Origin: Bispira polyomma
Lineage: Eukaryota
Direction of reading: 5' to 3'
Assembly: GCA_965649765.1 (NCBI GenBank)
Contig: OZ287752.1
Span: 54,560,001 to 54,624,000 of the forward strand
DNA length: 64,000 nt
The notes beneath the pieces were generated by a model. That model saw nothing but the letters and a program-made list of their open reading frames with translations. It made no database searches and had not been told where the DNA came from. This document shows, in pieces, positions 1 through 64,000 of the stretch. Made by a program: the position numbers and the translations under genes. Numbering within the stretch: position 1 is the first letter of the stretch; the number at the start of each line of letters is the position of its first letter.

Positions 1-149
1 ATGTAATTGAGGAATGGTAACATTTTTAAATGTGATTGATAGATTTATCTAACACATTTTTACAATATGTTTGGATACAATATATGTTAAATGATAATGA
101 GAAACAATTGATAGATTGCATTGCTTGTCATACAACATCACGTACATAC

Positions 150-220
150 GAATGTAGGCTGAGGTAAAATTCTCCAAATAGCTCTGCGAATCCATCCGAA
201 GTATTCAATAATGAGTCTAC
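150..220 (-). other. Candidate 71-bp exon (also 23122-23192 and 46425-46495)
   Basis: Acceptor gcttttaacag|G and donor TTC|GTATGT. Two frames are open and CpGs are retained in a CpG-poor context. Confidence 0.35.
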
Positions 221-1967
221 CTGTTAAAAGCACTGACACACTGTTCTAGTGTATGCCACTGTCAAGGTCATACATCTATCACATATTGTGGAATATAACG
301 CACTAATGATCCTCTAACTGTTGAACTGTCTTAGTCCAAAGTCACAGAAACCACTAAGGTCATGGCCACCAGGAAGATACAGAATAGAGTCAGGATGTAA
401 CTGGTAAAAACCAGTTTACATCAAACTCAGAGTTCAAAACTGAGAGAAGTGAACCCTCCTGGTGGCTATTCTATTGTCTCAGTCACTTATTGTGTACTTA
501 TGCGCCATTATTGATATCAGCTATATCTTCAAATGGACAGCATAAAGCTCAGGGTATATAAGGTAACACGTAAAGCTATATATGTTACAGCGAATTACAT
601 TCAGTCAGTGATTTCGCAAAATCCCTGATACATAATGTACTTTTTACACTTATTGAATGGATTTTAGGGAATTTGTGAAAGACACTAATTTTACTTTCTA
701 GTTAGGAAAATACATTAGAATCCAAAGTGAGCGAATTAATAATAAAGTCATAAATTATTGTGGGGTAATATGTTTTTAATCATTTTGTGAGTTCAGGAGC
801 ATCTGGTTCTGTAGAATACATATGAAACTTTCTGGGAAAAGACATACTTTAAAATAAAGACTAAATATAAAATTCAACCAGAATATTTGAACATACAGTG
901 AGCATTTGCATGTATTCATTAAAAACTTAAAACTCTACATGTGTACATACATTTTAAATAATCCATCATAATGTAAGAAACCTCTGAGGAGGTTGAGCTA
1001 GATGTCTTCTAGTGAATTACCGACAGAAAAGGATGTTGAATGTGGACTTCTTTATATTATATCCTAAAAATATGTTGTTTATGGGTGCATTATTACTCAG
1101 GGGACAGTTTTATATCAATTTTCCACAATTTTAAGTTACTTTACCATTGGAGCATATGACTACATAAGCATTGCTGGTCATCATAAGACTAATTGTATTA
1201 TCACATCTTGGCCAAGGCTATTCATCCCCAATGGTGGCATTACCAGGCACACTAGTGCCACTCAAACGCCAGCCAAGCTTCTAGGCCACTCTGCCACACT
1301 TCATGTAGTTTTGTGATAGACATGGTTATACTTTTTGTATTTTGCTTTTGTACTGTGAATTTATATGTACACATTGTGAAGAATTTGATGAAAAAGAAAA
1401 AAACAAATAAATTCTATTTCAGCCTCTAAAATATATCTAACTATGTATAAACAGAACTATGGCAAGTACGCGATGGAGTTATGAATAGCTATTTCCATTC
1501 ACAGAATTAGGCAAAATAAGAAAAAATATTGAGTTTTTTAGTTTTTTGTCTGCGAGTCAATATAGGTTTACTGGTACAGTTCACAAACTAAATTGGCCAG
1601 ACAATATATTCCATTATGCACTGGGAGTTGTAAAAGTGTTTAACAATAAACTTCTGGTATGGGATTATTATCTTATTCATTGAATTTTTAGCATGGGTAT
1701 TGTAGTAACTTATATAGGTTGTAGAGAATCAAATATTATATCTTCGGGAAGACAAATAACTACATTTCTAATAGTTTCATAAAATCAACATATATCATAT
1801 ATTAGCTAAGAACATTTTACACACTAAAAACTGATAGAGATATAATACCAAATTTTCAAATAATTAAGCATTTTAAAGTGTCTGATTAAATGGTGCAGAC
1901 ATATGCGAATTGCACGGTTATATTATCATTTAATAAATGTACTGCTGTCTAAAAATCTTTCACTTAC

Positions 1968-2157
1968 TTTAATCAGTTGCTGTTTGTTTTTTGTTACAGT
2001 AACATGGCGCAAAGTTTAGTAATGTGTCAAATTGGACAATTCTGAATCTGTGAGTATACTCCTTCAGATACAGACAAACTGTAAACCAGCTCCTCCAATC
2101 ATCCTTGTCCTAAGCTACCATGACTCTCAGAAGCAGTAAGGAAACAAGAGACCACCT
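1968..2157 (-). other. Candidate spliced non-coding or 3'UTR exon
   Basis: Acceptor tacttctacag|G and donor AAA|GTAAGT on the minus strand. All three frames are closed. Confidence 0.35.
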
Positions 2158-2176
2158 GTAGAAGTATTATTTTTAT

Positions 2177-2430
2177 GGGCCGTGGTGGCCTAGTGGTTAG
2201 CAAGCATTGCACTTCACAATCACTGGTCTCTCACCTCTGGGCGGCGTGAGTTCAACTCCCGTCGATGCCTATGTGGGAAAGGTGGTAGTTCCTTACTGTG
2301 GGCCCCTGGTTTAAGTGCAGAACCTTGACCAACTGTATGCAGTGTTTCCTCCAGCGTTTCCAACTACCCGTCCCAATATAACCTACTAGAAGGTACTAGA
2401 GTGAACGTTAAATATCTAAATTCAAATTTA
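2177..2430 (+). mobile_element. tRNA-derived SINE, family A, full length
   Basis: A box TGGCCTAGTGG (2186-2196), B box GTTCAACTCCC (2250-2260), AAATTCAAATTT tail. Possible TSD TATTTTTAT at 2168-2176 and 2438-2446. A second family member lies at 18095. Confidence 0.85.
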
Positions 2431-3406
2431 AGAGACATATTTTTATCAGAACCATTTATACAGTCCTATAAAGTGACAATGGTCGCCATAGGTAGGCAAT
2501 TGATGTTATTCGATGGTATAACCTGTATTACATTGCTGGAGGATAGAACCTGGGACTTTCTGATCACATTGCCCAACTCTATATCCACAAGGCTATGGGA
2601 GACCTGCGACTAAACCATAATATCAACATATATATCCTGGTATATCTTTGACATATATTTTTTGTATATATTTAAATTCAAGAAAGAGTTCTGTTTAAAA
2701 GTATTGTGACATTCTTGGCCATTTAGATAAATATTGAAAACCATTCCGTGGTAATTGAGGTTAAGCATAAATGTGAGTTTAAAACCTTTCCAAAATATGG
2801 CCTCTGATAACTTTGACCCACTATATCCAAAATACAAAACTGGTTGTTTCAAGTAAAGGTCCAAATGTTCATAAAGTAATGTGAATGATAAAATTTACTC
2901 TACATTGATAAAATTACTGTTGTGTGGCCTATGTGTATATACATGATTAGAATGAAATTATATTAGCAAGCTAATATATCATTTATTGTAAAATGCGCTT
3001 TTATTGGAAAAAATTATTATATGCATATATACTAGTTATATTATATAGACATTTCAATGATATCTACTAAAATATAGCACAGAAATGCAACAATAAATAG
3101 TATTGGGATGATAAGGTCAAAATTAAAGGTCAAAAAGACTCAAACCGAGGTCAAAGTATGAAAACTGCCGCAAATGGTGTGATCAGGGAATAACAACAGG
3201 TAATCATTACAGTGTGGTTAGAAAGTATATAGCTCAATATAACACTAACACGTGCACGCTTCGACTTCTTTCCTTACGACTTTGCTATATCCATGGACTT
3301 AATAATTACATCAATGATTCTGCTGTTACGCTTTAGAAGATGCCTAGCATCAATAAAGAGTGTTAAAAATTCATAATAATAGTAATAATCAGAACTAAAA
3401 CAGAAT

Positions 3407-3464
3407 TTTATTCAAGATATTTGGAGCATTATACGATTTTATTACATACATTCGGGAATTTATT
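3407..3464 (-). terminator. Candidate polyadenylation signals for the ORF transcript
   Basis: Three minus-strand AATAAA (plus-strand TTTATT at 3407, 3438, 3459), 280-330 bp after the stop. The AT-rich background makes chance occurrence possible. Confidence 0.35.
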
Positions 3465-3740
3465 TAGGAAAGTGATATCCTTCTTCAATGATACAAGTAG
3501 ACTATTCAGGTATAGAAAGGTCCTTTTAGTGTACTTGTATATATCTACAAATATCTTCAAAACACAACATGCAATAAAACAAATCCAATCTACAGAGAAT
3601 TACTACTCGTATCACATCGAAGGTTATTTAAGAAACATCCAATTAATTAATTGTGACTTATTGTGCTACTTGATAAAAAATAAAAATAAATATTGATTGG
3701 TTTGATGGGTTGAATGTTTGTGACCCAGACACCTTACGGT

Positions 3741-4340
3741 TTAGGACACATTGTACTGTATCCTGTCGAAATTGTCTGTCATGAACCTATTCAAGGGAGG
3801 CTCCAGTGAGTTAATGATCTCCTGAAAGCAAATTTCTGCAGCAACCATATAGCCCTGCAACTTCAACTGTTCACGGATGTAGTAATCAATGGCCAGACAT
3901 GTAAACACAAAAGAACTAATCAAAAATAGCCACATCAAGCGAAATGTTGATTCCTCTGCTGATTTTTTCTGTGACACCACATCCATGCACTGGTTCGCCT
4001 GGATAGAGAATTCCAATTCCAGGATGTTGCCCCAATCCAGCTTGCATGTGTACAGCTCTTCCGCCTTCCCATGGTGTAACACCCAGATTTTAAACAGTCT
4101 TCTGATAAGCATCCACAGCCACCCAAATAGGTTGTTGTCACCTCGGCTGTTCCATTCATGTTCGGTCCCACAGGTTAGGCCATATACAAACTTGCCAAGT
4201 ATTGTCAACACTCGTCGTTGAAGTATGATTTCACAAGCACGATCGGGTGTATCCTGACTAAATGCATAGTACGAAATCATGCAACCAATTACCACTGCTA
4301 AATACCTGAACAGTAGAAGTTGTTTTCTAGTAAATGTCAT
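3741..4340 (-). CDS. Orphan 199-aa predicted membrane protein (N-terminal signal/anchor, 4-Cys loop, second TM), copy 1
   Basis: By far the longest ORF in an AT-rich unit. ATG at 4340 in AAGATGA context (the track starts two codons earlier at GTG). Hydrophobic segments LLLFRYLAVVIGCMISYYAF and LMWLFLISSFVFTCLAI. CpGs retained, TGACG cluster upstream, three minus-strand AATAAA about 300 bp downstream. No family recognised. Confidence 0.7.
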   Translation of the reverse strand: MTFTRKQLLLFRYLAVVIGCMISYYAFSQDTPDRACEIILQRRVLTILGKFVYGLTCGTEHEWNSRGDNNLFGWLWMLIRRLFKIWVLHHGKAEELYTCKLDWGNILELEFSIQANQCMDVVSQKKSAEESTFRLMWLFLISSFVFTCLAIDYYIREQLKLQGYMVAAEICFQEIINSLEPPLNRFMTDNFDRIQYNVS

Positions 4341-4404
4341 CTTCACTTGTGCTACTATGATAATTAAGCAAAACTGACACGTATCTATGTAAAATGGTTT
4401 TTGT

Positions 4405-4471
4405 CGTCATAAGTTTGCAATCATGACGTACACAACGTCACACCATGACGTATGTATCCATTGTGACGTCA
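4405..4471 (-). promoter_or_regulatory. Cluster of CRE/ATF-like sites, putative promoter of the 199-aa ORF (also at ~27214-27280 and ~50517-50584)
   Basis: Five TGACG cores in 67 bp: CGTCA 4405, TGACGTA 4424, ACGTCA 4435, TGACGTA 4446 and a perfect TGACGTCA at 4464-4471. They lie 65-130 bp upstream of the ATG. Confidence 0.5.
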
Positions 4472-4794
4472 TTTATGCCTTCTCGTTTATTCTCACATGT
4501 GAGGACAATTATAAGTACATTTGACTATGTATGACTCCATCTGTTGCAGAATTATTCTATGATTAGTAGCAGCATTCAGAATTTTCACCAAGTAGTATGT
4601 CGTTGTTGTTTTATATTTCAAATATGAACTAGAATCTAGTTTAAGATATTCTAAACATAGAACATATAAAGACGTTTGAACAAAAACAGAACAGGCGATT
4701 CAGCTAGAAGATGACGTATGTGTTTGTAGTTTGTCCCTTAATATTTAGGAAAGAAATATTGATCACATAAATACATCTAGTTAAGGGATAATGT

Positions 4795-4911
4795 TGGTGA
4801 GTTAGTCAGGTACTTGCCATAGGTGAGTGGTTTCTTCCGCTATTGAATCTGGCTTTCGTGATATGAGCTAAGCTGTTAAAAGCGACGTAAAACGCAACTA
4901 AATTCAAATTC
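4795..4911 (+). mobile_element. 3' fragment of SINE family B (present in each unit)
   Basis: CAGGTACTTGC...TTTCTTCC...AATCTGGC...GATAT...AAGCGACGTAAAA...AACTAAATTCAAAT matches the 3' half of 17641-17848. Confidence 0.65.
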
Positions 4912-5882
4912 TTATATGTCACTATAATAAATAAAAAATAGTAAAAAATATAATGCAAAATTGCTTTCCACAGAAATAACCATGTTTTGTTATGTTTTCT
5001 TTTTCTGAGTCTAGCCAACTTCCAGTTCCTTTAATCAATGGAATGGAAACTGTCAAAAGTTTAATTCAGGGAAATTGCAGGTTTTCTTAGTGAAAAGTTC
5101 CAACAGTAGAAAATTTAATCTATGGTTTTAGAATGATTACTAAAAATAATTATATGTTTCTCATTAATGGTGTTTATGGATACTTTCAAAGATATTTTGC
5201 CATTTAGCCCATTTTATAATGCATTCTGTCAGTGTACAAAAAGTAGACCCATTGGTCTGATTGGGTATACTGTTAGTGCATTTTATTGTACTCAGATCAA
5301 AGCCTGGGAAATTCCTAGCTAGTTGTTTTTTGGGATATAATCCACTACAAAACCATATAATCATGACCCCCCCCCCCAGCCCCCAACCCCCCTCTGTCAG
5401 AGAGTAATAAATTAAACTACTTAACCAACCACAAGAAAGGCATTAAGTGAATCCTCATAGGTAACATTATGTATCATTGTGGTGTTCTTTTAATTGTGGT
5501 TTAATCTTTCCATCTATCCAAGCTGTTAATGTACAATGGTAGTATGTAGTACATAGGGTGTATCCAGAGGGTGTCGAGGGTCCAGGCCCCAGAGCCGGGC
5601 TCCGGGTCCAGGAATACCTATCTAGGGGGCAAGGCCCCAGATACAGGGGATGGTCCAGGGGCTGACCAAACATGAATAAAACAGTCAAATTTCAACAATT
5701 ATGTTAACAATATACTCTAAGAGTGAACCTAAGACCTAGATCCGATACATGGTGTATTTTAGCATATTAACTGTACCCAAGTGTATATTAAAGTTTAAAT
5801 CATCCTCTTTAGAGGTATAGTCCGTTACCAAATATACCAAATAGGGGGTAACTCAGCATTGGTAAAATAATGTATTCTCAGT

Positions 5883-6022
5883 ATTTGAATTTAGTTAGGT
5901 TTTAGTGTCACCTTAAAAAGTTTCGAGTTTATATCAAGATGGTCAGACTTAATGATGGAAGAAACCAGTGCTAAAGCACTTTAAACCACCAGCTTATGGC
6001 AAGTACAAACTTTCCCACATGT
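5883..6022 (-). mobile_element. Diverged SINE 3' fragment on the minus strand (present in each unit)
   Basis: Reverse complement reads ATGTGGGAAAGTTTGTACTTGCCATA...GGTTTCTTCCATCATTAAGTCTGACCATCTTGATATAA...AACTAAATTCAAAT. Confidence 0.6.
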
Positions 6023-7679
6023 TTCTTTGTCAAATGTAATAGGTACACTATTGTACATGGAAAATAACCATTCTGTCACATACTTATTATTAAAAAATTG
6101 CATTTTGTATGTGTAAAACAACAGCTTAAATCTATATAGTTTGGTGTTTTCTTTTCTGAAAATGGAAGAAACAATTGTGTTTTATCTCCAAATATCACAA
6201 ACCTCCTTTCTCCTATCAGACTATTCTTTTGCTCATTGTTTGGAATATGCGCCACAGAGGATGCCTGGTCATCAATTGTGGAACTATAGAAGTCAACACA
6301 TTAACATTAAAACATATCTTTCTTTTTGATATTTTGTCCTCAGTTTTTGCCCTTAACTATATGTGTACTCTGATAATCCCATGAGTGTAAAAAAGGCTAA
6401 TATTGGTACATTGTTTTGTTTTACAATTTTAAGCTCCATTGTCAGGCTATCATATTATATAAGTACATTTGTAATACCTACTCATAATTCCTGTCAGAAG
6501 GAATCTAGGCCATGCATTCATTGGGGATTACCCCACTATCTAACTATATGCATTACATATCATTGACGCCCCAAAAAGGCATCAATTGCCTGAACAATTT
6601 TCTTTAAGTGAGTGTAATAGGATTACCTTACTTTTACACTTGTATGTATTTATGCGGTGGTGCTTTCTAGCTTGTATTATAACAATATGTCCGATAATGC
6701 CATGTACAAAAATAAAATTCTCTTTTTTTACATTGACCGTATACCAACTTTCAAAATTTCACTATAATTTTTCCCTCATTCTATGATGCATTTTTTCCAG
6801 TTTATCCATTCAATATGGCTGTTACAATTGTTACTTTCAGAGTTTGGTGTTAAATCCTGGGAGGGATTTGTACATATAGCAAAATTATTTTCATTTCTTT
6901 TTTTATTAAAACAAAAATCATCTCTTTCTACACGATTTGATATGTTAAGATATTAATGTAATCTTTTAATGCAATACAGGTTATATGGCTTATTTAACGA
7001 TAACAGAACATCCATGACGAGGTGACCAAACATGGTTAAATAACAGAAGTCTGCTGGTGTATCCTACAAATATGAAACATTACTTGGCTATTCCTGATCT
7101 CACGAGAGGTCATTTCTGGGGAGGGGGGGGGGACAATTTCGAAGTTAATTAATTTATTTTAAATAATGCTTTTATATATTACTGTTCAAACATATTTAAC
7201 TTAAAAAATAAGTCTGATATGGGAAGAATTTTAAGCAGTACATGTGAGTTTATTTTTGCCTGCAAAATGAGACATTTGTGAGGTGGGTCAATTAACTTCA
7301 GATCACCTGCCCTATCTTTAAAGCCGCCATGCATATGTAGTAATGAAAAAGGTGCTTTCTGTTCATTCTGTTTTTTTAAATAAATGCACATGTAAAAATG
7401 AATCACACAATAAATTGAAATTGCAAGGCACAGCAATCAACAACAAAAAGTAAATATTAAGTCAACCACAGACATAGGAAGTTTATTTGGCACCTGCTAG
7501 TCTCTGATTTGCTTTTTATTTCTGGTTACCAGTCACGTGATTAGTAAATAGAATAGTATTTGTGAAGGTCAAACATACGAAGAAAAAAAAGGTCTAGCAG
7601 AAATGAAAGAGAAAAGTATCTATTTAACCCAAATATTGATAATATTTATTTGTGCTTAAGAACATATTTATTTTCTGAA

Positions 7680-7930
7680 TTTCTCTCCCAGGTCACCATT
7701 CATATTTCTCTTTCTATAAAACGTAAACCTGAGTAGACTTTGATTTATTTGTCCTACAAAGTTCTGTATACAAGTCCAGATTACTCCATCAAGTGTTTGA
7801 CAACCACATACACACAACCACTGTAGGTCCCTAGCACTTCCTTGCACTCATTTGTCTTCACAAACTGGTGAGATCTGACCATGGACAACATTCCTCAGTC
7901 GTCGAGTGGATTATTTACGCAACTTTTATC
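7680..7930 (-). mobile_element. Possible highly degenerate Tc1 transposase N-terminal (HTH) remnant, present in each unit
   Basis: PLDD*GMLSMVRSHQFVKTNECKEVL...KHLME*SGL loosely resembles the Tc1 pattern TPRDDRxIxRxVxxxxFxTAxEI...RRLxESGL. Confidence 0.3.
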
Positions 7931-9888
7931 TGAGCTCTCTAACTTCTGAGCACTTTACCAGTTACTAGCTACTAAAAAACTACTATATATCGAATCTACA
8001 GTTTTATTTTATATCAATCAATCTCTTTCTGGTACAATTCTGTAACAGAGTAGTATGCAAAAACAGCTTTACAATTTCTATATTTCTATCTTAACATCAC
8101 ACATTTGGTAATATTAGTTTTCAATTTTTATAAACACGTATTTCATGTTTTACATTTATGAGCATTTGACGATAATGATATTTTAGAACATACATTCAAA
8201 AGGTAAAAGTGTATTTTACATGCACAAGCAAAATTCAAACAAAAATATAATATTTAATGGCCAAAAATGTTGATCAAAAGTGTTTTCGTGGTACTATTAA
8301 GTTCTAAATCTATTTTAAACATCACTAATATTTGCCACAAAAAAACATAGATTTGAAAGAACACTGAAGATAAACATGTACTTTAACAAACATAAATATT
8401 TCATGTGTATTAATTAAATATTAGTCAAATATATATATTTTTTAAAATTTTGAAGCTAAGTAAAGGAAAAGAGAGTCCAGATTTGATAAAATTGCCCTAC
8501 TTTTTGACTGATGAACTTGCTTATCAGTTATTACTCATTCAATATCACCTAACATTTCACAACACACACAAGACCCCCCTTTCAGTACACAACCGTGAGA
8601 GCCACTTAGTAATTCCACCCACCAAGTGAACTGACATTTAATTACCATATAACTTCATAATATTTGGTAGAGAAGCTGAGGTTTTGAATGACAGCTGTAA
8701 TGAAAGCATTGAGCTAGGCTTTCACCATTATACAAAAGCTTGAGAAACCTATTTGTCCCAGGTTTATATAGGTTTACATCAACATCATGCTTCTTGTTCA
8801 TCAACTTTCAGCAAAATATGCAATCTTTTGGCATTTCCTGTTACATTGCCAAAAAACACCTTCTCTTTCAAAAATATGGAAGTTACAAAGTCAAAATACA
8901 AACATACGCAAAGCTTTACCCAAACATACATTGCTGCATATCAAACGTATAGTGGTTTTTAGCAAATGATGAATGATTAAATTTTGCACAAAATGTGTAT
9001 GACCAAAGCTTCCGATATTTGTTAGGGTGTTCTCTACTTGAAAATAGAGTGGCGTTATCCGGTTCCCAAACCTCACCTACTTAGATTACATCCTTATTGT
9101 ACAGTTATACTTATACATATATAGTTGTGTCTAAAATGCCATTAATTCTAAGATCCTTTTTAAGATTATTGGAAAATAGTAGACACATATTTCAATCGGA
9201 AAGTGCCAGGTTTAATTTAATTATTGTAAGACTACTTGGGGTTTATACAAATTCATTACGGAACATAACACCATAGCAATATTTTATATGTTTACATATA
9301 TCATAGACATACGCACAAATATACCATATAATATAGACAATGTGTCGAAAAACATGGATGGTTACTACTGATTGTTCAACATGTTTGGTGCTTTTAAAAA
9401 AAACTGTATGTTTTAAAACGTTATCACCATGTGAGTCATAAATCTTCAATATAACCTTACTATTAGTCTTGCTGAACAACAAAAGATTGTTTCAAACATT
9501 ATAGCTTTGTTTTACTATATTTCAGAGTTATAATTCATACCACAAGACTCAGTTACTGCTATGGTAGTCATGATGATAATACTGACATACAAGTTAAGAG
9601 AAGTAAGTCAACTATAACACCTTAGGTAAATGTAAACTATATCTACTAAAACACTTGTCGTCCAGCACAGAATGAATGACAACAATAACTATTTATAATA
9701 TGTCTGTGAAGTTCACTGGTATCTGTACATTATCTGAGATCTTGACATATAAAAACCATTCTTATTTCTGTAGACAAGTTTCATTTTTCACATTAGACCA
9801 AATGTGCCGCTACATGTATTATTTACAATTATGCTTGTTGCCTACTTCTAGTTAAATCTGTATAGAATCATTGCAGTCCACGTGCACC

Positions 9889-10088
9889 GCCCTCCAAAAT
9901 GGACGCTATTCGCCCCCCCCTCCCCCCAAATGACCTACTTATAAAACAGCCCATTGGTTGAAAATATCCCCTGCCTCCCGTTCTTTTAGATGAATGATTT
10001 CATAGTCCTGTCCCTCCAGCATGGCCGCCATTTGTTTATTTCCCCTACTTATATAACAGCCCATAGGTTGAAAATATCGTCTGCCTCC
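9889..10088. repeat. Duplicated module containing YY1-, TATA- and CCAAT-like motifs
   Basis: 9934-9978 matches 10044-10088 at 41 of 45 positions. Each is preceded by CCCTCCA..ATGG.CGC.ATT. Confidence 0.75.
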
Positions 10089-10881
10089 TTTTTTCCAGGC
10101 CGGCAGCTTTCTCAGTCTCTTCCTGTTCCCTATGGACCACTATCTCCACACTTTCTCTGGGTGACAGGTACCTGAGATTGACCACATCTACTGGACAGTT
10201 CAGACTGTCTAGCCTGGCATGTAAACTAGCCTTTCTGGTCTCGGGATTGGGTTGTTTCAAATCCATTCTGCACTTTTTGTTGTACATATTACTATCACCT
10301 TTAAGAAGAGATAAAACAGCTTTTTCTGTTAACAATATTGTTATAAATTCACAACCACACTGAACAAATATTTTTATACTATACACTTGCAACAGTATTT
10401 TGCACAAGTTAAATTTTCTTGTAGTTTAATTATATTTTTACGAACAATCCCTGAAACGTTTGTTCTCTAGCATTAAACAAATGTTGTTTTTTTTTATCAC
10501 AATTGTTTGTTTAAATAGCTATCTATCTAACTTCTATTTAGTTTATTCTTAAATAAGCTACCAACACCACACGATGTTCGAACATAGACACTCTGATTTA
10601 CTCAGAGCATTGTGCATTGATGGAGCATAATATATATGAAACTGATGGCATTGATGGACACAAGAGTAAGTAATGAGAGTTGAGTAAGACATTCAGCCTT
10701 CTTCACAAAACAAAAGCATGACTGGATGTGTTCATCAAATTACTGATTTATCTGGACCACATTTCTGCTTCCTTTCAAAGACCTCTGGGTATAAATTGAC
10801 CTTAGCATAATTTTTACTTTTCCTGGTTGAGCATTGCAAACTTGGACAGATTCCCTATAATGAATATGGGAGTACTATTTA

Positions 10882-10886
<5 letters not shown>

Positions 10887-10933
<47 letters not shown>
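10887..10933. repeat. (TA)23 microsatellite
   Basis: Direct read. (TA)18 at 33721-33757 and (TA)15 at 56766-56796. Confidence 0.95.
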
Positions 10934-10935
<2 letters not shown>

Positions 10936-11346
10936 GGTATTCTTCTCGCTGGGGTCATCCGGGTGGTTAGATAGGCTAGGCTAATATTCTCAAAAAAAAT
11001 TGTGAGGCAGAGGAAATTCACATTCGATACAAAAGCCAAGGTGACACTTACGTCTAGCAATAAGTAATTCAGTAAAGTGGTATGTTCGCTTAACCATGAT
11101 CAACATTACAACCTTACTGAAAAATAATGGGCGTTATAATCCTCTTGGTGAGCATTCTGAATATCTATTTTTTTTTTTCAAAATGACTGTCAAGTTGTAG
11201 AAATTGGTTTAGTGTTGGTATTAATAGAAACATCATTTCATTAAAAAAAGGGATTATAATTCACACAAATTAAGGCAATTTTTGATACTAAATAAATAAT
11301 AATTGTAATGATAGTTGTCACCTGATATAGTTATGAACAACACTGT

Positions 11347-11612
11347 TATTTAATGTGCTATGACATTATTACCCCACCCTGGGTTCTTCTACTTGTCAAA
11401 TAATAGTTCACTCTCAGCTCCCTTAGGGAGAATACTGGCCATGCCGCCACACATACAGAGCACAAACACCACTTTAGTGGCCAGGTACCCATTTATACAC
11501 GTGGGTAGAGAGGGACAACTTCGTGCATATTCCAAGGATAACCAGGCCAGCAGCGAGCATCGAATCTCGACCTTCACATCCAAAGTACACTCTAACCAAT
11601 AGGCCACAGAGT
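11347..11612 (-). mobile_element. tRNA-derived SINE with CORE-like central domain
   Basis: Minus strand: A box TGGCCTATTGG, B-box-like GATTCGATGCT, then CCCTCTCTACCCACGTGTATAAATGGGTACC, which resembles the conserved central domain of invertebrate SINEs. Confidence 0.7.
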
Positions 11613-11616
11613 GGTT

Positions 11617-12200
11617 ATAATAATAATAACAATAAATATATTATATAGCGTTCAACTGGTACATAAGAAAAATAAATAAAAAAATTCTGTGTTCTCTGGC
11701 GCTTGTCTTCTGAAATAAATGAGCTTTTAGCTGTTTGCTGAATAGGTTGTGGCTGTCTGTTTTTCTGAGGTAGTCTGGATGAGAGTTCTGTGAGTTTGAC
11801 CCAAATACAGTAAAACTACAGTCAGCAAGTGTCGGAACATCCAATAGATAGTAGTGTTTTTTTTCATCTAACAGGATAGTCGCAGTTTTTTTTTATTGAA
11901 TTCGATTCTGTTAATATCTCGGTGCTTTCTGGTGAATACATTTATGGACTGTTGTCAAAATTGAAACAAAATTCTGTAGCGAATTGGAAGCTAGTGGAGT
12001 GTCTTTAGTGCTCTTGAACTACTAGTGTTATTTGTCTTATTTTAGCACATGCTTTGCTGCTGCATTTGGCAATTTTTGCATCATTTTAGTCTATTTCTCA
12101 GGCAAGGCCATAAAGATATCATTGCAGTAGTCCAGATGGAATAGAACAAGGCCATACACTACTTGTTTGCATTCTTTTGCATTTGCATTTAAACAATTTA
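11617..12200 (-). mobile_element. Degenerate L2/CR1-clade LINE 3' end (ORF2 C-terminus)
   Basis: Frameshifted translation: KQVVYGLVLFHLDYCN..., LKTLH*LPIRYRILF..., TLADCSFTVFG..., PDYLRKTDSHNLFSKQLKAHLF. Ends in CGCTATATAA plus a (TTA)n tail. Confidence 0.85.
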
Positions 12201-12728
12201 AGTTGTTAATACAAAAAAATGTGTCAGAGGCACTAACAGTGGCATACTTACAATATAAACTATTTTGTGAATATCAATTAATGCTGCACACACTAATAGT
12301 GATATTCCATTAATTCCCATTGAACGAAAATATCCGGCAAAACATCACCCCCATCTTGTATATAAGGATTATCAATTGGGCCAAGAAGAACCATCCATCA
12401 TTAGATTAGAGTCTTTATCAACGAAAAGCAGGATTTTTTGTCTCCTTTTTTGTTTTGTTTTATTACACCCCACAGCAGCTGCAAAACGTTATACACCCCA
12501 CGATGACTCTCTGAAGAGACAAGGAGAATCAACAAAAAAATGATTTTATTGTTTCTAAGCAGCATTGAATCCTACCAATACACACAGGTGTTTCCCTTCC
12601 ACCAATTTATCACACTTCCCCATAGACATCTAGCCTTCACTAAGGCTCAGAATGTGCCAGAAGGCCACATATAGAGATAGCTATTTTGTATAAGAGACCT
12701 AATGGCTTTAACATTCGCTTATGGGTGG

Positions 12729-12801
12729 TCTCCTATGGTCTACTGGTTAGGAATTTGGTCTGATGAGCAAAAGGTCCCCAGTTTGACACCTAGTTGGCGG
12801 A
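12729..12801 (+). pseudogene. tRNA-like relic or isolated SINE head (present in each unit)
   Basis: TGGTCTACTGGTTAGGA is A-box-like and GTTTGACACC is a degenerate B box at tRNA-like spacing. The stems do not pair fully. Confidence 0.4.
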
Positions 12802-13149
12802 GTTGGTCTGTTGAACAGGATATACTGCCAAAGTTGCAATGTCCATTTGGGATAACATTCGCTTGCAAGATATGAACACGTCATTGTTTACTGATGATGT
12901 TGACCAAGGCTATGCTGTAGGATTATGCATTCTGTAGAATCAGCATCATAGAGGGTGATATCTCAATAGGATGTGATATAAATGTTCAATAATACTAAAC
13001 TAAACATGAACCCAGGGAACCATTTAAAATGATGATCCTCTGTCACTTGGGTCTCATTCCCAGTGGCAGGCTTATAAGGACCTTGTGGACATTGATTAAT
13101 GGTGTCATCTTCAAGTTGCAGTCTTCAGGTAGGTTCACAACTTTGCAAG

Positions 13150-13740
13150 AACTAGAATTTAAACGCATCAATTGCAACATTAATTGGCAAAACTCTTTAA
13201 TTTTGCCAGATATATTACTTTGGGGGTAAATAGACTTTGACTGAATGGCATTTGAAATAGGTCGTTCTAGTTTGTAAATACAACACACTGTGTATATGTA
13301 ATTCTGCAGTACAGTCACAGCCAACAACCAAAAGATGAGGCCATTGCATTATTAGAATAGGGAGCATGGTTGTGACCAAACGAAGATAATGGAACAGTCT
13401 GTCTCCCAGTACATAAATACACCTAAACCAATTAATAATTTAAATTGACCTACCCACTAAAAATGATGGTACAATAATAGCATACATTGTGTACAGCATT
13501 ATGGAGTGGATGGCATTTTGGGTTTTCAACATCTTAAATGAATGCCAAGCAGCTTCATTGTAATGATGTTAATGGTTCTTGGGGCGCTGCTGACAACCTG
13601 TGATGCCTGATAAAAATTATTGGTATTTGTATTCACAGTTACAGTCCGTGCAGTATCGGTCATTATCTGCCAACCTGACGATTTAGATGAGGTAATAAAA
13701 ATTTGGCCCAAAGGTCAAACAGGTTTTTTGGTGTAGAAGC
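13150..13740 (+). mobile_element. Possible degenerate Ty3/gypsy aspartic-protease region (present in each unit)
   Basis: Ordered fragments INCNINWQNSLILPDI (~ING...LLDTG), TVTANNQKMRPL (~TANG) and VDGILGFQHLK (~DGILGxDFL), with stops and frameshifts. Confidence 0.35.
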
Positions 13741-15559
13741 AGTTTTGACCTGTCTGTTATTAATGTTTTAATTCTGTTTGGTTTAGTACTAACATAGATT
13801 GATGTATATTCTTTTTCTTACTGTCATTAAATTGGTACGCTTGGGTGTACTGGCATTACTGCTTGCTACACCCCTGTAATAAAAGAGATCTCAGTTTTAT
13901 CAGCCGAACAATATCGATTTTAAGAGCTGATAATGTCATTATCAGCTGTGAATGATAAATATGCACAACTAAGGAGCCTGTATTGACATGATAATCTGTT
14001 AGTAGCGCCCTGCTTACTGGTATCATAGTATTTATTATACACCTACTAATATTGTATATACCATAATGAGTGATAATATTGAAAACCTCAATTTATATAT
14101 ATTAACACAAAATTGTCAAAAAGACATTGTCAAAGTATCTTGTACAAGTGTGGGAAAAGCGTAAGGAAATTTGATCTAAACAGTTGTTTCAAGGTTGATT
14201 TAGAATTGGTTACATACATGTATAACAAAGGATTTATGAGTATATAATATGACCAGTAAAAAATGTATATGTGTTTAAAGTGACATATAAGCCCAAAAAT
14301 TGTATTTTTTTTTAATTACATGTCACTATAATAAAAATATATATCTATCTGCATCACTTAATGCAAATCTAATGCACCTACCAATGCCCTAAGGCCCCAA
14401 AAAAATGAAAATAAAATTCTTGGATCTGCCTGGATCACCCAACGAAGTGTCATGTTTGCTGTAAACAAACGGTAAAAACAAATCCTTATTGGCTGATGTA
14501 CTAAAGATATAACACATTCTGTCACCTGGCTTTTAAAAACAACTTAAAATGACCGACTACACGACACAACAAATATGTATATATAGCCTGCTCCCGACAC
14601 GACATTACACAGCAATTAAACTTGGAGAAATCTCTTCAAAACTGCTGTGTTGTTGTTTATATCGTACAGTATCCATATGATGTTTATATATACAGCTGTT
14701 GTTAATATGTATTTTATATGGATTATGTAGTGGTGTTTCATGTAAACAGTACTGTTGTGCCTTGACGTGTCGTCCCCTGTAGTGTAGTACAGTGCCTTGG
14801 TTTCTAAACCCCTGTTTCTGCATAGTTGAAAGCGATGTAAAAAACCAAAATTCTGACTGAGATCTTTTGCTTATCCCTGTGTTTTAGCCCAACGATAGTT
14901 ACCATAAGCAATATATTGCGCATACAAATACTGTTCTTGAAAATTCAATAATCAAATACAGCAGATCTAAAGGCTCATAACTCAGTCAAGGCACCAACGG
15001 GACAAGAACATTTGTTGTTTTATGTAATCCTAAGGTAAAGATCGAAAGAACAGAGACAAAACATCACCTCTTTGTCAGTTTAATATCCAATGTTTTTTAG
15101 TCTCTAACAGACTCTAAGAACTGGTATAACTTATGGTTTTTATGTAACAGACAATTTCACCTTCTGAACATCAAAGTGCCCTGAGCAAAGTTGCTGTGAC
15201 TAACCTATCTGTGAACATTTAAAGGAATCGTGATCAGTAGAAACAGAGAGGAAGTTCTATCATTTATTGAATTACATTAGGCTTTTTTTTTTTTTTGGTG
15301 AATGCCAAAATTACAAGTTGTACTGCCTAAAACGCCTTTGAATCTTTACCTTTTCATCTTTTTTGTGAGAACTGTAAATAATTAGCTTGAACAATAAACC
15401 TAAAATAATAAAGTATTAGGTAGCCTTACGTGCACTGTTTCAACAACAGCACCTCTTATATATTAACTAAGAATATGAAGACCATGAAAGAAAACATATT
15501 AGGAAATACTAATATTTATACTAAGTTAAAAGCTACACCTATATACACACTGAACAGTA

Positions 15560-15829
15560 GGGCCACCTTTAACAATTTAAGTTCAGTCACTTAAGGTGAC
15601 TTTAAATTACCTTAGGTTACTAACTTTGTGGTGACCTTAAACCGAGGTCACCTTAGCACAAGTTAAGGTTTGATTCACTTTGTGTTGAATGTATAAAAGT
15701 ATGTGGTCATCTGTGGTGACCTTATACTAAATTAAAGTATTGTTAACTTACCAACTTTTTAGATAAAGTTAACTTTAAATACATGAAGTTAAGTCTAAAT
15801 ATAGATTTACTGCTCTATTGAGGTGGCCC
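15560..15829. mobile_element. MITE with terminal inverted repeats and internal palindromes
   Basis: TA|GGGCCACCT...AGGTGGCCC|TA (11-bp perfect inverted repeat including the TA). Internal hairpins AGTCAC-TTAAG-GTGACT and GGTGACCT-N7-AGGTCACC. Confidence 0.7.
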
Positions 15830-16199
15830 TAAATATATAACTTTGAGAAATTGTAAAAATATAGATATATGTAAAGAAAAGAAAGAGCCCCCTTATGACC
15901 AGATGTGTTAGCTAATGGCTAAAACTTAACTCAAACTAGCAATAATTCTTCAGTCCATGCTACAGCATCACTTAGCTCACTAGAACCTTACATGACTGCG
16001 ACAGCCCGTTGTTACATCAATCATCATGGCCAAACTATATTATGCAAACATATATTTTTCTCTTGACTGGCTGTAGTAATCCATGTTTGCCTTGCGTGCT
16101 TTTGGCTGCTTTGAGTATTATTGGATCACTTGTTGGAGCCAGGGTGTGTGAAACTACAAACTACCTGTGAAATATAGTTTACAATGTTTAAACAAAACG

Positions 16200-16375
16200 C
16201 CAAATTAAAACGCAATATGCAAAATTGTTACACTTTGATTCAAACTAAACCACTCTTTGTCAAATTACACCATCCCCCAAATTGCAACCTATTGTACCAA
16301 ATTACTTCATATCCTTGTACCATATTATGACACCACTTACCAAATTAAAATACAATGTGCCAAACTAAAACACAT
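16200..16375 (+). repeat. Degenerate ~20-bp periodic array with CAAATTA core
   Basis: Cores at about 16201, 16220, 16241, 16261, 16278, 16298, 16321, 16341 and 16361. Confidence 0.75.
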
Positions 16376-17640
16376 TTAAAATTTGAACGATGATGATAGC
16401 TCATGTATCCGTTATGTAGACAGGTGCAGGTCGACACCATGGAGACGCTGGGAAGCTGACCCATGGAATGGTGGAAAAGCCTTGCTAAACAGACAGGTAT
16501 TGGACATCTGTATGAAACAGGGCAGAGAGGCAGAGTGATTCCACACGTTAAGAAGCATCATAAGCAAAAGTATGCTTGAAATGTGTTATTTATTTATGAA
16601 CTGATGGATTAAAAATTTAAAAATTGCACCTAATTTGCCTGGTATTGTGTAAACGTGTATGAGGAGAAAGGTGTGGGCCAAAAATGCTGCAGTTAGAAAC
16701 TTGTAAATTAAATGACTGTTTTAAAGATTGAACATTATCTGCCAAATTAAAACACTTGTTTACACTGGAACATGGACACACACACTGTTCTATTCTATAA
16801 TTTTTTTCTGTGAAGGTCATACACCTGCCATATATTGCCTGATATTCCTGGTGCACTATCATAGTCCAGAGCCAAGGCAATATTTTAAGAAAAAATACTG
16901 TAGTACTTCAGGCAAGTATGGTTAAATAAATGTTTGGTGAAATAAAAACTTCTTTTACTTTACAAAAACGTAAGATATGTGAACTAATTTCAAGAGGAAC
17001 TGAATTCCAAAGCAGCCATGTTACGTGACAAAATGAATTCCACACCTGTTCTAGTCAAACTTGGAGATATTTGACACATACTAAATGATGATACATATTA
17101 GAGTATAATGAGAGGGATATGTCATAGGTTCTTAAGAGCTCTTCATAATCAAATGTATTTGCTTTTTCCAATAATACTCCCCCCCCCCTCCTGCATTTAC
17201 TAAGGCGTCTAAGTCACTGTTTTTTCCTGAACCAAAGTGAAAGTAAATCCCAAAGACAAACAGTAAGCAAGAAAAGCAAAGAATTAGAGTGACACCAAAG
17301 AAGGCTTGTAAACTGAAACTCTCCTCACAAAGAGAAGTTTACTGTAAGACCTTGTATTATTGTCACCCTGAGAAACTGTAACTCTGCACAGTGTAATTGT
17401 ACTTCTCTTTGGGTAAATGGAAAATAATACTGTAAAATTAAAGACTGAGCATGTCTACCTTATGGTAAAGTAAAGAGTGGGCTTCCGATGATATAATAGA
17501 TGATCATCGAAAGGAAAGCCATTCTTCAATTATCAATAGTGTACAGGGCCTTTATTTTTATTTTAATGATTTCTGTTTGAGCAATTTTTTCTTAAATTTC
17601 ACATTCATGGGGTTCATGGTTCATGGGCTTCATGGTTCAT

Positions 17641-17848
17641 GGTGGTGGACTAGTGGTTAAATGTGTTAACTTTACAATCACTGGTCTCTCACTAAATTGG
17701 GTTCGAATCCTGCTTGTTTCTTTGGGTGGGGAAGTTTGGCAGGTACTTGCAAACAGGTCATTGCTTGCTTCAGGTACGATTTCTTCCACCATTAAATCTG
17801 GCAGTCATGATATAACCTAAGCGACGTAAAATCAAACTAAATTTAAAT
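17641..17848 (+). mobile_element. tRNA-derived SINE, related family B (V-SINE-like body)
   Basis: A box TGGACTAGTGG, B box GTTCGAATCC. Shares ACAATCACTGGTCTCTCAC with family A. 3' body TTTCTTCCACCATTAAATCTGGCAGTCATGATATAACC...GCGACGTAAAA...AACTAAATT. Confidence 0.75.
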
Positions 17849-18094
17849 ACACACACTTGCCAGTAATTTAACACACTGCACACTTTCTTTTTGTAATTTT
17901 AAGGAAACACTAAACTTAATTTTACGATTACCATATATTAATAGTCTTAATGCAGGGGCATGTGTAGAAGCTTGTGTAGAAGCCAGTACGCAAAAGCATA
18001 CCAATTTTATGACAGAATGAGCCCCCCCACCCCCACCCCACCCCCAACGAATTTATGTTAGTACAAAAAAAAACAAACATAATAGTTTGATACA

Positions 18095-18330
18095 TTAGCA
18101 AGCATTGCGCTTCACAATCACTGGTCTCTCACCTCTGGGCGACGTGAGTTCGAATCCCGTCAATACCTATGTGGGAAAGGTGGTAGTTCTTTACTGTTGG
18201 CCGCTAGTTTCAGTGCAGAACCTTGATCAACTGTATGCAGTGTTTCCTCCAGCGTTTCCAACTACCCGTCCCAATATAACCTAAACAGGTACTAGAGTGG
18301 ACGTTAAATATCCAAATTAAAAAAAAAAAT
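18095..18330 (+). mobile_element. SINE family A, 5'-truncated, A-rich tail
   Basis: Aligns closely with 2197-2420 from TTAGCAAGCATTGC onward. B box GTTCGAATCCC present, A box missing. Confidence 0.85.
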
Positions 18331-18439
18331 AAATAAATATAGAAGTAAAACATTAACATTAAATTGGGGTATACCAAATGAAAAATCCTAACTACTCCCC
18401 TGTAATGTTATGGAAACTTTAACATATGAATTGCAAAAA

Positions 18440-18915
18440 AATGGGTTTGTCCAATTTTTACCTAATATTAGGTCGATTAAGCACCTTTGGTTCACATTAG
18501 CGATACTCTTTCTTCAATAGATGTAAAATCATCAATTTAATTGAACTGAAACAAGCTTTACAGGAAATGTGGAAAACTTTACCCAATACTTTGGAGGCGA
18601 ATGTTCAAAGCCTGCCTCGAAGGATGGCAGCTAATGTACAGACCAAGGGGACAGACCAGAGGCTTTGATAAAAAATACTGAAAAAATTAGCTTTTTTAAA
18701 AATATCATTGATTTGGTTTGTAACTTAAATTTAACAGTTGTGAAGTTTGTTTTAAATGTAGTTTACTGTAACTGTGACAACTGTAATGCAAAGAAAACTT
18801 TTAAATGAAAATCATACCTACATACATATATATTAACAGATAATGTCTCAAATTTATTAAAGACTTATATATATAAAATTTGTTCAAATCTAATCTACCA
18901 TTTTTAGCAACGCTG
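18440..18915 (+). mobile_element. Tc1/mariner transposon 3' remnant
   Basis: PNIRSIKHLW resembles SPDLNPIEHLW. It is followed by NLIELKQALQEMWKTLPNTLEANVQSLPRRMAANVQTKG, resembling SMPRRxxAVIxAKG. Ends TTTTTAGCAACGCTG|TA, like a Tc1 right end with its TA target. Confidence 0.8.
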
Positions 18916-20995
18916 TATATAATTCTAAACTAATTTAAAGGAAAATTCAATTTTTTTATCTCACATTTTCAGCTATTTACTGTACTAAAATCAGGAAGTA
19001 CATTTATCCTGCCCTATCTCTTTTAAGACCCCTCTCTTCTGTCTTTCTGGGGGGTATTGAAATGGAAAGATTTGCAGTACCCAAACCCAGTGGCATTAAT
19101 AGGTCTAAAGCCCCAACTCAAATTGAGATAGAGTGTCCTGTGACGGTTTGATCCCCTCACTTGTAAAGTTCAAATAGCTGAAACTTGTGACTTCCAACTG
19201 CAACTATCTTACTGTGGGTGATTTCAGCTTTGCCTACCTGAGCATTTCTGGTGTAGTTGTTGCCTATGTATTTGTCGTTCTTGATATTTGGTATTACATT
19301 AGAAAATATATAAGGAAAATAGCACTCAGTAGAGTGCAAACCTCAACCAGGGTGGTCCAAAATCCTAAATAGGGATGTGATTTACTTAGTTATAGACCTA
19401 AACCCGCCTGAACTCAGCCATCTCAATAGTATAATGCAAAGTAGATCAATAACTTATTTGAACAAATCACCCATTTCTTAGTAGTTCTTAGTAAGATTAG
19501 GTAAACCCTCATATATATTGAATACTCTGTTCAAGATTTGATGACTTCTGTCTTACCCCACTATAGGATTTAACCAAAATTAGTTGAGCAGTATTTGTGT
19601 AATGATGCAGAAATTTTGGTCTTACTGAACTTCAGTTATCCTACAGGGTTATTTCTCACTTATTGGCCCGGTGGTGCCTTGGTGGAGTGAACCACTAACA
19701 AAATTTGTCCTAGACTTTCACAAATGTTTTGCATAAAATCTGTGATTACCTCAGTGAGATTGTGGTGGTCCAGCCAAACGCAGAAAAATAAAGTATGGAT
19801 CAGTACAAAAAATGATGAGAATATGGAAAAATTGTAATCTGGCACCATTCACCTTATTTTTTGTGTGTACAGATTTGGTAAGGTGTTTGTGGATTCCCTA
19901 ACGGTGGCCCTGAAATTTAGTAAGATGCTACTACTGATAAAACGAATAAATGGTGAATCACAGCAACTTGTAAGGACAGACTAAGGTATATCTCCATGGT
20001 TTCCTAAAGCATATATTTTATTAGGATACCAGCATTTGTTTTCTTGCACATTCACCACTCGGGTTGTGACCTAATTGCTTGCAAGTATTATCCTATATGG
20101 TGAAGTTTAAGTTACTTCTTTGACCTTGCAGTGTGTGAAAGGTCACGTTATATGAGTAGGGTAAGTTATGAAGCTGCTGCTTCTATATGCAACTTTCTAT
20201 ATGTGTCATTTGAAGGTTTAAGTAAAAGTGACCAGCAATCTGTATCTGTTAGGTGATTGGTTAATGTAGAGTAATCAATTGGTTGGCAAGCAATTTTACC
20301 TTAAAGCTCTATATTTTAGTTACTGAGGTGCCATTCCACTATTATTACAACCTTAGCAATCAGTAAAAAATTTGCTTTCAATCCCAAGTCCAACTATCAT
20401 GGTTTTAAAACCAGGTTGATTGTGGTTTTAAAACCATAAATTGCCTTGACCGGGCCTCCAAGCCATGGATACAACCCTTGTGAAACCATGGAGCCCCCTA
20501 ATGATCACAGGCAGATGGCTTCCACGCTGGAAATGTTGGGCATGCTCAAAACTGCTTTGGATCTTTCACGGTGAATCGTATCAATGATTAACCACAGTGA
20601 TACACACTGATTAGCCCTAATCGCAGTCACAAACCTCATCAACCCAAATTAACCATGATTGGTCTGGGTAAAGTCTGTGTTGCTGTTGTCTCAAATGTAC
20701 AAGCATTTGTCTTACTTTATGACACCCCCGTGACACCCTGATTTACCAAGGTAAGCCTGGTAAACCCTGACTGGCAAAACCATAGATCAACCCCTCATTT
20801 GACCCTCTATATCCATTCCCACGCCATCAGAGTTAGTGTACTTTTTAAACGATCTCTCGCGAAAATGATACGCTGTGTATGGTGTGAATGATGGCATTAT
20901 TGCCAATATGGAAAGTGACTGCATTGCTCCCTAATGTAAAGTTGTTGAGGGTTTTTAATCTTTGAATTTTAAGTACTAATCTCAAGTAGCAGTAG

Positions 20996-21128
20996 TTTAG
21001 TATATATTTAGTATTTCTGTCTATCTGAACAACAATTCCTTTGCAAAATCCCAAAATTTAGTATTTAGTATATATTTAGTATATCTGTCTATCTGAACCA
21101 CAATTCCTTTGCAAAATCCCAAAATTAA
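20996..21128. repeat. 68-bp tandem duplication (also at ~44299-44431)
   Basis: TTTAGTATATATTTAGTAT..CTGTCTATCTGAAC.ACAATTCCTTTGCAAAATCCCAAAATT occurs twice, starting at 20996 and 21064. Confidence 0.9.
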
Positions 21129-22789
21129 TTTATGTCTTCCCTGAGCAATATGTATGAAACTTATGTAAAAACTGTGCTAGGATTTAGCTAAATCTTGATA
21201 TTTTACCATTTATCCTTCCCGAGAAGAACACAAGAACAATTCCGTTTTTGTGATTACCAAATCAGTTAATATCTTAACTAAGCAAAACATATCAACCTTT
21301 AGACAAACCTAAGCCAGGATTTGGTTAGAACCATACATCTGGCATTATGTCCTGCCAAGGAATGACATTTAGTAAATCACCAAACCCAACCATTAAACAT
21401 ATGACTGACTTATGTGATATAGAGTAACACGTGACATGTTAGCAGACAGTGTAATGACTTGAGAGGTCTCTCTACTGACGTGCTAGTGTCATTGTCTTTA
21501 TGGGATATATATGATATGTGTGGGAGTTATCAGATGGTTCTTAAACTCATACTCAAAACCCAAAGCTCACATACATAGACTTTCTTATGTAATTGATATA
21601 ACCTAACCATGTTACCATGAACCTTTGAGTGAGGCATTCAATTATGCAGTCCAGTTTTAGATGTCTTTATTATACACAGAGATACTGCAGCACATGTAAT
21701 GATACATTCTTTTCTTAAATTTAGCACATTTATAAGGACCTTCCCCTTGGGAGATAGGTACGGGATGTTAGTTTATTAGTGTAATGGGGATGGAGACAAA
21801 ATTGGCCTTGTAAGAAGTTATGTAGACAGGCATGATAGACAGTTTGGGATAGCACGAGATATACTGGGCCAGCATCAGTTTTACTGGCAAAGCATTTCAG
21901 CATTTTCAAACAGTCAGTTCAGCAAGTGAAATTAATTGCTAATGCAAAAATATGTCACTTAAAGTTCTAAAATTTGCAATAATATATTTATCAGATATCA
22001 TACAAGAAGAATGGTTCAGTGTTTGTCCTACATTTCTTTTGCATACTTCAGGACAAAATAAGCCAGGTATGTAAATACATGTACATGTAACCTAAGACAT
22101 TGGATGACTTGACTTTATCACTAAGTCATGTGGTCATCCTGGCCTAGTTGCTAGGGAGTTGGTTGGGTTGTGGATAAGACCCAGGGACTTAAACTGTTAA
22201 TTTCTGTGGTCATCTAAGCCACTATGTGTCTGCCTGTTCCTGCTAGCCCTAGATTGGGATCGTACCCATGTCCTTGGTACTTGTAAGTGAGTGTGTTGCC
22301 CGATTAGTATTGTATTATATATATTGACATCAGTTTGGAACTCAAACAGTTGTACTTTTTAAGTAGCTTTAAACATTCAGGTACAATGAACTTTTTTAAC
22401 AAGGTCGCAAGGTAAAATGCTATTGTTTAATTAATATGGTTAAGTTATCAAGCCTGCAACTTTTAGCAAGGCTAACTGTGCTTATGGTGTGTAGTAAGAG
22501 ATTTAACTGGTGACCCTTATTGTTGGCTATTATTGTCATGGTCAATAATCTGAAGAAATGTAACCAGAATTTACTCAGAAACAGATACTTCTGAAACTAT
22601 AGCCATCGGTCATAGATACATAAAGATAAATGAATCAGATTCTAACCATGTCTGCGAGATTACTTGTTATCTTGGACTAGTTGATTTATTTGTCTAGAAC
22701 ATTACCTTACAATAACAGTAATTAAGGTACCAATATCTATCGTAACATAATAATTGACACCAAAATAGATTAAATTAGATATTTATATC

Positions 22790-23110
22790 TTGCATTGAAC
22801 AATAATGTTTTAATTGCAGATTTAAAACTTGACAGTTTTTTCAATTTGTCTGATGTTAATTGGTAAGCTGTTCCAAAGCTTAGGGAGCACTGTATGAAAA
22901 AATATTTATCGTTAGATGTTTTGTGGCTGCTAGCAGCAAAATTAAACAAAATTACAAATCCCATTTACATGAATGTAATTGAGGAATGGTAACATTTTTA
23001 AATGTGATTGATAGATTTATCTAACACATTTTTACAATATGTTTGGATACAATATATGTTAAATGATAATGAGAAACAATTGATAGATTGCATTGCTTGT
23101 CATACAACAT
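22790..23110 (-). mobile_element. Degenerate CR1/L2-group LINE 3' remnant (partial copy at 1-138)
   Basis: PKLWNSLPINIRQIEK, then a frameshift, then LSSFKSAIKTLLF: the typical ORF2 C-terminal motif. Confidence 0.7.
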
Positions 23111-24985
23111 CACGTACATACGAATGTAGGCTGAGGTAAAATTCTCCAAATAGCTCTGCGAATCCATCCGAAGTATTCAATAATGAGTCTACCTGTTAAA
23201 AGCACTGACACACTGTTCTAGTGTATGCCACTGTCAAGGTCATACATCTATCACATATTGTGGAATATAACACACTAATGATCCTCTAACTGTTGAACTG
23301 TCTTAGTCCAAAGTCACAGAAACCACTAAGGTCATGGCCACCAGGAAGATACAGAATAGAGTCAGGATGTAACTGGTAAAAACCAGTTTACATCAAACTC
23401 AGAGTTCAAAACTGAGAGAAGTGAACCCTCCTGGTGGCTATTCTATTGTCTCAGTCACTTATTGTGTACTTATGCGCCATTATTGATGTCAGCTATATCT
23501 TCAAATGGACAGCATAAAGCTCAGGGTATATAAGGTAACACGTAAAGCTATATATGTTACAGCGAATTACATTCAGTCAGTGATTTCGCAAAATCCCTGA
23601 TACATAATGTACTTTTTACACTTATTGAATGGCTTTTAGGGAATTTGTGAAAGACACTAATTTTACTTTCTAGTTAGGAAAATACATTAGAATCCAAAGT
23701 GAGCGAATTAATAATAAAGTCATAAATTATTGTGGGGTAATATGTTTTTAATCATTTTGTGAGTTCAGGAGCATCTGGTTCTGTAGAATACATATGAAAC
23801 TTTCTGGGAAAAGACATACTTTAAAATAAAGACTAAATATAAAATTCAACCAGAATATTTGAACATACAGTGAGCATTTGCATGTATTCATTAAAAACTT
23901 AATACTCAGGGGACAGTTTTATATCAATTTTCCACAATTTTAAGTTACTTTACCATTGGAGCATATGACTACATAAGCATTGCTGGTCATCATAAGACTA
24001 ATTGTATTATCACATCTTGGCCAAGGCTATTCATCCCCAATGGTGGCATTACCAGGCACACTAGTGCCACTCAAACGCCAGCCAAGCTTCTAGGCCACTC
24101 TGCCACACTTCATGTAGTTTTGTGATAGACATGGTTATACTTTTTGTATTTTGCTTTTGTACTGTGAATTTATATGTACACATTGTGAAGAATTTGATGA
24201 AAAAGAAAAAAACAAATAAATTCTATTTCAGCCTCTAAAATATATCTAACTATGTATAAACAGAACTATGGCAAGTACGCGATGGAGTTATGAATAGCTA
24301 TTTCCATTCACAGAATTAGGCAAAATAAGAAAAAATATTGAGTTTTTTAGTTTTTTGTCTGCGAGTCAATATAGGTTTACTGGTACAGTTCACAAACTAA
24401 ATTGGCCAGACAATATATTCCATTATGCACTGGGAGTTGTAAAAGTGTTTAACAATAAACTTCTGGTATGGGATTATTATCTTATTCATTGAATTTTTAG
24501 CATGGGTATTGTAGTAACTTATATAGGTTGTAGAGAATCAAATATTATATCTTCGGGAAGACAAATAACTACATTTCTAATAGTTTCATAAAATCAACAT
24601 ATATCATATATTAGCTAAGAACATTTTACACACTAAAAACTGATAGAGATATAATACCAAATTTTCAAATAATTAAGCATTTTAAAGTGTCTGATTAAAT
24701 GGTGCAGACATATGCGAATTGCACGGTTATATTATCATTTAATAAATGTACTGCTGTCTAAAAATCTTTCACTTACTTTAATCAGTTGCTGTTTGTTTTT
24801 TGTTACAGTAACATGGCGCAAAGTTTAGTAATGTGTCAAATTGGACAATTCTGAATCTGTGAGTATACTCCTTCAGATACAAACAAACTGTAAACCAGCT
24901 CCTCCAATCATCCTTGTCCTAAGCTACCATGACTCTCAGAAGCAGTAAGGAAACAAGAGACCACCTGTAGAAGTATTATTTTTAT

Positions 24986-25239
24986 GGGCCGTGGTGGCCT
25001 AGTGGTTAGCAAGCATTGCACTTCACAATCACGGGTCTCTCACCTCTGGGCGGCGTGAGTTCAACTCCCGTCGATGCCTATGTGGGAAAGGTGGTAGTTC
25101 CTTACTGTGGGCCCCTGGTTTAAGTGCAGAACCTTGACCAACTGTATGCAGTGTTTCCTCCAGCGTTTCCAACTACCCGTCCCAATATAACCTACTAGAA
25201 GGTACTAGAGTGAACGTTAAATATCTAAATTCAAATTTA
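24986..25239 (+). mobile_element. SINE family A, copy in unit 2
   Basis: Paralog of 2177-2430. Confidence 0.85.
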
Positions 25240-26549
25240 AGAGACATATTTTTATCAGAACCATTTATACAGTCCTATAAAGTGACAATGGTCGCCATAG
25301 GTAGGCAATTGATGTTATTCGATGGTATAACCTGTATTACATTGCTGGAGGATAGAACCTGGGACTTTCTGATCACATTGCCCAACTCTATATCCACAAG
25401 GCTATGGGAGACCTGCGACTAAACCATAATATCAACATATATATCCTGGTATATCTTTGACATATATTTTTTGTATATATTTAAATTCAAGAAAGAGTTC
25501 TGTTTAAAAGTATTGTGACATTCTTGGCCATTTAGATAAATATTGAAAACCATTCCGTGGTAATTGAGGTTAAGCATAAATGTGAGTTTAAAACCTTTCC
25601 AAAATATGGCCTCTGATAACTTTGACCCACTATATCCAAAATACAAAACTGGTTGTTTCAAGTAAAGGTCCAAATGTTCATAAAGTAATGTGAATGATAA
25701 AATTTACTCTACATTGATAAAATTACTGTTGTGTGGCCTATGTGTATATACATGATTAGAATGAAATTATATTAGCAAGCTAATATATCATTTATTGTAA
25801 AATGCGCTTTTATTGGAAAAAATTATTATATGCATATATACTAGTTATATTATATAGACATTTCAATGATATCTACTAAAATATAGCACAGAAATGCAAC
25901 AATAAATAGTATTGGGATGATAAGGTCAAAATTAAAGGTCAAAAAGACTCAAACCGAGGTCAAAGTATGAAAACTGCCGCAAATGGTGTGATCAGGGAAT
26001 AACAACAGGTAATCATTACAGTGTGGTTAGAAAGTATATAGCTCAATATAACACTAACACGTGCACGCTTCGACTTCTTTCCTTACGACTTTGCTATATC
26101 CATGGACTTAATAATTACATCAATGATTCTGCTGTTACGCTTTAGAAGATGCCTAGCATCAATAAAGAGTGTTAAAAATTCATAATAATAGTAATAATCA
26201 GAACTAAAACAGAATTTTATTCAAGATATTTGGAGCATTATACGATTTTATTACATACATTCGGGAATTTATTTAGGAAAGTGATATCCTTCTTCAATGA
26301 TACAAGTAGACTATTCAGGTATAGAAAGGTCCTTTTAGTGTACTTGTATATATCTACAAATATCTTCAAAACACAACATGCAATAAAACAAATCCAATCT
26401 ACAGAGAATTACTACTCGTATCACATCGAAGGTTATTTAAGAAACATCCAATTAATTAATTGTGACTTATTGTGCTACTTGATAAAAAATAAAAATAAAT
26501 ATTGATTGGTTTGATGGGTTGAATGTTTGTGACCCAGACACCTTACGGT

Positions 26550-27149
26550 TTAGGACACATTGTACTGTATCCTGTCGAAATTGTCTGTCATGAACCTATT
26601 CAAGGGAGGCTCCAGTGAGTTAATGATCTCCTGAAAGCAAATTTCTGCAGCAACCATATAGCCCTGCAACTTCAACTGTTCACGGATGTAGTAATCAATG
26701 GCCAGACATGTAAACACAAAAGAACTAATCAAAAATAGCCACATCAAGCGAAATGTTGATTCCTCTGCTGATTTTTCCTGTGACACCACATCCATGCACT
26801 GGTTCGCCTGGATAGAGAATTCCAATTCCAGGATGTTGCCCCAATCCAGCTTGCATGTGTACAGCTCTTCCGCCTTCCCATGGTGTAACACCCAGATTTT
26901 AAACAGTCTTCTGATAAGTATCCACAGCCACCCAAATAGGTTGTTGTCACCTCGGCTGTTCCATTCATGTTCGGTCCCACAGGTTAGGCCATATACAAAC
27001 TTGCCAAGTATTGTCAACACTCGTCGTTGAAGTATGATTTCACAAGCACGATCGGGTGTATCCTGACTAAATGCATAGTACGAAATCATGCAACCAATTA
27101 CCACTGCTAAATACCTGAACAGTAGAAGTTGTTTTCTAGTAAATGTCAT
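26550..27149 (-). CDS. Orphan 199-aa predicted membrane protein, copy 2 (M79I, K127E in track numbering)
   Basis: Intact paralog of 3741-4340 with two substitutions. Confidence 0.7.
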   Translation of the reverse strand: MTFTRKQLLLFRYLAVVIGCMISYYAFSQDTPDRACEIILQRRVLTILGKFVYGLTCGTEHEWNSRGDNNLFGWLWILIRRLFKIWVLHHGKAEELYTCKLDWGNILELEFSIQANQCMDVVSQEKSAEESTFRLMWLFLISSFVFTCLAIDYYIREQLKLQGYMVAAEICFQEIINSLEPPLNRFMTDNFDRIQYNVS

Positions 27150-30100
27150 CTTCACTTGTGCTACTATGATAATTAAGCAAAACTGACACGTATCTATGTA
27201 AAATGGTTTTTGTCGTCATAAGTTAGCAATCATGACGTACACAACGTCACACCATGACGTATGTATCCATTGTGACGTCATTTATGCCTTCTCGTTTATT
27301 CTCACATGTGAGGACAATTATAAGTACATTTGACTATGTATGACTCCATCTGTTGCAGAATTATTCTATGATTAGTAGCAGCATTCAGAATTTTCACCAA
27401 GTAGTATGTCGTTGTTGTTTTATATTTCAAATATGAACTAGAATCTAGTTTAAGATATTCTAAACATAGAACATATAAAGACGTTTGAACAAAAACAGAA
27501 CAGGCGATTCAGCTAGAAGATGACGTATGTGTTTGTAGTTTGTCCCTTAATATTTAGGAAAGCAATATTGATCACATAAATACATCTAGTTAAGGGATAA
27601 TGTTGGTGAGTTAGTCAGGTACTTGCCATAGGTGAGTGGTTTCTTCCGCTATTGAATCTGGCTTTCGTGATATGAGCTAAGCTGTTAAAAGCGACGTAAA
27701 ACGCAACTAAATTCAAATTCTTATATGTCACTATAATAAATAAAAAATAGTAAAAAATATAATGCAAAATTGCTTTGCACAGAAATAACCATGTTTTGTT
27801 ATGTTTTCTTTTTCTGAGTCTAGCCAACTTCCAGTTCCTTTAATCAATGGAATGGAAACTGTCAAAAGTTTAATTCAGGGAAATTGCAGGTTTTCTTAGT
27901 GAAAAGTTCCAACAGTAGAAAATTTTATCTATGGTTTTAGAATGATTACTAAAAATAATTATATGTTTCTCATTAATGGTGTTTATGGATACTTTCAAAG
28001 ATATTTTGCCATTTAGCCCATTTTATAATGCATTCTGTCAGTGTACAAAAAGTAGACCCATTGGTCTGATTGGGTATACTGTTAGTGCATTTTATTGTAC
28101 TCAGATCAAAGCCTGGGAAATTCCTAGCTAGTTGTTTTTTGGGATATAATCCACTACAAAACCATATAATCATGACCCCCCCGCCCCCCCCCCCCCCAGC
28201 CCCCAACCCCCCTCTGTCAGAGAGTAATAAATTAAACTACTTAACCAACCACAAGAAAGGCATTAAGTGAATCCTCATAGGTAACATTATGTATCATTGT
28301 GGTGTTCTTTTAATTGTGGTTTAATCTTTCCATCTATCCAAGCTCTTAATGTACAATGGTAGTATGTAGTACATAGGGTGTATCCAGAGGGTGTCGAGGG
28401 TCCAGGCCCCAGAGCCGGGCTCCGGGTCCAGGAATACCTATCTAGGGGGCAAGGCCCCAGATACAGGGGATGGTCCAGGGGCTGACCAAACATGAATAAA
28501 ACAGTCAAATTTCAACAATTATGTTAACAATATACTCTAAGAGTGAACCCTCCTCTTATAAGCACCTAGATCCGATACATGGTGTATTTTAGCATATTAA
28601 CTGTACCCAAGTGTATATTAAAGTTTAAATCATCCTCTTTAGAGGTATAGTCCGTTACCAAATATACCAAATAGGGGGTAACTCAGCATTGGTAAAATAA
28701 TGTATTCTCAGTATTTGAATTTAGTTAGGTTTTAGTGTCACCTTAAAAAGTTTCGAGTTTATATCAAGATGGTCAGACTTAATGATGGAAGAAACCAGTG
28801 CTAAAGCACTTTAAACCACCAGCTTATGGCAAGTACAAACTTTCCCACATGTTTCTTTGTCAAATGTAATAGGTACACTATTGTACATGGAAAATAACCA
28901 TTCTGTCACATACTTATTATTAAAAAATTGCATTTTGTATGTGTAAAACAACAGCTTAAATCTATATAGTTTGGTGTTTTCTTTTCTGAAAATGGAAGAA
29001 ACAATTGTGTTTTATCTCCAAATATCACAAACCTCCTTTCTCCTATCAGACTATTCTTTTGCTCATTGTTTGGAATATGCGCCACAGAGGATGCCTGGTC
29101 ATCAATTGTGGAACTATAGAAGTCAAAACATTAACATTAAAACATATCTTTCTTTTTGATATTTTGTCCTCAGTTTTTGCCCTTAACTATATGTGTACTC
29201 TGATAATCCCATGAGTGTAAAAAAGGCTAATATTGGTACATTGTTTTGTTTTACAATTTTAAGCTCCATTGTCAGGCTATCATATTATATAAGTACATTT
29301 GTAATACCTACTCATAATTCCTGTCAGAAGGAATCTAGGCCATGCATTCATTGGGGATTACCCCACTATCTAACTATATGCATTACATATCATTGACGCC
29401 CCAAAAAGGCATCAATTGCCTGAACAATTTTCTTTAAGTGAGTGTAATAGGATTACCTTACTTTTACACTTGTATGTATTTATGCGGTGGTGCTTTCTAG
29501 CTTATATTATAACAATATGTCCGATAATGCCATGTACAAAAATAAAATTCTCTTTTTTTACATTGACCGTATACCAACTTTCAAAATTTCACTATAATTT
29601 TTCCCTCATTCTATGATGCATTTTTTCCAGTTTATCCATTCAATATGGCTGTTACAATTGTTACTTTCAGAGTTTGGTGTTAAATCCTGGGAGGGATTTG
29701 TACATATAGCAAAATTATTTTCATTTCTTTTTTTATTAAAACAAAAATCATCTCTTTCTACACGATTTGATATGTTAAGATATTAATGTAATCTTTTAAT
29801 GCAATACAGGTTATATGGCTTATTTAACGATAACAGAACATCCATGACGAGGTGACCAAACATGGTTAAATAACAGAAGTCTGCTGGTGTATCCTACAAA
29901 TATGAAACATTACTTGGCTATTCCTGATCTCACGAGAGGTCATTTCTGGGGAGGGGGGGGGGACAATTTCGAAGTTAATTAATTTATTTTAAATAATGCT
30001 TTTATATATTACTGTTCAAACATATTTAACTTAAAAAATAAGTCTGATATGGGAAGAATTTTAAGCAGTACATGTGAGTTTATTTTTGCCTGCAAAATGA

Positions 30101-33100
30101 GACATTTGTGAGGTGGGTCAATTAACTTCAGATCACCTGCCCTATCTTTAAAGCCGCCATGCATATGTAGTAATGAAAAAGGTGCTTTCTGTTCATTCTG
30201 TTTTTTTAAATAAATGCACATGTAAAAATGAATCACACAATAAATTGAAATTGCAAGGCACAGCAATCAACAACAAAAAGTAAATATTAAGTCAACCACA
30301 GACATAGGAAGTTTATTTGGCACCTGCTAGTCTCTGATTTGCTTTTTATTTCTGGTTACCAGTCACGTGATTAGTAAATAGAATAGTATTTGTGAAGGTC
30401 AAACATACGAAGAAAAAAAGGTCTAGCAGAAATGAAAGAGAAAAGTATCTATTTAACCCAAATATTGATAATATTTATTTGTGCTTAAGAACATATTTAT
30501 TTTCTGAATTTCTCTCCCAGGTCACCATTCATATTTCTCTTTCTATAAAACGTAAACCTGAGTAGACTTTGATTTATTTGTCCTACAAAGTTCTGTATAC
30601 AAGTCCAGATTACTCCATCAAGTGTTTGACAACCACATACACACAACCACTGTAGGTCCCTAGCACTTCCTTGCACTCATTTGTCTTCACAAACTGGTGA
30701 GATCTGACCATGGACAACATTCCTCAGTCGTCGAGTGGATTATTTACGCAACTTTTATCTGAGCTCTCTAACTTCTGAGCACTTTACCAGTTACTAGCTA
30801 CTAAAAAACTACTATATATCGAATCTACAGTTTTATTTTATATCAATCAATCTCTTTCTGGTACAATTCTGTAACAGAGTAGTATGCAAAAACAGCTTTA
30901 CAATTTCTATATTTCTATCTTAACATCACACATTTGGTAATATTAGTTTTCAATTTTTATAAACACGTATTTCATGTTGTACATTTATGAGCATTTGACG
31001 ATAATGATATTTTAGAACATACATTCAAAAGGTAAAAGTGTATTTTACATGCACAAGCAAAATTCAAACAAAAATATAATATTTAATGGCCAAAAATGTT
31101 GATCAAAAGTGTTTTCGTGGTACTATTAAGTTCTAAATCTATTTTAAACATCACTAATATTTGCCACAAAAAAACATAGATTTGAAAGAACACTGAAGAT
31201 AAACATGTACTTTAACAAACATAAATATTTCATGTGTATTAATTAAATATTAGTCAAATATATATATTTTTTAAAATTTTGAAGCTAAGTAAAGGAAAAG
31301 AGAGTCCAGATTTGATAAAATTGCCCTACTTTTTGACTGATGAACTTGCTTATCAGTTATTACTCATTCAATATCACCTAACATTTCACAACACACACAA
31401 GACCCCCCTTTCAGTACACAACCGTGAGAGCCACTTAGTAATTCCACCCACCAAGTGAACTGACATTTAATTACCATATAACTTCATAATATTTGGTAGA
31501 GAAGCTGAGGTTTTGAATGACAGCTGTAATGAAAGCATTGAGCTAGGCTTTCACCATTATACAAAAGCTTGAGAAACCTATTTGTCCCAGGTTTATATAG
31601 GTTTACATCAACATCATGCTTCTTGTTCATCAACTTTCAGCAAAATATGCAATCTTTTGGCATTTCCTGTTACATTGCCAAAAAACACCTTCTCTTTCAA
31701 AAATATGGAAGTTACAAAGTCAAAATACAAACATACGCAAAGCTTTACCCAAACATACATTGCTGCATATCAAACGTATAGTGGTTTTTAGCAAATGATG
31801 AATGATTAAATTTTGCACAAAATGTGTATGACCAAAGCTTCCGATATTTGTTAGGGTGTTCTCTACTTGAAAATAGAGTGGCGTTATCCGGTTCCCAAAC
31901 CTCACCTACTTAGATTACATCCTTATTGTACAGTTATACTTATACATATATAGTTGTGTCTAAAATGCCATTAATTCTAAGATCCTTTTTAAGATTATTG
32001 GAAAATAGTAGACACATATTTCAATCGGAAAGTGCCAGGTTTAATTTAATTATTGTAAGACTACTTGGGGTTTATACAAATTCATTACGGAACATAACAC
32101 CATAGCAATATTTTATATGTTTACATATATCATAGACATACGCACAAATATACCATATAATATAGACAATGTGTCGAAAAACATGGATGGTTACTACTGA
32201 TTGTTCAACATGTTTGGTGCTTTTAAAAAAAACTATGTTTTAAAACGTTATCACCATGTGAGTCATAAATCTTAAATATAACCTTACTATTAGTCTTGCT
32301 GAACAACAAAAGATTGTTTCAAACATTATAGCTTTGTTTTACTATATTTCAAACCACAAGAGTTATAATTCATACCACAAGACTCAGTTACTGCTATGGT
32401 AGTCATGATGATAATACTGACATACAAGTTAAGAGAAGTAAGTCAACTATAACACCTTAGGTAAATGTAAACTATATCTACTAAAACACTTGTCGTCCAG
32501 CACAGAATGAATGACAACAATAACTATTTATAATATGTCTGTGAAGTTCACTGGTATCTGTACATTATCTGAGATCTTGACATATAAAAACCATTCTTAT
32601 TTCTGTAGACAAGTTTCATTTTTCACATTAGACCAAATGTGCCGCTACATGTATTATTTACAATTATGCTTGTTGCCTACTTCTAGTTAAATCTGTATAG
32701 AATCATTGCAGTCCACGTGCACCGCCCTCCAAAATGGACGCTATTCGCCCCCCCTCCCCCCAAATGACCTACTTATAAAACAGCCCATTGGTTGAAAATA
32801 TCCCCTGCCTCCCGTTCTCTTAGATGAATGATTTCATAGTCCTGTCCCTCCAGCATGGCCGCCATTTGTTTATTTCCCCTACTTATATAACAGCCCATAG
32901 GTTGAAAATATCGTCTGCCTCCTTTTTTCCAGGCCGGCAGCTTTCTCAGTCTCTTCCTGTTCCCTATGGACCACTATCTCCACACTTTCTCTGGGTGACA
33001 GGTACCTGAGATTGACCACATCTACTGGACAGTTCAGACTGTCTAGCCTGGCATGTAAACTAGCCTTTCTGGTCTCGGGATTGGGTTGTTTCAAATCCAT

Positions 33101-33715
33101 TCTGCACTTTTTGTTGTACATATTACTATCACCTTTAAGAAGAGATAAAACAGCTTTTTCTGTTAACAATATTGTTATAAATTCACAACCACACTGAACA
33201 AATATTTTTATACTATACACTTGCAACAGTATTTTGCACAAGTTAAATTTTCTTGTAGTTTAATTATATTTTTACGAACAATCCCTGAAACGTTTGTTCT
33301 CTAGCATTAAACAAATGTTGTTTTTTTTTATCACAATTGTTTGTTTAAATAGCTATCTATCTAACTTCTATTTAGTTTATTCTTAAATAAGCTACCAACA
33401 CCACACGATGTTCGAACATAGACACTCTGATTTACTCAGAGCATTGTGCATTGATGGAGCATAATATATATGAAACTGATGGCATTGATGGACACAAGAG
33501 TAAGTAATGAGAGTTGAGTAAGACATTCAGCCTTCTTCACAAAACAAAAGCATGACTGGATGTGTTCATCAAATTACTGATTTATCTGGACCACATTTCT
33601 GCTTCCTTTCAAAGACCTCTGGGTGTAAATTGACCTTAGCATAATTTTTACTTTTCCTGGTTGAGCATTGCAAACTTGGACAGATTCCCTATAGTGAATA
33701 TGGGAGTACTATTTA

Positions 33716-33720
<5 letters not shown>

Positions 33721-33757
<37 letters not shown>
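33721..33757. repeat. (TA)18 microsatellite
   Basis: Direct read. Confidence 0.95.
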
Positions 33758-33759
<2 letters not shown>

Positions 33760-34170
33760 GGTATTCTTCTCGCTGGGGTCATCCGGGTGGTTAGATAGGC
33801 TAGGCTAATATTCTCAAAAAAAATTGTGAGGCAGAGGAAATTCACATTCGATACAAAAGCCAAGGTGACACTTACGTCTAGCAATAAGTAATTCAGTAAA
33901 GTGGTATGTTCGCTTAACCATGATCAACATTACAACCTTACTGAAAAATAATGGGCGTTATAATCCTCTTGGTGAGCATTCTGAATATCTATTTTTTTTT
34001 TTCAAAATGACTGTCAAGTTGTAGAAATTGGTTTAGTGTTGGTATTAATAGAAACATCATTTCATTAAAAAAAGGGATTATAATTCACACAAATTAAGGC
34101 AATTTTTGATACTAAATAAATAATAATTGTAATGATAGTTGTCACCTGATATAGTTATGAACAACACTGT

Positions 34171-34436
34171 TATTTAATGTGCTATGACATTATTACCCCA
34201 CCCTGGGTTCTTCTACTTGTCAAATAATAGTTCACTCTCAGCTCCCTTAGGGAGAATACTGGCCATGCCGCCACACATACAGAGCACAAACACCACTTTA
34301 GTGGCCAGGTACCCATTTATACACGTGGGTAGAGAGGGACAACTTCGTGCATATTCCAAGGATAACCAGGCCAGCAGCGAGCATCGAATCTCGACCTTCA
34401 CATCCAAAGTACACTCTAACCAATAGGCCACAGAGT
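34171..34436 (-). mobile_element. CORE-like SINE, unit 2
   Basis: Paralog of 11347-11612. Confidence 0.7.
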
Positions 34437-34440
34437 GGTT

Positions 34441-35024
34441 ATAATAATAATAACAGTAAATATATTATATAGCGTTCAACTGGTACATAAGAAAAATAAA
34501 TAAAAAAATTCTGTGTTCTCTGGCGCTTGTCTTCTGAAATAAATGAGCTTTTAGCTGTTTGCTGAATAGGTTGTGGCTGTCTGTTTTTCTGAGGTAGTCT
34601 GGATGAGAGTTCTGTGAGTTTGACCCAAATACAGTAAAACTACAGTCAGCAAGTGTCGGAACATCCAATAGATAGTAGTGTTTTTTTTCATCTAACAGGA
34701 TAGTCGCAGTTTTTTTTTATTGAATTCGATTCTGTTAATATCTCGGTGCTTTCTGGTGAATACATTTATGGACTGTTGTCAAAATTGAAACAAAATTCTG
34801 TAGCGAATTGGAAGCTAGTGGAGTGTCTTTAGTGCTCTTGAACTACTAGTGTTATTTGTCTTATTTTAGCACATGCTTTGCTGCTGCATTTGGCAATTTT
34901 TGCATCATTTTAGTCTATTTCTCAGGCAAGGCCATAAAGATATCATTGCAGTAGTCCAGATGGAATAGAACAAGGCCATACACTACTTGTTTGCATTCTT
35001 TTGCATTTGCATTTAAACAATTTA
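34441..35024 (-). mobile_element. L2/CR1 LINE remnant, unit 2
   Basis: Paralog of 11617-12200. Confidence 0.85.
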
Positions 35025-38000
35025 AGTTGTTAATACAAAAAAATGTGTCAGAGGCACTAACAGTGGCATACTTACAATATAAACTATTTTGTGAATATCA
35101 ATTAATGCTGCACACACTAATAGTGATATTCCATTAATTCCCATTGAACGAAAATATCCGGCAAAACATCACCCCCATCTTGTATATAAGGATTATCAAT
35201 TGGGCCAAGAAGAACCATCCATCATTAGATTAGAGTCTTTATCAACGAAAAGCAGGATTTTTTGTCTCCTTTTTTGTTTTGTTTTATTACACCCCACAGC
35301 AGCTGCAAAACGTTATACACCCCACGATGACTCTCTGAAGAGACAAGGAGAATCAACAAAAAAATGATTTTATTGTTTCTAAGCAGCATTGAACCCTACC
35401 AATACACACAGGTGTTTCCCTTCCACCAATTTATCACACTTCCCCATAGACATCTAGCCTTCACTAAGGCTCAGAATGTGCCAGAAGGCCACATATAGAG
35501 ATAGCTATTTTGTATAAGAGACCTAATGGCTTTAACATTCGCTTATGGGTGGTCTCCTATGGTCTACTGGTTAGGAATTTGGTCTGATGAGCAAAAGGTC
35601 CCCAGTTTGACACCTAGTTGGCGGAGTTGGTCTGTTGAACAGGATATACTGCCAAAGTTGCAATGTCCATTTGGGATAACATTCGCTTGCAAGATATGAA
35701 CACGTCATTGTTTACTGATGATGTTGACCAAGGCTATGCTGTAGGATTATCCATTCTGTAGAATCAGCATCATAGAGGGTGATATCTCAATAGGATGTGA
35801 TATAAATGTTCAATAATACTAAACTAAACATGAACCCAGGGAACCATTTAAAATGATGATCCTCTGTCACTTGGGTCTCATTCCCAGTGGCAGGCTTATA
35901 AGGACCTTGTGGACATTGATTAATGGTGTCATCTTCAAGTTGCAGTCTTCAGGTAGGTTCACAACTTTGCAAGAACTAGAATTTAAACGCATCAATTGCA
36001 ACATTAATTGGCAAAACTCTTTAATTTTGCCAGATATATTACTTTGGGGGTAAATAGACTTTGACTGAATGGCATTTGAAATAGGTCGTTCTAGTTTGTA
36101 AATACAACACACTGTGTATATGTAATTCTGCAGTACAGTCACAGCCAACAACCAAAAGATGAGGCCATTGCATTATTAGAATAGGGAGCATGGTTGTGAC
36201 CAAATGAAGATAATGGAACAGTCTGTCTCCCAGTACATAAATACACCTAAACCAATTAATAATTTAAATTGACCTACCCACTAAAAATGATGGTACAATA
36301 ATAGCATACATTGTGTACAGCATTATGGAGTGGATGGCATTTTGGGTTTTCAACATCTTAAATGAATGCCAAGCAGCTTCATTGTAATGATGTTAATGGT
36401 TCTTGGGGCGCTGCTGACAACCTGTGATGCCTGATAAAAATTATTGGTATTTGTATTTACAGTTACAGTCCGTGCAGTATCGGTCATTATCTGCCAACCT
36501 GACGATTTAGATGAGGTAATAAAAATTTGGCCCAAAGGTCAAACAGGTTTTTTGGTGTAGAAGCAGTTTTGACCTGTCTGTTATTAATGTTTTAATTCTG
36601 TTTGGTTTAGTACTAACATAGATTGATGTATATTCTTTTTCTTACTGTCATTAAATTGGTACGCTTGGGTGTACTGGCATTACTGCTTGCTACACCCCTG
36701 TAATAAAAGAGATCTCAGTTTTATCAGCCGAACAATATCGATTTTAAGAGCTGATAATGTCATTATCAGCTGTGAATGATAAATATGCACAACTAAGGAG
36801 CCTGTATTGACATGATAATCTGTTAGTAGCGCCCTGCTTACTGGTATCATAGTATTTATTATACACCTACTAATATTGTATATACCATAATGAGTGATAA
36901 TATTGAAAACCTCAATTTATATATATTAACACAAAATTGTCAAAAATACATTGTCAAAGTATCTTGTACAAGTGTGGGAAAAGCGTAAGGAAATTTGATC
37001 TAAACAGTTGTTTCAAGGTTGATTTAGAATTGGTTACATACATGTATAACAAAGGATTTATGAGTATATAATATGACCAGTAAAAAATGTATATGTGTTT
37101 AAAGTGACATATAAGCCCAAAAATTGTATTTTTTTTTAATTACATGTCACTATAATAAAAAATATATATCTATCTGCATCACTTAACGCCCCAAACAAGG
37201 CTAACAGATAGGGTGGCATCGATCACACTCTTAAAAAGGACGTTTTTAAGTTCCAAAGTCCTGGGCTCCTATTTATCAAAGACTTCAGGTCTAATCATTC
37301 TACTTTATTTTTACTGTAGTTATTTATTGTTGTTGAAAGGAATCGTATTTTAAGCAGTTAAATGATACTAAAGAGCTCAAAACAAGAATTTACTATTAGT
37401 ATCACTCACCTAGAGAATAAAGCTTGGCAATACTTGAAACTGTGTTTGTTCTGGAGTGACAAAAAAAAAAAATAAATGTAATTAATTTATTTGTGAATTT
37501 TGTTTTGCCAAAATTCCAATAAAAGAACAACTATACCAAGCAAATGCCAACAAATCTTAAACCTAGTATGTTTAAACACCTACATTTATATGGAACAGTA
37601 CATTTTGTACCAAAATAAATATGTGACAGTTTTTATTTCTGAAGTTTCCAGATGACAGCTCTCCAATGTGCAAATCTAATGCACCTACCAATGCCCTAAG
37701 GCCCCAAAAAAATGAAAATAAAATTCTTGGATCTGCCTGGATCACCCAACGAAGTGTCATGTTTGCTGTAAACAAACGGTGAAAACAAATCCTTATTGGC
37801 TGATGTACTAAAGATATAACACATTCTGTCACCTGGCTTTTAAAAACAACTTAAAATGACCGACTACACGACACAACAAATATGTATATATAGCCTGCTC
37901 CCGACACGACATTACACAGCAATTAAACTTGGAGAAATCTCTTCAAAACTGCTGTGTTGTTGTTTATATCGTACAGTATCCATATGATGTTTATATATAC

Positions 38001-38867
38001 AGCTGTTGTTAATATGTATTTTATATGGATTATGTAGTGGTGTTTCATGTAAACAGTACTGTTGTGCCTTGACGTGTCGTCCCCTGTAGTGTAGTACAGT
38101 GCCTTGGTTTCTAAACCCCTGTTTCTGCATAGTTGAAAGCGATGTAAAAAACCAAAATTCTGACTGAGATCTTTTGCTTATCCCTGTGTTTTAGCCCAAT
38201 GATAGTTCCCATAAGCAATATATTGCGCATACAAATACTGTTCTTGAAAATTCAATAATCAAATACAGCAGATCTAAAGGCTCATAACTCAGTCAAGGCA
38301 CCAATGGGACAAGAACATTTGTTGTTTTATGTAATCCTAAGGTAAAGATCGAAAGAACAGAGACAAAACATCACCTCTTTGTCAGTTTAATATCCAATGT
38401 TTTTTAGTCTCTAACAGACTCTAAGAACTGGTATAACTTATGGTTTTTATGTAACAGACAATTTCACCTTCTGAACATCAAAGTGCCCTGAGCAAAGTTG
38501 CTGTGACTAACCTATCTGTGAACATTTAAAGGAATCGTGATCAGTAGAAACAGAGAGGAAGTTCTATCATTTATTGAATTACATTAGGCTTTTTTTTTTT
38601 TTTTGGTGAATGCCAAAATTACAAGTTGTACTGCCTAAAACGCCTTTGAATCTTTACCTTTTCATCTTTTTTGTGAGAACTGTAAATAATTAGCTTGAAC
38701 AATAAACCTAAAATAATAAAGTATTAGGTAGCCTTACGTGCACTGTTTCAACAACAGCACCTCTTATATATTAACTAAGAATATGAAGACCATGAAAGAA
38801 AACATATTAGGAAATACTAATATTTATACTAAGTTAAAAGCTACACCTATATACACACTGAACAGTA

Positions 38868-39137
38868 GGGCCACCTTTAACAATTTAAGTTCAGTCACTT
38901 AAGGTGACTTTAAATTACCTTAGGTTACTAACTTTGTGGTGACCTTAAACCGAGGTCACCTTAGCACAAGTTAAGGTTTGATTCACTTTGTGTTGAATGT
39001 ATAAAAGTATGTGGTCATCTGTGGTGACCTTATACTAAATTAAAGTATTGTTAACTTACCAACTTTTTAGATAAAGTTAACTTTAAATACATGAAGTTAA
39101 GTCTAAATATAGATTTACTGCTCTATTGAGGTGGCCC
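38868..39137. mobile_element. MITE, unit 2
   Basis: Paralog of 15560-15829. Confidence 0.7.
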
Positions 39138-40949
39138 TAAATATATAACTTTGAGAAATTGTAAAAATATAGATATATGTAAAGAAAAGAAAGAGCCCCC
39201 TTATGACCAGATGTGTTAGCTAATGGCTAAAACTTAACTCAAACTAGCAATAATTCTTCAGTCCATGCTACAGCATCACTTAGCTCACTAGAACCTTACA
39301 TGACTGCGACAGCCCGTTGTTACATCAATCATCATGGCCAAACTATATTATGCAAACATATATTTTTCTCTTGACTGGCTGTAGTAATCCATGTTTGCCT
39401 TGCGTGCTTTTGGCTGCTTTGAATATTATTGGATCACTTGTTGGAGCCAGGGTGTGTGAAACTACAAACTACCTGTGAAATATAGTTTACAATGTTTAAA
39501 CAAAACGCCAAATTAGAACGCAATATGCAAAATTGTTACACTTTGATTCAAACTAAACCACTCTTTATCAAATTACACCATCCCCCAAATTGCAACCTAT
39601 TGTACCAAATTACTTCATATCCTTGTACCATATTATGACACCACTTACCAAATTAAAATACAATGTGCCAAACTAAAACACATTTAAAATTTGAACGATG
39701 ATGATAGCTTATGTATCCGTTATGTAGACAGGTGCAGGTCGACACCATGGAGACGCTGGGAAGCTGACCCATGGAATGGTGGAAAAGCCTTGCTAAACAG
39801 ACAGGTATTGGACTTTTGTATGAAACAGGGCAGAGAAGCAGAGTGATTCCACACGTTAAGAAGCATCATAAGCAAAAGTATGCTTGAAATGTGTTATTTA
39901 TTTATGAACTGATGGATTAAAAATTTAAAAATTGGACCTAATTTGCCTGGTATTGTGTAAACGTGTATGAGGAGAAAGGTGTGGGCCAAAAATGCTGCAG
40001 TTAGAAACTTGTAAATTAAATGACTGTTTTAAAGATTGAACATTATCTGCCAAATTAAAACACTTGTTTACACTGGAACATGGACACACACACTGTTCTA
40101 TTCTATAATTTTTTTCTGTGAAGGTCATACACCTGCCATATATTGCCTGATATTCCTGGTGCACTATCATAGTCCAGAGCCAAGGCAATATTTTAAGAAA
40201 AAATACTGTAGTACTTCAGGCAAGTATGGTTAAATAAATGTTTGGTGAAATAAAAACTTCTTTTACTTTACAAAAACGTAAGATATGTGAACTAATTTCA
40301 AGAGGAACTGAATTCCAAAGCAGCCATGTTACGTGACAAAATGAATTCCACACCTGTTCTAGTCAAACTTGGAGATATTTGACACATACTAAATGATGAT
40401 ACATATTAGAGTATAATGAGAGGGATATGTCATAGGTTCTTAAGAGCTCTTCATAATCAAATGTATTTGCTTTTTCCAATAATACTCCCCCCCCCCCTCC
40501 TGCATTTACTAAGGCGTCTAAGTCACTGTTTTTTCCTGAACCATGGTGAAAGTAAATCCCAAAGACAAACAGTAAGCAAGAAAAGCAAAGAATTAGAGCG
40601 ACACCAAAGAAGGCTTGTAAACTGAAACTCTCCTCACAAAGAGAAGTTTACTGTAAGACCTTGTATTATTGTCACCCTGAGAAACTGTAACTCTGCACAG
40701 TGTAATTGTACTTCTCTTTGGGTAAATGGAAAATAATACTGTAAAATTAAAGACTGAGCATGTCTACCTTATGGTAAAGTAAAGAGTGGGCTTCCGATGA
40801 TATAATAGATGATCATCGAAAGGAAAGCCATTCTTCAATTATCAATAGTGTACAGGGCCTTTATTTTTATTTTAATGATTTCTGTTTGAGCAATTTTTTC
40901 TTAAATTTCACATTCATGGGGTTCATGGTTCATGGGCTTCATGGTTCAT

Positions 40950-41157
40950 GGTGGTGGACTAGTGGTTAAATGTGTTAACTTTACAATCACTGGTCTCTCA
41001 CTAAATTGGGTTCGAATCCTGCTTGTTTCTTTGGGTGGGGAAGTTTGGCAGGTACTTGCAAACAGGTCATTGCTTGCTTCAGGTACGATTTCTTCCACCA
41101 TTAAATCTGGCAGTCATGATATAACCTAAGCGACGTAAAATCAAACTAAATTTAAAT
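40950..41157 (+). mobile_element. SINE family B, unit 2
   Basis: Paralog of 17641-17848. Confidence 0.75.
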
Positions 41158-41403
41158 ACACACACTTGCCAGTAATTTAACACACTGCACACTTTCTTTT
41201 TGTAATTTTAAGGAAACACTAAACTTAATTTTACGATTACCATATATTAATAGTCTTAATGCAGGGGCATGTGTAGAAGCTTGTGTAGAAGCCAGTACGC
41301 AAAAGCATACCAATTTTATGACAGAATGAGCCCCCCCACCCCCACCCCACCCCCAACGAATTTATGTTAGCACAAAAAAAAACAAACATAATAGTTTGAT
41401 ACA

Positions 41404-41640
41404 TTAGCAAGCATTGCGATTCACAATCACTGGTCTCTCACCTCTGGGCGACGTGAGTTCGAATCCCGTCAATACCTATGTGGGAAAGGTGGTAGTTCTT
41501 TACTGTTGGCCGCTAGTTTCAGTGCAGAACCTTGATCAACTGTATGCAGTGTTTCCTCCAGCGTTTCCAACTACCCGTCCCAATATAACCTAAACAGGTA
41601 CTAGAGTGGACGTTAAATATCCAAATTAAAAAAAAAAATA
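41404..41640 (+). mobile_element. 5'-truncated SINE A, unit 2 (the unit 3 copy starts at ~63953)
   Basis: Paralog of 18095-18330. Confidence 0.85.
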
Positions 41641-41748
41641 AATAAATATAGAAGTAAAACATTAACATTAAATTGGGGTATACCAAATGAAAAATCCTAA
41701 CTACTCCCCTGTAATGTTATGGAAACTTTAACATATGAATTGCAAAAA

Positions 41749-42224
41749 AATGGGTTTGTCCAATTTTTACCTAATATTAGGTCGATTAAGCACCTTTGGT
41801 TCACATTAGCGATACTCTTTCTTCAATAGATGTAAAATCATCAATTTAATTGAACTGAAACAAGCTTTACAGGAAATGTGGAAAACTTTACCCAATACTT
41901 TGGAGGCGAATGTTCAAAGCCTGCCTCGAAGGATGGCAGCTAATGTACAGACCAAGGGGACAGACCAGAGGCTTTGATAAAAAATACTGAAAAAATTAGC
42001 TTTTTTAAAAATATCATTGATTTGGTTTGTAACTTAAATTTAACAGTTGTGAAGTTTGTTTTAAATGTAGTTTACTGTAACTGTGACAACTGTAATGCAA
42101 AGAAAACTTTTAAATGAAAATCATACCTACATACATATATATTAACAGATAATGTCTCAAATTTATTAAAGACTTATATATATAAAATTTGTTCAAATCT
42201 AATCTACCATTTTTAGCAACGCTG
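41749..42224 (+). mobile_element. Tc1 remnant, unit 2
   Basis: Paralog of 18440-18915. Confidence 0.8.
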
Positions 42225-45200
42225 TATATAATTCTAAACTAATTTAAAGGAAAATTCAATTTTTTTATCTCATATTTTCAGCTATTTACTGTACTAAAAT
42301 CAGGAAGTACATTTATCCTGCCCTATCTCTTTTAAGACCCCTCTCTTCTGTCTTTCTGGGGGGTATTGAAATGGAAAGATTTGCAGTACCCAAACCCAGT
42401 GGCATTAATAGGTCTAAAGCCCCAACTCAAATTGAGATAGAGTGTCCTGTGACGGTTTGATCCCCTCACTTGTAAAGTTCAAATAGCTGAAACTTGTGAC
42501 TTGCAACTGCAACTATCTTACTGTGGGTGATTTCAGCTTTGCCTACCTGAGCATTTCTGGTGTAGTTGTTGTATTTGTCGTTCTTGATATTTGGTATTAC
42601 ATTAGAAAATATATAAGGAAAATAGCACTCAGTAGAGTGCAAACCTCAACCAGGGTGGTCCAAAATCCTAAATAGGGATGTGATTTACTTAGTTATAGAC
42701 CTAAACCCGCCTGAACTCAGCCATCTCAATAGTATAATGCAAAGTAGATCAATAACTTATTTGAACAAATCACCCATTTCTTAGTAGTTCTTAGTAAGAT
42801 TAGGTAAACTCTCATATATATTGAATACTCTGTTCAAGATTTGATGACTTCTGTCTTACCCCACTATAGGATTTAACCAAAATTAGTTGAGCAGTATTTG
42901 TGTAATGATGCAGAAATTTTGGTCTTACTGAACTTCAGTTATCCTACAGGGTTATTTCTCACTTATTGGCCCGGTGGTGCCTTGGTGGAGTGAACCACTA
43001 ACAAAATTTGTCCTAGACTTTCACAAATGTTTTGCATAAAATCTGTGATTACCTCAGTGAGATTGTGGTGGTCCAGCCAAACGCAGAAAAATAAAGTATG
43101 GATCAGTACAAAAAATGATGAGAATATGGAAAAATTGTAATCTGGCACCATTCACCTTATTTTTTGTGTGTACAGATTTGGTAAGGTGTTTGTGGATTCC
43201 CTAACGGTGGCCCTGAAATTTAGTAAGATGCTACTACTGATAAAACGAATAAATGGTGAATCACAGCAACTTGTAAGGACAGACTAAGGTATATCTCCAT
43301 GGTTTCCTAAAGCATATATTTTATTAGGATACCAGCATTTGTTTTCTTGCACATTCACCACTCGGGTTGTGACCTAATTGCTTGCAAGTATTATCCTATA
43401 TGGTGAAGTTTAAGTTACTTCTTTGACCTTGCAGTGTGTGAAAGGTCACGTTATATGAGTAGGGTAAGTTATGAAGCTGCTGCTTCTATATGCAACTTTC
43501 TATATGTGTCATTTGAAGGTTTAAGTAAAAGTGACCAGCAATCTGTATCTGTTAGGTGATTGGTTAATGTAGAGTAATCAATTGGTTGGCAAGCAATTTT
43601 ACCTTAAAGCTCTATATTTTAGTTACTGAGGTGCCATTCCACTATTATTACAACCTTAGCAATCAGTAAAAAATTTGCTTTCAATCCCAAGTCCAACTAT
43701 CATGGTTTTAAAACCAGGTTGATTGTGGTTTTAAAACCATAAATTGCCTTGACCGGGCCTCCAAGCCATGGATACAACCCTTGTGAAACCATGGAGCCCC
43801 CTAATGATCACAGGCAGATGGCTTCCACGCTGGAAATGTTGGGCATGCTCAAAACTGCTTTGGATCTTTCACGGTGAATCGTATCAATGATTAACCACAG
43901 TGATACACACTGATTAGCCCTAATCGCAGTCACAAACCTCATCAACCCAAATTAACCATGATTGGTCTGGGTAAAGTCTGTGTTGCTGTTGTCTCAAATG
44001 TACAAGCATTTGTCTTACTTTATGACACCCCCGTGACACCCTGATTTACCAAGGTAAGCCTGGTAAACCCTGACTGGCAAAACCATAGATCAACCCCTCA
44101 TTTGACCCTCTATATCCATTCCCACGCCATCAGAGTTAGTGTACTTTTTAAACGATCTCTCGCGAAAATGATACGCTGTGTATGGTGTGAATGATGGCAT
44201 TATTGCCAATATGGAAAGTGACTGCATTGCTCCCTAATGTAAAGTTGTTGAGGGTTTTTAATCTTTGAATTTTAAGTACTAATCTCAAGTAGCAGTAGTT
44301 TAGTATATATTTAGTATTTCTGTCTATCTGAACAACAATTCCTTTGCAAAATCCCAAAATTTAGTATTTAGTATATATTTAGTATATCTGTCTATCTGAA
44401 CCACAATTCCTTTGCAAAATCCCAAAATTAATTTATGTCTTCCCTGAGCAATATGTATGAAACTTATGTAAAAACTGTGCTAGGATTTAGCTAAATCTTG
44501 ATATTTTACCATTTATCCTTCCCGAGAAGAAGACAAGAACAATTCCGTTTTTGTGATTACCAAATCAGTTAATATCTTAACTAAGCAAAACATATCAACC
44601 TTTAGACAAACCTAAGCCAGGATTTGGTTAGAACCATACATCTGGCATTATGTCCTGCCAAGGAATGACATTTAGTAAATCACCAAACCCAACCATTAAA
44701 CATATGACTGACTTATGTGATATAGAGTAACACGTGACATGTTAGCAGACAGTGTAATGACTTGAGAGGTCTCTCTACTGACGTGCTAGTGTCATTGTCT
44801 TTATGGGATATATATGATATGTGTGGGAGTTATCAGATGGTTCTTAAACTCATACTCAAAACCCAAAGCTCACATACATAGACTTTCTTATGTAATTGAT
44901 ATAACCTAACCATGTTACCATGAACCTTTGAGTGAGGCATTCAATTATGCAGTCCAGTTTTAGATGTCTTTATTATACACAGAGATACTGCAGCACATGT
45001 AATGATACATTCTTTTCTTAAATTTAGCACATTTATAAGGACCTTCCCCTTGGGAGATAGGTACGGGATGTTAGTTTATTAGTGTAATGGGGATGGAGAC
45101 AAAATTGGCCTTGTAAGAAGTTATGTAGACAGGCATGATAGACAGTTTGGGATAGCACGAGATATACTGGGCCAGCATCAGTTTTACTGGCAAAGCATTT

Positions 45201-46092
45201 CAGCATTTTCAAACAGTCAGTTCAGCAAGTGAAATTAATTGCTAATGCAAAAATATGTCACTTAAAGTTCTAAAATTTGCAATAATATATTTATCAGATA
45301 TCATACAAGAAAAATGGTTCAGTGTTTGTCCTACATTTCTTTTGCATACTTCAGGACAAAATAAGCCAGGTATGTAAATACATGTACATGTAACCTAAGA
45401 CATTGGATGACTTGACTTTATCACTAAGTCATGTGGTCATCCTGGCCTAGTTGCTAGGGAGTTGGTTGGGTTGTGGATAAGACCCAGGGACTTAAACTGT
45501 TAATTTCTGTGGTCATCTAAGCCACTATGTGTCTGCCTGTTCCTGCTAGCCCTAGATTGGGATCGTACCCATGTCCTTGGTACTTGTAAGTGAGTGTGTT
45601 GCCCGATTAGTATTGTATTATATATATTGACATCAGTTTGGAACTCAAACAGTTGTACTTTTTAAGTAGCTTTAAACATTCAGGTACAATGAACTTTTTT
45701 AACAAGGTCGCAAGGTAAAATGCTATTGTTTAATTAATATGGTTAAGTTATCAAGCCTGCAACTTTTAGCAAGGCTAACTGTGCTTATGGTGTGTAGTAA
45801 GAGATTTAACTGGTGACCCTTATTGTTGGCTATTATTGTCATGGTCAATAATCTGAAGAAATGTAACCAGAATTTACTCAGAAACAGATACTTCTGAAAC
45901 TATAGCCATCGGTCATAGATACATAAAGATAAATGAATCAGATTCTAACCATGTCTGCGAGATTACTTGTTATCTTGGACTAGTTGATTTATTTGTCTAG
46001 AACATTACCTTACAATAACAGTAATTAAGGTACCAATATCTATCGTAACATAATAATTGACACCAAAATAGATTAAATTAGATATTTATATC

Positions 46093-46413
46093 TTGCATTG
46101 AACAATAATGTTTTAATTGCAGATTTAAAACTTGACAGTTTTTTCAATTTGTCTGATGTTAATTGGTAAGCTGTTCCAAAGCTTAGGGAGCACTGTATGA
46201 AAAAATATTTATCGTTAGATGTTTTGTGGCTGCTAGCAGCAAAATTAAACAAAATTACAAATCCCATTTACATGAATGTAATTGAGGAATGGTAACATTT
46301 TTAAATGTGATTGATAGATTTATCTAACACATTTTTACAATATGTTTGGATACAATATATGTTAAATGATAATGAGAAACAATTGATAGATTGCATTGCT
46401 TGTCATACAACAT
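46093..46413 (-). mobile_element. LINE 3' remnant, next unit
   Basis: Paralog of 22790-23110. Confidence 0.7.
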
Positions 46414-48288
46414 CACGTACATACGAATGTAGGCTGAGGTAAAATTCTCCAAATAGCTCTGCGAATCCATCCGAAGTATTCAATAATGAGTCTACCTGTT
46501 AAAAGCACTGACACACTGTTCTAGTGTATGCCACTGTCAAGGTCATACATCTATCACATATTGTGGAATATAACACACTAATGATCCTCTAACTGTTGAA
46601 CTGTCTTAGTCCAAAGTCACAGAAACCACTAAGGTCATGGCCACCAGGAAGATACAGAATAGAGTCAGGATGTAACTGGTAAAAACCAGTTTACATCAAA
46701 CTCAGAGTTCAAAACTGAGAGAAGTGAACCCTCCTGGTGGCTATTCTATTGTCTCAGTCACTTATTGTGTACTTATGCGCCATTATTGATGTCAGCTATA
46801 TCTTCAAATGGACAGCATAAAGCTCAGGGTATATAAGGTAACACGTAAAGCTATATATGTTACAGCGAATTACATTCAGTCAGTGATTTCGCAAAATCCC
46901 TGATACATAATGTACTTTTTACACTTATTGAATGGCTTTTAGGGAATTTGTGAAAGACACTAATTTTACTTTCTAGTTAGGAAAATACATTAGAATCCAA
47001 AGTGAGCGAATTAATAATAAAGTCATAAATTATTGTGGGGTAATATGTTTTTAATCATTTTGTGAGTTCAGGAGCATCTGGTTCTGTAGAATACATATGA
47101 AACTTTCTGGGAAAAGACATACTTTAAAATAAAGACTAAATATAAAATTCAACCAGAATATTTGAACATACAGTGAGCATTTGCATGTATTCATTAAAAA
47201 CTTAATACTCAGGGGACAGTTTTATATCAATTTTCCACAATTTTAAGTTACTTTACCATTGGAGCATATGACTACATAAGCATTGCTGGTCATCATAAGA
47301 CTAATTGTATTATCACATCTTGGCCAAGGCTATTCATCCCCAATGGTGGCATTACCAGGCACACTAGTGCCACTCAAACGCCAGCCAAGCTTCTAGGCCA
47401 CTCTGCCACACTTCATGTAGTTTTGTGATAGACATGGTTATACTTTTTGTATTTTGCTTTTGTACTGTGAATTTATATGTACACATTGTGAAGAATTTGA
47501 TGAAAAAGAAAAAAACAAATAAATTCTATTTCAGCCTCTAAAATATATCTAACTATGTATAAACAGAACTATGGCAAGTACGCGATGGAGTTATGAATAG
47601 CTATTTCCATTCACAGAATTAGGCAAAATAAGAAAAAATATTGAGTTTTTTAGTTTTTTGTCTGCGAGTCAATATAGGTTTACTGGTACAGTTCACAAAC
47701 TAAATTGGCCAGACAATATATTCCATTATGCACTGGGAGTTGTAAAAGTGTTTAACAATAAACTTCTGGTATGGGATTATTATCTTATTCATTGAATTTT
47801 TAGCATGGGTATTGTAGTAACTTATATAGGTTGTAGAGAATCAAATATTATATCTTCGGGAAGACAAATAACTACATTTCTAATAGTTTCATAAAATCAA
47901 CATATATCATATATTAGCTAAGAACATTTTACACACTAAAAACTGATAGAGATATAATACCAAATTTTCAAATAATTAAGCATTTTAAAGTGTCTGATTA
48001 AATGGTGCAGACATATGCAAATTGCACGGTTATATTATCATTTAATAAATGTACTGCTGTCTAAAAATCTTTCACTTACTTTAATCAGTTGCTGTTTGTT
48101 TTTTGTTACAGTAACATGGCGCAAAGTTTAGTAATGTGTCAAATTGGACAATTCTGAATCTGTGAGTATACTCCTTCAGATACAGACAAACTGTAAACCA
48201 GCTCCTCCAATCATCCTTGTCCTAAGCTACCATGACTCTCAGAAGCAGTAAGGAAACAAGAGACCACCTGTAGAAGTATTATTTTTAT

Positions 48289-48542
48289 GGGCCGTGGTGG
48301 CCTAGTGGTTAGCAAGCATTGCACTTCACAATCACTGGTCTCTCACCTCTGGGCGGCGTGAGTTCAACTCCCGTCGATGCCTATGTGGGAAAGGTGGTAG
48401 TTCCTTACTGTGGGCCCCTGGTTTAAGTGCAGAACCTTGACCAACTGTATGCAGTGTTTCCTCCAGCGTTTCCAACTACCCGTCCCAATATAACCTACTA
48501 GAAGGTACTAGAGTGAACGTTAAATATCTAAATTCAAATTTA
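48289..48542 (+). mobile_element. SINE family A, copy in unit 3
   Basis: Paralog of 2177-2430. Confidence 0.85.
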
Positions 48543-49852
48543 AGAGACATATTTTTATCAGAACCATTTATACAGTCCTATAAAGTGACAATGGTCACCA
48601 TAGGTAGGCAATTGATGTTATTCGATGGTATAACCTGTATTACATTGCTGGAGGATAGAACCTGGGACTTTCTGATCACATTGCCCAACTCTATATCCAC
48701 AAGGCTATGGGAGACCTGCGACTAAACCATAATATCAACATATATATCCTGGTATATCTTTGACATATATTTTTTGTATATATTTAAATTCAAGAAAGAG
48801 TTCTGTTTAAAAGTATTGTGACATTCTTGGCCATTTAGATAAATATTGAAAACCATTCCGTGGTAATTGAGGTTAAGCATAAATGTGAGTTTAAAACCTT
48901 TCCAAAATATGGCCTCTGATAACTTTGACCCACTATATCCAAAATACAAAACTGGTTGTTTCAAGTAAAGGTCCAAATGTTCATAAAGTAATGTGAATGA
49001 TAAAATTTACTCTACATTGATAAAATTACTGTTGTGTGGCCTATGTGTATATACATGATTAGAATGAAATTATATTAGCAAGCTAATATATCATTTATTG
49101 TAAAATGCGCTTTTATTGGAAAAAATTATTATATGCATATATACTAGTTATATTATATAGACATTTCAATGATATCTACTAAAATATAGCACAGAAATGC
49201 AACAATAAATAGTATTGGGATGATAAGGTCAAAATTAAAGGTCAAACAGACTCAAACCGAGGTCAAAGTATGAAAACTGCCGCAAATGGTGTGATCAGGG
49301 AATAACAACAGGTAATCATTACAGTGTGGTTAGAAAGTATATAGCTCAATATAACACTAACACGTGCACGCTTCGACTTCTTTCCTTACGACTTTGCTAT
49401 ATCCATGGACTTAATAATTACATCAATGATTCTGTTGTTACGCTTTAGAAGATGCCTAGCATCAATAAAGAGTGTTAAAAATTCATAATAATAGTAATAA
49501 TCAGAACTAAAACAGAATTTTATTCAAGATATTTGGAGCATTATACGATTTTATTACATACATTCGGGAATTTATTTAGGAAAGTGATATCCTTCTTCAA
49601 TGATACAAGTAGACTATTCAGGTATAGAAAGGTCCTTTTAGTGTACTTGTATATATCTACAAATATCTTCAAAACACAACATGCAATAAAACAAATCCAA
49701 TCTACAGAGAATTACTACTCGTATCACATCGAAGGTTATTTAAGAAACATCCAATTAATTAATTGTGACTTATTGTGCTACTTGATAAAAAATAAAAATA
49801 AATATTGATTGGTTTGATGGGTTGAATGTTTGTGACCCAGACACCTTACGGT

Positions 49853-50452
49853 TTAGGACATATTGTACTGTATCCTGTCGAAATTGTCTGTCATGAACCT
49901 ATTCAAGGGAGGCTCCAGTGAGTTAATGATCTCCTGAAAGCAAATTTCTGCAGCAACCATATAGCCCTGCAACTTCAACTGTTCACGGATGTAGTAATCA
50001 ATGGCCAGACATGTAAACACAAAAGAACTAATCAAAAATAGCCACATCAAGCGAAATGTTGATTCCTCTGCTGATTTTTTCTGTGACACCACATCCATGC
50101 ACTGGTTCGCCTGGATAGAGAATTCCAATTCCAGGATGTTGCCCCAATCCAGCTTGCATGTGTACAGCTCTTCCGCCTTCCCATGGTGTAACACCCAGAT
50201 TTTAAACAGTCTTCTGATAAGCATCCACAGCCACCCAAATAGGTTGTTGTCACCTCGGCTGTTCCATTCATGTTCGGTCCCACAGGTTAGGCCATATACA
50301 AACTTGCCAAGTATTGCCAACACTCGTCGTTGAAGTATGATTTCACAAGCACGATCGGGTGTATCCTGACTAAATGCATAGTACGAAATCATGCAACCAA
50401 TTACCACTGCTAAATACCTGAACAGTAGAAGTTGTTTTCTAGTAAATGTCAT
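49853..50452 (-). CDS. Orphan 199-aa predicted membrane protein, copy 3 (T48A, V200M in track numbering)
   Basis: Intact paralog of 3741-4340 with two substitutions. Confidence 0.7.
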   Translation of the reverse strand: MTFTRKQLLLFRYLAVVIGCMISYYAFSQDTPDRACEIILQRRVLAILGKFVYGLTCGTEHEWNSRGDNNLFGWLWMLIRRLFKIWVLHHGKAEELYTCKLDWGNILELEFSIQANQCMDVVSQKKSAEESTFRLMWLFLISSFVFTCLAIDYYIREQLKLQGYMVAAEICFQEIINSLEPPLNRFMTDNFDRIQYNMS

Positions 50453-53400
50453 CTTCACTTGTGCTACTATGATAATTAAGCAAAACTGACACGTATCTAT
50501 GTAAAATGGTTTTTGTCGTCATAAGTTTGCAATCATGACGTACCACAACGTCACACCATGACGTATGTATCCATTGTGACGTCATTTATGCCTTCTCGTT
50601 TATTCTCACATGTGAGGACAATTATAAGTACATTTGACTATGTATGACTCCATCTGTTGCAGAATTATTCTATGATTAGTAGCAGCATTCAGAATTTTCA
50701 CCAAGTAGTATGTCGTTGTTGTTTTATATTTCAAATATGAACTAGAATCTAGTTTAAGATATTCTAAACATAGAACATATAAAGACGTTTGAACAAAAAC
50801 AGAACAGGCGATTCAGCTAGAAGATGACGTATGTGTTTGTAGTTTGTCCCTTAATATTTAGGAAAGAAATATTGATCACATAAATACATCTAGTTAAGGG
50901 ATAATGTTGGTGAGTTAGTCAGGTACTTGCCATAGGTGAGTGGTTTCTTCCGCTATTGAATCTGGCTTTCGTGATATGAGCTAAGCTGTTAAAAGCGACG
51001 TAAAACGCAACTAAATTCAAATTCTTATATGTCACTATAATAAATAAAAAATAGTAAAAAATATAATGCAAAATTGCTTTCCACAGAAATAACCATGTTT
51101 TGTTATGTTTTCTTTTTCTGAGTCTAGCCAACTTCCAGTTCCTTTAATCAATGGAATGGAAACTGTCAAAAGTTTAATTCAGGGAAATTGCAGGTTTTCT
51201 TAGTGAAAAGTTCCAACAGTAGAAAATTTAATCTATGGTTTTAGAATGATTACTAAAAATAATTATATGTTTCTCATTAATGGTGTTTATGGATACTTTC
51301 AAAGATATTTTGCCATTTAGCCCATTTTATAATGCATTCTGTCAGTGTACAAAAAGTAGACCCATTGGTCTGATTGGGTATACTGTTAGTGCATTTTATT
51401 GTACTCAGATCAAAGCCTGGGAAATTCCTAGCTAGTTGTTTTTTGGGATATAATCCACTACAAAACCATATAATCATGACCCCCCCCCCCCCCCCAGCCC
51501 CCAACCCCCCTCTGTCAGAGAGTAATAAATTAAACTACTTAACCAACCACAAGAAAGGCATTAAGTGAATCCTCATAGGTAACATTATGTATCATTGTGG
51601 TGTTCTTTTAATTGTGGTTTAATCTTTCCATCTATCCAAGCTGTTAATGTACAATGGTAGTATGTAGTACATAGGGTGTATCCAGAGGGTGTCGAGGGTC
51701 CAGGCCCCAGAGCCGGGCTCCGGGTCCAGGAATACCTATCTAGGGGGCAAGGCCCCAGATACAGGGGATGGTCCAGGGGCTGACCAAACATGAATAAAAC
51801 AGTCAAATTTCAACAATTATGTTAACAATATACTCTAAGAGTGAACGTAAGACCTAGATCCGATACATGGTGTATTTTAGCATATTAACTGTACCCAAGT
51901 GTATATTAAAGTTTAAATCATCCTCTTTAGAGGTATAGTCCGTTACCAAATATACCAAATAGGGGGTAACTCAGCATTGGTAAAATAATGTATTCTCAGT
52001 ATTTGAATTTAGTTAGGTTTTAGTGTCACCTTAAAAAGTTTCGAGTTTATATCAAGATGGTCAGACTTAATGATGGAAGAAACCAGTGCTAAAGCACTTT
52101 AAACCACCAGCTTATGGCAAGTACAAACTTTCCCACATGTTTCTTTGTCAAATGTAATAGGTACACTATTGTACATGGAAAATAACCATTCTGTCACATA
52201 CTTATTATTAAAAAATTGCATTTTGTATGTGTAAAACAACAGCTTAAATCTATATAGTTTGGTGTTTTCTTTTCTGAAAATGGAAGAAACAATTGTGTTT
52301 TATCTCCAAATATCACAAACCTCCTTTCTCCTATCAGACTATTCTTTTGCTCATTGTTTGGAATATGCGCCACAGAGGATGCCTGGTCATCAATTGTGGA
52401 ACTATAGAAGTCAACACATTAACATTAAAACATATCTTTCTTTTTGATATTTTGTCCTCAGTTTTTGCCCTTAACTATATGTGTACTCTGATAATCCCAT
52501 GAGTGTAAAAAAGGCTAATATTGGTACATTGTTTTGTTTTACAATTTTAAGCTCCATTGTCAGGCTATCATATTATATAAGTACATTTGTAATACCTACT
52601 CATAATTCCTGTCAGAAGGAATCTAGGCCATGCATTCATTGGGGATTACCCCACTATCTAACTATATGCATTACATATCATTGACGCCCCAAAAAGGCAT
52701 CAATTGCCTGAACAATTTTCTTTAAGTGAGTGTAATAGGATTACCTTACTTTTACACTTGTATGTATTTATGCGGTGGTGCTTTCTAGCTTGTATTATAA
52801 CAATATGTCCGATAATGCCATGTACAAAAATAAAATTCTCTTTTTTTACATTGACCGTATACCAACTTTCAAAATTTCACTATAATTTTTCCCTCATTCT
52901 ATGATGCATTTTTTCCAGTTTATCCATTCAATATGGCTGTTACAATTGTTACTTTCAGAGTTTGGTGTTAAATCCTGGGAGGGATTTGTACATATAGCAA
53001 AATTATTTTCATTTCTTTTTTTATTAAAACAAAAATCATCTCTTTCTACACGATTTGATATGTTAAGATATTAATGTAATCTTTTAATGCAATACAGGTT
53101 ATATGGCTTATTTAACGATAACAGAACATCCATGACGAGGTGACCAAACATGGTTAAATAACAGAAGTCTGCTGGTGTATCCTACAAATATGAAACATTA
53201 CTTGGCTATTCCTGATCTCACGAGAGGTCATTTCTGGGGAGGGGGGGGGGACAATTTCGAAGTTAATTAATTTATTTTAAATAATGCTTTTATATATTAC
53301 TGTTCAAACATATTTAACTTAAAAAATAAGTCTGATATGGGAAGAATTTTAAGCAGTACATGTGAGTTTATTTTTGCCTGCAAAATGAGACATTTGTGAG

Positions 53401-56400
53401 GTGGGTCAATTAACTTCAGATCACCTGCCCTATCTTTAAAGCCGCCATGCATATGTAGTAATGAAAAAGGTGCTTTCTGTTCATTCTGTTTTTTTAAATA
53501 AATGCACATGTAAAAATGAATCACACAATAAATTGAAATTGCAAGGCACAGCAATCAACAACAAAAAGTAAATATTAAGTCAACCACAGACATAGGAAGT
53601 TTATTTGGCACCTGCTAGTCTCTGATTTGCTTTTTATTTCTGGTTACCAGTCACGTGATTAGTAAATAGAATAGTATTTGTGAAGGTCAAACATACGAAG
53701 AAAAAAAAGGTCTAGCAGAAATGAAAGAGAAAAGTATCTATTTAACCCAAATATTGATAATATTTATTTGTGCTTAAGAACATATTTATTTTCTGAATTT
53801 CTCTCCCAGGTCACCATTCATATTTCTCTTTCTATAAAACGTAAACCTGAGTAGACTTTGATTTATTTGTCCTACAAAGTTCTGTATACAAGTCCAGATT
53901 ACTCCATCAAGTGTTTGACAACCACATACACACAACCACTGTAGGTCCCTAGCACTTCCTTGCACTCATTTGTCTTCACAAACTGGTGAGATCTGACCAT
54001 GGACAACATTCCTCAGTCGTCGAGTGGATTATTTACGCAACTTTTATCTGAGCTCTCTAACTTCTGAGCACTTTACCAGTTACTAGCTACTAAAAAACTA
54101 CTATATATCGAATCTACAGTTTTATTTTATATCAATCAATCTCTTTCTGGTACAATTCTGTAACAGAGTAGTATGCAAAAACAGCTTTACAATTTCTATA
54201 TTTCTATCTTAACATCACACATTTGGTAATATTAGTTTTCAATTTTTATAAACACGTATTTCATGTTTTACATTTATGAGCATTTGACGATAATGATATT
54301 TTAGAACATACATTCAAAAGGTAAAAGTGTATTTTACATGCACAAGCAAAATTCAAACAAAAATATAATATTTAATGGCCAAAAATGTTGATCAAAAGTG
54401 TTTTCGTGGTACTATTAAGTTCTAAATCTATTTTAAACATCACTAATATTTGCCACAAAAAAACATAGATTTGAAAGAACACTGAAGATAAACATGTACT
54501 TTAACAAACATAAATATTTCATGTGTATTAATTAAATATTAGTCAAATATATATATTTTTTAAAATTTTGAAGCTAAGTAAAGGAAAACAGAGTCCAGAT
54601 TTGATAAAATTGCCCTACTTTTTGACTGATGAACTTGCTTATCAGTTATTACTCATTCAATATCACCTAACATTTCACAACACACACAAGACCCCCCTTT
54701 CAGTACACAACCGTGAGAGCCACTTAGTAATTCCACCCACCAAGTGAACTGACATTTAATTACCATATAACTTCATAATATTTGGTAGAGAAGCTGAGGT
54801 TTTGAATGACAGCTGTAATGAAAGCATTGAGCTAGGCTTTCACCATTATACAAAAGCTTGAGAAACCTATTTGTCCCAGGTTTATATAGGTTTACATCAA
54901 CATCATGCTTCTTGTTCATCAACTTTCAGCAAAATATGCAATCTTTTGGCATTTCCTGTTACATTGCCAAAAAACACCTTCTCTTTCAAAAATATGGAAG
55001 TTACAAAGTCAAAATACAAACATACGCAAAGCTTTACCCAAACATACATTGCTGCATATCAAACGTATAGTGGTTTTTAGCAAATGATGAATGATTAAAT
55101 TTTGCACAAAATGTGTATGACCAAAGCTTCCGATATTTGTTAGGGTGTTCTCTACTTGAAAATAGAGTGGCGTTATCCGGTTCCCAAACCTCACCTACTT
55201 AGATTACATCCTTATTGTACAGTTATACTTATACATATATAGTTGTGTCTAAAATGCCATTAATTCTAAGATCCTTTTTAAGATTATTGGAAAATAGTAG
55301 ACACATATTTCAATCGGAAAGTGCCAGGTTTAATTTAATTATTGTAAGACTACTTGGGGTTTATACAAATTCATTACGGAACATAACACCATAGCAATAT
55401 TTTATATGTTTACATATATCATAGACATACGCACAAATATACCATATAATATAGACAATGTGTCGAAAAACATGGATGGTTACTACTGATTGTTCAACAT
55501 GTTTGGTGCTTTTAAAAAAAACTGTATGTTTTAAAACGTTATCACCATGTGAGTCATAAATCTTCAATATAACCTTACTATTAGTCTTGCTGAACAACAA
55601 AAGATTGTTTCAAACATTATAGCTTTGTTTTACTATATTTCAGAGTTATAATTCATACCACAAGACTCAGTTACTGCTATGGTAGTCATGATGATAATAC
55701 TGACATACAAGTTAAGAGAAGTAAGTCAACTATAACACCTTAGGTAAATGTAAACTATATCTACTAAAACACTTGTCGTCCAGCACAGAATGAATGACAA
55801 CAATAACTATTTATAATATGTCTGTGAAGTTCACTGGTATCTGTACATTATCTGAGATCTTGACATATAAAAACCATTCTTATTTCTGTAGACAAGTTTC
55901 ATTTTTCACATTAGACCAAATGTGCCGCTACATGTATTATTTACAATTATGCTTGTTGCCTACTTCTAGTTAAATCTGTATAGAATCATTGCAGTCCACG
56001 TGCACCGCCCTCCAAAATGGACGCTATTCGCCCCCCCCTCCCCCCAAATGACCTACTTATAAAACAGCCCATTGGTTGAAAATATCCCCTGCCTCCCGTT
56101 CTTTTAGATGAATGATTTCATAGTCCTGTCCCTCCAGCATGGCCGCCATTTGTTTATTTCCCCTACTTATATAACAGCCCATAGGTTGAAAATATCGTCT
56201 GCCTCCTTTTTTCCAGGCCGGCAGCTTTCTCAGTCTCTTCCTGTTCCCTATGGACCACTATCTCCACACTTTCTCTGGGTGACAGGTACCTGAGATTGAC
56301 CACATCTACTGGACAGTTCAGACTGTCTAGCCTGGCATGTAAACTAGCCTTTCTGGTCTCGGGATTGGGTTGTTTCAAATCCATTCTGCACTTTTTGTTG

Positions 56401-56760
56401 TACATATTACTATCACCTTTAAGAAGAGATAAAACAGCTTTTTCTGTTAACAATATTGTTATAAATTCACAACCACACTGAACAAATATTTTTATACTAT
56501 ACACTTGCAACAGTATTTTGCACAAGTTAAATTTTCTTGTAGTTTAATTATATTTTTACGAACAATCCCTGAAACGTTTGTTCTCTAGCATTAAACAAAT
56601 GTTGTTTTTTTTTATCACAATTGTTTGTTTAAATAGCTATCTATCTAACTTCTATTTAGTTTATTCTTAAATAAGCTACCTTAGCATAATTTTTACTTTT
56701 CCTGGTTGAGCATTGCAAACTTGGACAGATTCCCTATAGTGAATATGGGAGTACTATTTA

Positions 56761-56765
<5 letters not shown>

Positions 56766-56796
<31 letters not shown>
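56766..56796. repeat. (TA)15 microsatellite
   Basis: Direct read. Confidence 0.95.
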
Positions 56797-56798
<2 letters not shown>

Positions 56799-57209
56799 GG
56801 TATTCTTCTCGCTGGGGTCATCCGGGTGGTTAGATAGGCTAGGCTAATATTCTCAAAAAAAATTGTGAGGCAGAGGAAATTCACATTCGATACAAAAGCC
56901 AAGGTGACACTTACGTCTAGCAATAAGTAATTCAGTAAAGTGGTATGTTCGCTTAACCATGATCAACATTACAACCTTACTGAAAAATAATGGGCGTTAT
57001 AATCCTCTTGGTGAGCATTCTGAATATCTATTTTTTTTTTTCAAAATGACTGTCAAGTTGTAGAAATTGGTTTAGTGTTGGTATTAATAGAAACATCATT
57101 TCATTAAAAAAAGGGATTATAATTCACACAAATTAAGGCAATTTTTGATACTAAATAAATAATAATTGTAATGATAGTTGTCACCTGATATAGTTATGAA
57201 CAACACTGT

Positions 57210-57475
57210 TATTTAATGTGCTATGACATTATTACCCCACCCTGGGTTCTTCTACTTGTCAAATAATAGTTCACTCTCAGCTCCCTTAGGGAGAATACTG
57301 GCCATGCCGCCACACATACAGAGCACAAACACCACTTTAGTGGCCAGGTACCCATTTATACACGTGGATAGAGAGGGACAACTTCGTGCATATTCCAAGG
57401 ATAACCAGGCCAGCAGCGAGCATCGAATCTCGACCTTCACATCCAAAGTACACTCTAACCAATAGGCCACAGAGT
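57210..57475 (-). mobile_element. CORE-like SINE, unit 3
   Basis: Paralog of 11347-11612. Confidence 0.7.
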
Positions 57476-57479
57476 GGTT

Positions 57480-58063
57480 ATAATAATAATAACAGTAAAT
57501 ATATTATATAGCGTTCAACTGGTACATAAGAAAAATAAATAAAAAAATTCTGTGTTCTCTGGCGCTTGTCTTCTGAAATAAATGAGCTTTTAGCTGTTTG
57601 CTGAATAGGTTGTGGCTGTCTGTTTTTCTGAGGTAGTCTGGATGAGAGTTCTGTGAGTTTGACCCAAATACAGTAAAACTACAGTCAGCAAGTGTCGGAA
57701 CATCCAATAGATAGTAGTGTTTTTTTTCATCTAACAGGATAGTCGCAGTTTTTTTTTATTGAATTCGATTCTGTTAATATCTCGGTGCTTTCTGGTGAAT
57801 ACATTTATGGACTGTTGTCAAAATTGAAACAAAATTCTGTAGCGAATTGGAAGCTAGTGGAGTGTCTTTAGTGCTCTTGAACTACTAGTGTTATTTGTCT
57901 TATTTTAGCACATGCTTTGCTGCTGCATTTGGCAATTTTTGCATCATTTTAGTCTATTTCTCAGGCAAGGCCATAAAGATATCATTGCAGTAGTCCAGAT
58001 GGAATAGAACAAGGCCATACACTACTTGTTTGCATTCTTTTGCATTTGCATTTAAACAATTTA
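57480..58063 (-). mobile_element. L2/CR1 LINE remnant, unit 3
   Basis: Paralog of 11617-12200. Confidence 0.85.
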
Positions 58064-61000
58064 AGTTGTTAATACAAAAAAATGTGTCAGAGGCACTAAC
58101 AGTGGCATACTTACAATATAAACTATTTTGTGAATATCAATTAATGCTGCACACACTAATAGTGATATTCCATTAATTCCCATTGAACGAAAATATCCGG
58201 CAAAACATCACCCCCATCTTGTATATAAGGATTATCAATTGGGCCAAGAAGAACCATCCATCATTAGATTAGAGTCTTTATCAACGAAAAGCAGGATTTT
58301 TTGTCTCCTTTTTTGTTTTGTTTTATTACACCCCACAGCAGCTGCAAAACGTTATACACCCCACGATGACTCTCTGAAGAGACAAGGAGAATCAACAAAA
58401 AAATGATTTTATTGTTTCTAAGCAGCATTGAACCCTACCAATACACACAGGTGTTTCCCTTCCACCAATTTATCACACTTCCCCATAGACATCTAGCCTT
58501 CACTAAGGCTCAGAATGTGCCAGAAGGCCACATATAGAGATAGCTATTTTGTATAAGAGACCTAATGGCTTTAACATTCGCTTATGGGTGGTCTCCTATG
58601 GTCTACTGGTTAGGAATTTGGTCTGATGAGCAAAAGGTCCCCAGTTTGACACCTAGTTGGCGGAGTTGGTCTGTTGAACAGGATATACTGCCAAAGTTGC
58701 AATGTCCATTTGGGATAACATTCGCTTGCAAGATATGAACACGTCATTGTTTACTGATGATGTTGACCAAGGCTATGCTGTAGGATTATGCATTCTGTAG
58801 AATCAGCATCATAGAGGGTGATATCTCAATAGGATGTGATATAAATGTTCAATAATACTAAACTAAACATGAACCCAGGGAACCATTTAAAATGATGATC
58901 CTCTGTCACTTGGGTCTCATTCCCAGTGGCAGGCTTATAAGGACCTTGTGGACATTGATTAATGGTGTCATCTTCAAGTTGCAGTCTTCAGGTAGGTTCA
59001 CAACTTTGCAAGAACTAGAATTTAAACGCATCAATTGCAACATTAATTGGCAAAACTCTTTAATTTTGCCAGATATATTACTTTGGGGGTAAATAGACTT
59101 TGACTGAATGGCATTTGAAATAGGTCGTTCTAGTTTGTAAATACAACACACTGTGTATATGTAATTCTGCAGTACAGTCACAGCCAACAACCAAAAGATG
59201 AGGCCATTGCATTATTAGAATAGGGAGCATGGTTGTGACCAAACGAAGATAATGGAACAGTCTGTCTCCCAGTACATAAATACACCTAAACCAATTAATA
59301 ATTTAAATTGACCTACCCACTAAAAATGATGGTACAATAATAGCATACATTGTGTACAGCATTATGGAGTGGATGGCATTTTGGGTTTTCAACATCTTAA
59401 ATGAATGCCAAGCAGCTTCATTGTAATGATGTTAATGGTTCTTGGGGCGCTGCTGACAACCTGTGATGCCTGATAAAAATTATTGGTATTTGTATTCACA
59501 GTTACAGTCCGTGCAGTATCGGTCATTATCTGCCAACCTGACGATTTAGATGAGGTAATAAAAATTTGGCCCAAAGGTCAAACAGGTTTTTTGGTGTAGA
59601 AGCAGTTTTGACCTGTCTGTTATTAATGTTTTAATTCTGTTTGGTTTAGTACTAACATAGATTGATGTATATTCTTTTTCTTACTGTCATTAAATTGGTA
59701 CGCTTGGGTGTACTGGCATTACTGCTTGCTACACCCCTGTAATAAAAGAGATCTCAGTTTTATCAGCCGAACAATATCGATTTTAAGAGCTGATAATGTC
59801 ATTATCAGCTGTGAATGATAAATATGCACAACTAAGGAGCCTGTATTGACATGATAATCTGTTAGTAGCGCCCTGCTTACTGGTATCATAGTATTTATTA
59901 TACACCTACTAATATTGTATATACCATAATGAGTGATAATATTGAAAACCTCAATTTATATATATTAACACAAAATTGTCAAAAAGACATTGTCAAAGTA
60001 TCTTGTACAAGTGTGGGAAAAGCGTAAGGAAATTTGATCTAAACAGTTGTTTCAAGGTTGATTTAGAATTGGTTACATACATGTATAACAAAGGATTTAT
60101 GAGTATATAATATGACCAGTAAAAAATGTATATGTGTTTAAAGTGACATATAAGCCCAAAAATTGTATTTTTTTTTAATTACATGTCACTATAATAAAAA
60201 TATATATCTATCTGCATCACTTAATGCAAATCTAATGCACCTACCAATGCCCTAAGGCCCCAAAAAAATGAAAATAAAATTCTTGGATCTGCCTGGATCA
60301 CCCAACGAAGTGTCATGTTTGCTGTAAACAAACGGTAAAAACAAATCCTTATTGGCTGATGTACTAAAGATATAACACATTCTGTCACCTGGCTTTTAAA
60401 AACAACTTAAAATGACCGACTACACGACACAACAAATATGTATATATAGCCTGCTCCCGACACGACATTACACAGCAATTAAACTTGGAGAAATCTCTTC
60501 AAAACTGCTGTGTTGTTGTTTATATCGTACAGTATCCATATGATGTTTATATATACAGCTGTTGTTAATATGTATTTTATATGGATTATGTAGTGGTGTT
60601 TCATGTAAACAGTACTGTTGTGCCTTGACGTGTCGTCCCCTGTAGTGTAGTACAGTGCCTTGGTTTCTAAACCCCTGTTTCTGCATAGTTGAAAGCGATG
60701 TAAAAAACCAAAATTCTGACTGAGATCTTTTGCTTATCCCTGTGTTTTAGCCCAACGATAGTTCCCATAAGCAATATATTGCGCATACAAATACTGTTCT
60801 TGAAAATTCAATAATCAAATACAGCAGATCTAAAGGCTCATAACTCAGTCAAGGCACCAACGGGACAAGAACATTTGTTGTTTTATGTAATCCTAAGGTA
60901 AAGATCGAAAGAACAGAGACAAAACATCACCTCTTTGTCAGTTTAATATCCAATGTTTTTTAGTCTCTAACAGACTCTAAGAACTGGTATAACTTATGGT

Positions 61001-61422
61001 TTTTATGTAACAGATAATTTCACCTTCTGAACATCAAAGTGCCCTGAGCAAAGTTGCTGTGACTAACCTATCTGTGAACATTTAAAGGAATCGTGATCAG
61101 TAGAAACAGAGAGGAAGTTCTATCATTTATTGAATTACATTAGGCTTTTTTTTTTTTTTGGTGAATGCCAAAATTACAAGTTGTACTGCCTAAAACGCCT
61201 TTGAATCTTTACCTTTTCATCTTTTTTGTGAGAACTGTAAATAATTAGCTTGAACAATAAACCTAAAATAATAAAGTATTAGGTAGCCTTACGTGCACTG
61301 TTTCAACAACAGCACCTCTTATATATTAACTAAGAATATGAAGACCATGAAAGAAAACATATTAGGAAATACTAATATTTATACTAAGTTAAAAGCTACA
61401 CCTATATACACACTGAACAGTA

Positions 61423-61692
61423 GGGCCACCTTTAACAATTTAAGTTCAGTCACTTAAGGTGACTTTAAATTACCTTAGGTTACTAACTTTGTGGTGACCT
61501 TAAACCGAGGTCACCTTAGCACAAGTTAAGGTTTGATTCACTTTGTGTTGAATGTATAAAAGTATGTGGTCATCTGTGGTGACCTTATACTAAATTAAAG
61601 TATTGTTAACTTACCAACTTTTTAGATAAAGTTAACTTTAAATACATGAAGTTAAGTCTAAATATAGATTTACTGCTCTATTGAGGTGGCCC
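61423..61692. mobile_element. MITE, unit 3
   Basis: Paralog of 15560-15829. Confidence 0.7.
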
Positions 61693-63496
61693 TAAATATA
61701 TAACTTTGAGAAATTGTAAAAATATAGATATATGTAAAGAAAAGAAAGAGCCCCCTTATGACCAGATGTGTTAGCTAATGGCTAAAACTTAACTCAAACT
61801 AGCAATAATTCTTCAGTCCATGCTACAGCATCACTTAGCTCACTAGAACCTTACATGACTGCGACAGCCCGTTGTTACATCAATCATCATGGCCAAACTA
61901 TATTATGCAAACATATATTTTTCTCTTGACTGGCTGTAGTAATCCATGTTTGCCTTGCGTGCTTTTGGCTGCTTTGAGTATTATTGGATCACTTGTTGGA
62001 GCCAGGGTGTGTGAAACTACAAACTACCTGTGAAATATAGTTTACAATGTTTAAACAAAACGCCAAATTAGAACGCAATATGCAAAATTGTTACACTTTG
62101 ATTCAAACTAAACCACTCTTTGTCAAATTACACCATCCCCCAAATTGCAACCTATTGTACCAAATTACTTCATATCCTTGTACCATATTATGACACCACT
62201 TACCAAATTAAAATACAATGTGCCAAACTAAAACACATTTAAAATTTGAACGATGATGATAGCTTATGTATCCGTTATGTAGACAGGTGCAGGTCGACAC
62301 CATGGAGACGCTGGGAAGCTGACCCATGGAATGGTGGAAAAGCCTTGCTAAACAGACAGGTATTGGACTTTTGTATGAAACAGGGCAGAGAAGCAGAGTG
62401 ATTCCACACGTTAAGAAGCATCATAAGCAAAAGTATGCTTGAAATGTGTTATTTATTTATGAACTGATGGATTATAAATTTAAAAATTGGACCTAATTTG
62501 CCTGGTATTGTGTAAACGTGTATGAGGAGAAAGGTGTGGGCCAAAAATGCTGCAGTTAGAAACTTGTAAATTAAATGACTGTTTTAAAGATTGAACATTA
62601 TCTGCCAAATTAAAACACTTGTTTACACTGGAACATGGACACACACACTGTTCTATTCTATAATTTTTTTCTGTGAAGGTCATACACCTGCCATATATTG
62701 CCTGATATTCCTGGTGCACTATCATAGTCCAGAGCCAAGGCAATATTTTAAGAAAAAATACTGTAGTACTTCAGGCAAGTATGGTTAAATAAATGTTTGG
62801 TGAAATAAAAACTTCTTTTACTTTACAAAAACGTAAGATATGTGAACTAATTTCAAGAGGAACTGAATTCCAAAGCAGCCATGTTACGTGACAAAATGAA
62901 TTCCACACCTGTTCTAGTCAAACTTGGAGATATTTGACACAGACTAAATGATGATACATATTAGAGTATAATGAGAGGGATATGTCATAGGTTCTTAAGA
63001 GCTCTTCATAATCAAATGTATTTGCTTTTTCCAATAATACCCCCCCCCCCCTCCTGCATTTACTAAGGCGTCTAAGTCACTGTTTTTTCCTGAACCAAAA
63101 TGAAAGTAAATCCCAAAGACAAACAGTAAGCAAGAAAAGCAAAGAATTAGAGTGACACCAAAGAGGGCTTGTAAACTGAAACCCTCCTCACAAAGAGAAG
63201 TTTACTGTAAGACCTTGTATTATTGTCACCCTGAGAAACTGTAACTCTGCACAGTGTAATTGTACTTCTCTTTGGGTAAATGGAAAATAATACTGTAAAA
63301 TTAAAGACTGAGCATGTCTACCTTATGGTAAAGTAAAGAGTGGGCTTCCGATGATATAATAGATGATCATCAAAAGGAAAGCCATTCTTCAATTATCAAT
63401 AGTGTACAGGGCCTTTATTTTTATTTTAATGATTTCTGTTTGAGCAATTTTTTCTTAAATTTCACATTCATGGGGTTCATGGGCTTCATGGTTCAT

Positions 63497-63704
63497 GGTG
63501 GTGGACTAGTGGTTAAATGTGTTAACTTTACAATCACTGGTCTCTCACTAAATTGGGTTCGAATCCTGCTTGTTTCTTTGGGTGGGGAAGTTTGGCAGGT
63601 ACTTGCAAACAGGTCATTGCTTGCTTCAGGTACGATTTCTTCCACCATTAAATCTGGCAGTCATGATATAACCTAAGCGACGTAAAATCAAACTAAATTT
63701 AAAT
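63497..63704 (+). mobile_element. SINE family B, unit 3
   Basis: Paralog of 17641-17848. Confidence 0.75.
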
Positions 63705-64000
63705 ACACACACTTGCCAGTAATTTAACACACTGCACACTTTCTTTTTGTAATTTTAAGGAAACACTAAACTTAATTTTACGATTACCATATATTAATAG
63801 TCTTAATGCAGGGGCATGTGTAGAAGCTTGTGTAGAAGCCAGTACGCAAAAGCATACCAATTTTATGACAGAATGAGCCCCCCCCCACCCCCACCCCACC
63901 CCCAACGAATTTATGTTAGCACAAAAAAAACAAAACATAATATTTTGATACATTAGCAAGCATTGCGCTTCACAATCACTGGTCTCTCACTTCTGGGTGA

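Follow-up and report, generated by a model that had tools for sequence, protein, structure and literature searches.

The closest described counterparts of the locus studied here are the TSPY (20.4-kb units), CT47 and GAGE arrays, in which units of tens of kilobases stand head to tail, each carries one intact gene, identity between units exceeds 99%, and growth proceeds via unequal exchange. In recognition, defence and reproductive gene families, selection keeps types apart and favours extra copies; tandem arrays also originate and persist neutrally. An array of this layout fills the window analysed here, a stretch of 64,000 nucleotides from Bispira polyomma, which holds the following units:

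1..349, plus strand: tail of array unit 5 (its last 349 bp), 99.6% identical to 22973-23321 and 46276-46624, with the junction motif at 340-359.
350..23321, plus strand: array unit 6, of class A, which it shares with units 1 and 3.
23322..46624, plus strand: array unit 7, class B, with 482 additional bases at 37187-37668, as in units 2 and 4.
46625..64000, plus strand: array unit 8, class C, truncated by the window end, with 17.4 kb in the window and the unit end 5.2 kb beyond.

Within the window, 25-mer self-matches are most frequent at offsets of 23303, 22809 and 23039, and self-BLAST returns colinear blocks of 7-19 kb, 99.2-99.8% identical and on the plus strand throughout. On C5, the chromosome piece that holds the window, the array consists of 8 head-to-tail units of 22.5-23.3 kb each (~183.5 kb in total, 99.2-99.8% alike), and whole-genome probes with the C5-specific part of the unit recover exactly 8 copies. 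It extends from C5:54445704 (L019:7705) to C5:54629191 (L020:5191), a point 5.2 kb beyond the window; because these limits lie outside the window, the array runs off both window ends. The junction motif recurs at 349/350, 23321/23322 and 46624/46625, and every internal junction of the array is identical, with a microhomology of a single base. The C5 array thus combines units of several kilobases, at least three copies and identical junctions, the features by which a head-to-tail amplicon is recognized. The original prediction of near-identical ~23-kb units running head to tail off both window ends, and of a young amplicon array in which each unit carries one gene, is borne out by these identities and by a gene frame that is open in 8 of 8 units; the array ends and the true junction to which it pointed are both located on C5.

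Along the array, the unit variants follow the order A B A B C A B C, from which it follows that the most recent growth step copied a three-unit block. At about 56680, unit 8 lacks 236 bp, a deletion with 3 bases of microhomology that unit 5 shares. It is very improbable that the array is an assembly artefact in which the assembler wrongly expanded a single- or few-copy locus: private substitutions and indels distinguish the units in the same consistent order, even though units 3 and 6 differ over 6.3 kb by a single gap and 0 mismatches and none of the listed public (Logan) contigs bridges a junction. In k-mer depths from Logan contigs (3 runs, 2 samples, 1 study), the C5-specific part reaches about a quarter of the depth of the segment shared with other chromosome pieces in two samples (111 versus 465 and 94 versus 372), as expected for ~8 versus ~37 copies. 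This depth ratio fits 8 versus ~37 copies and not 1 versus 37, with the absolute copy number itself taken from the assembly; absolute values derived from contig depths are inconsistent between runs. The public contigs have a loose end at 27599, which is the site of a 285-bp deletion in unit 7.

Each unit is a composite of two halves, and the part shared with other copies carries this deletion:

350..10933, plus strand: fragment of a dispersed gene-bearing segment, with equivalents at 23322-33757 (unit 7) and 46625-56796 (unit 8).
10934..23321, plus strand: C5-specific half of the unit, present only in the eight C5 units, short interspersed repeats excepted.
4790..4791, no strand: 285-bp deletion site, ~450 bp upstream of the ATG, also at 27599/27600 and 50903/50904.

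The deletion is private to the C5 copies, the 285 bp being kept in every other copy and in the old paralog L013. The interspersed repeats of the C5-specific half comprise ~180 and ~480 bp near 11600-12180, ~245 bp at 18095-18340 and ~200 bp near 22700-22940. Directly to the right of the array lie decayed copies (65-88%) of unit coordinates 16900-23321, which indicates that the locus had repeated earlier. This earlier repetition, together with the existence of other young arrays in the genome, is what a neutral account would lead one to expect, in which the array is a structural by-product of a duplication-prone region, the gene is a passenger, and its diversity reflects old paralogs and ectopic gene conversion. 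We consider this account unlikely overall and return to it where the gene and its other copies bear on it.

The gene in question encodes a protein of 199 amino acids and is present in the window three times:

3741..4340, minus strand: coding sequence of the 199-residue protein in unit 6, stop codon included.
26550..27149, minus strand: the same coding sequence in unit 7, differing from unit 6 by M77I and K125E.
49853..50452, minus strand: the same coding sequence in unit 8, differing from unit 6 by T46A and V198M.

These four differences within the array are all non-synonymous, a bias without statistical significance (p about 0.4). The gene is intronless, and its reading frame is by far the longest of the unit, spanning 221 codons between stop codons against a background of 34% G+C; the coding sequence itself has 43% G+C versus 33% in its flanks. 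None of the eight C5 copies has a stop in the 221-codon frame, so that each unit carries an intact gene. Across 37 close copies the frame is open in 36, and across the 64 family loci in 47; two of the family loci have open frames of 641-648 aa. When the observed substitutions are placed at random, the frame stays open in just 1.3-3% of trials. On the strength of this conservation, together with the distant relatives and the upstream motif cluster described below, we take the 199-residue frame to be a real gene and the sole credible one of the unit. That it would be the only credible coding cargo had been proposed before, and the 20 other open reading frames of the unit lack a Pfam match. The accompanying claim that no rDNA, histone, snRNA or transposase gene lies behind the array also holds, as Rfam finds nothing in 1-24000 and Pfam nothing in 22 open reading frames of the unit.

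The predicted protein begins with a hydrophobic segment, followed by an ectodomain of ~105 residues with four conserved cysteines (36, 57, 99 and 118) and a Trp-rich amphipathic helix; its C-terminal part is predicted to contain a second membrane segment and then a variable 43-residue tail. The protein has no usable match in Pfam, PHROGs, the ESM Atlas (features and shape), a PDB profile search or Foldseek against the PDB. AlphaFold models are poor (pLDDT 45 and 61, pTM <0.3), so fold matches obtained with them are meaningless. A word-index search with the single protein gave no match, and a literature search found nothing relevant. A profile search of 1.84 billion proteins recovered 7 relatives with matching Cys/Trp/Gly motifs, and a word-index search with the family alignment added one more, its matches being unnamed ENA proteins only. 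The original prediction had called the gene an orphan; this does not hold, given about 64 family loci in the Bispira polyomma genome and these 8 distant relatives, all in one other public assembly. The family thus appears to be one of undescribed small membrane proteins, without a name, Pfam model or fold match.

Upstream of the coding sequence lies a compact cluster of binding motifs:

4424..4472, minus strand: candidate promoter in which 48 bp contain five TGACGT half-sites, with counterparts at 27233-27281 and 50536-50585.

The cluster contains the palindrome TGACGTCA (CRE) and a conserved core ATGACGTCACAATGG at 4458-4472, and lies upstream of the ATG at a distance of 85-130 bp. Five TGACGT sites are observed in these 48 bp versus 0.008 expected. 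It is kept in all paralogs, including old ones of 77-81% identity, and recurs in three foreign homologs as TGACGTCACA at positions -52 to -122; a TGACGTCA near the gene start is conserved in the family. CRE sites are typical targets of CREB/ATF-type bZIP factors, and the arrangement resembles that of familiar CREB/ATF/CREM-target promoters in having TGACGTCA and several half-sites within ~130 bp of the start codon, here family-wide; unlike in those promoters, the role of the CRE in the 199-residue gene is a prediction from sequence. For the extended core ATGACGTCACAATGG, the cognate factor may be one other than CREB/ATF/CREM.

The surroundings of the gene had been read as old transposon debris that predates the array, and this view has to be replaced: 350-10933 is part of a young multi-copy segment, 96-99% identical between copies and found on at least 12 chromosome pieces. 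Copies on C1, C2, C3, C7 and C8 share it up to an (AT)24 run at 10886-10933, and those on C4, C6, C10, C12, C13 and C14 share it as far as 7682. The segment measures at least 12.7 kb and exists in about 20 long copies, whose flank trees are star-like with nearly equal divergence (1.4-2.3%). Identity of this order indicates that it has spread to these chromosome pieces recently. Six copies have one nested LTR-element insertion in common, which is absent from C5; the block therefore moved as DNA after that insertion.

A burst of this kind could suggest that the segment, at least 12.7 kb long, represents a large element of mobile or selfish nature, with the protein as its cargo or as a selfish gene (a driver or toxin-antidote), and the C5 array as a side effect. 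The number and dispersal of the copies, their star-like trees, the right end at the (AT)n run common to the C1, C2, C3, C5, C7 and C8 copies, and the movement of the block with its nested insertion would all accord with such an element. We nevertheless regard it as improbable, because neither the unit nor the covered 12.7 kb of the segment contains a transposase, reverse transcriptase, integrase or Rep/helicase open reading frame, the only element-like frame belonging to the nested LTR element that C5 lacks, and because terminal repeats and target duplications were not seen in the sequence covered, beyond which the left end lies. Neither a Helitron-like nor a LINE-like end was seen at the (AT)n run. 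Harbinger genes lie near two foreign homologs, and these two elements are just 65% alike and look coincidental; the genome holds thousands of Harbinger elements, and of the 150 best transposase matches none falls within about 490 kb of a copy, so that the proximity is probably due to chance and transport as Harbinger cargo is rejected.

The segment has been amplified in tandem on separate occasions. On C1, tandem units of 5.1 and 6.7 kb share a junction that joins -199 to 6410 and differs from the C5 junction; C2 has additional partial repeats with 5.4-kb spacing, and larger periods of 18-87 kb occur on C3, C2 and C1. The array first described as an amplicon is therefore real on C5 and is not the sole one, the C1 amplification having its own, different junction. 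For the neutral account, in which the gene would be a passenger of one duplication-prone region, this re-amplification of the same gene with a different junction on C1, along with the arrays or repeats on C2 and C3, is a difficulty.

A second difficulty for that account comes from comparing the copies with one another, which fall into gene types separated by a sharply bounded block of differences:

3707..4433, no strand: island of divergence between gene types, with 5-19 differences per 100 bp versus 0-5 in the flanks.

The edges of the island match those of the coding sequence to about 35-90 bp, and its densest block, 3755-3860, codes for the C-terminal tail. Between types, the coding sequence diverges by 6-14% versus 1.4-2.3% in the 5-6 kb of flank compared. 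For types II and III, coding divergence is 0.057-0.144 versus 0.014-0.019 in the flanks, an excess of 3.1- to 7.9-fold (Fisher p 3e-7 to 5e-34). In the tail (residues 157-199), dN is 0.29-0.34 and dS 0.04-0.11, for an omega of 3-6.8 that is based on few synonymous sites (25-28.5 non-synonymous versus 1-2.5 synonymous changes). The predicted cytoplasmic tail thus varies almost solely at amino-acid-changing sites, which points to a family that is diversifying.

In the rest of the coding sequence, omega falls to 0.5-0.65, with dS at 0.11-0.15, ~8 times the flank divergence. Because positive selection alone does not predict a raised dS, this pattern suggests old gene types whose flanks have been homogenised or copied recently. 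Coding-sequence and flank trees conflict for C12, C6 and C7a. The neutral account draws on both observations, since outside the tail coding dS is raised as much as dN and recombinants appear in the trees; it fares poorly with an island that ends so near the coding sequence, with the tail omega of 3-7, and with the type III tail, for which a search of the genome turned up no donor paralog, outside matches reaching 78-81% at best. From these comparisons, we infer that selection keeps the protein types apart and favours additional copies.

Taken together, we favour, with somewhat better than even confidence, a real and very young 8-unit amplicon that stems from one tandem duplication and belongs to a gene family that is diversifying and whose copies are favoured. 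The array would have started with a single tandem duplication joined at one shared base, its left breakpoint falling within a gene-bearing segment newly arrived on C5 and its right breakpoint in local DNA with decayed repeats already in place. Unequal exchange between units would then have enlarged it, the three-unit block copy being the final step, and the C5 array would represent the newest dosage expansion of type I. Selection for dosage, like any biological role of the protein, we infer. A more far-reaching possibility, which we think improbable at present, is that this CRE-driven family forms a recognition or selfish system in an annelid, with types kept apart, flanks homogenised, the block spreading and being re-amplified, and the tail in an arms race with an intracellular partner; candidate settings for such a race would include recognition between gametes or of self, defence against viruses, and a drive or toxin-antidote pair.

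Because young gene amplicons such as TSPY, CT47 and GAGE are already known, the C5 array on its own is modest news. It differs from them in that its host is an invertebrate, its protein family is undescribed, and its gene occurs in several separate arrays on different chromosomes. Weight is added by a protein family that has neither a name nor a Pfam model nor a match to a solved or predicted fold, by repeated amplification of the same gene, which on another chromosome involved a different junction, and by a coding sequence that forms a sharp island of divergence in near-identical flanks with strong amino-acid turnover in its tail. These features make the 199-residue gene a candidate recognition, defence or conflict gene; to our knowledge, almost none are known in the host's animal group. 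For the divergent coding sequence, the familiar counterparts are the MHC, with its intron homogenisation, and the venom PLA2 and conotoxin genes, whose exons diverge more than their introns. The present family differs from these in lacking introns, in having copies across many chromosomes, and in that variation peaks in a predicted cytoplasmic tail rather than in a ligand-binding ectodomain or a secreted toxin. It resembles them in a coding sequence 3-8 times more divergent than its 5-6 kb flank, in one protein region with dN/dS well above 1, and in its recombinant copies, and the C5 array offers, beside these systems, a clean natural setting in which to follow both the birth of an array, at a one-base junction, and its growth by block duplication.

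The window (G+C 34.5%, no N) repeats itself head to tail. Its 25-mers recur most often at offsets of 23303, 22809 and 23039, self-BLAST gives colinear plus-strand blocks of 7–19 kb at 99.2–99.8% identity, and three occurrences of a junction motif, AGTCACAGAA|ACCACTAAGG, set the unit starts at 350, 23322 and 46625. In the 1.035 Gb genome searched, where the window lies at G000:C5:54560001-54624000, probes taken from the half of the unit that is private to chromosome piece C5 detect exactly eight copies, all on C5. The array starts at C5:54445704 (L019:7705, in a numbered locus) and ends at C5:54629191 (L020:5191), for a total of ~183.5 kb; the window covers all of units 6 and 7, plus the tail of unit 5 and the first 17.4 kb of unit 8. 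These eight units and two ends confirm the original prediction of a young head-to-tail array leaving both ends of the window. The main features are as follows (unit coordinates are those of unit 6, in window numbering).

Window 3741-4340, minus strand, repeated at 26550-27149 and 49853-50452: 199-aa ORF
Unit 350-10933: gene-bearing segment shared with other chromosome pieces
Unit 10934-23321: private to C5, short interspersed repeats excepted
Units 1, 3 and 6: class A, by indel markers
Units 2, 4 and 7: class B, 482 extra bases at unit coordinate 14362
Units 5 and 8: class C, 236-bp deletion with 3-base microhomology
C5:54631148-54655960 (partly L020:5428-7624): older tandem generation at the same place, 2–3 partial copies of unit 16900-23321 at 65–88%
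L002:243-1598, minus strand, also L005, L010, L011, L012 and L028-L039: LTR element at unit 7682 in six segment copies, 256-bp LTRs ~5.9 kb apart

The native left flank, ending in ...AAAATAAAC, precedes ACCACTAAGG, and unrelated sequence follows ...AGTCACAGAAA on the right. All internal junctions fuse ...AGTCACAGAA to ACCACTAAGG, with a lone A assignable to either side. A one-base junction of this kind is the signature of end joining or replication slippage and not of recombination between repeats. The first duplication would thus have occurred by one of these two routes at that base. Because the indel markers order the units as A B A B C A B C, and units 3 and 6 are nearly identical (no mismatches and one gap over 6.3 kb), the latest growth step was the very recent copying of a three-unit block of ~69 kb. 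The decayed copies to the right of the array show that this locus had already gone through an earlier round of repetition. About 3 kb right of the array, a probable LTR retrotransposon occupies L020:8216-9998: its Gag-like ORFs, one of which weakly matches a SCAN domain and has a zinc-knuckle-like motif, lie ahead of a protease-like ORF. Within the window, a 68-bp tandem repeat spans 20991-21126 (two copies, 95% alike).

The stretch occurs in just three public runs, which are stored as contigs, come from two samples of one study and include no RNA. C5-specific contigs have k-mer depths of 111, 94 and 505 in these runs, and shared-segment contigs 465, 372 and 930–4600. The resulting ratio of ~4 in the first two runs fits 8 versus ~37 copies and not 1 versus 37. 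The depths are relative, and none of the contigs listed for the three runs bridges an array junction, so this support for copy number is partial. At window 27048, in the unit 7 coding sequence, a contig of run X3 has four inserted bases (CGAT), which means a broken frame in at least one copy or allele of that sample.

The shared segment, together with 1060 bp left of the array, matches copies on C1, C2, C3, C4, C6, C7, C8, C10, C12, C13 and C14 at 96–99%. The original prediction of a tandem amplicon with a gene stands, but its view of everything else recognisable as old transposon debris does not, as half of the unit is this dispersed segment and not local DNA. Since the non-C5 copies run leftward past the start of the C5 copy, the array junction at 350 is a breakpoint within the shared segment. 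The right end, at an (AT)n run (10886-10933), is common to the C1, C2, C3, C5, C7 and C8 copies; those on C4, C6, C10, C12, C13 and C14 break at 7682 and lack 7683 onward. Independent copies of the LTR element found at 7682 lie on C2, C6, C7, C8 and C9, and its first ORF (at least 452 aa) has no Pfam match. A 285-bp stretch is missing at 4790|4791 in the C5 copies and in no others. Unit ORFs besides the 199-aa ORF gave no Pfam match, and window 1-24000 gave no Rfam match. A ~240-bp repeat of very high copy number, probably a young element of SINE-like type, lies at window 2197-2426 and 18095-18340, with equivalents in units 7 and 8; it has many matches at 93–97% on all chromosomes and a contig k-mer depth of up to ~2 million in the public runs.

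Amplification has recurred on other pieces. On C1, gene units of 6.66 and 5.14 kb are grouped in blocks recurring at 80–87 kb, and their junction fuses -199 to 6410, so the C1 and C5 junctions, the two for which this is demonstrated, are different. C2 has partial repeats spaced 5.4 kb apart and four gene copies at 63–75 kb, and C3 has gene-copy pairs at 26.0 and 18.3 kb.

On sequence grounds, the 199-aa ORF is a real gene. Its stop-to-stop frame of 221 codons lies in AT-rich DNA, and coding G+C is 43% versus 33% alongside. Six-frame searching of the genome gives 64 family loci, 37 of them in a close subfamily (12 on C1, eight on C5, four each on C2 and C3, two on C7, and one each on C4, C6, C8, C10, C12, C13 and C14). 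An open frame is present in 36 of these 37 and survives in copies differing by 12–14%, an outcome kept in only 1.3–3% of trials placing the same substitutions at random. Profile searching of 1.84 billion proteins returns seven relatives, and a word-index search adds one more; none of the eight is named, all are 23–37% identical, and their source is a single ENA assembly (contigs of 0.4–2.7 Mb). The description of the gene as an orphan is thus not borne out. The relatives have a common layout (N-terminal hydrophobic segment, Cys36, YGLxC57, ELYxC99xLxWG, FSVxAxxC118, second membrane segment, variable tail), and where they start and end is consistent with a coding sequence free of introns. Distant family loci at C4:80107576-80107902 and C9:31274872-31275297 lie within open frames of 641 and 648 aa, a possible fusion of the family domain to something larger that could hint at function. 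A Harbinger transposase and a MADF-domain gene lie 3–9 kb from two of three homologs in another public assembly (ERZ22147071; L026:500-3947, L027:5540-7229), probably by chance, the two elements being merely 65% alike. The G000 genome yields 4074 first-look candidates for the Harbinger/PIF transposase (PF13359), and open frames of 300–490 aa are common among them, so this transposon family is very large and partly intact.

Coding sequences of the close subfamily fall into three types by divergence from the C5 copy.

Type I (C1, C2, C3, C12): 1.5–2.2%
Type II (C6, C7a): 5.7–7.0%
Type III (C4, C8, C10, C13, C14): 11.8–14.4%

C7b groups with type III in the coding-sequence tree. The flanks (5–6 kb compared) diverge from the C5 copy by 1.4–2.3% in every copy, and the coding excess over flank in types II and III has p values of 3e-7 to 5e-34. 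This island of divergence (3707-4433) comprises the coding sequence, ~35 bp past the stop and 90 bp before the ATG. Within it, the tail (residues 157-199) shows dN 0.29–0.34, dS 0.04–0.11 and omega 3–6.8; the rest of the protein shows omega 0.5–0.65 and dS 0.11–0.15, ~8x the flank value. The flank trees have a star-like shape, their inner branches measuring 0.001–0.005; inner branches of the coding tree total ~0.10, its end branches are not longer than flank ones, and C12, C6 and C7a change groups between the two. A donor for the type III tail was sought across the rest of the genome, where nothing exceeds 81% identity. The simplest reading of these comparisons is that old protein types are held apart by selection while their surroundings are homogenised or were copied lately, with positive selection acting in addition on the tail. 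A hypermutation process targeting the coding sequence could also be the source of this divergence.

Upstream of the ATG by 85–130 bp, five TGACGT sites fall within 48 bp (4424-4471; 0.008 expected). The palindrome TGACGTCA, within the core ATGACGTCACAATGG, is one of them. All close copies retain the cluster, as do old paralogs with 77–81% identity, and each of the three foreign loci read has TGACGTCACA at a position from -52 to -122. This conservation argues for a compact promoter, presumably served by a CREB/ATF-type factor, as CRE sites typically are.

The 199-aa protein has no match in Pfam, PHROG, PDB or Atlas, and its structure models are weak. From the charge pattern, either both ends are predicted to be cytosolic or the first segment to be a cleaved signal. 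Either topology would leave a cytosolic tail and an ectodomain of ~105 aa containing two disulfides. The array itself belongs to an already known kind; of more interest at this locus are the gene family and the way it has evolved.

Follow-up and report, generated by a model that had tools for sequence, protein, structure and literature searches.

A kinase-less member of a four-cysteine, receptor-like protein family carried in a dispersed block with (TA)n ends in Bispira polyomma

The window analysed here, a stretch of 64,000 nucleotides from Bispira polyomma, raises the question of what kind of protein is encoded by an intronless open reading frame (P0001) that the first-pass annotation had been unable to assign to a family, and of how near-identical copies of it came to lie at many places in the genome. 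We found that P0001 belongs to an unnamed family with kinase-fused members, and that its gene sits inside a dispersed duplicated block.

The window gene and its ectodomain

Units of ~23 kb, 99.5% identical to one another, are repeated in tandem across the window, which carries the gene three times; the left end of the array lies beyond the window, at G000:C5:54437069. The features of the gene are as follows.

3741..4340, minus strand: intronless ORF of 199 aa (P0001), ATG to stop, a short (kinase-less) family member
4260..4322, minus strand: hydrophobic segment, residues 7-27, signal peptide or signal anchor (hydropathy; model helix 5-27)
3966..4256, minus strand: four-cysteine luminal or extracellular domain, residues 29-125, with C36, C57, C99 and C118 (conservation, model)
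4077..4130, minus strand: Trp-rich amphipathic helix, residues 71-88, its hydrophobic pattern retained family-wide
3888..3944, minus strand: predicted transmembrane helix, residues 133-151 (hydropathy)
3744..3881, minus strand: cytosolic tail, residues 154-199, of two divergent types in recent copies
26550..27149, minus strand: second tandem copy of the ORF, two amino-acid differences
49853..50452, minus strand: third tandem copy of the ORF, two amino-acid differences

The ORF is very probably a real gene of the four-cysteine family. Much of the first-pass description of it held: the coding sequence is free of introns, running uninterrupted from ATG to stop over 199 aa, the segment LFGWLWMLIRRLFKIW occupies residues 71-86 of ORF 3741-4340 (minus strand), and the C-terminal tail, put at ~48 aa, measures about 46-48 aa. 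The four loop cysteines are present, although two positions lower than numbered there (36/57/99/118, not 38/59/101/120), and the two hydrophobic segments, placed at ~9-29 and ~137-153, peak instead at ~7-27 (Kyte-Doolittle 19-mer 1.5) and 133-151 (2.0). As for the proposal of a two-TM protein, the second helix (133-151) stands, whereas the first stretch may be a cleavable signal peptide instead of a second membrane helix; residues 26-29 read A-F-S then Q, a candidate cleavage site under the -3/-1 rule for signal peptides. The chain stops 46 aa past the membrane helix without a cytosolic kinase, and P0001 itself is thus not a receptor kinase.

When 25 family members at 14-89% identity were aligned, C57 and C99 proved invariant and C118, G54, L55, Y97, W103 and F111 were at least 90% conserved, as was C36 across 19 members; all four cysteines and the pattern G-L-x-C / Y-x-C-x-L-x-W are conserved in the family. 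Over residues 29-125 dN/dS was 0.19, 0.19 and 0.45 against older short paralogs. The family ectodomain has been under old purifying selection.

The ectodomain was predicted to be ordered beta-alpha-beta-alpha-beta-beta-beta, and a model (pLDDT 66, pTM 0.42) folded it, including the Trp-rich helix, into a small alpha/beta domain whose best VIA match gave Z 3.7 (rmsd 2.5, 48 aligned). With this model, at pLDDT 66, Foldseek returned no match at E 0.001 in PDB or BFVD, and neither a new fold nor its absence follows from the fold searches. The model of full-length P0001 (pLDDT 59, pTM 0.27) was matched only along long helices. Searches of Pfam gave P0001 a single hit at E 0.15, below the cut-off, and the ectodomain is covered by no Pfam family; a profile search of PDB gave 0 hits to E 10, a word-index search passed 0/37 candidates, and matches to the family pattern were confirmed in 0/9 cases in viral contigs and 0/13 in metagenome contigs. 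The Trp-rich stretch has a hydrophobic moment of 0.65-0.73 (11-mers starting at 74-78), among the highest of the protein, and residues 42-52 reach 0.75, above it.

Kinase-bearing members and the upstream region

A search of the genome (1.04 Gb in 75 contigs) yielded at least 72 matches to P0001, a lower bound. Full-length matches at 72-100% identity numbered 37 of the 72, spread over 12 contigs, and 36 of these 37 recent copies were free of internal stops; the other 35 matches were more distant or partial, with stops in 14. By tblastn and alignment, some of the distant matches are the N-terminal part of intronless ORFs of 559-648 aa, which match Pkinase at E 1e-42 to 1e-44. These paralogs begin with a hydrophobic stretch and the four-cysteine domain; past a membrane helix come cysteines and basic residues, and a charged linker then leads to a protein kinase. 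Kinase and ectodomain lie on the same chain in P0002, P0003 and L099. Five kinase-bearing loci were found, three uninterrupted and two broken. Nearest among solved structures are RSK, PKC-theta and Akt, and the structure hits listed for the paralogs comprise RSK, PKC, Akt, SGK, S6K, GRK, PKN and PKA. The kinase motifs are intact (GxGxFG, VAMK, HRDLKLDN, DFG, APE) and the domain has a dN/dS of 0.24, although the activation-loop phospho-acceptor is absent in P0002, where CYGIIGN aligns with AYSFCGT of RSK2, glycine standing for serine. Judged from sequence, the sister clade is the same ectodomain fused to an intact AGC-type Ser/Thr kinase, a predicted receptor-like kinase. Since the kinase lies behind the second helix in this clade, the four-cysteine loop should be non-cytosolic; the basic N-terminus, the loop and the kinase past the second helix together place the domain on the non-cytosolic side. 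Both conservation and the position of the AGC kinase support the disulfide-type luminal or extracellular domain proposed in the first-pass annotation.

A profile search of 1.84 billion representatives brought 11 relatives from other assemblies, two with a kinase domain; the ten that were looked up have ENA records without a protein name. One more relative outside this genome is P0005. The best match of P0013, a relative from elsewhere, is only 31-34% identical in this genome, which argues for its origin in another species or a lost branch. Word matching in a partial set of articles found no paper on the family or the block.

A tree was built from 25 N-terminal modules, not including P0005, P0014, P0016 and several broken copies from the genome. 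A 97/92 branch has the 10 kinase or kinase-linker rows on one side, and short forms are found to either side of the midpoint root. Rooted without an outgroup, the tree suggests rather than shows that the stand-alone form is older and that the kinase was added later. A fresh truncation of a kinase gene as the source of the short gene was rejected on the basis of the tree.

Several loci of the family have features of their own. At L099:3061-3891 (minus strand) a 276 aa intronless ORF with two hydrophobic segments, its own CRE cluster and no Pfam family stands head to head with a family kinase. The C9 kinase has a 665 aa intronless Mab-21/cGAS-like ORF (L112:1377-3374, plus strand) about 21 kb away. 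At L024:4091-5485 (plus strand) the back half of the gene continues in frame into a LINE reverse transcriptase, an arrangement present in four tandem ~5.9 kb units on C11. Nested arrays at G000:C1:36159110-36390085 hold 5138 bp units with the gene inside larger repeats; they contain 12 gene copies, one with a stop.

Upstream of the window gene, two features were noted.

4405..4471, minus strand: cluster of six CRE half-sites including TGACGTCACAA, likely proximal promoter, kept upstream of short and kinase paralogs
4372..4377, minus strand: TCAGTT, which we take to be initiator-like, 37 nt ahead of the ATG, with a similar T(C/T)AGTT at the aligned position in most paralogs

Three to six CRE half-sites lie within 300 bp in 13 of 17 family upstream regions, start positions being approximate for broken copies; the other four (L037, L100, L123, L129) have 0 or 1. 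Two of these four are kinase loci, L100 and L123, where no CRE half-site was found in the 300 bp before an approximate start. As background, 1.7% of 4752 windows held at least three half-sites, family copies among them, and a composite CRE pattern matched the genome 63 times against 4 for the control. The cluster is not specific to the family: it also precedes three other long intronless ORFs of no family. Long intronless ORFs behind this cluster were noted at L042:2-886 (minus strand), L178:8131-8829 (minus strand) and L238:654-2285 (plus strand), the one at L238 having a helix-hairpin-helix domain at its start. When 25 CRE sites outside the family were read, several turned out to belong to YR retrotransposons and other repeats; two stood ahead of signal-peptide-like exons and two ahead of long ORFs, but no recognisable sperm gene followed any of them, and a sperm-specific reading of the cluster was rejected. 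An intron of the 5' UTR just before the ATG was likewise rejected, the upstream sequence being the conserved CRE cluster. In mammals, CRE clusters mark spermatid genes, and by analogy we infer that the cluster may mark germline expression here. Testis kinases are often intronless (PMC7401350).

The dispersed block and its recent copies

The gene lies in sequence shared with other contigs, delimited in the window as follows.

350..10885, no strand: right part of the dispersed block, which copies on other contigs match at 95-99%
10862..10933, no strand: right end motif of the short form, with the (TA)n run that ends the shared block
10934..23321, no strand: local flank, which at this locus shares in the tandem amplification of the block

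The local flank gave no match longer than 400 bp in four other regions compared. Recent copies have at least 8 kb of flank in common at 95-99%. In C2 and C8 the block measures ~31-33 kb. In C4 and C12 it reaches ~68 kb, a YR retrotransposon and other cargo standing there in place of what follows window position 7682. This is the pattern of a core duplicon: interspersed copies more than 90% identical, with variable flanking modules.

The ends of the block were located by end motifs, so that copies without the motifs fall outside the counts. All 12 left ends examined, with nine different flanks, lie at a (TA)n run, as do 7/7 short right ends (five flanks) and 3/3 long right ends (two flanks); the left end in C6 and the right ends in C7a, C10, C13 and C14 are elsewhere or were not located. 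Runs of 8 or more TA occur about once per 33 kb in the loci examined, a density inflated by the choice of loci near block ends, so a random end would touch one ~0.5% of the time. In two whole blocks scanned, runs of 9 or more TA stand solely at the ends. Exact matches to the 25-nt left motif number 12, and those to the short right motif 19, against 0 for the control. Between the block ends neither inverted nor direct repeats were found, only chance matches of 12-16 nt. In C2 and C12 short inverted duplications are present around the left TA run. Past the left run, C12 and C14 have more than 40 kb in common, including an alpha-tubulin-like ORF, and beyond the right run C6 and C12 share ~17 kb. 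The four outer ends checked (C10/C14, C6/C12, the C5/C7 kinase pair, C11) are not at TA runs. Local comparison of flanks among the loci compared revealed no empty site, and the flanks of older kinase loci have no sequence in common with this block.

A Pfam scan of 135 ORFs (56 + 79), which may miss small exons and copies that act in trans, revealed no transposase belonging to the block; what it did match were a RING remnant, fragments of MFS and sulfotransferase genes, weakly a CD225, and nested pieces of hAT, LINE and YR elements. The idea of long terminal inverted repeats in C10/C13 was rejected, the inverted piece being a high-copy repeat, and transduction by a Helitron or Helentron was rejected because the high-copy repeat near the left end, presumably HINE-like, starts at nt 32, inside the block.

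The cargo includes exons of a CD225/IFITM-like gene (L049:9551-L050:1075, plus strand), although their Pfam E of 0.044 does not reach the cut-off. Near the left end a RING finger precedes an endonuclease-like remnant (L049:5753-6903, plus strand), and the long form holds MFS transporter exons (L082:3585-9103, minus strand) and a sulfotransferase fragment (L051:5637-5852, minus strand). Near the right end, at window 10045-10287 (minus strand), an 80 aa ORF of no family occurs only in block copies (21 matches, 90-100%). A very high-copy repeat of ~230-250 bp lies at window 2197-2426 and, in the opposite orientation, at 18095-18322.

A second dispersed block of at least 20 kb, 96-99% identical across contigs and with about 19 kinase matches, was seen at G000:C5:13929159, C3:98820888, C14:6520491, C9:17162471, C11:36202621 and C1:52789304 (L241-L252). 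Its intronless AGC-like kinase is 411-418 aa long and has a hydrophobic segment at the N-terminus; the block further carries a membrane ORF of 250 aa and an ORF of 222 aa that has CRE half-sites, and is unrelated to the four-cysteine domain. Beside it, at L252:6182-10000 (plus strand), lie fragmented ORFs that we take to resemble a Maverick-type DNA polymerase B.

Comparison of the window with the C4 copy revealed that 65/600 positions of the ORF differ against 61/3835 (1.6%) in the flanks, the divergence peaking on the ORF (6-19% per 200 bp, versus 0-4% elsewhere). Between the two types of tail 26 codons differ, none of them purely synonymously (Nd 28.5, Sd 2.5; Fisher p 0.04 on rounded counts). 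Synonymous sites of the ORF are also raised, to about 9% (p 4e-6 versus flanks), and the C6 copy is a mosaic of both types. In a codon model of 22 stop-free alleles, one of 23 having been dropped for a stop, omega was 2.06 for the tail (p 0.12) and, for the ectodomain of recent copies, 0.75 (p 0.25), near neutral. Recent positive selection on the tail is at most suggested by the two tail tests (p 0.04 to 0.12). A frameshift or A-to-G editing as the source of the tail difference was ruled out, since the changes are mixed, single and in frame.

What the short form may do, and how it may have spread

We propose, tentatively and at somewhat less than even probability, that the window gene is a kinase-less form of the family that likely serves as a co-receptor or decoy for the sister kinases in germ cells, its copies having been spread by break repair at (TA)n. 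The ectodomain would bind a ligand or pair with itself, and kinases without an activation-loop phospho-acceptor would be switched by clustering in the membrane; the short form would join the kinase clusters and tune their signal through its helical tail, the CRE cluster driving expression in the germline. Single-pass receptor Ser/Thr kinases with kinase-less partners exist in the TGF-beta receptors and BAMBI and in plant RLK/RLP pairs. These resemble the present family in a small cysteine-bonded ectodomain, one membrane helix and a cytosolic kinase that some members have and others replace by a short tail, and differ from it in that here the kinase is AGC-type, the genes are intronless and the ectodomain lies outside Pfam families. 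By analogy with these pairs, the short form may be a partner or decoy. It may also act without the kinases, because 37 near-identical short copies stand against three uninterrupted kinases and the short form looks older. The role in cell recognition that the first-pass annotation had entertained fits this proposal.

For the spread of the block, a break at a cruciform-forming (TA)n run would be repaired off a donor run, and copying through to the next TA run would insert the block. Such TA-to-TA copying would explain fixed ends without terminal repeats, the alternative right ends and the extra modules. In yeast, AT/TA repeats form cruciforms that Mus81 cuts and Rad51 recombination repairs, and hairpins at these repeats are processed (PMC12972899); the inverted duplications at the left TA run in C2 and C12 fit hairpin processing. 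The primate core duplicons of LCR16a/NPIP (PMC7419210; PMC6920530) are alike in their interspersed high-identity blocks, variable flanking modules and embedded, fast-changing gene family; their junctions are described there as Alu-rich and GC-rich, whereas here (TA)n ends are reused in a genome of 35% GC around an intronless gene.

Other explanations bear on one or the other half of this proposal. A real rival to the repair step, though not to the reading of the protein, is a TA-targeting transposase acting in trans in the manner of SaTar (PMC5907723): the block would be a giant non-autonomous transposon moved by a MULE-type or other transposase, with the gene as cargo. We consider this somewhat unlikely. 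One fixed left end reused with nine different flanks and the exact motif counts (12 and 19, control 0) speak for it, and MULEs that target TA microsatellites, SaTar and MuTAnT, build modular arrays in plants with (TA)n ends and modules joined at TA runs (PMC5907723; PMC4486113). Those are small non-autonomous elements according to the same sources, however, whereas the block is 31-68 kb long with genes and nested elements and without end repeats. Moreover, its ends lack inverted or direct similarity, its two right ends are unrelated, C12/C14 and C6/C12 share sequence well past the left and right runs (>40 kb and ~17 kb), and Pfam found only nested hAT, LINE and YR pieces in the 135 ORFs. Similarly somewhat doubtful is the view that the short gene is a passenger of a real and old family, its 37-copy burst being neutral hitch-hiking in a physically duplicating block and the tail types old paralog patches placed by gene conversion. 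Synonymous divergence of about 9% in the ORF, far above the 1.6% of the flanks (p 4e-6), implies that the ORF types are older than the block; the C6 mosaic, the non-significant codon-model test of the tail (omega 2.06, p 0.12), the stops in 14/35 distant matches and the RING and MFS cargo ORFs split by stops all point the same way. Against it stand the 36/37 full-length recent copies without an internal stop, the 26 tail codons of which none differs purely synonymously (p 0.04), and the sharpness with which divergence peaks on the ORF.

We hold as quite unlikely that this is a somatic immune or self/non-self receptor family of kinase-bearing signalling members and kinase-less decoys: the receptor-like anatomy, the birth-and-death turnover, the Mab-21/cGAS-like ORF 21 kb from one kinase and the weakly CD225-like exons in the block (E 0.044) would suit it, but the CD225 hit is below the cut-off and the part that changes fast is the cytosolic tail, not the ectodomain. 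More improbable still is that the gene is selfish and acts in the germline like wtf, biasing transmission as a poison, antidote or suppressor, and that the kinases are its targets or responders, although drive would explain amplification, conversion and the fast tail together. According to PMC5478263, the wtf meiotic drivers of fission yeast are dispersed, multicopy membrane-protein genes with frequent pseudogenes, a conserved upstream element, ectopic conversion and divergent types, all paralleled here in population pattern rather than in anatomy, and the second dispersed block likewise carries intronless membrane and kinase genes. The wtf genes described there have several introns and encode many membrane helices, however, whereas this gene is intronless with at most two hydrophobic segments, and recognition genes and core duplicons predict the same pattern. 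Very improbable is the membrane remodelling or fusion that the first-pass annotation had also suggested, by which the Trp-rich helix would insert into the bilayer. The helix has a high hydrophobic moment and an aromatic face family-wide, but the kinase-fused members have it too, and the model puts it within the small alpha/beta domain, possibly as a packing or pairing face; the analyses run gave this role no support.

The proposal of a kinase-less partner also has a more far-reaching version, which we regard as unlikely: receptor AGC kinases of the lineage's own, with a new disulfide ectodomain and a CRE-cluster germline promoter, whose short sibling would be a selfish or conflict gene on a dozen chromosomes, carried in transposase-free (TA)n-to-(TA)n blocks by a general route that would include the second, kinase-bearing block.

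AGC kinases normally reach membranes through lipid-binding domains and are activated when the activation loop is phosphorylated. Animal receptor kinases are not known to use an AGC domain, in which respect the family paralogs differ. If our reading is correct, an AGC kinase wired directly to an ectodomain, with its phospho-site dropped and kinase-less siblings kept, would be a new receptor design. The block would be a core duplicon outside primates with sharply defined, reused (TA)n ends, and with such ends the way in which core duplicons move becomes testable from long-read haplotypes.
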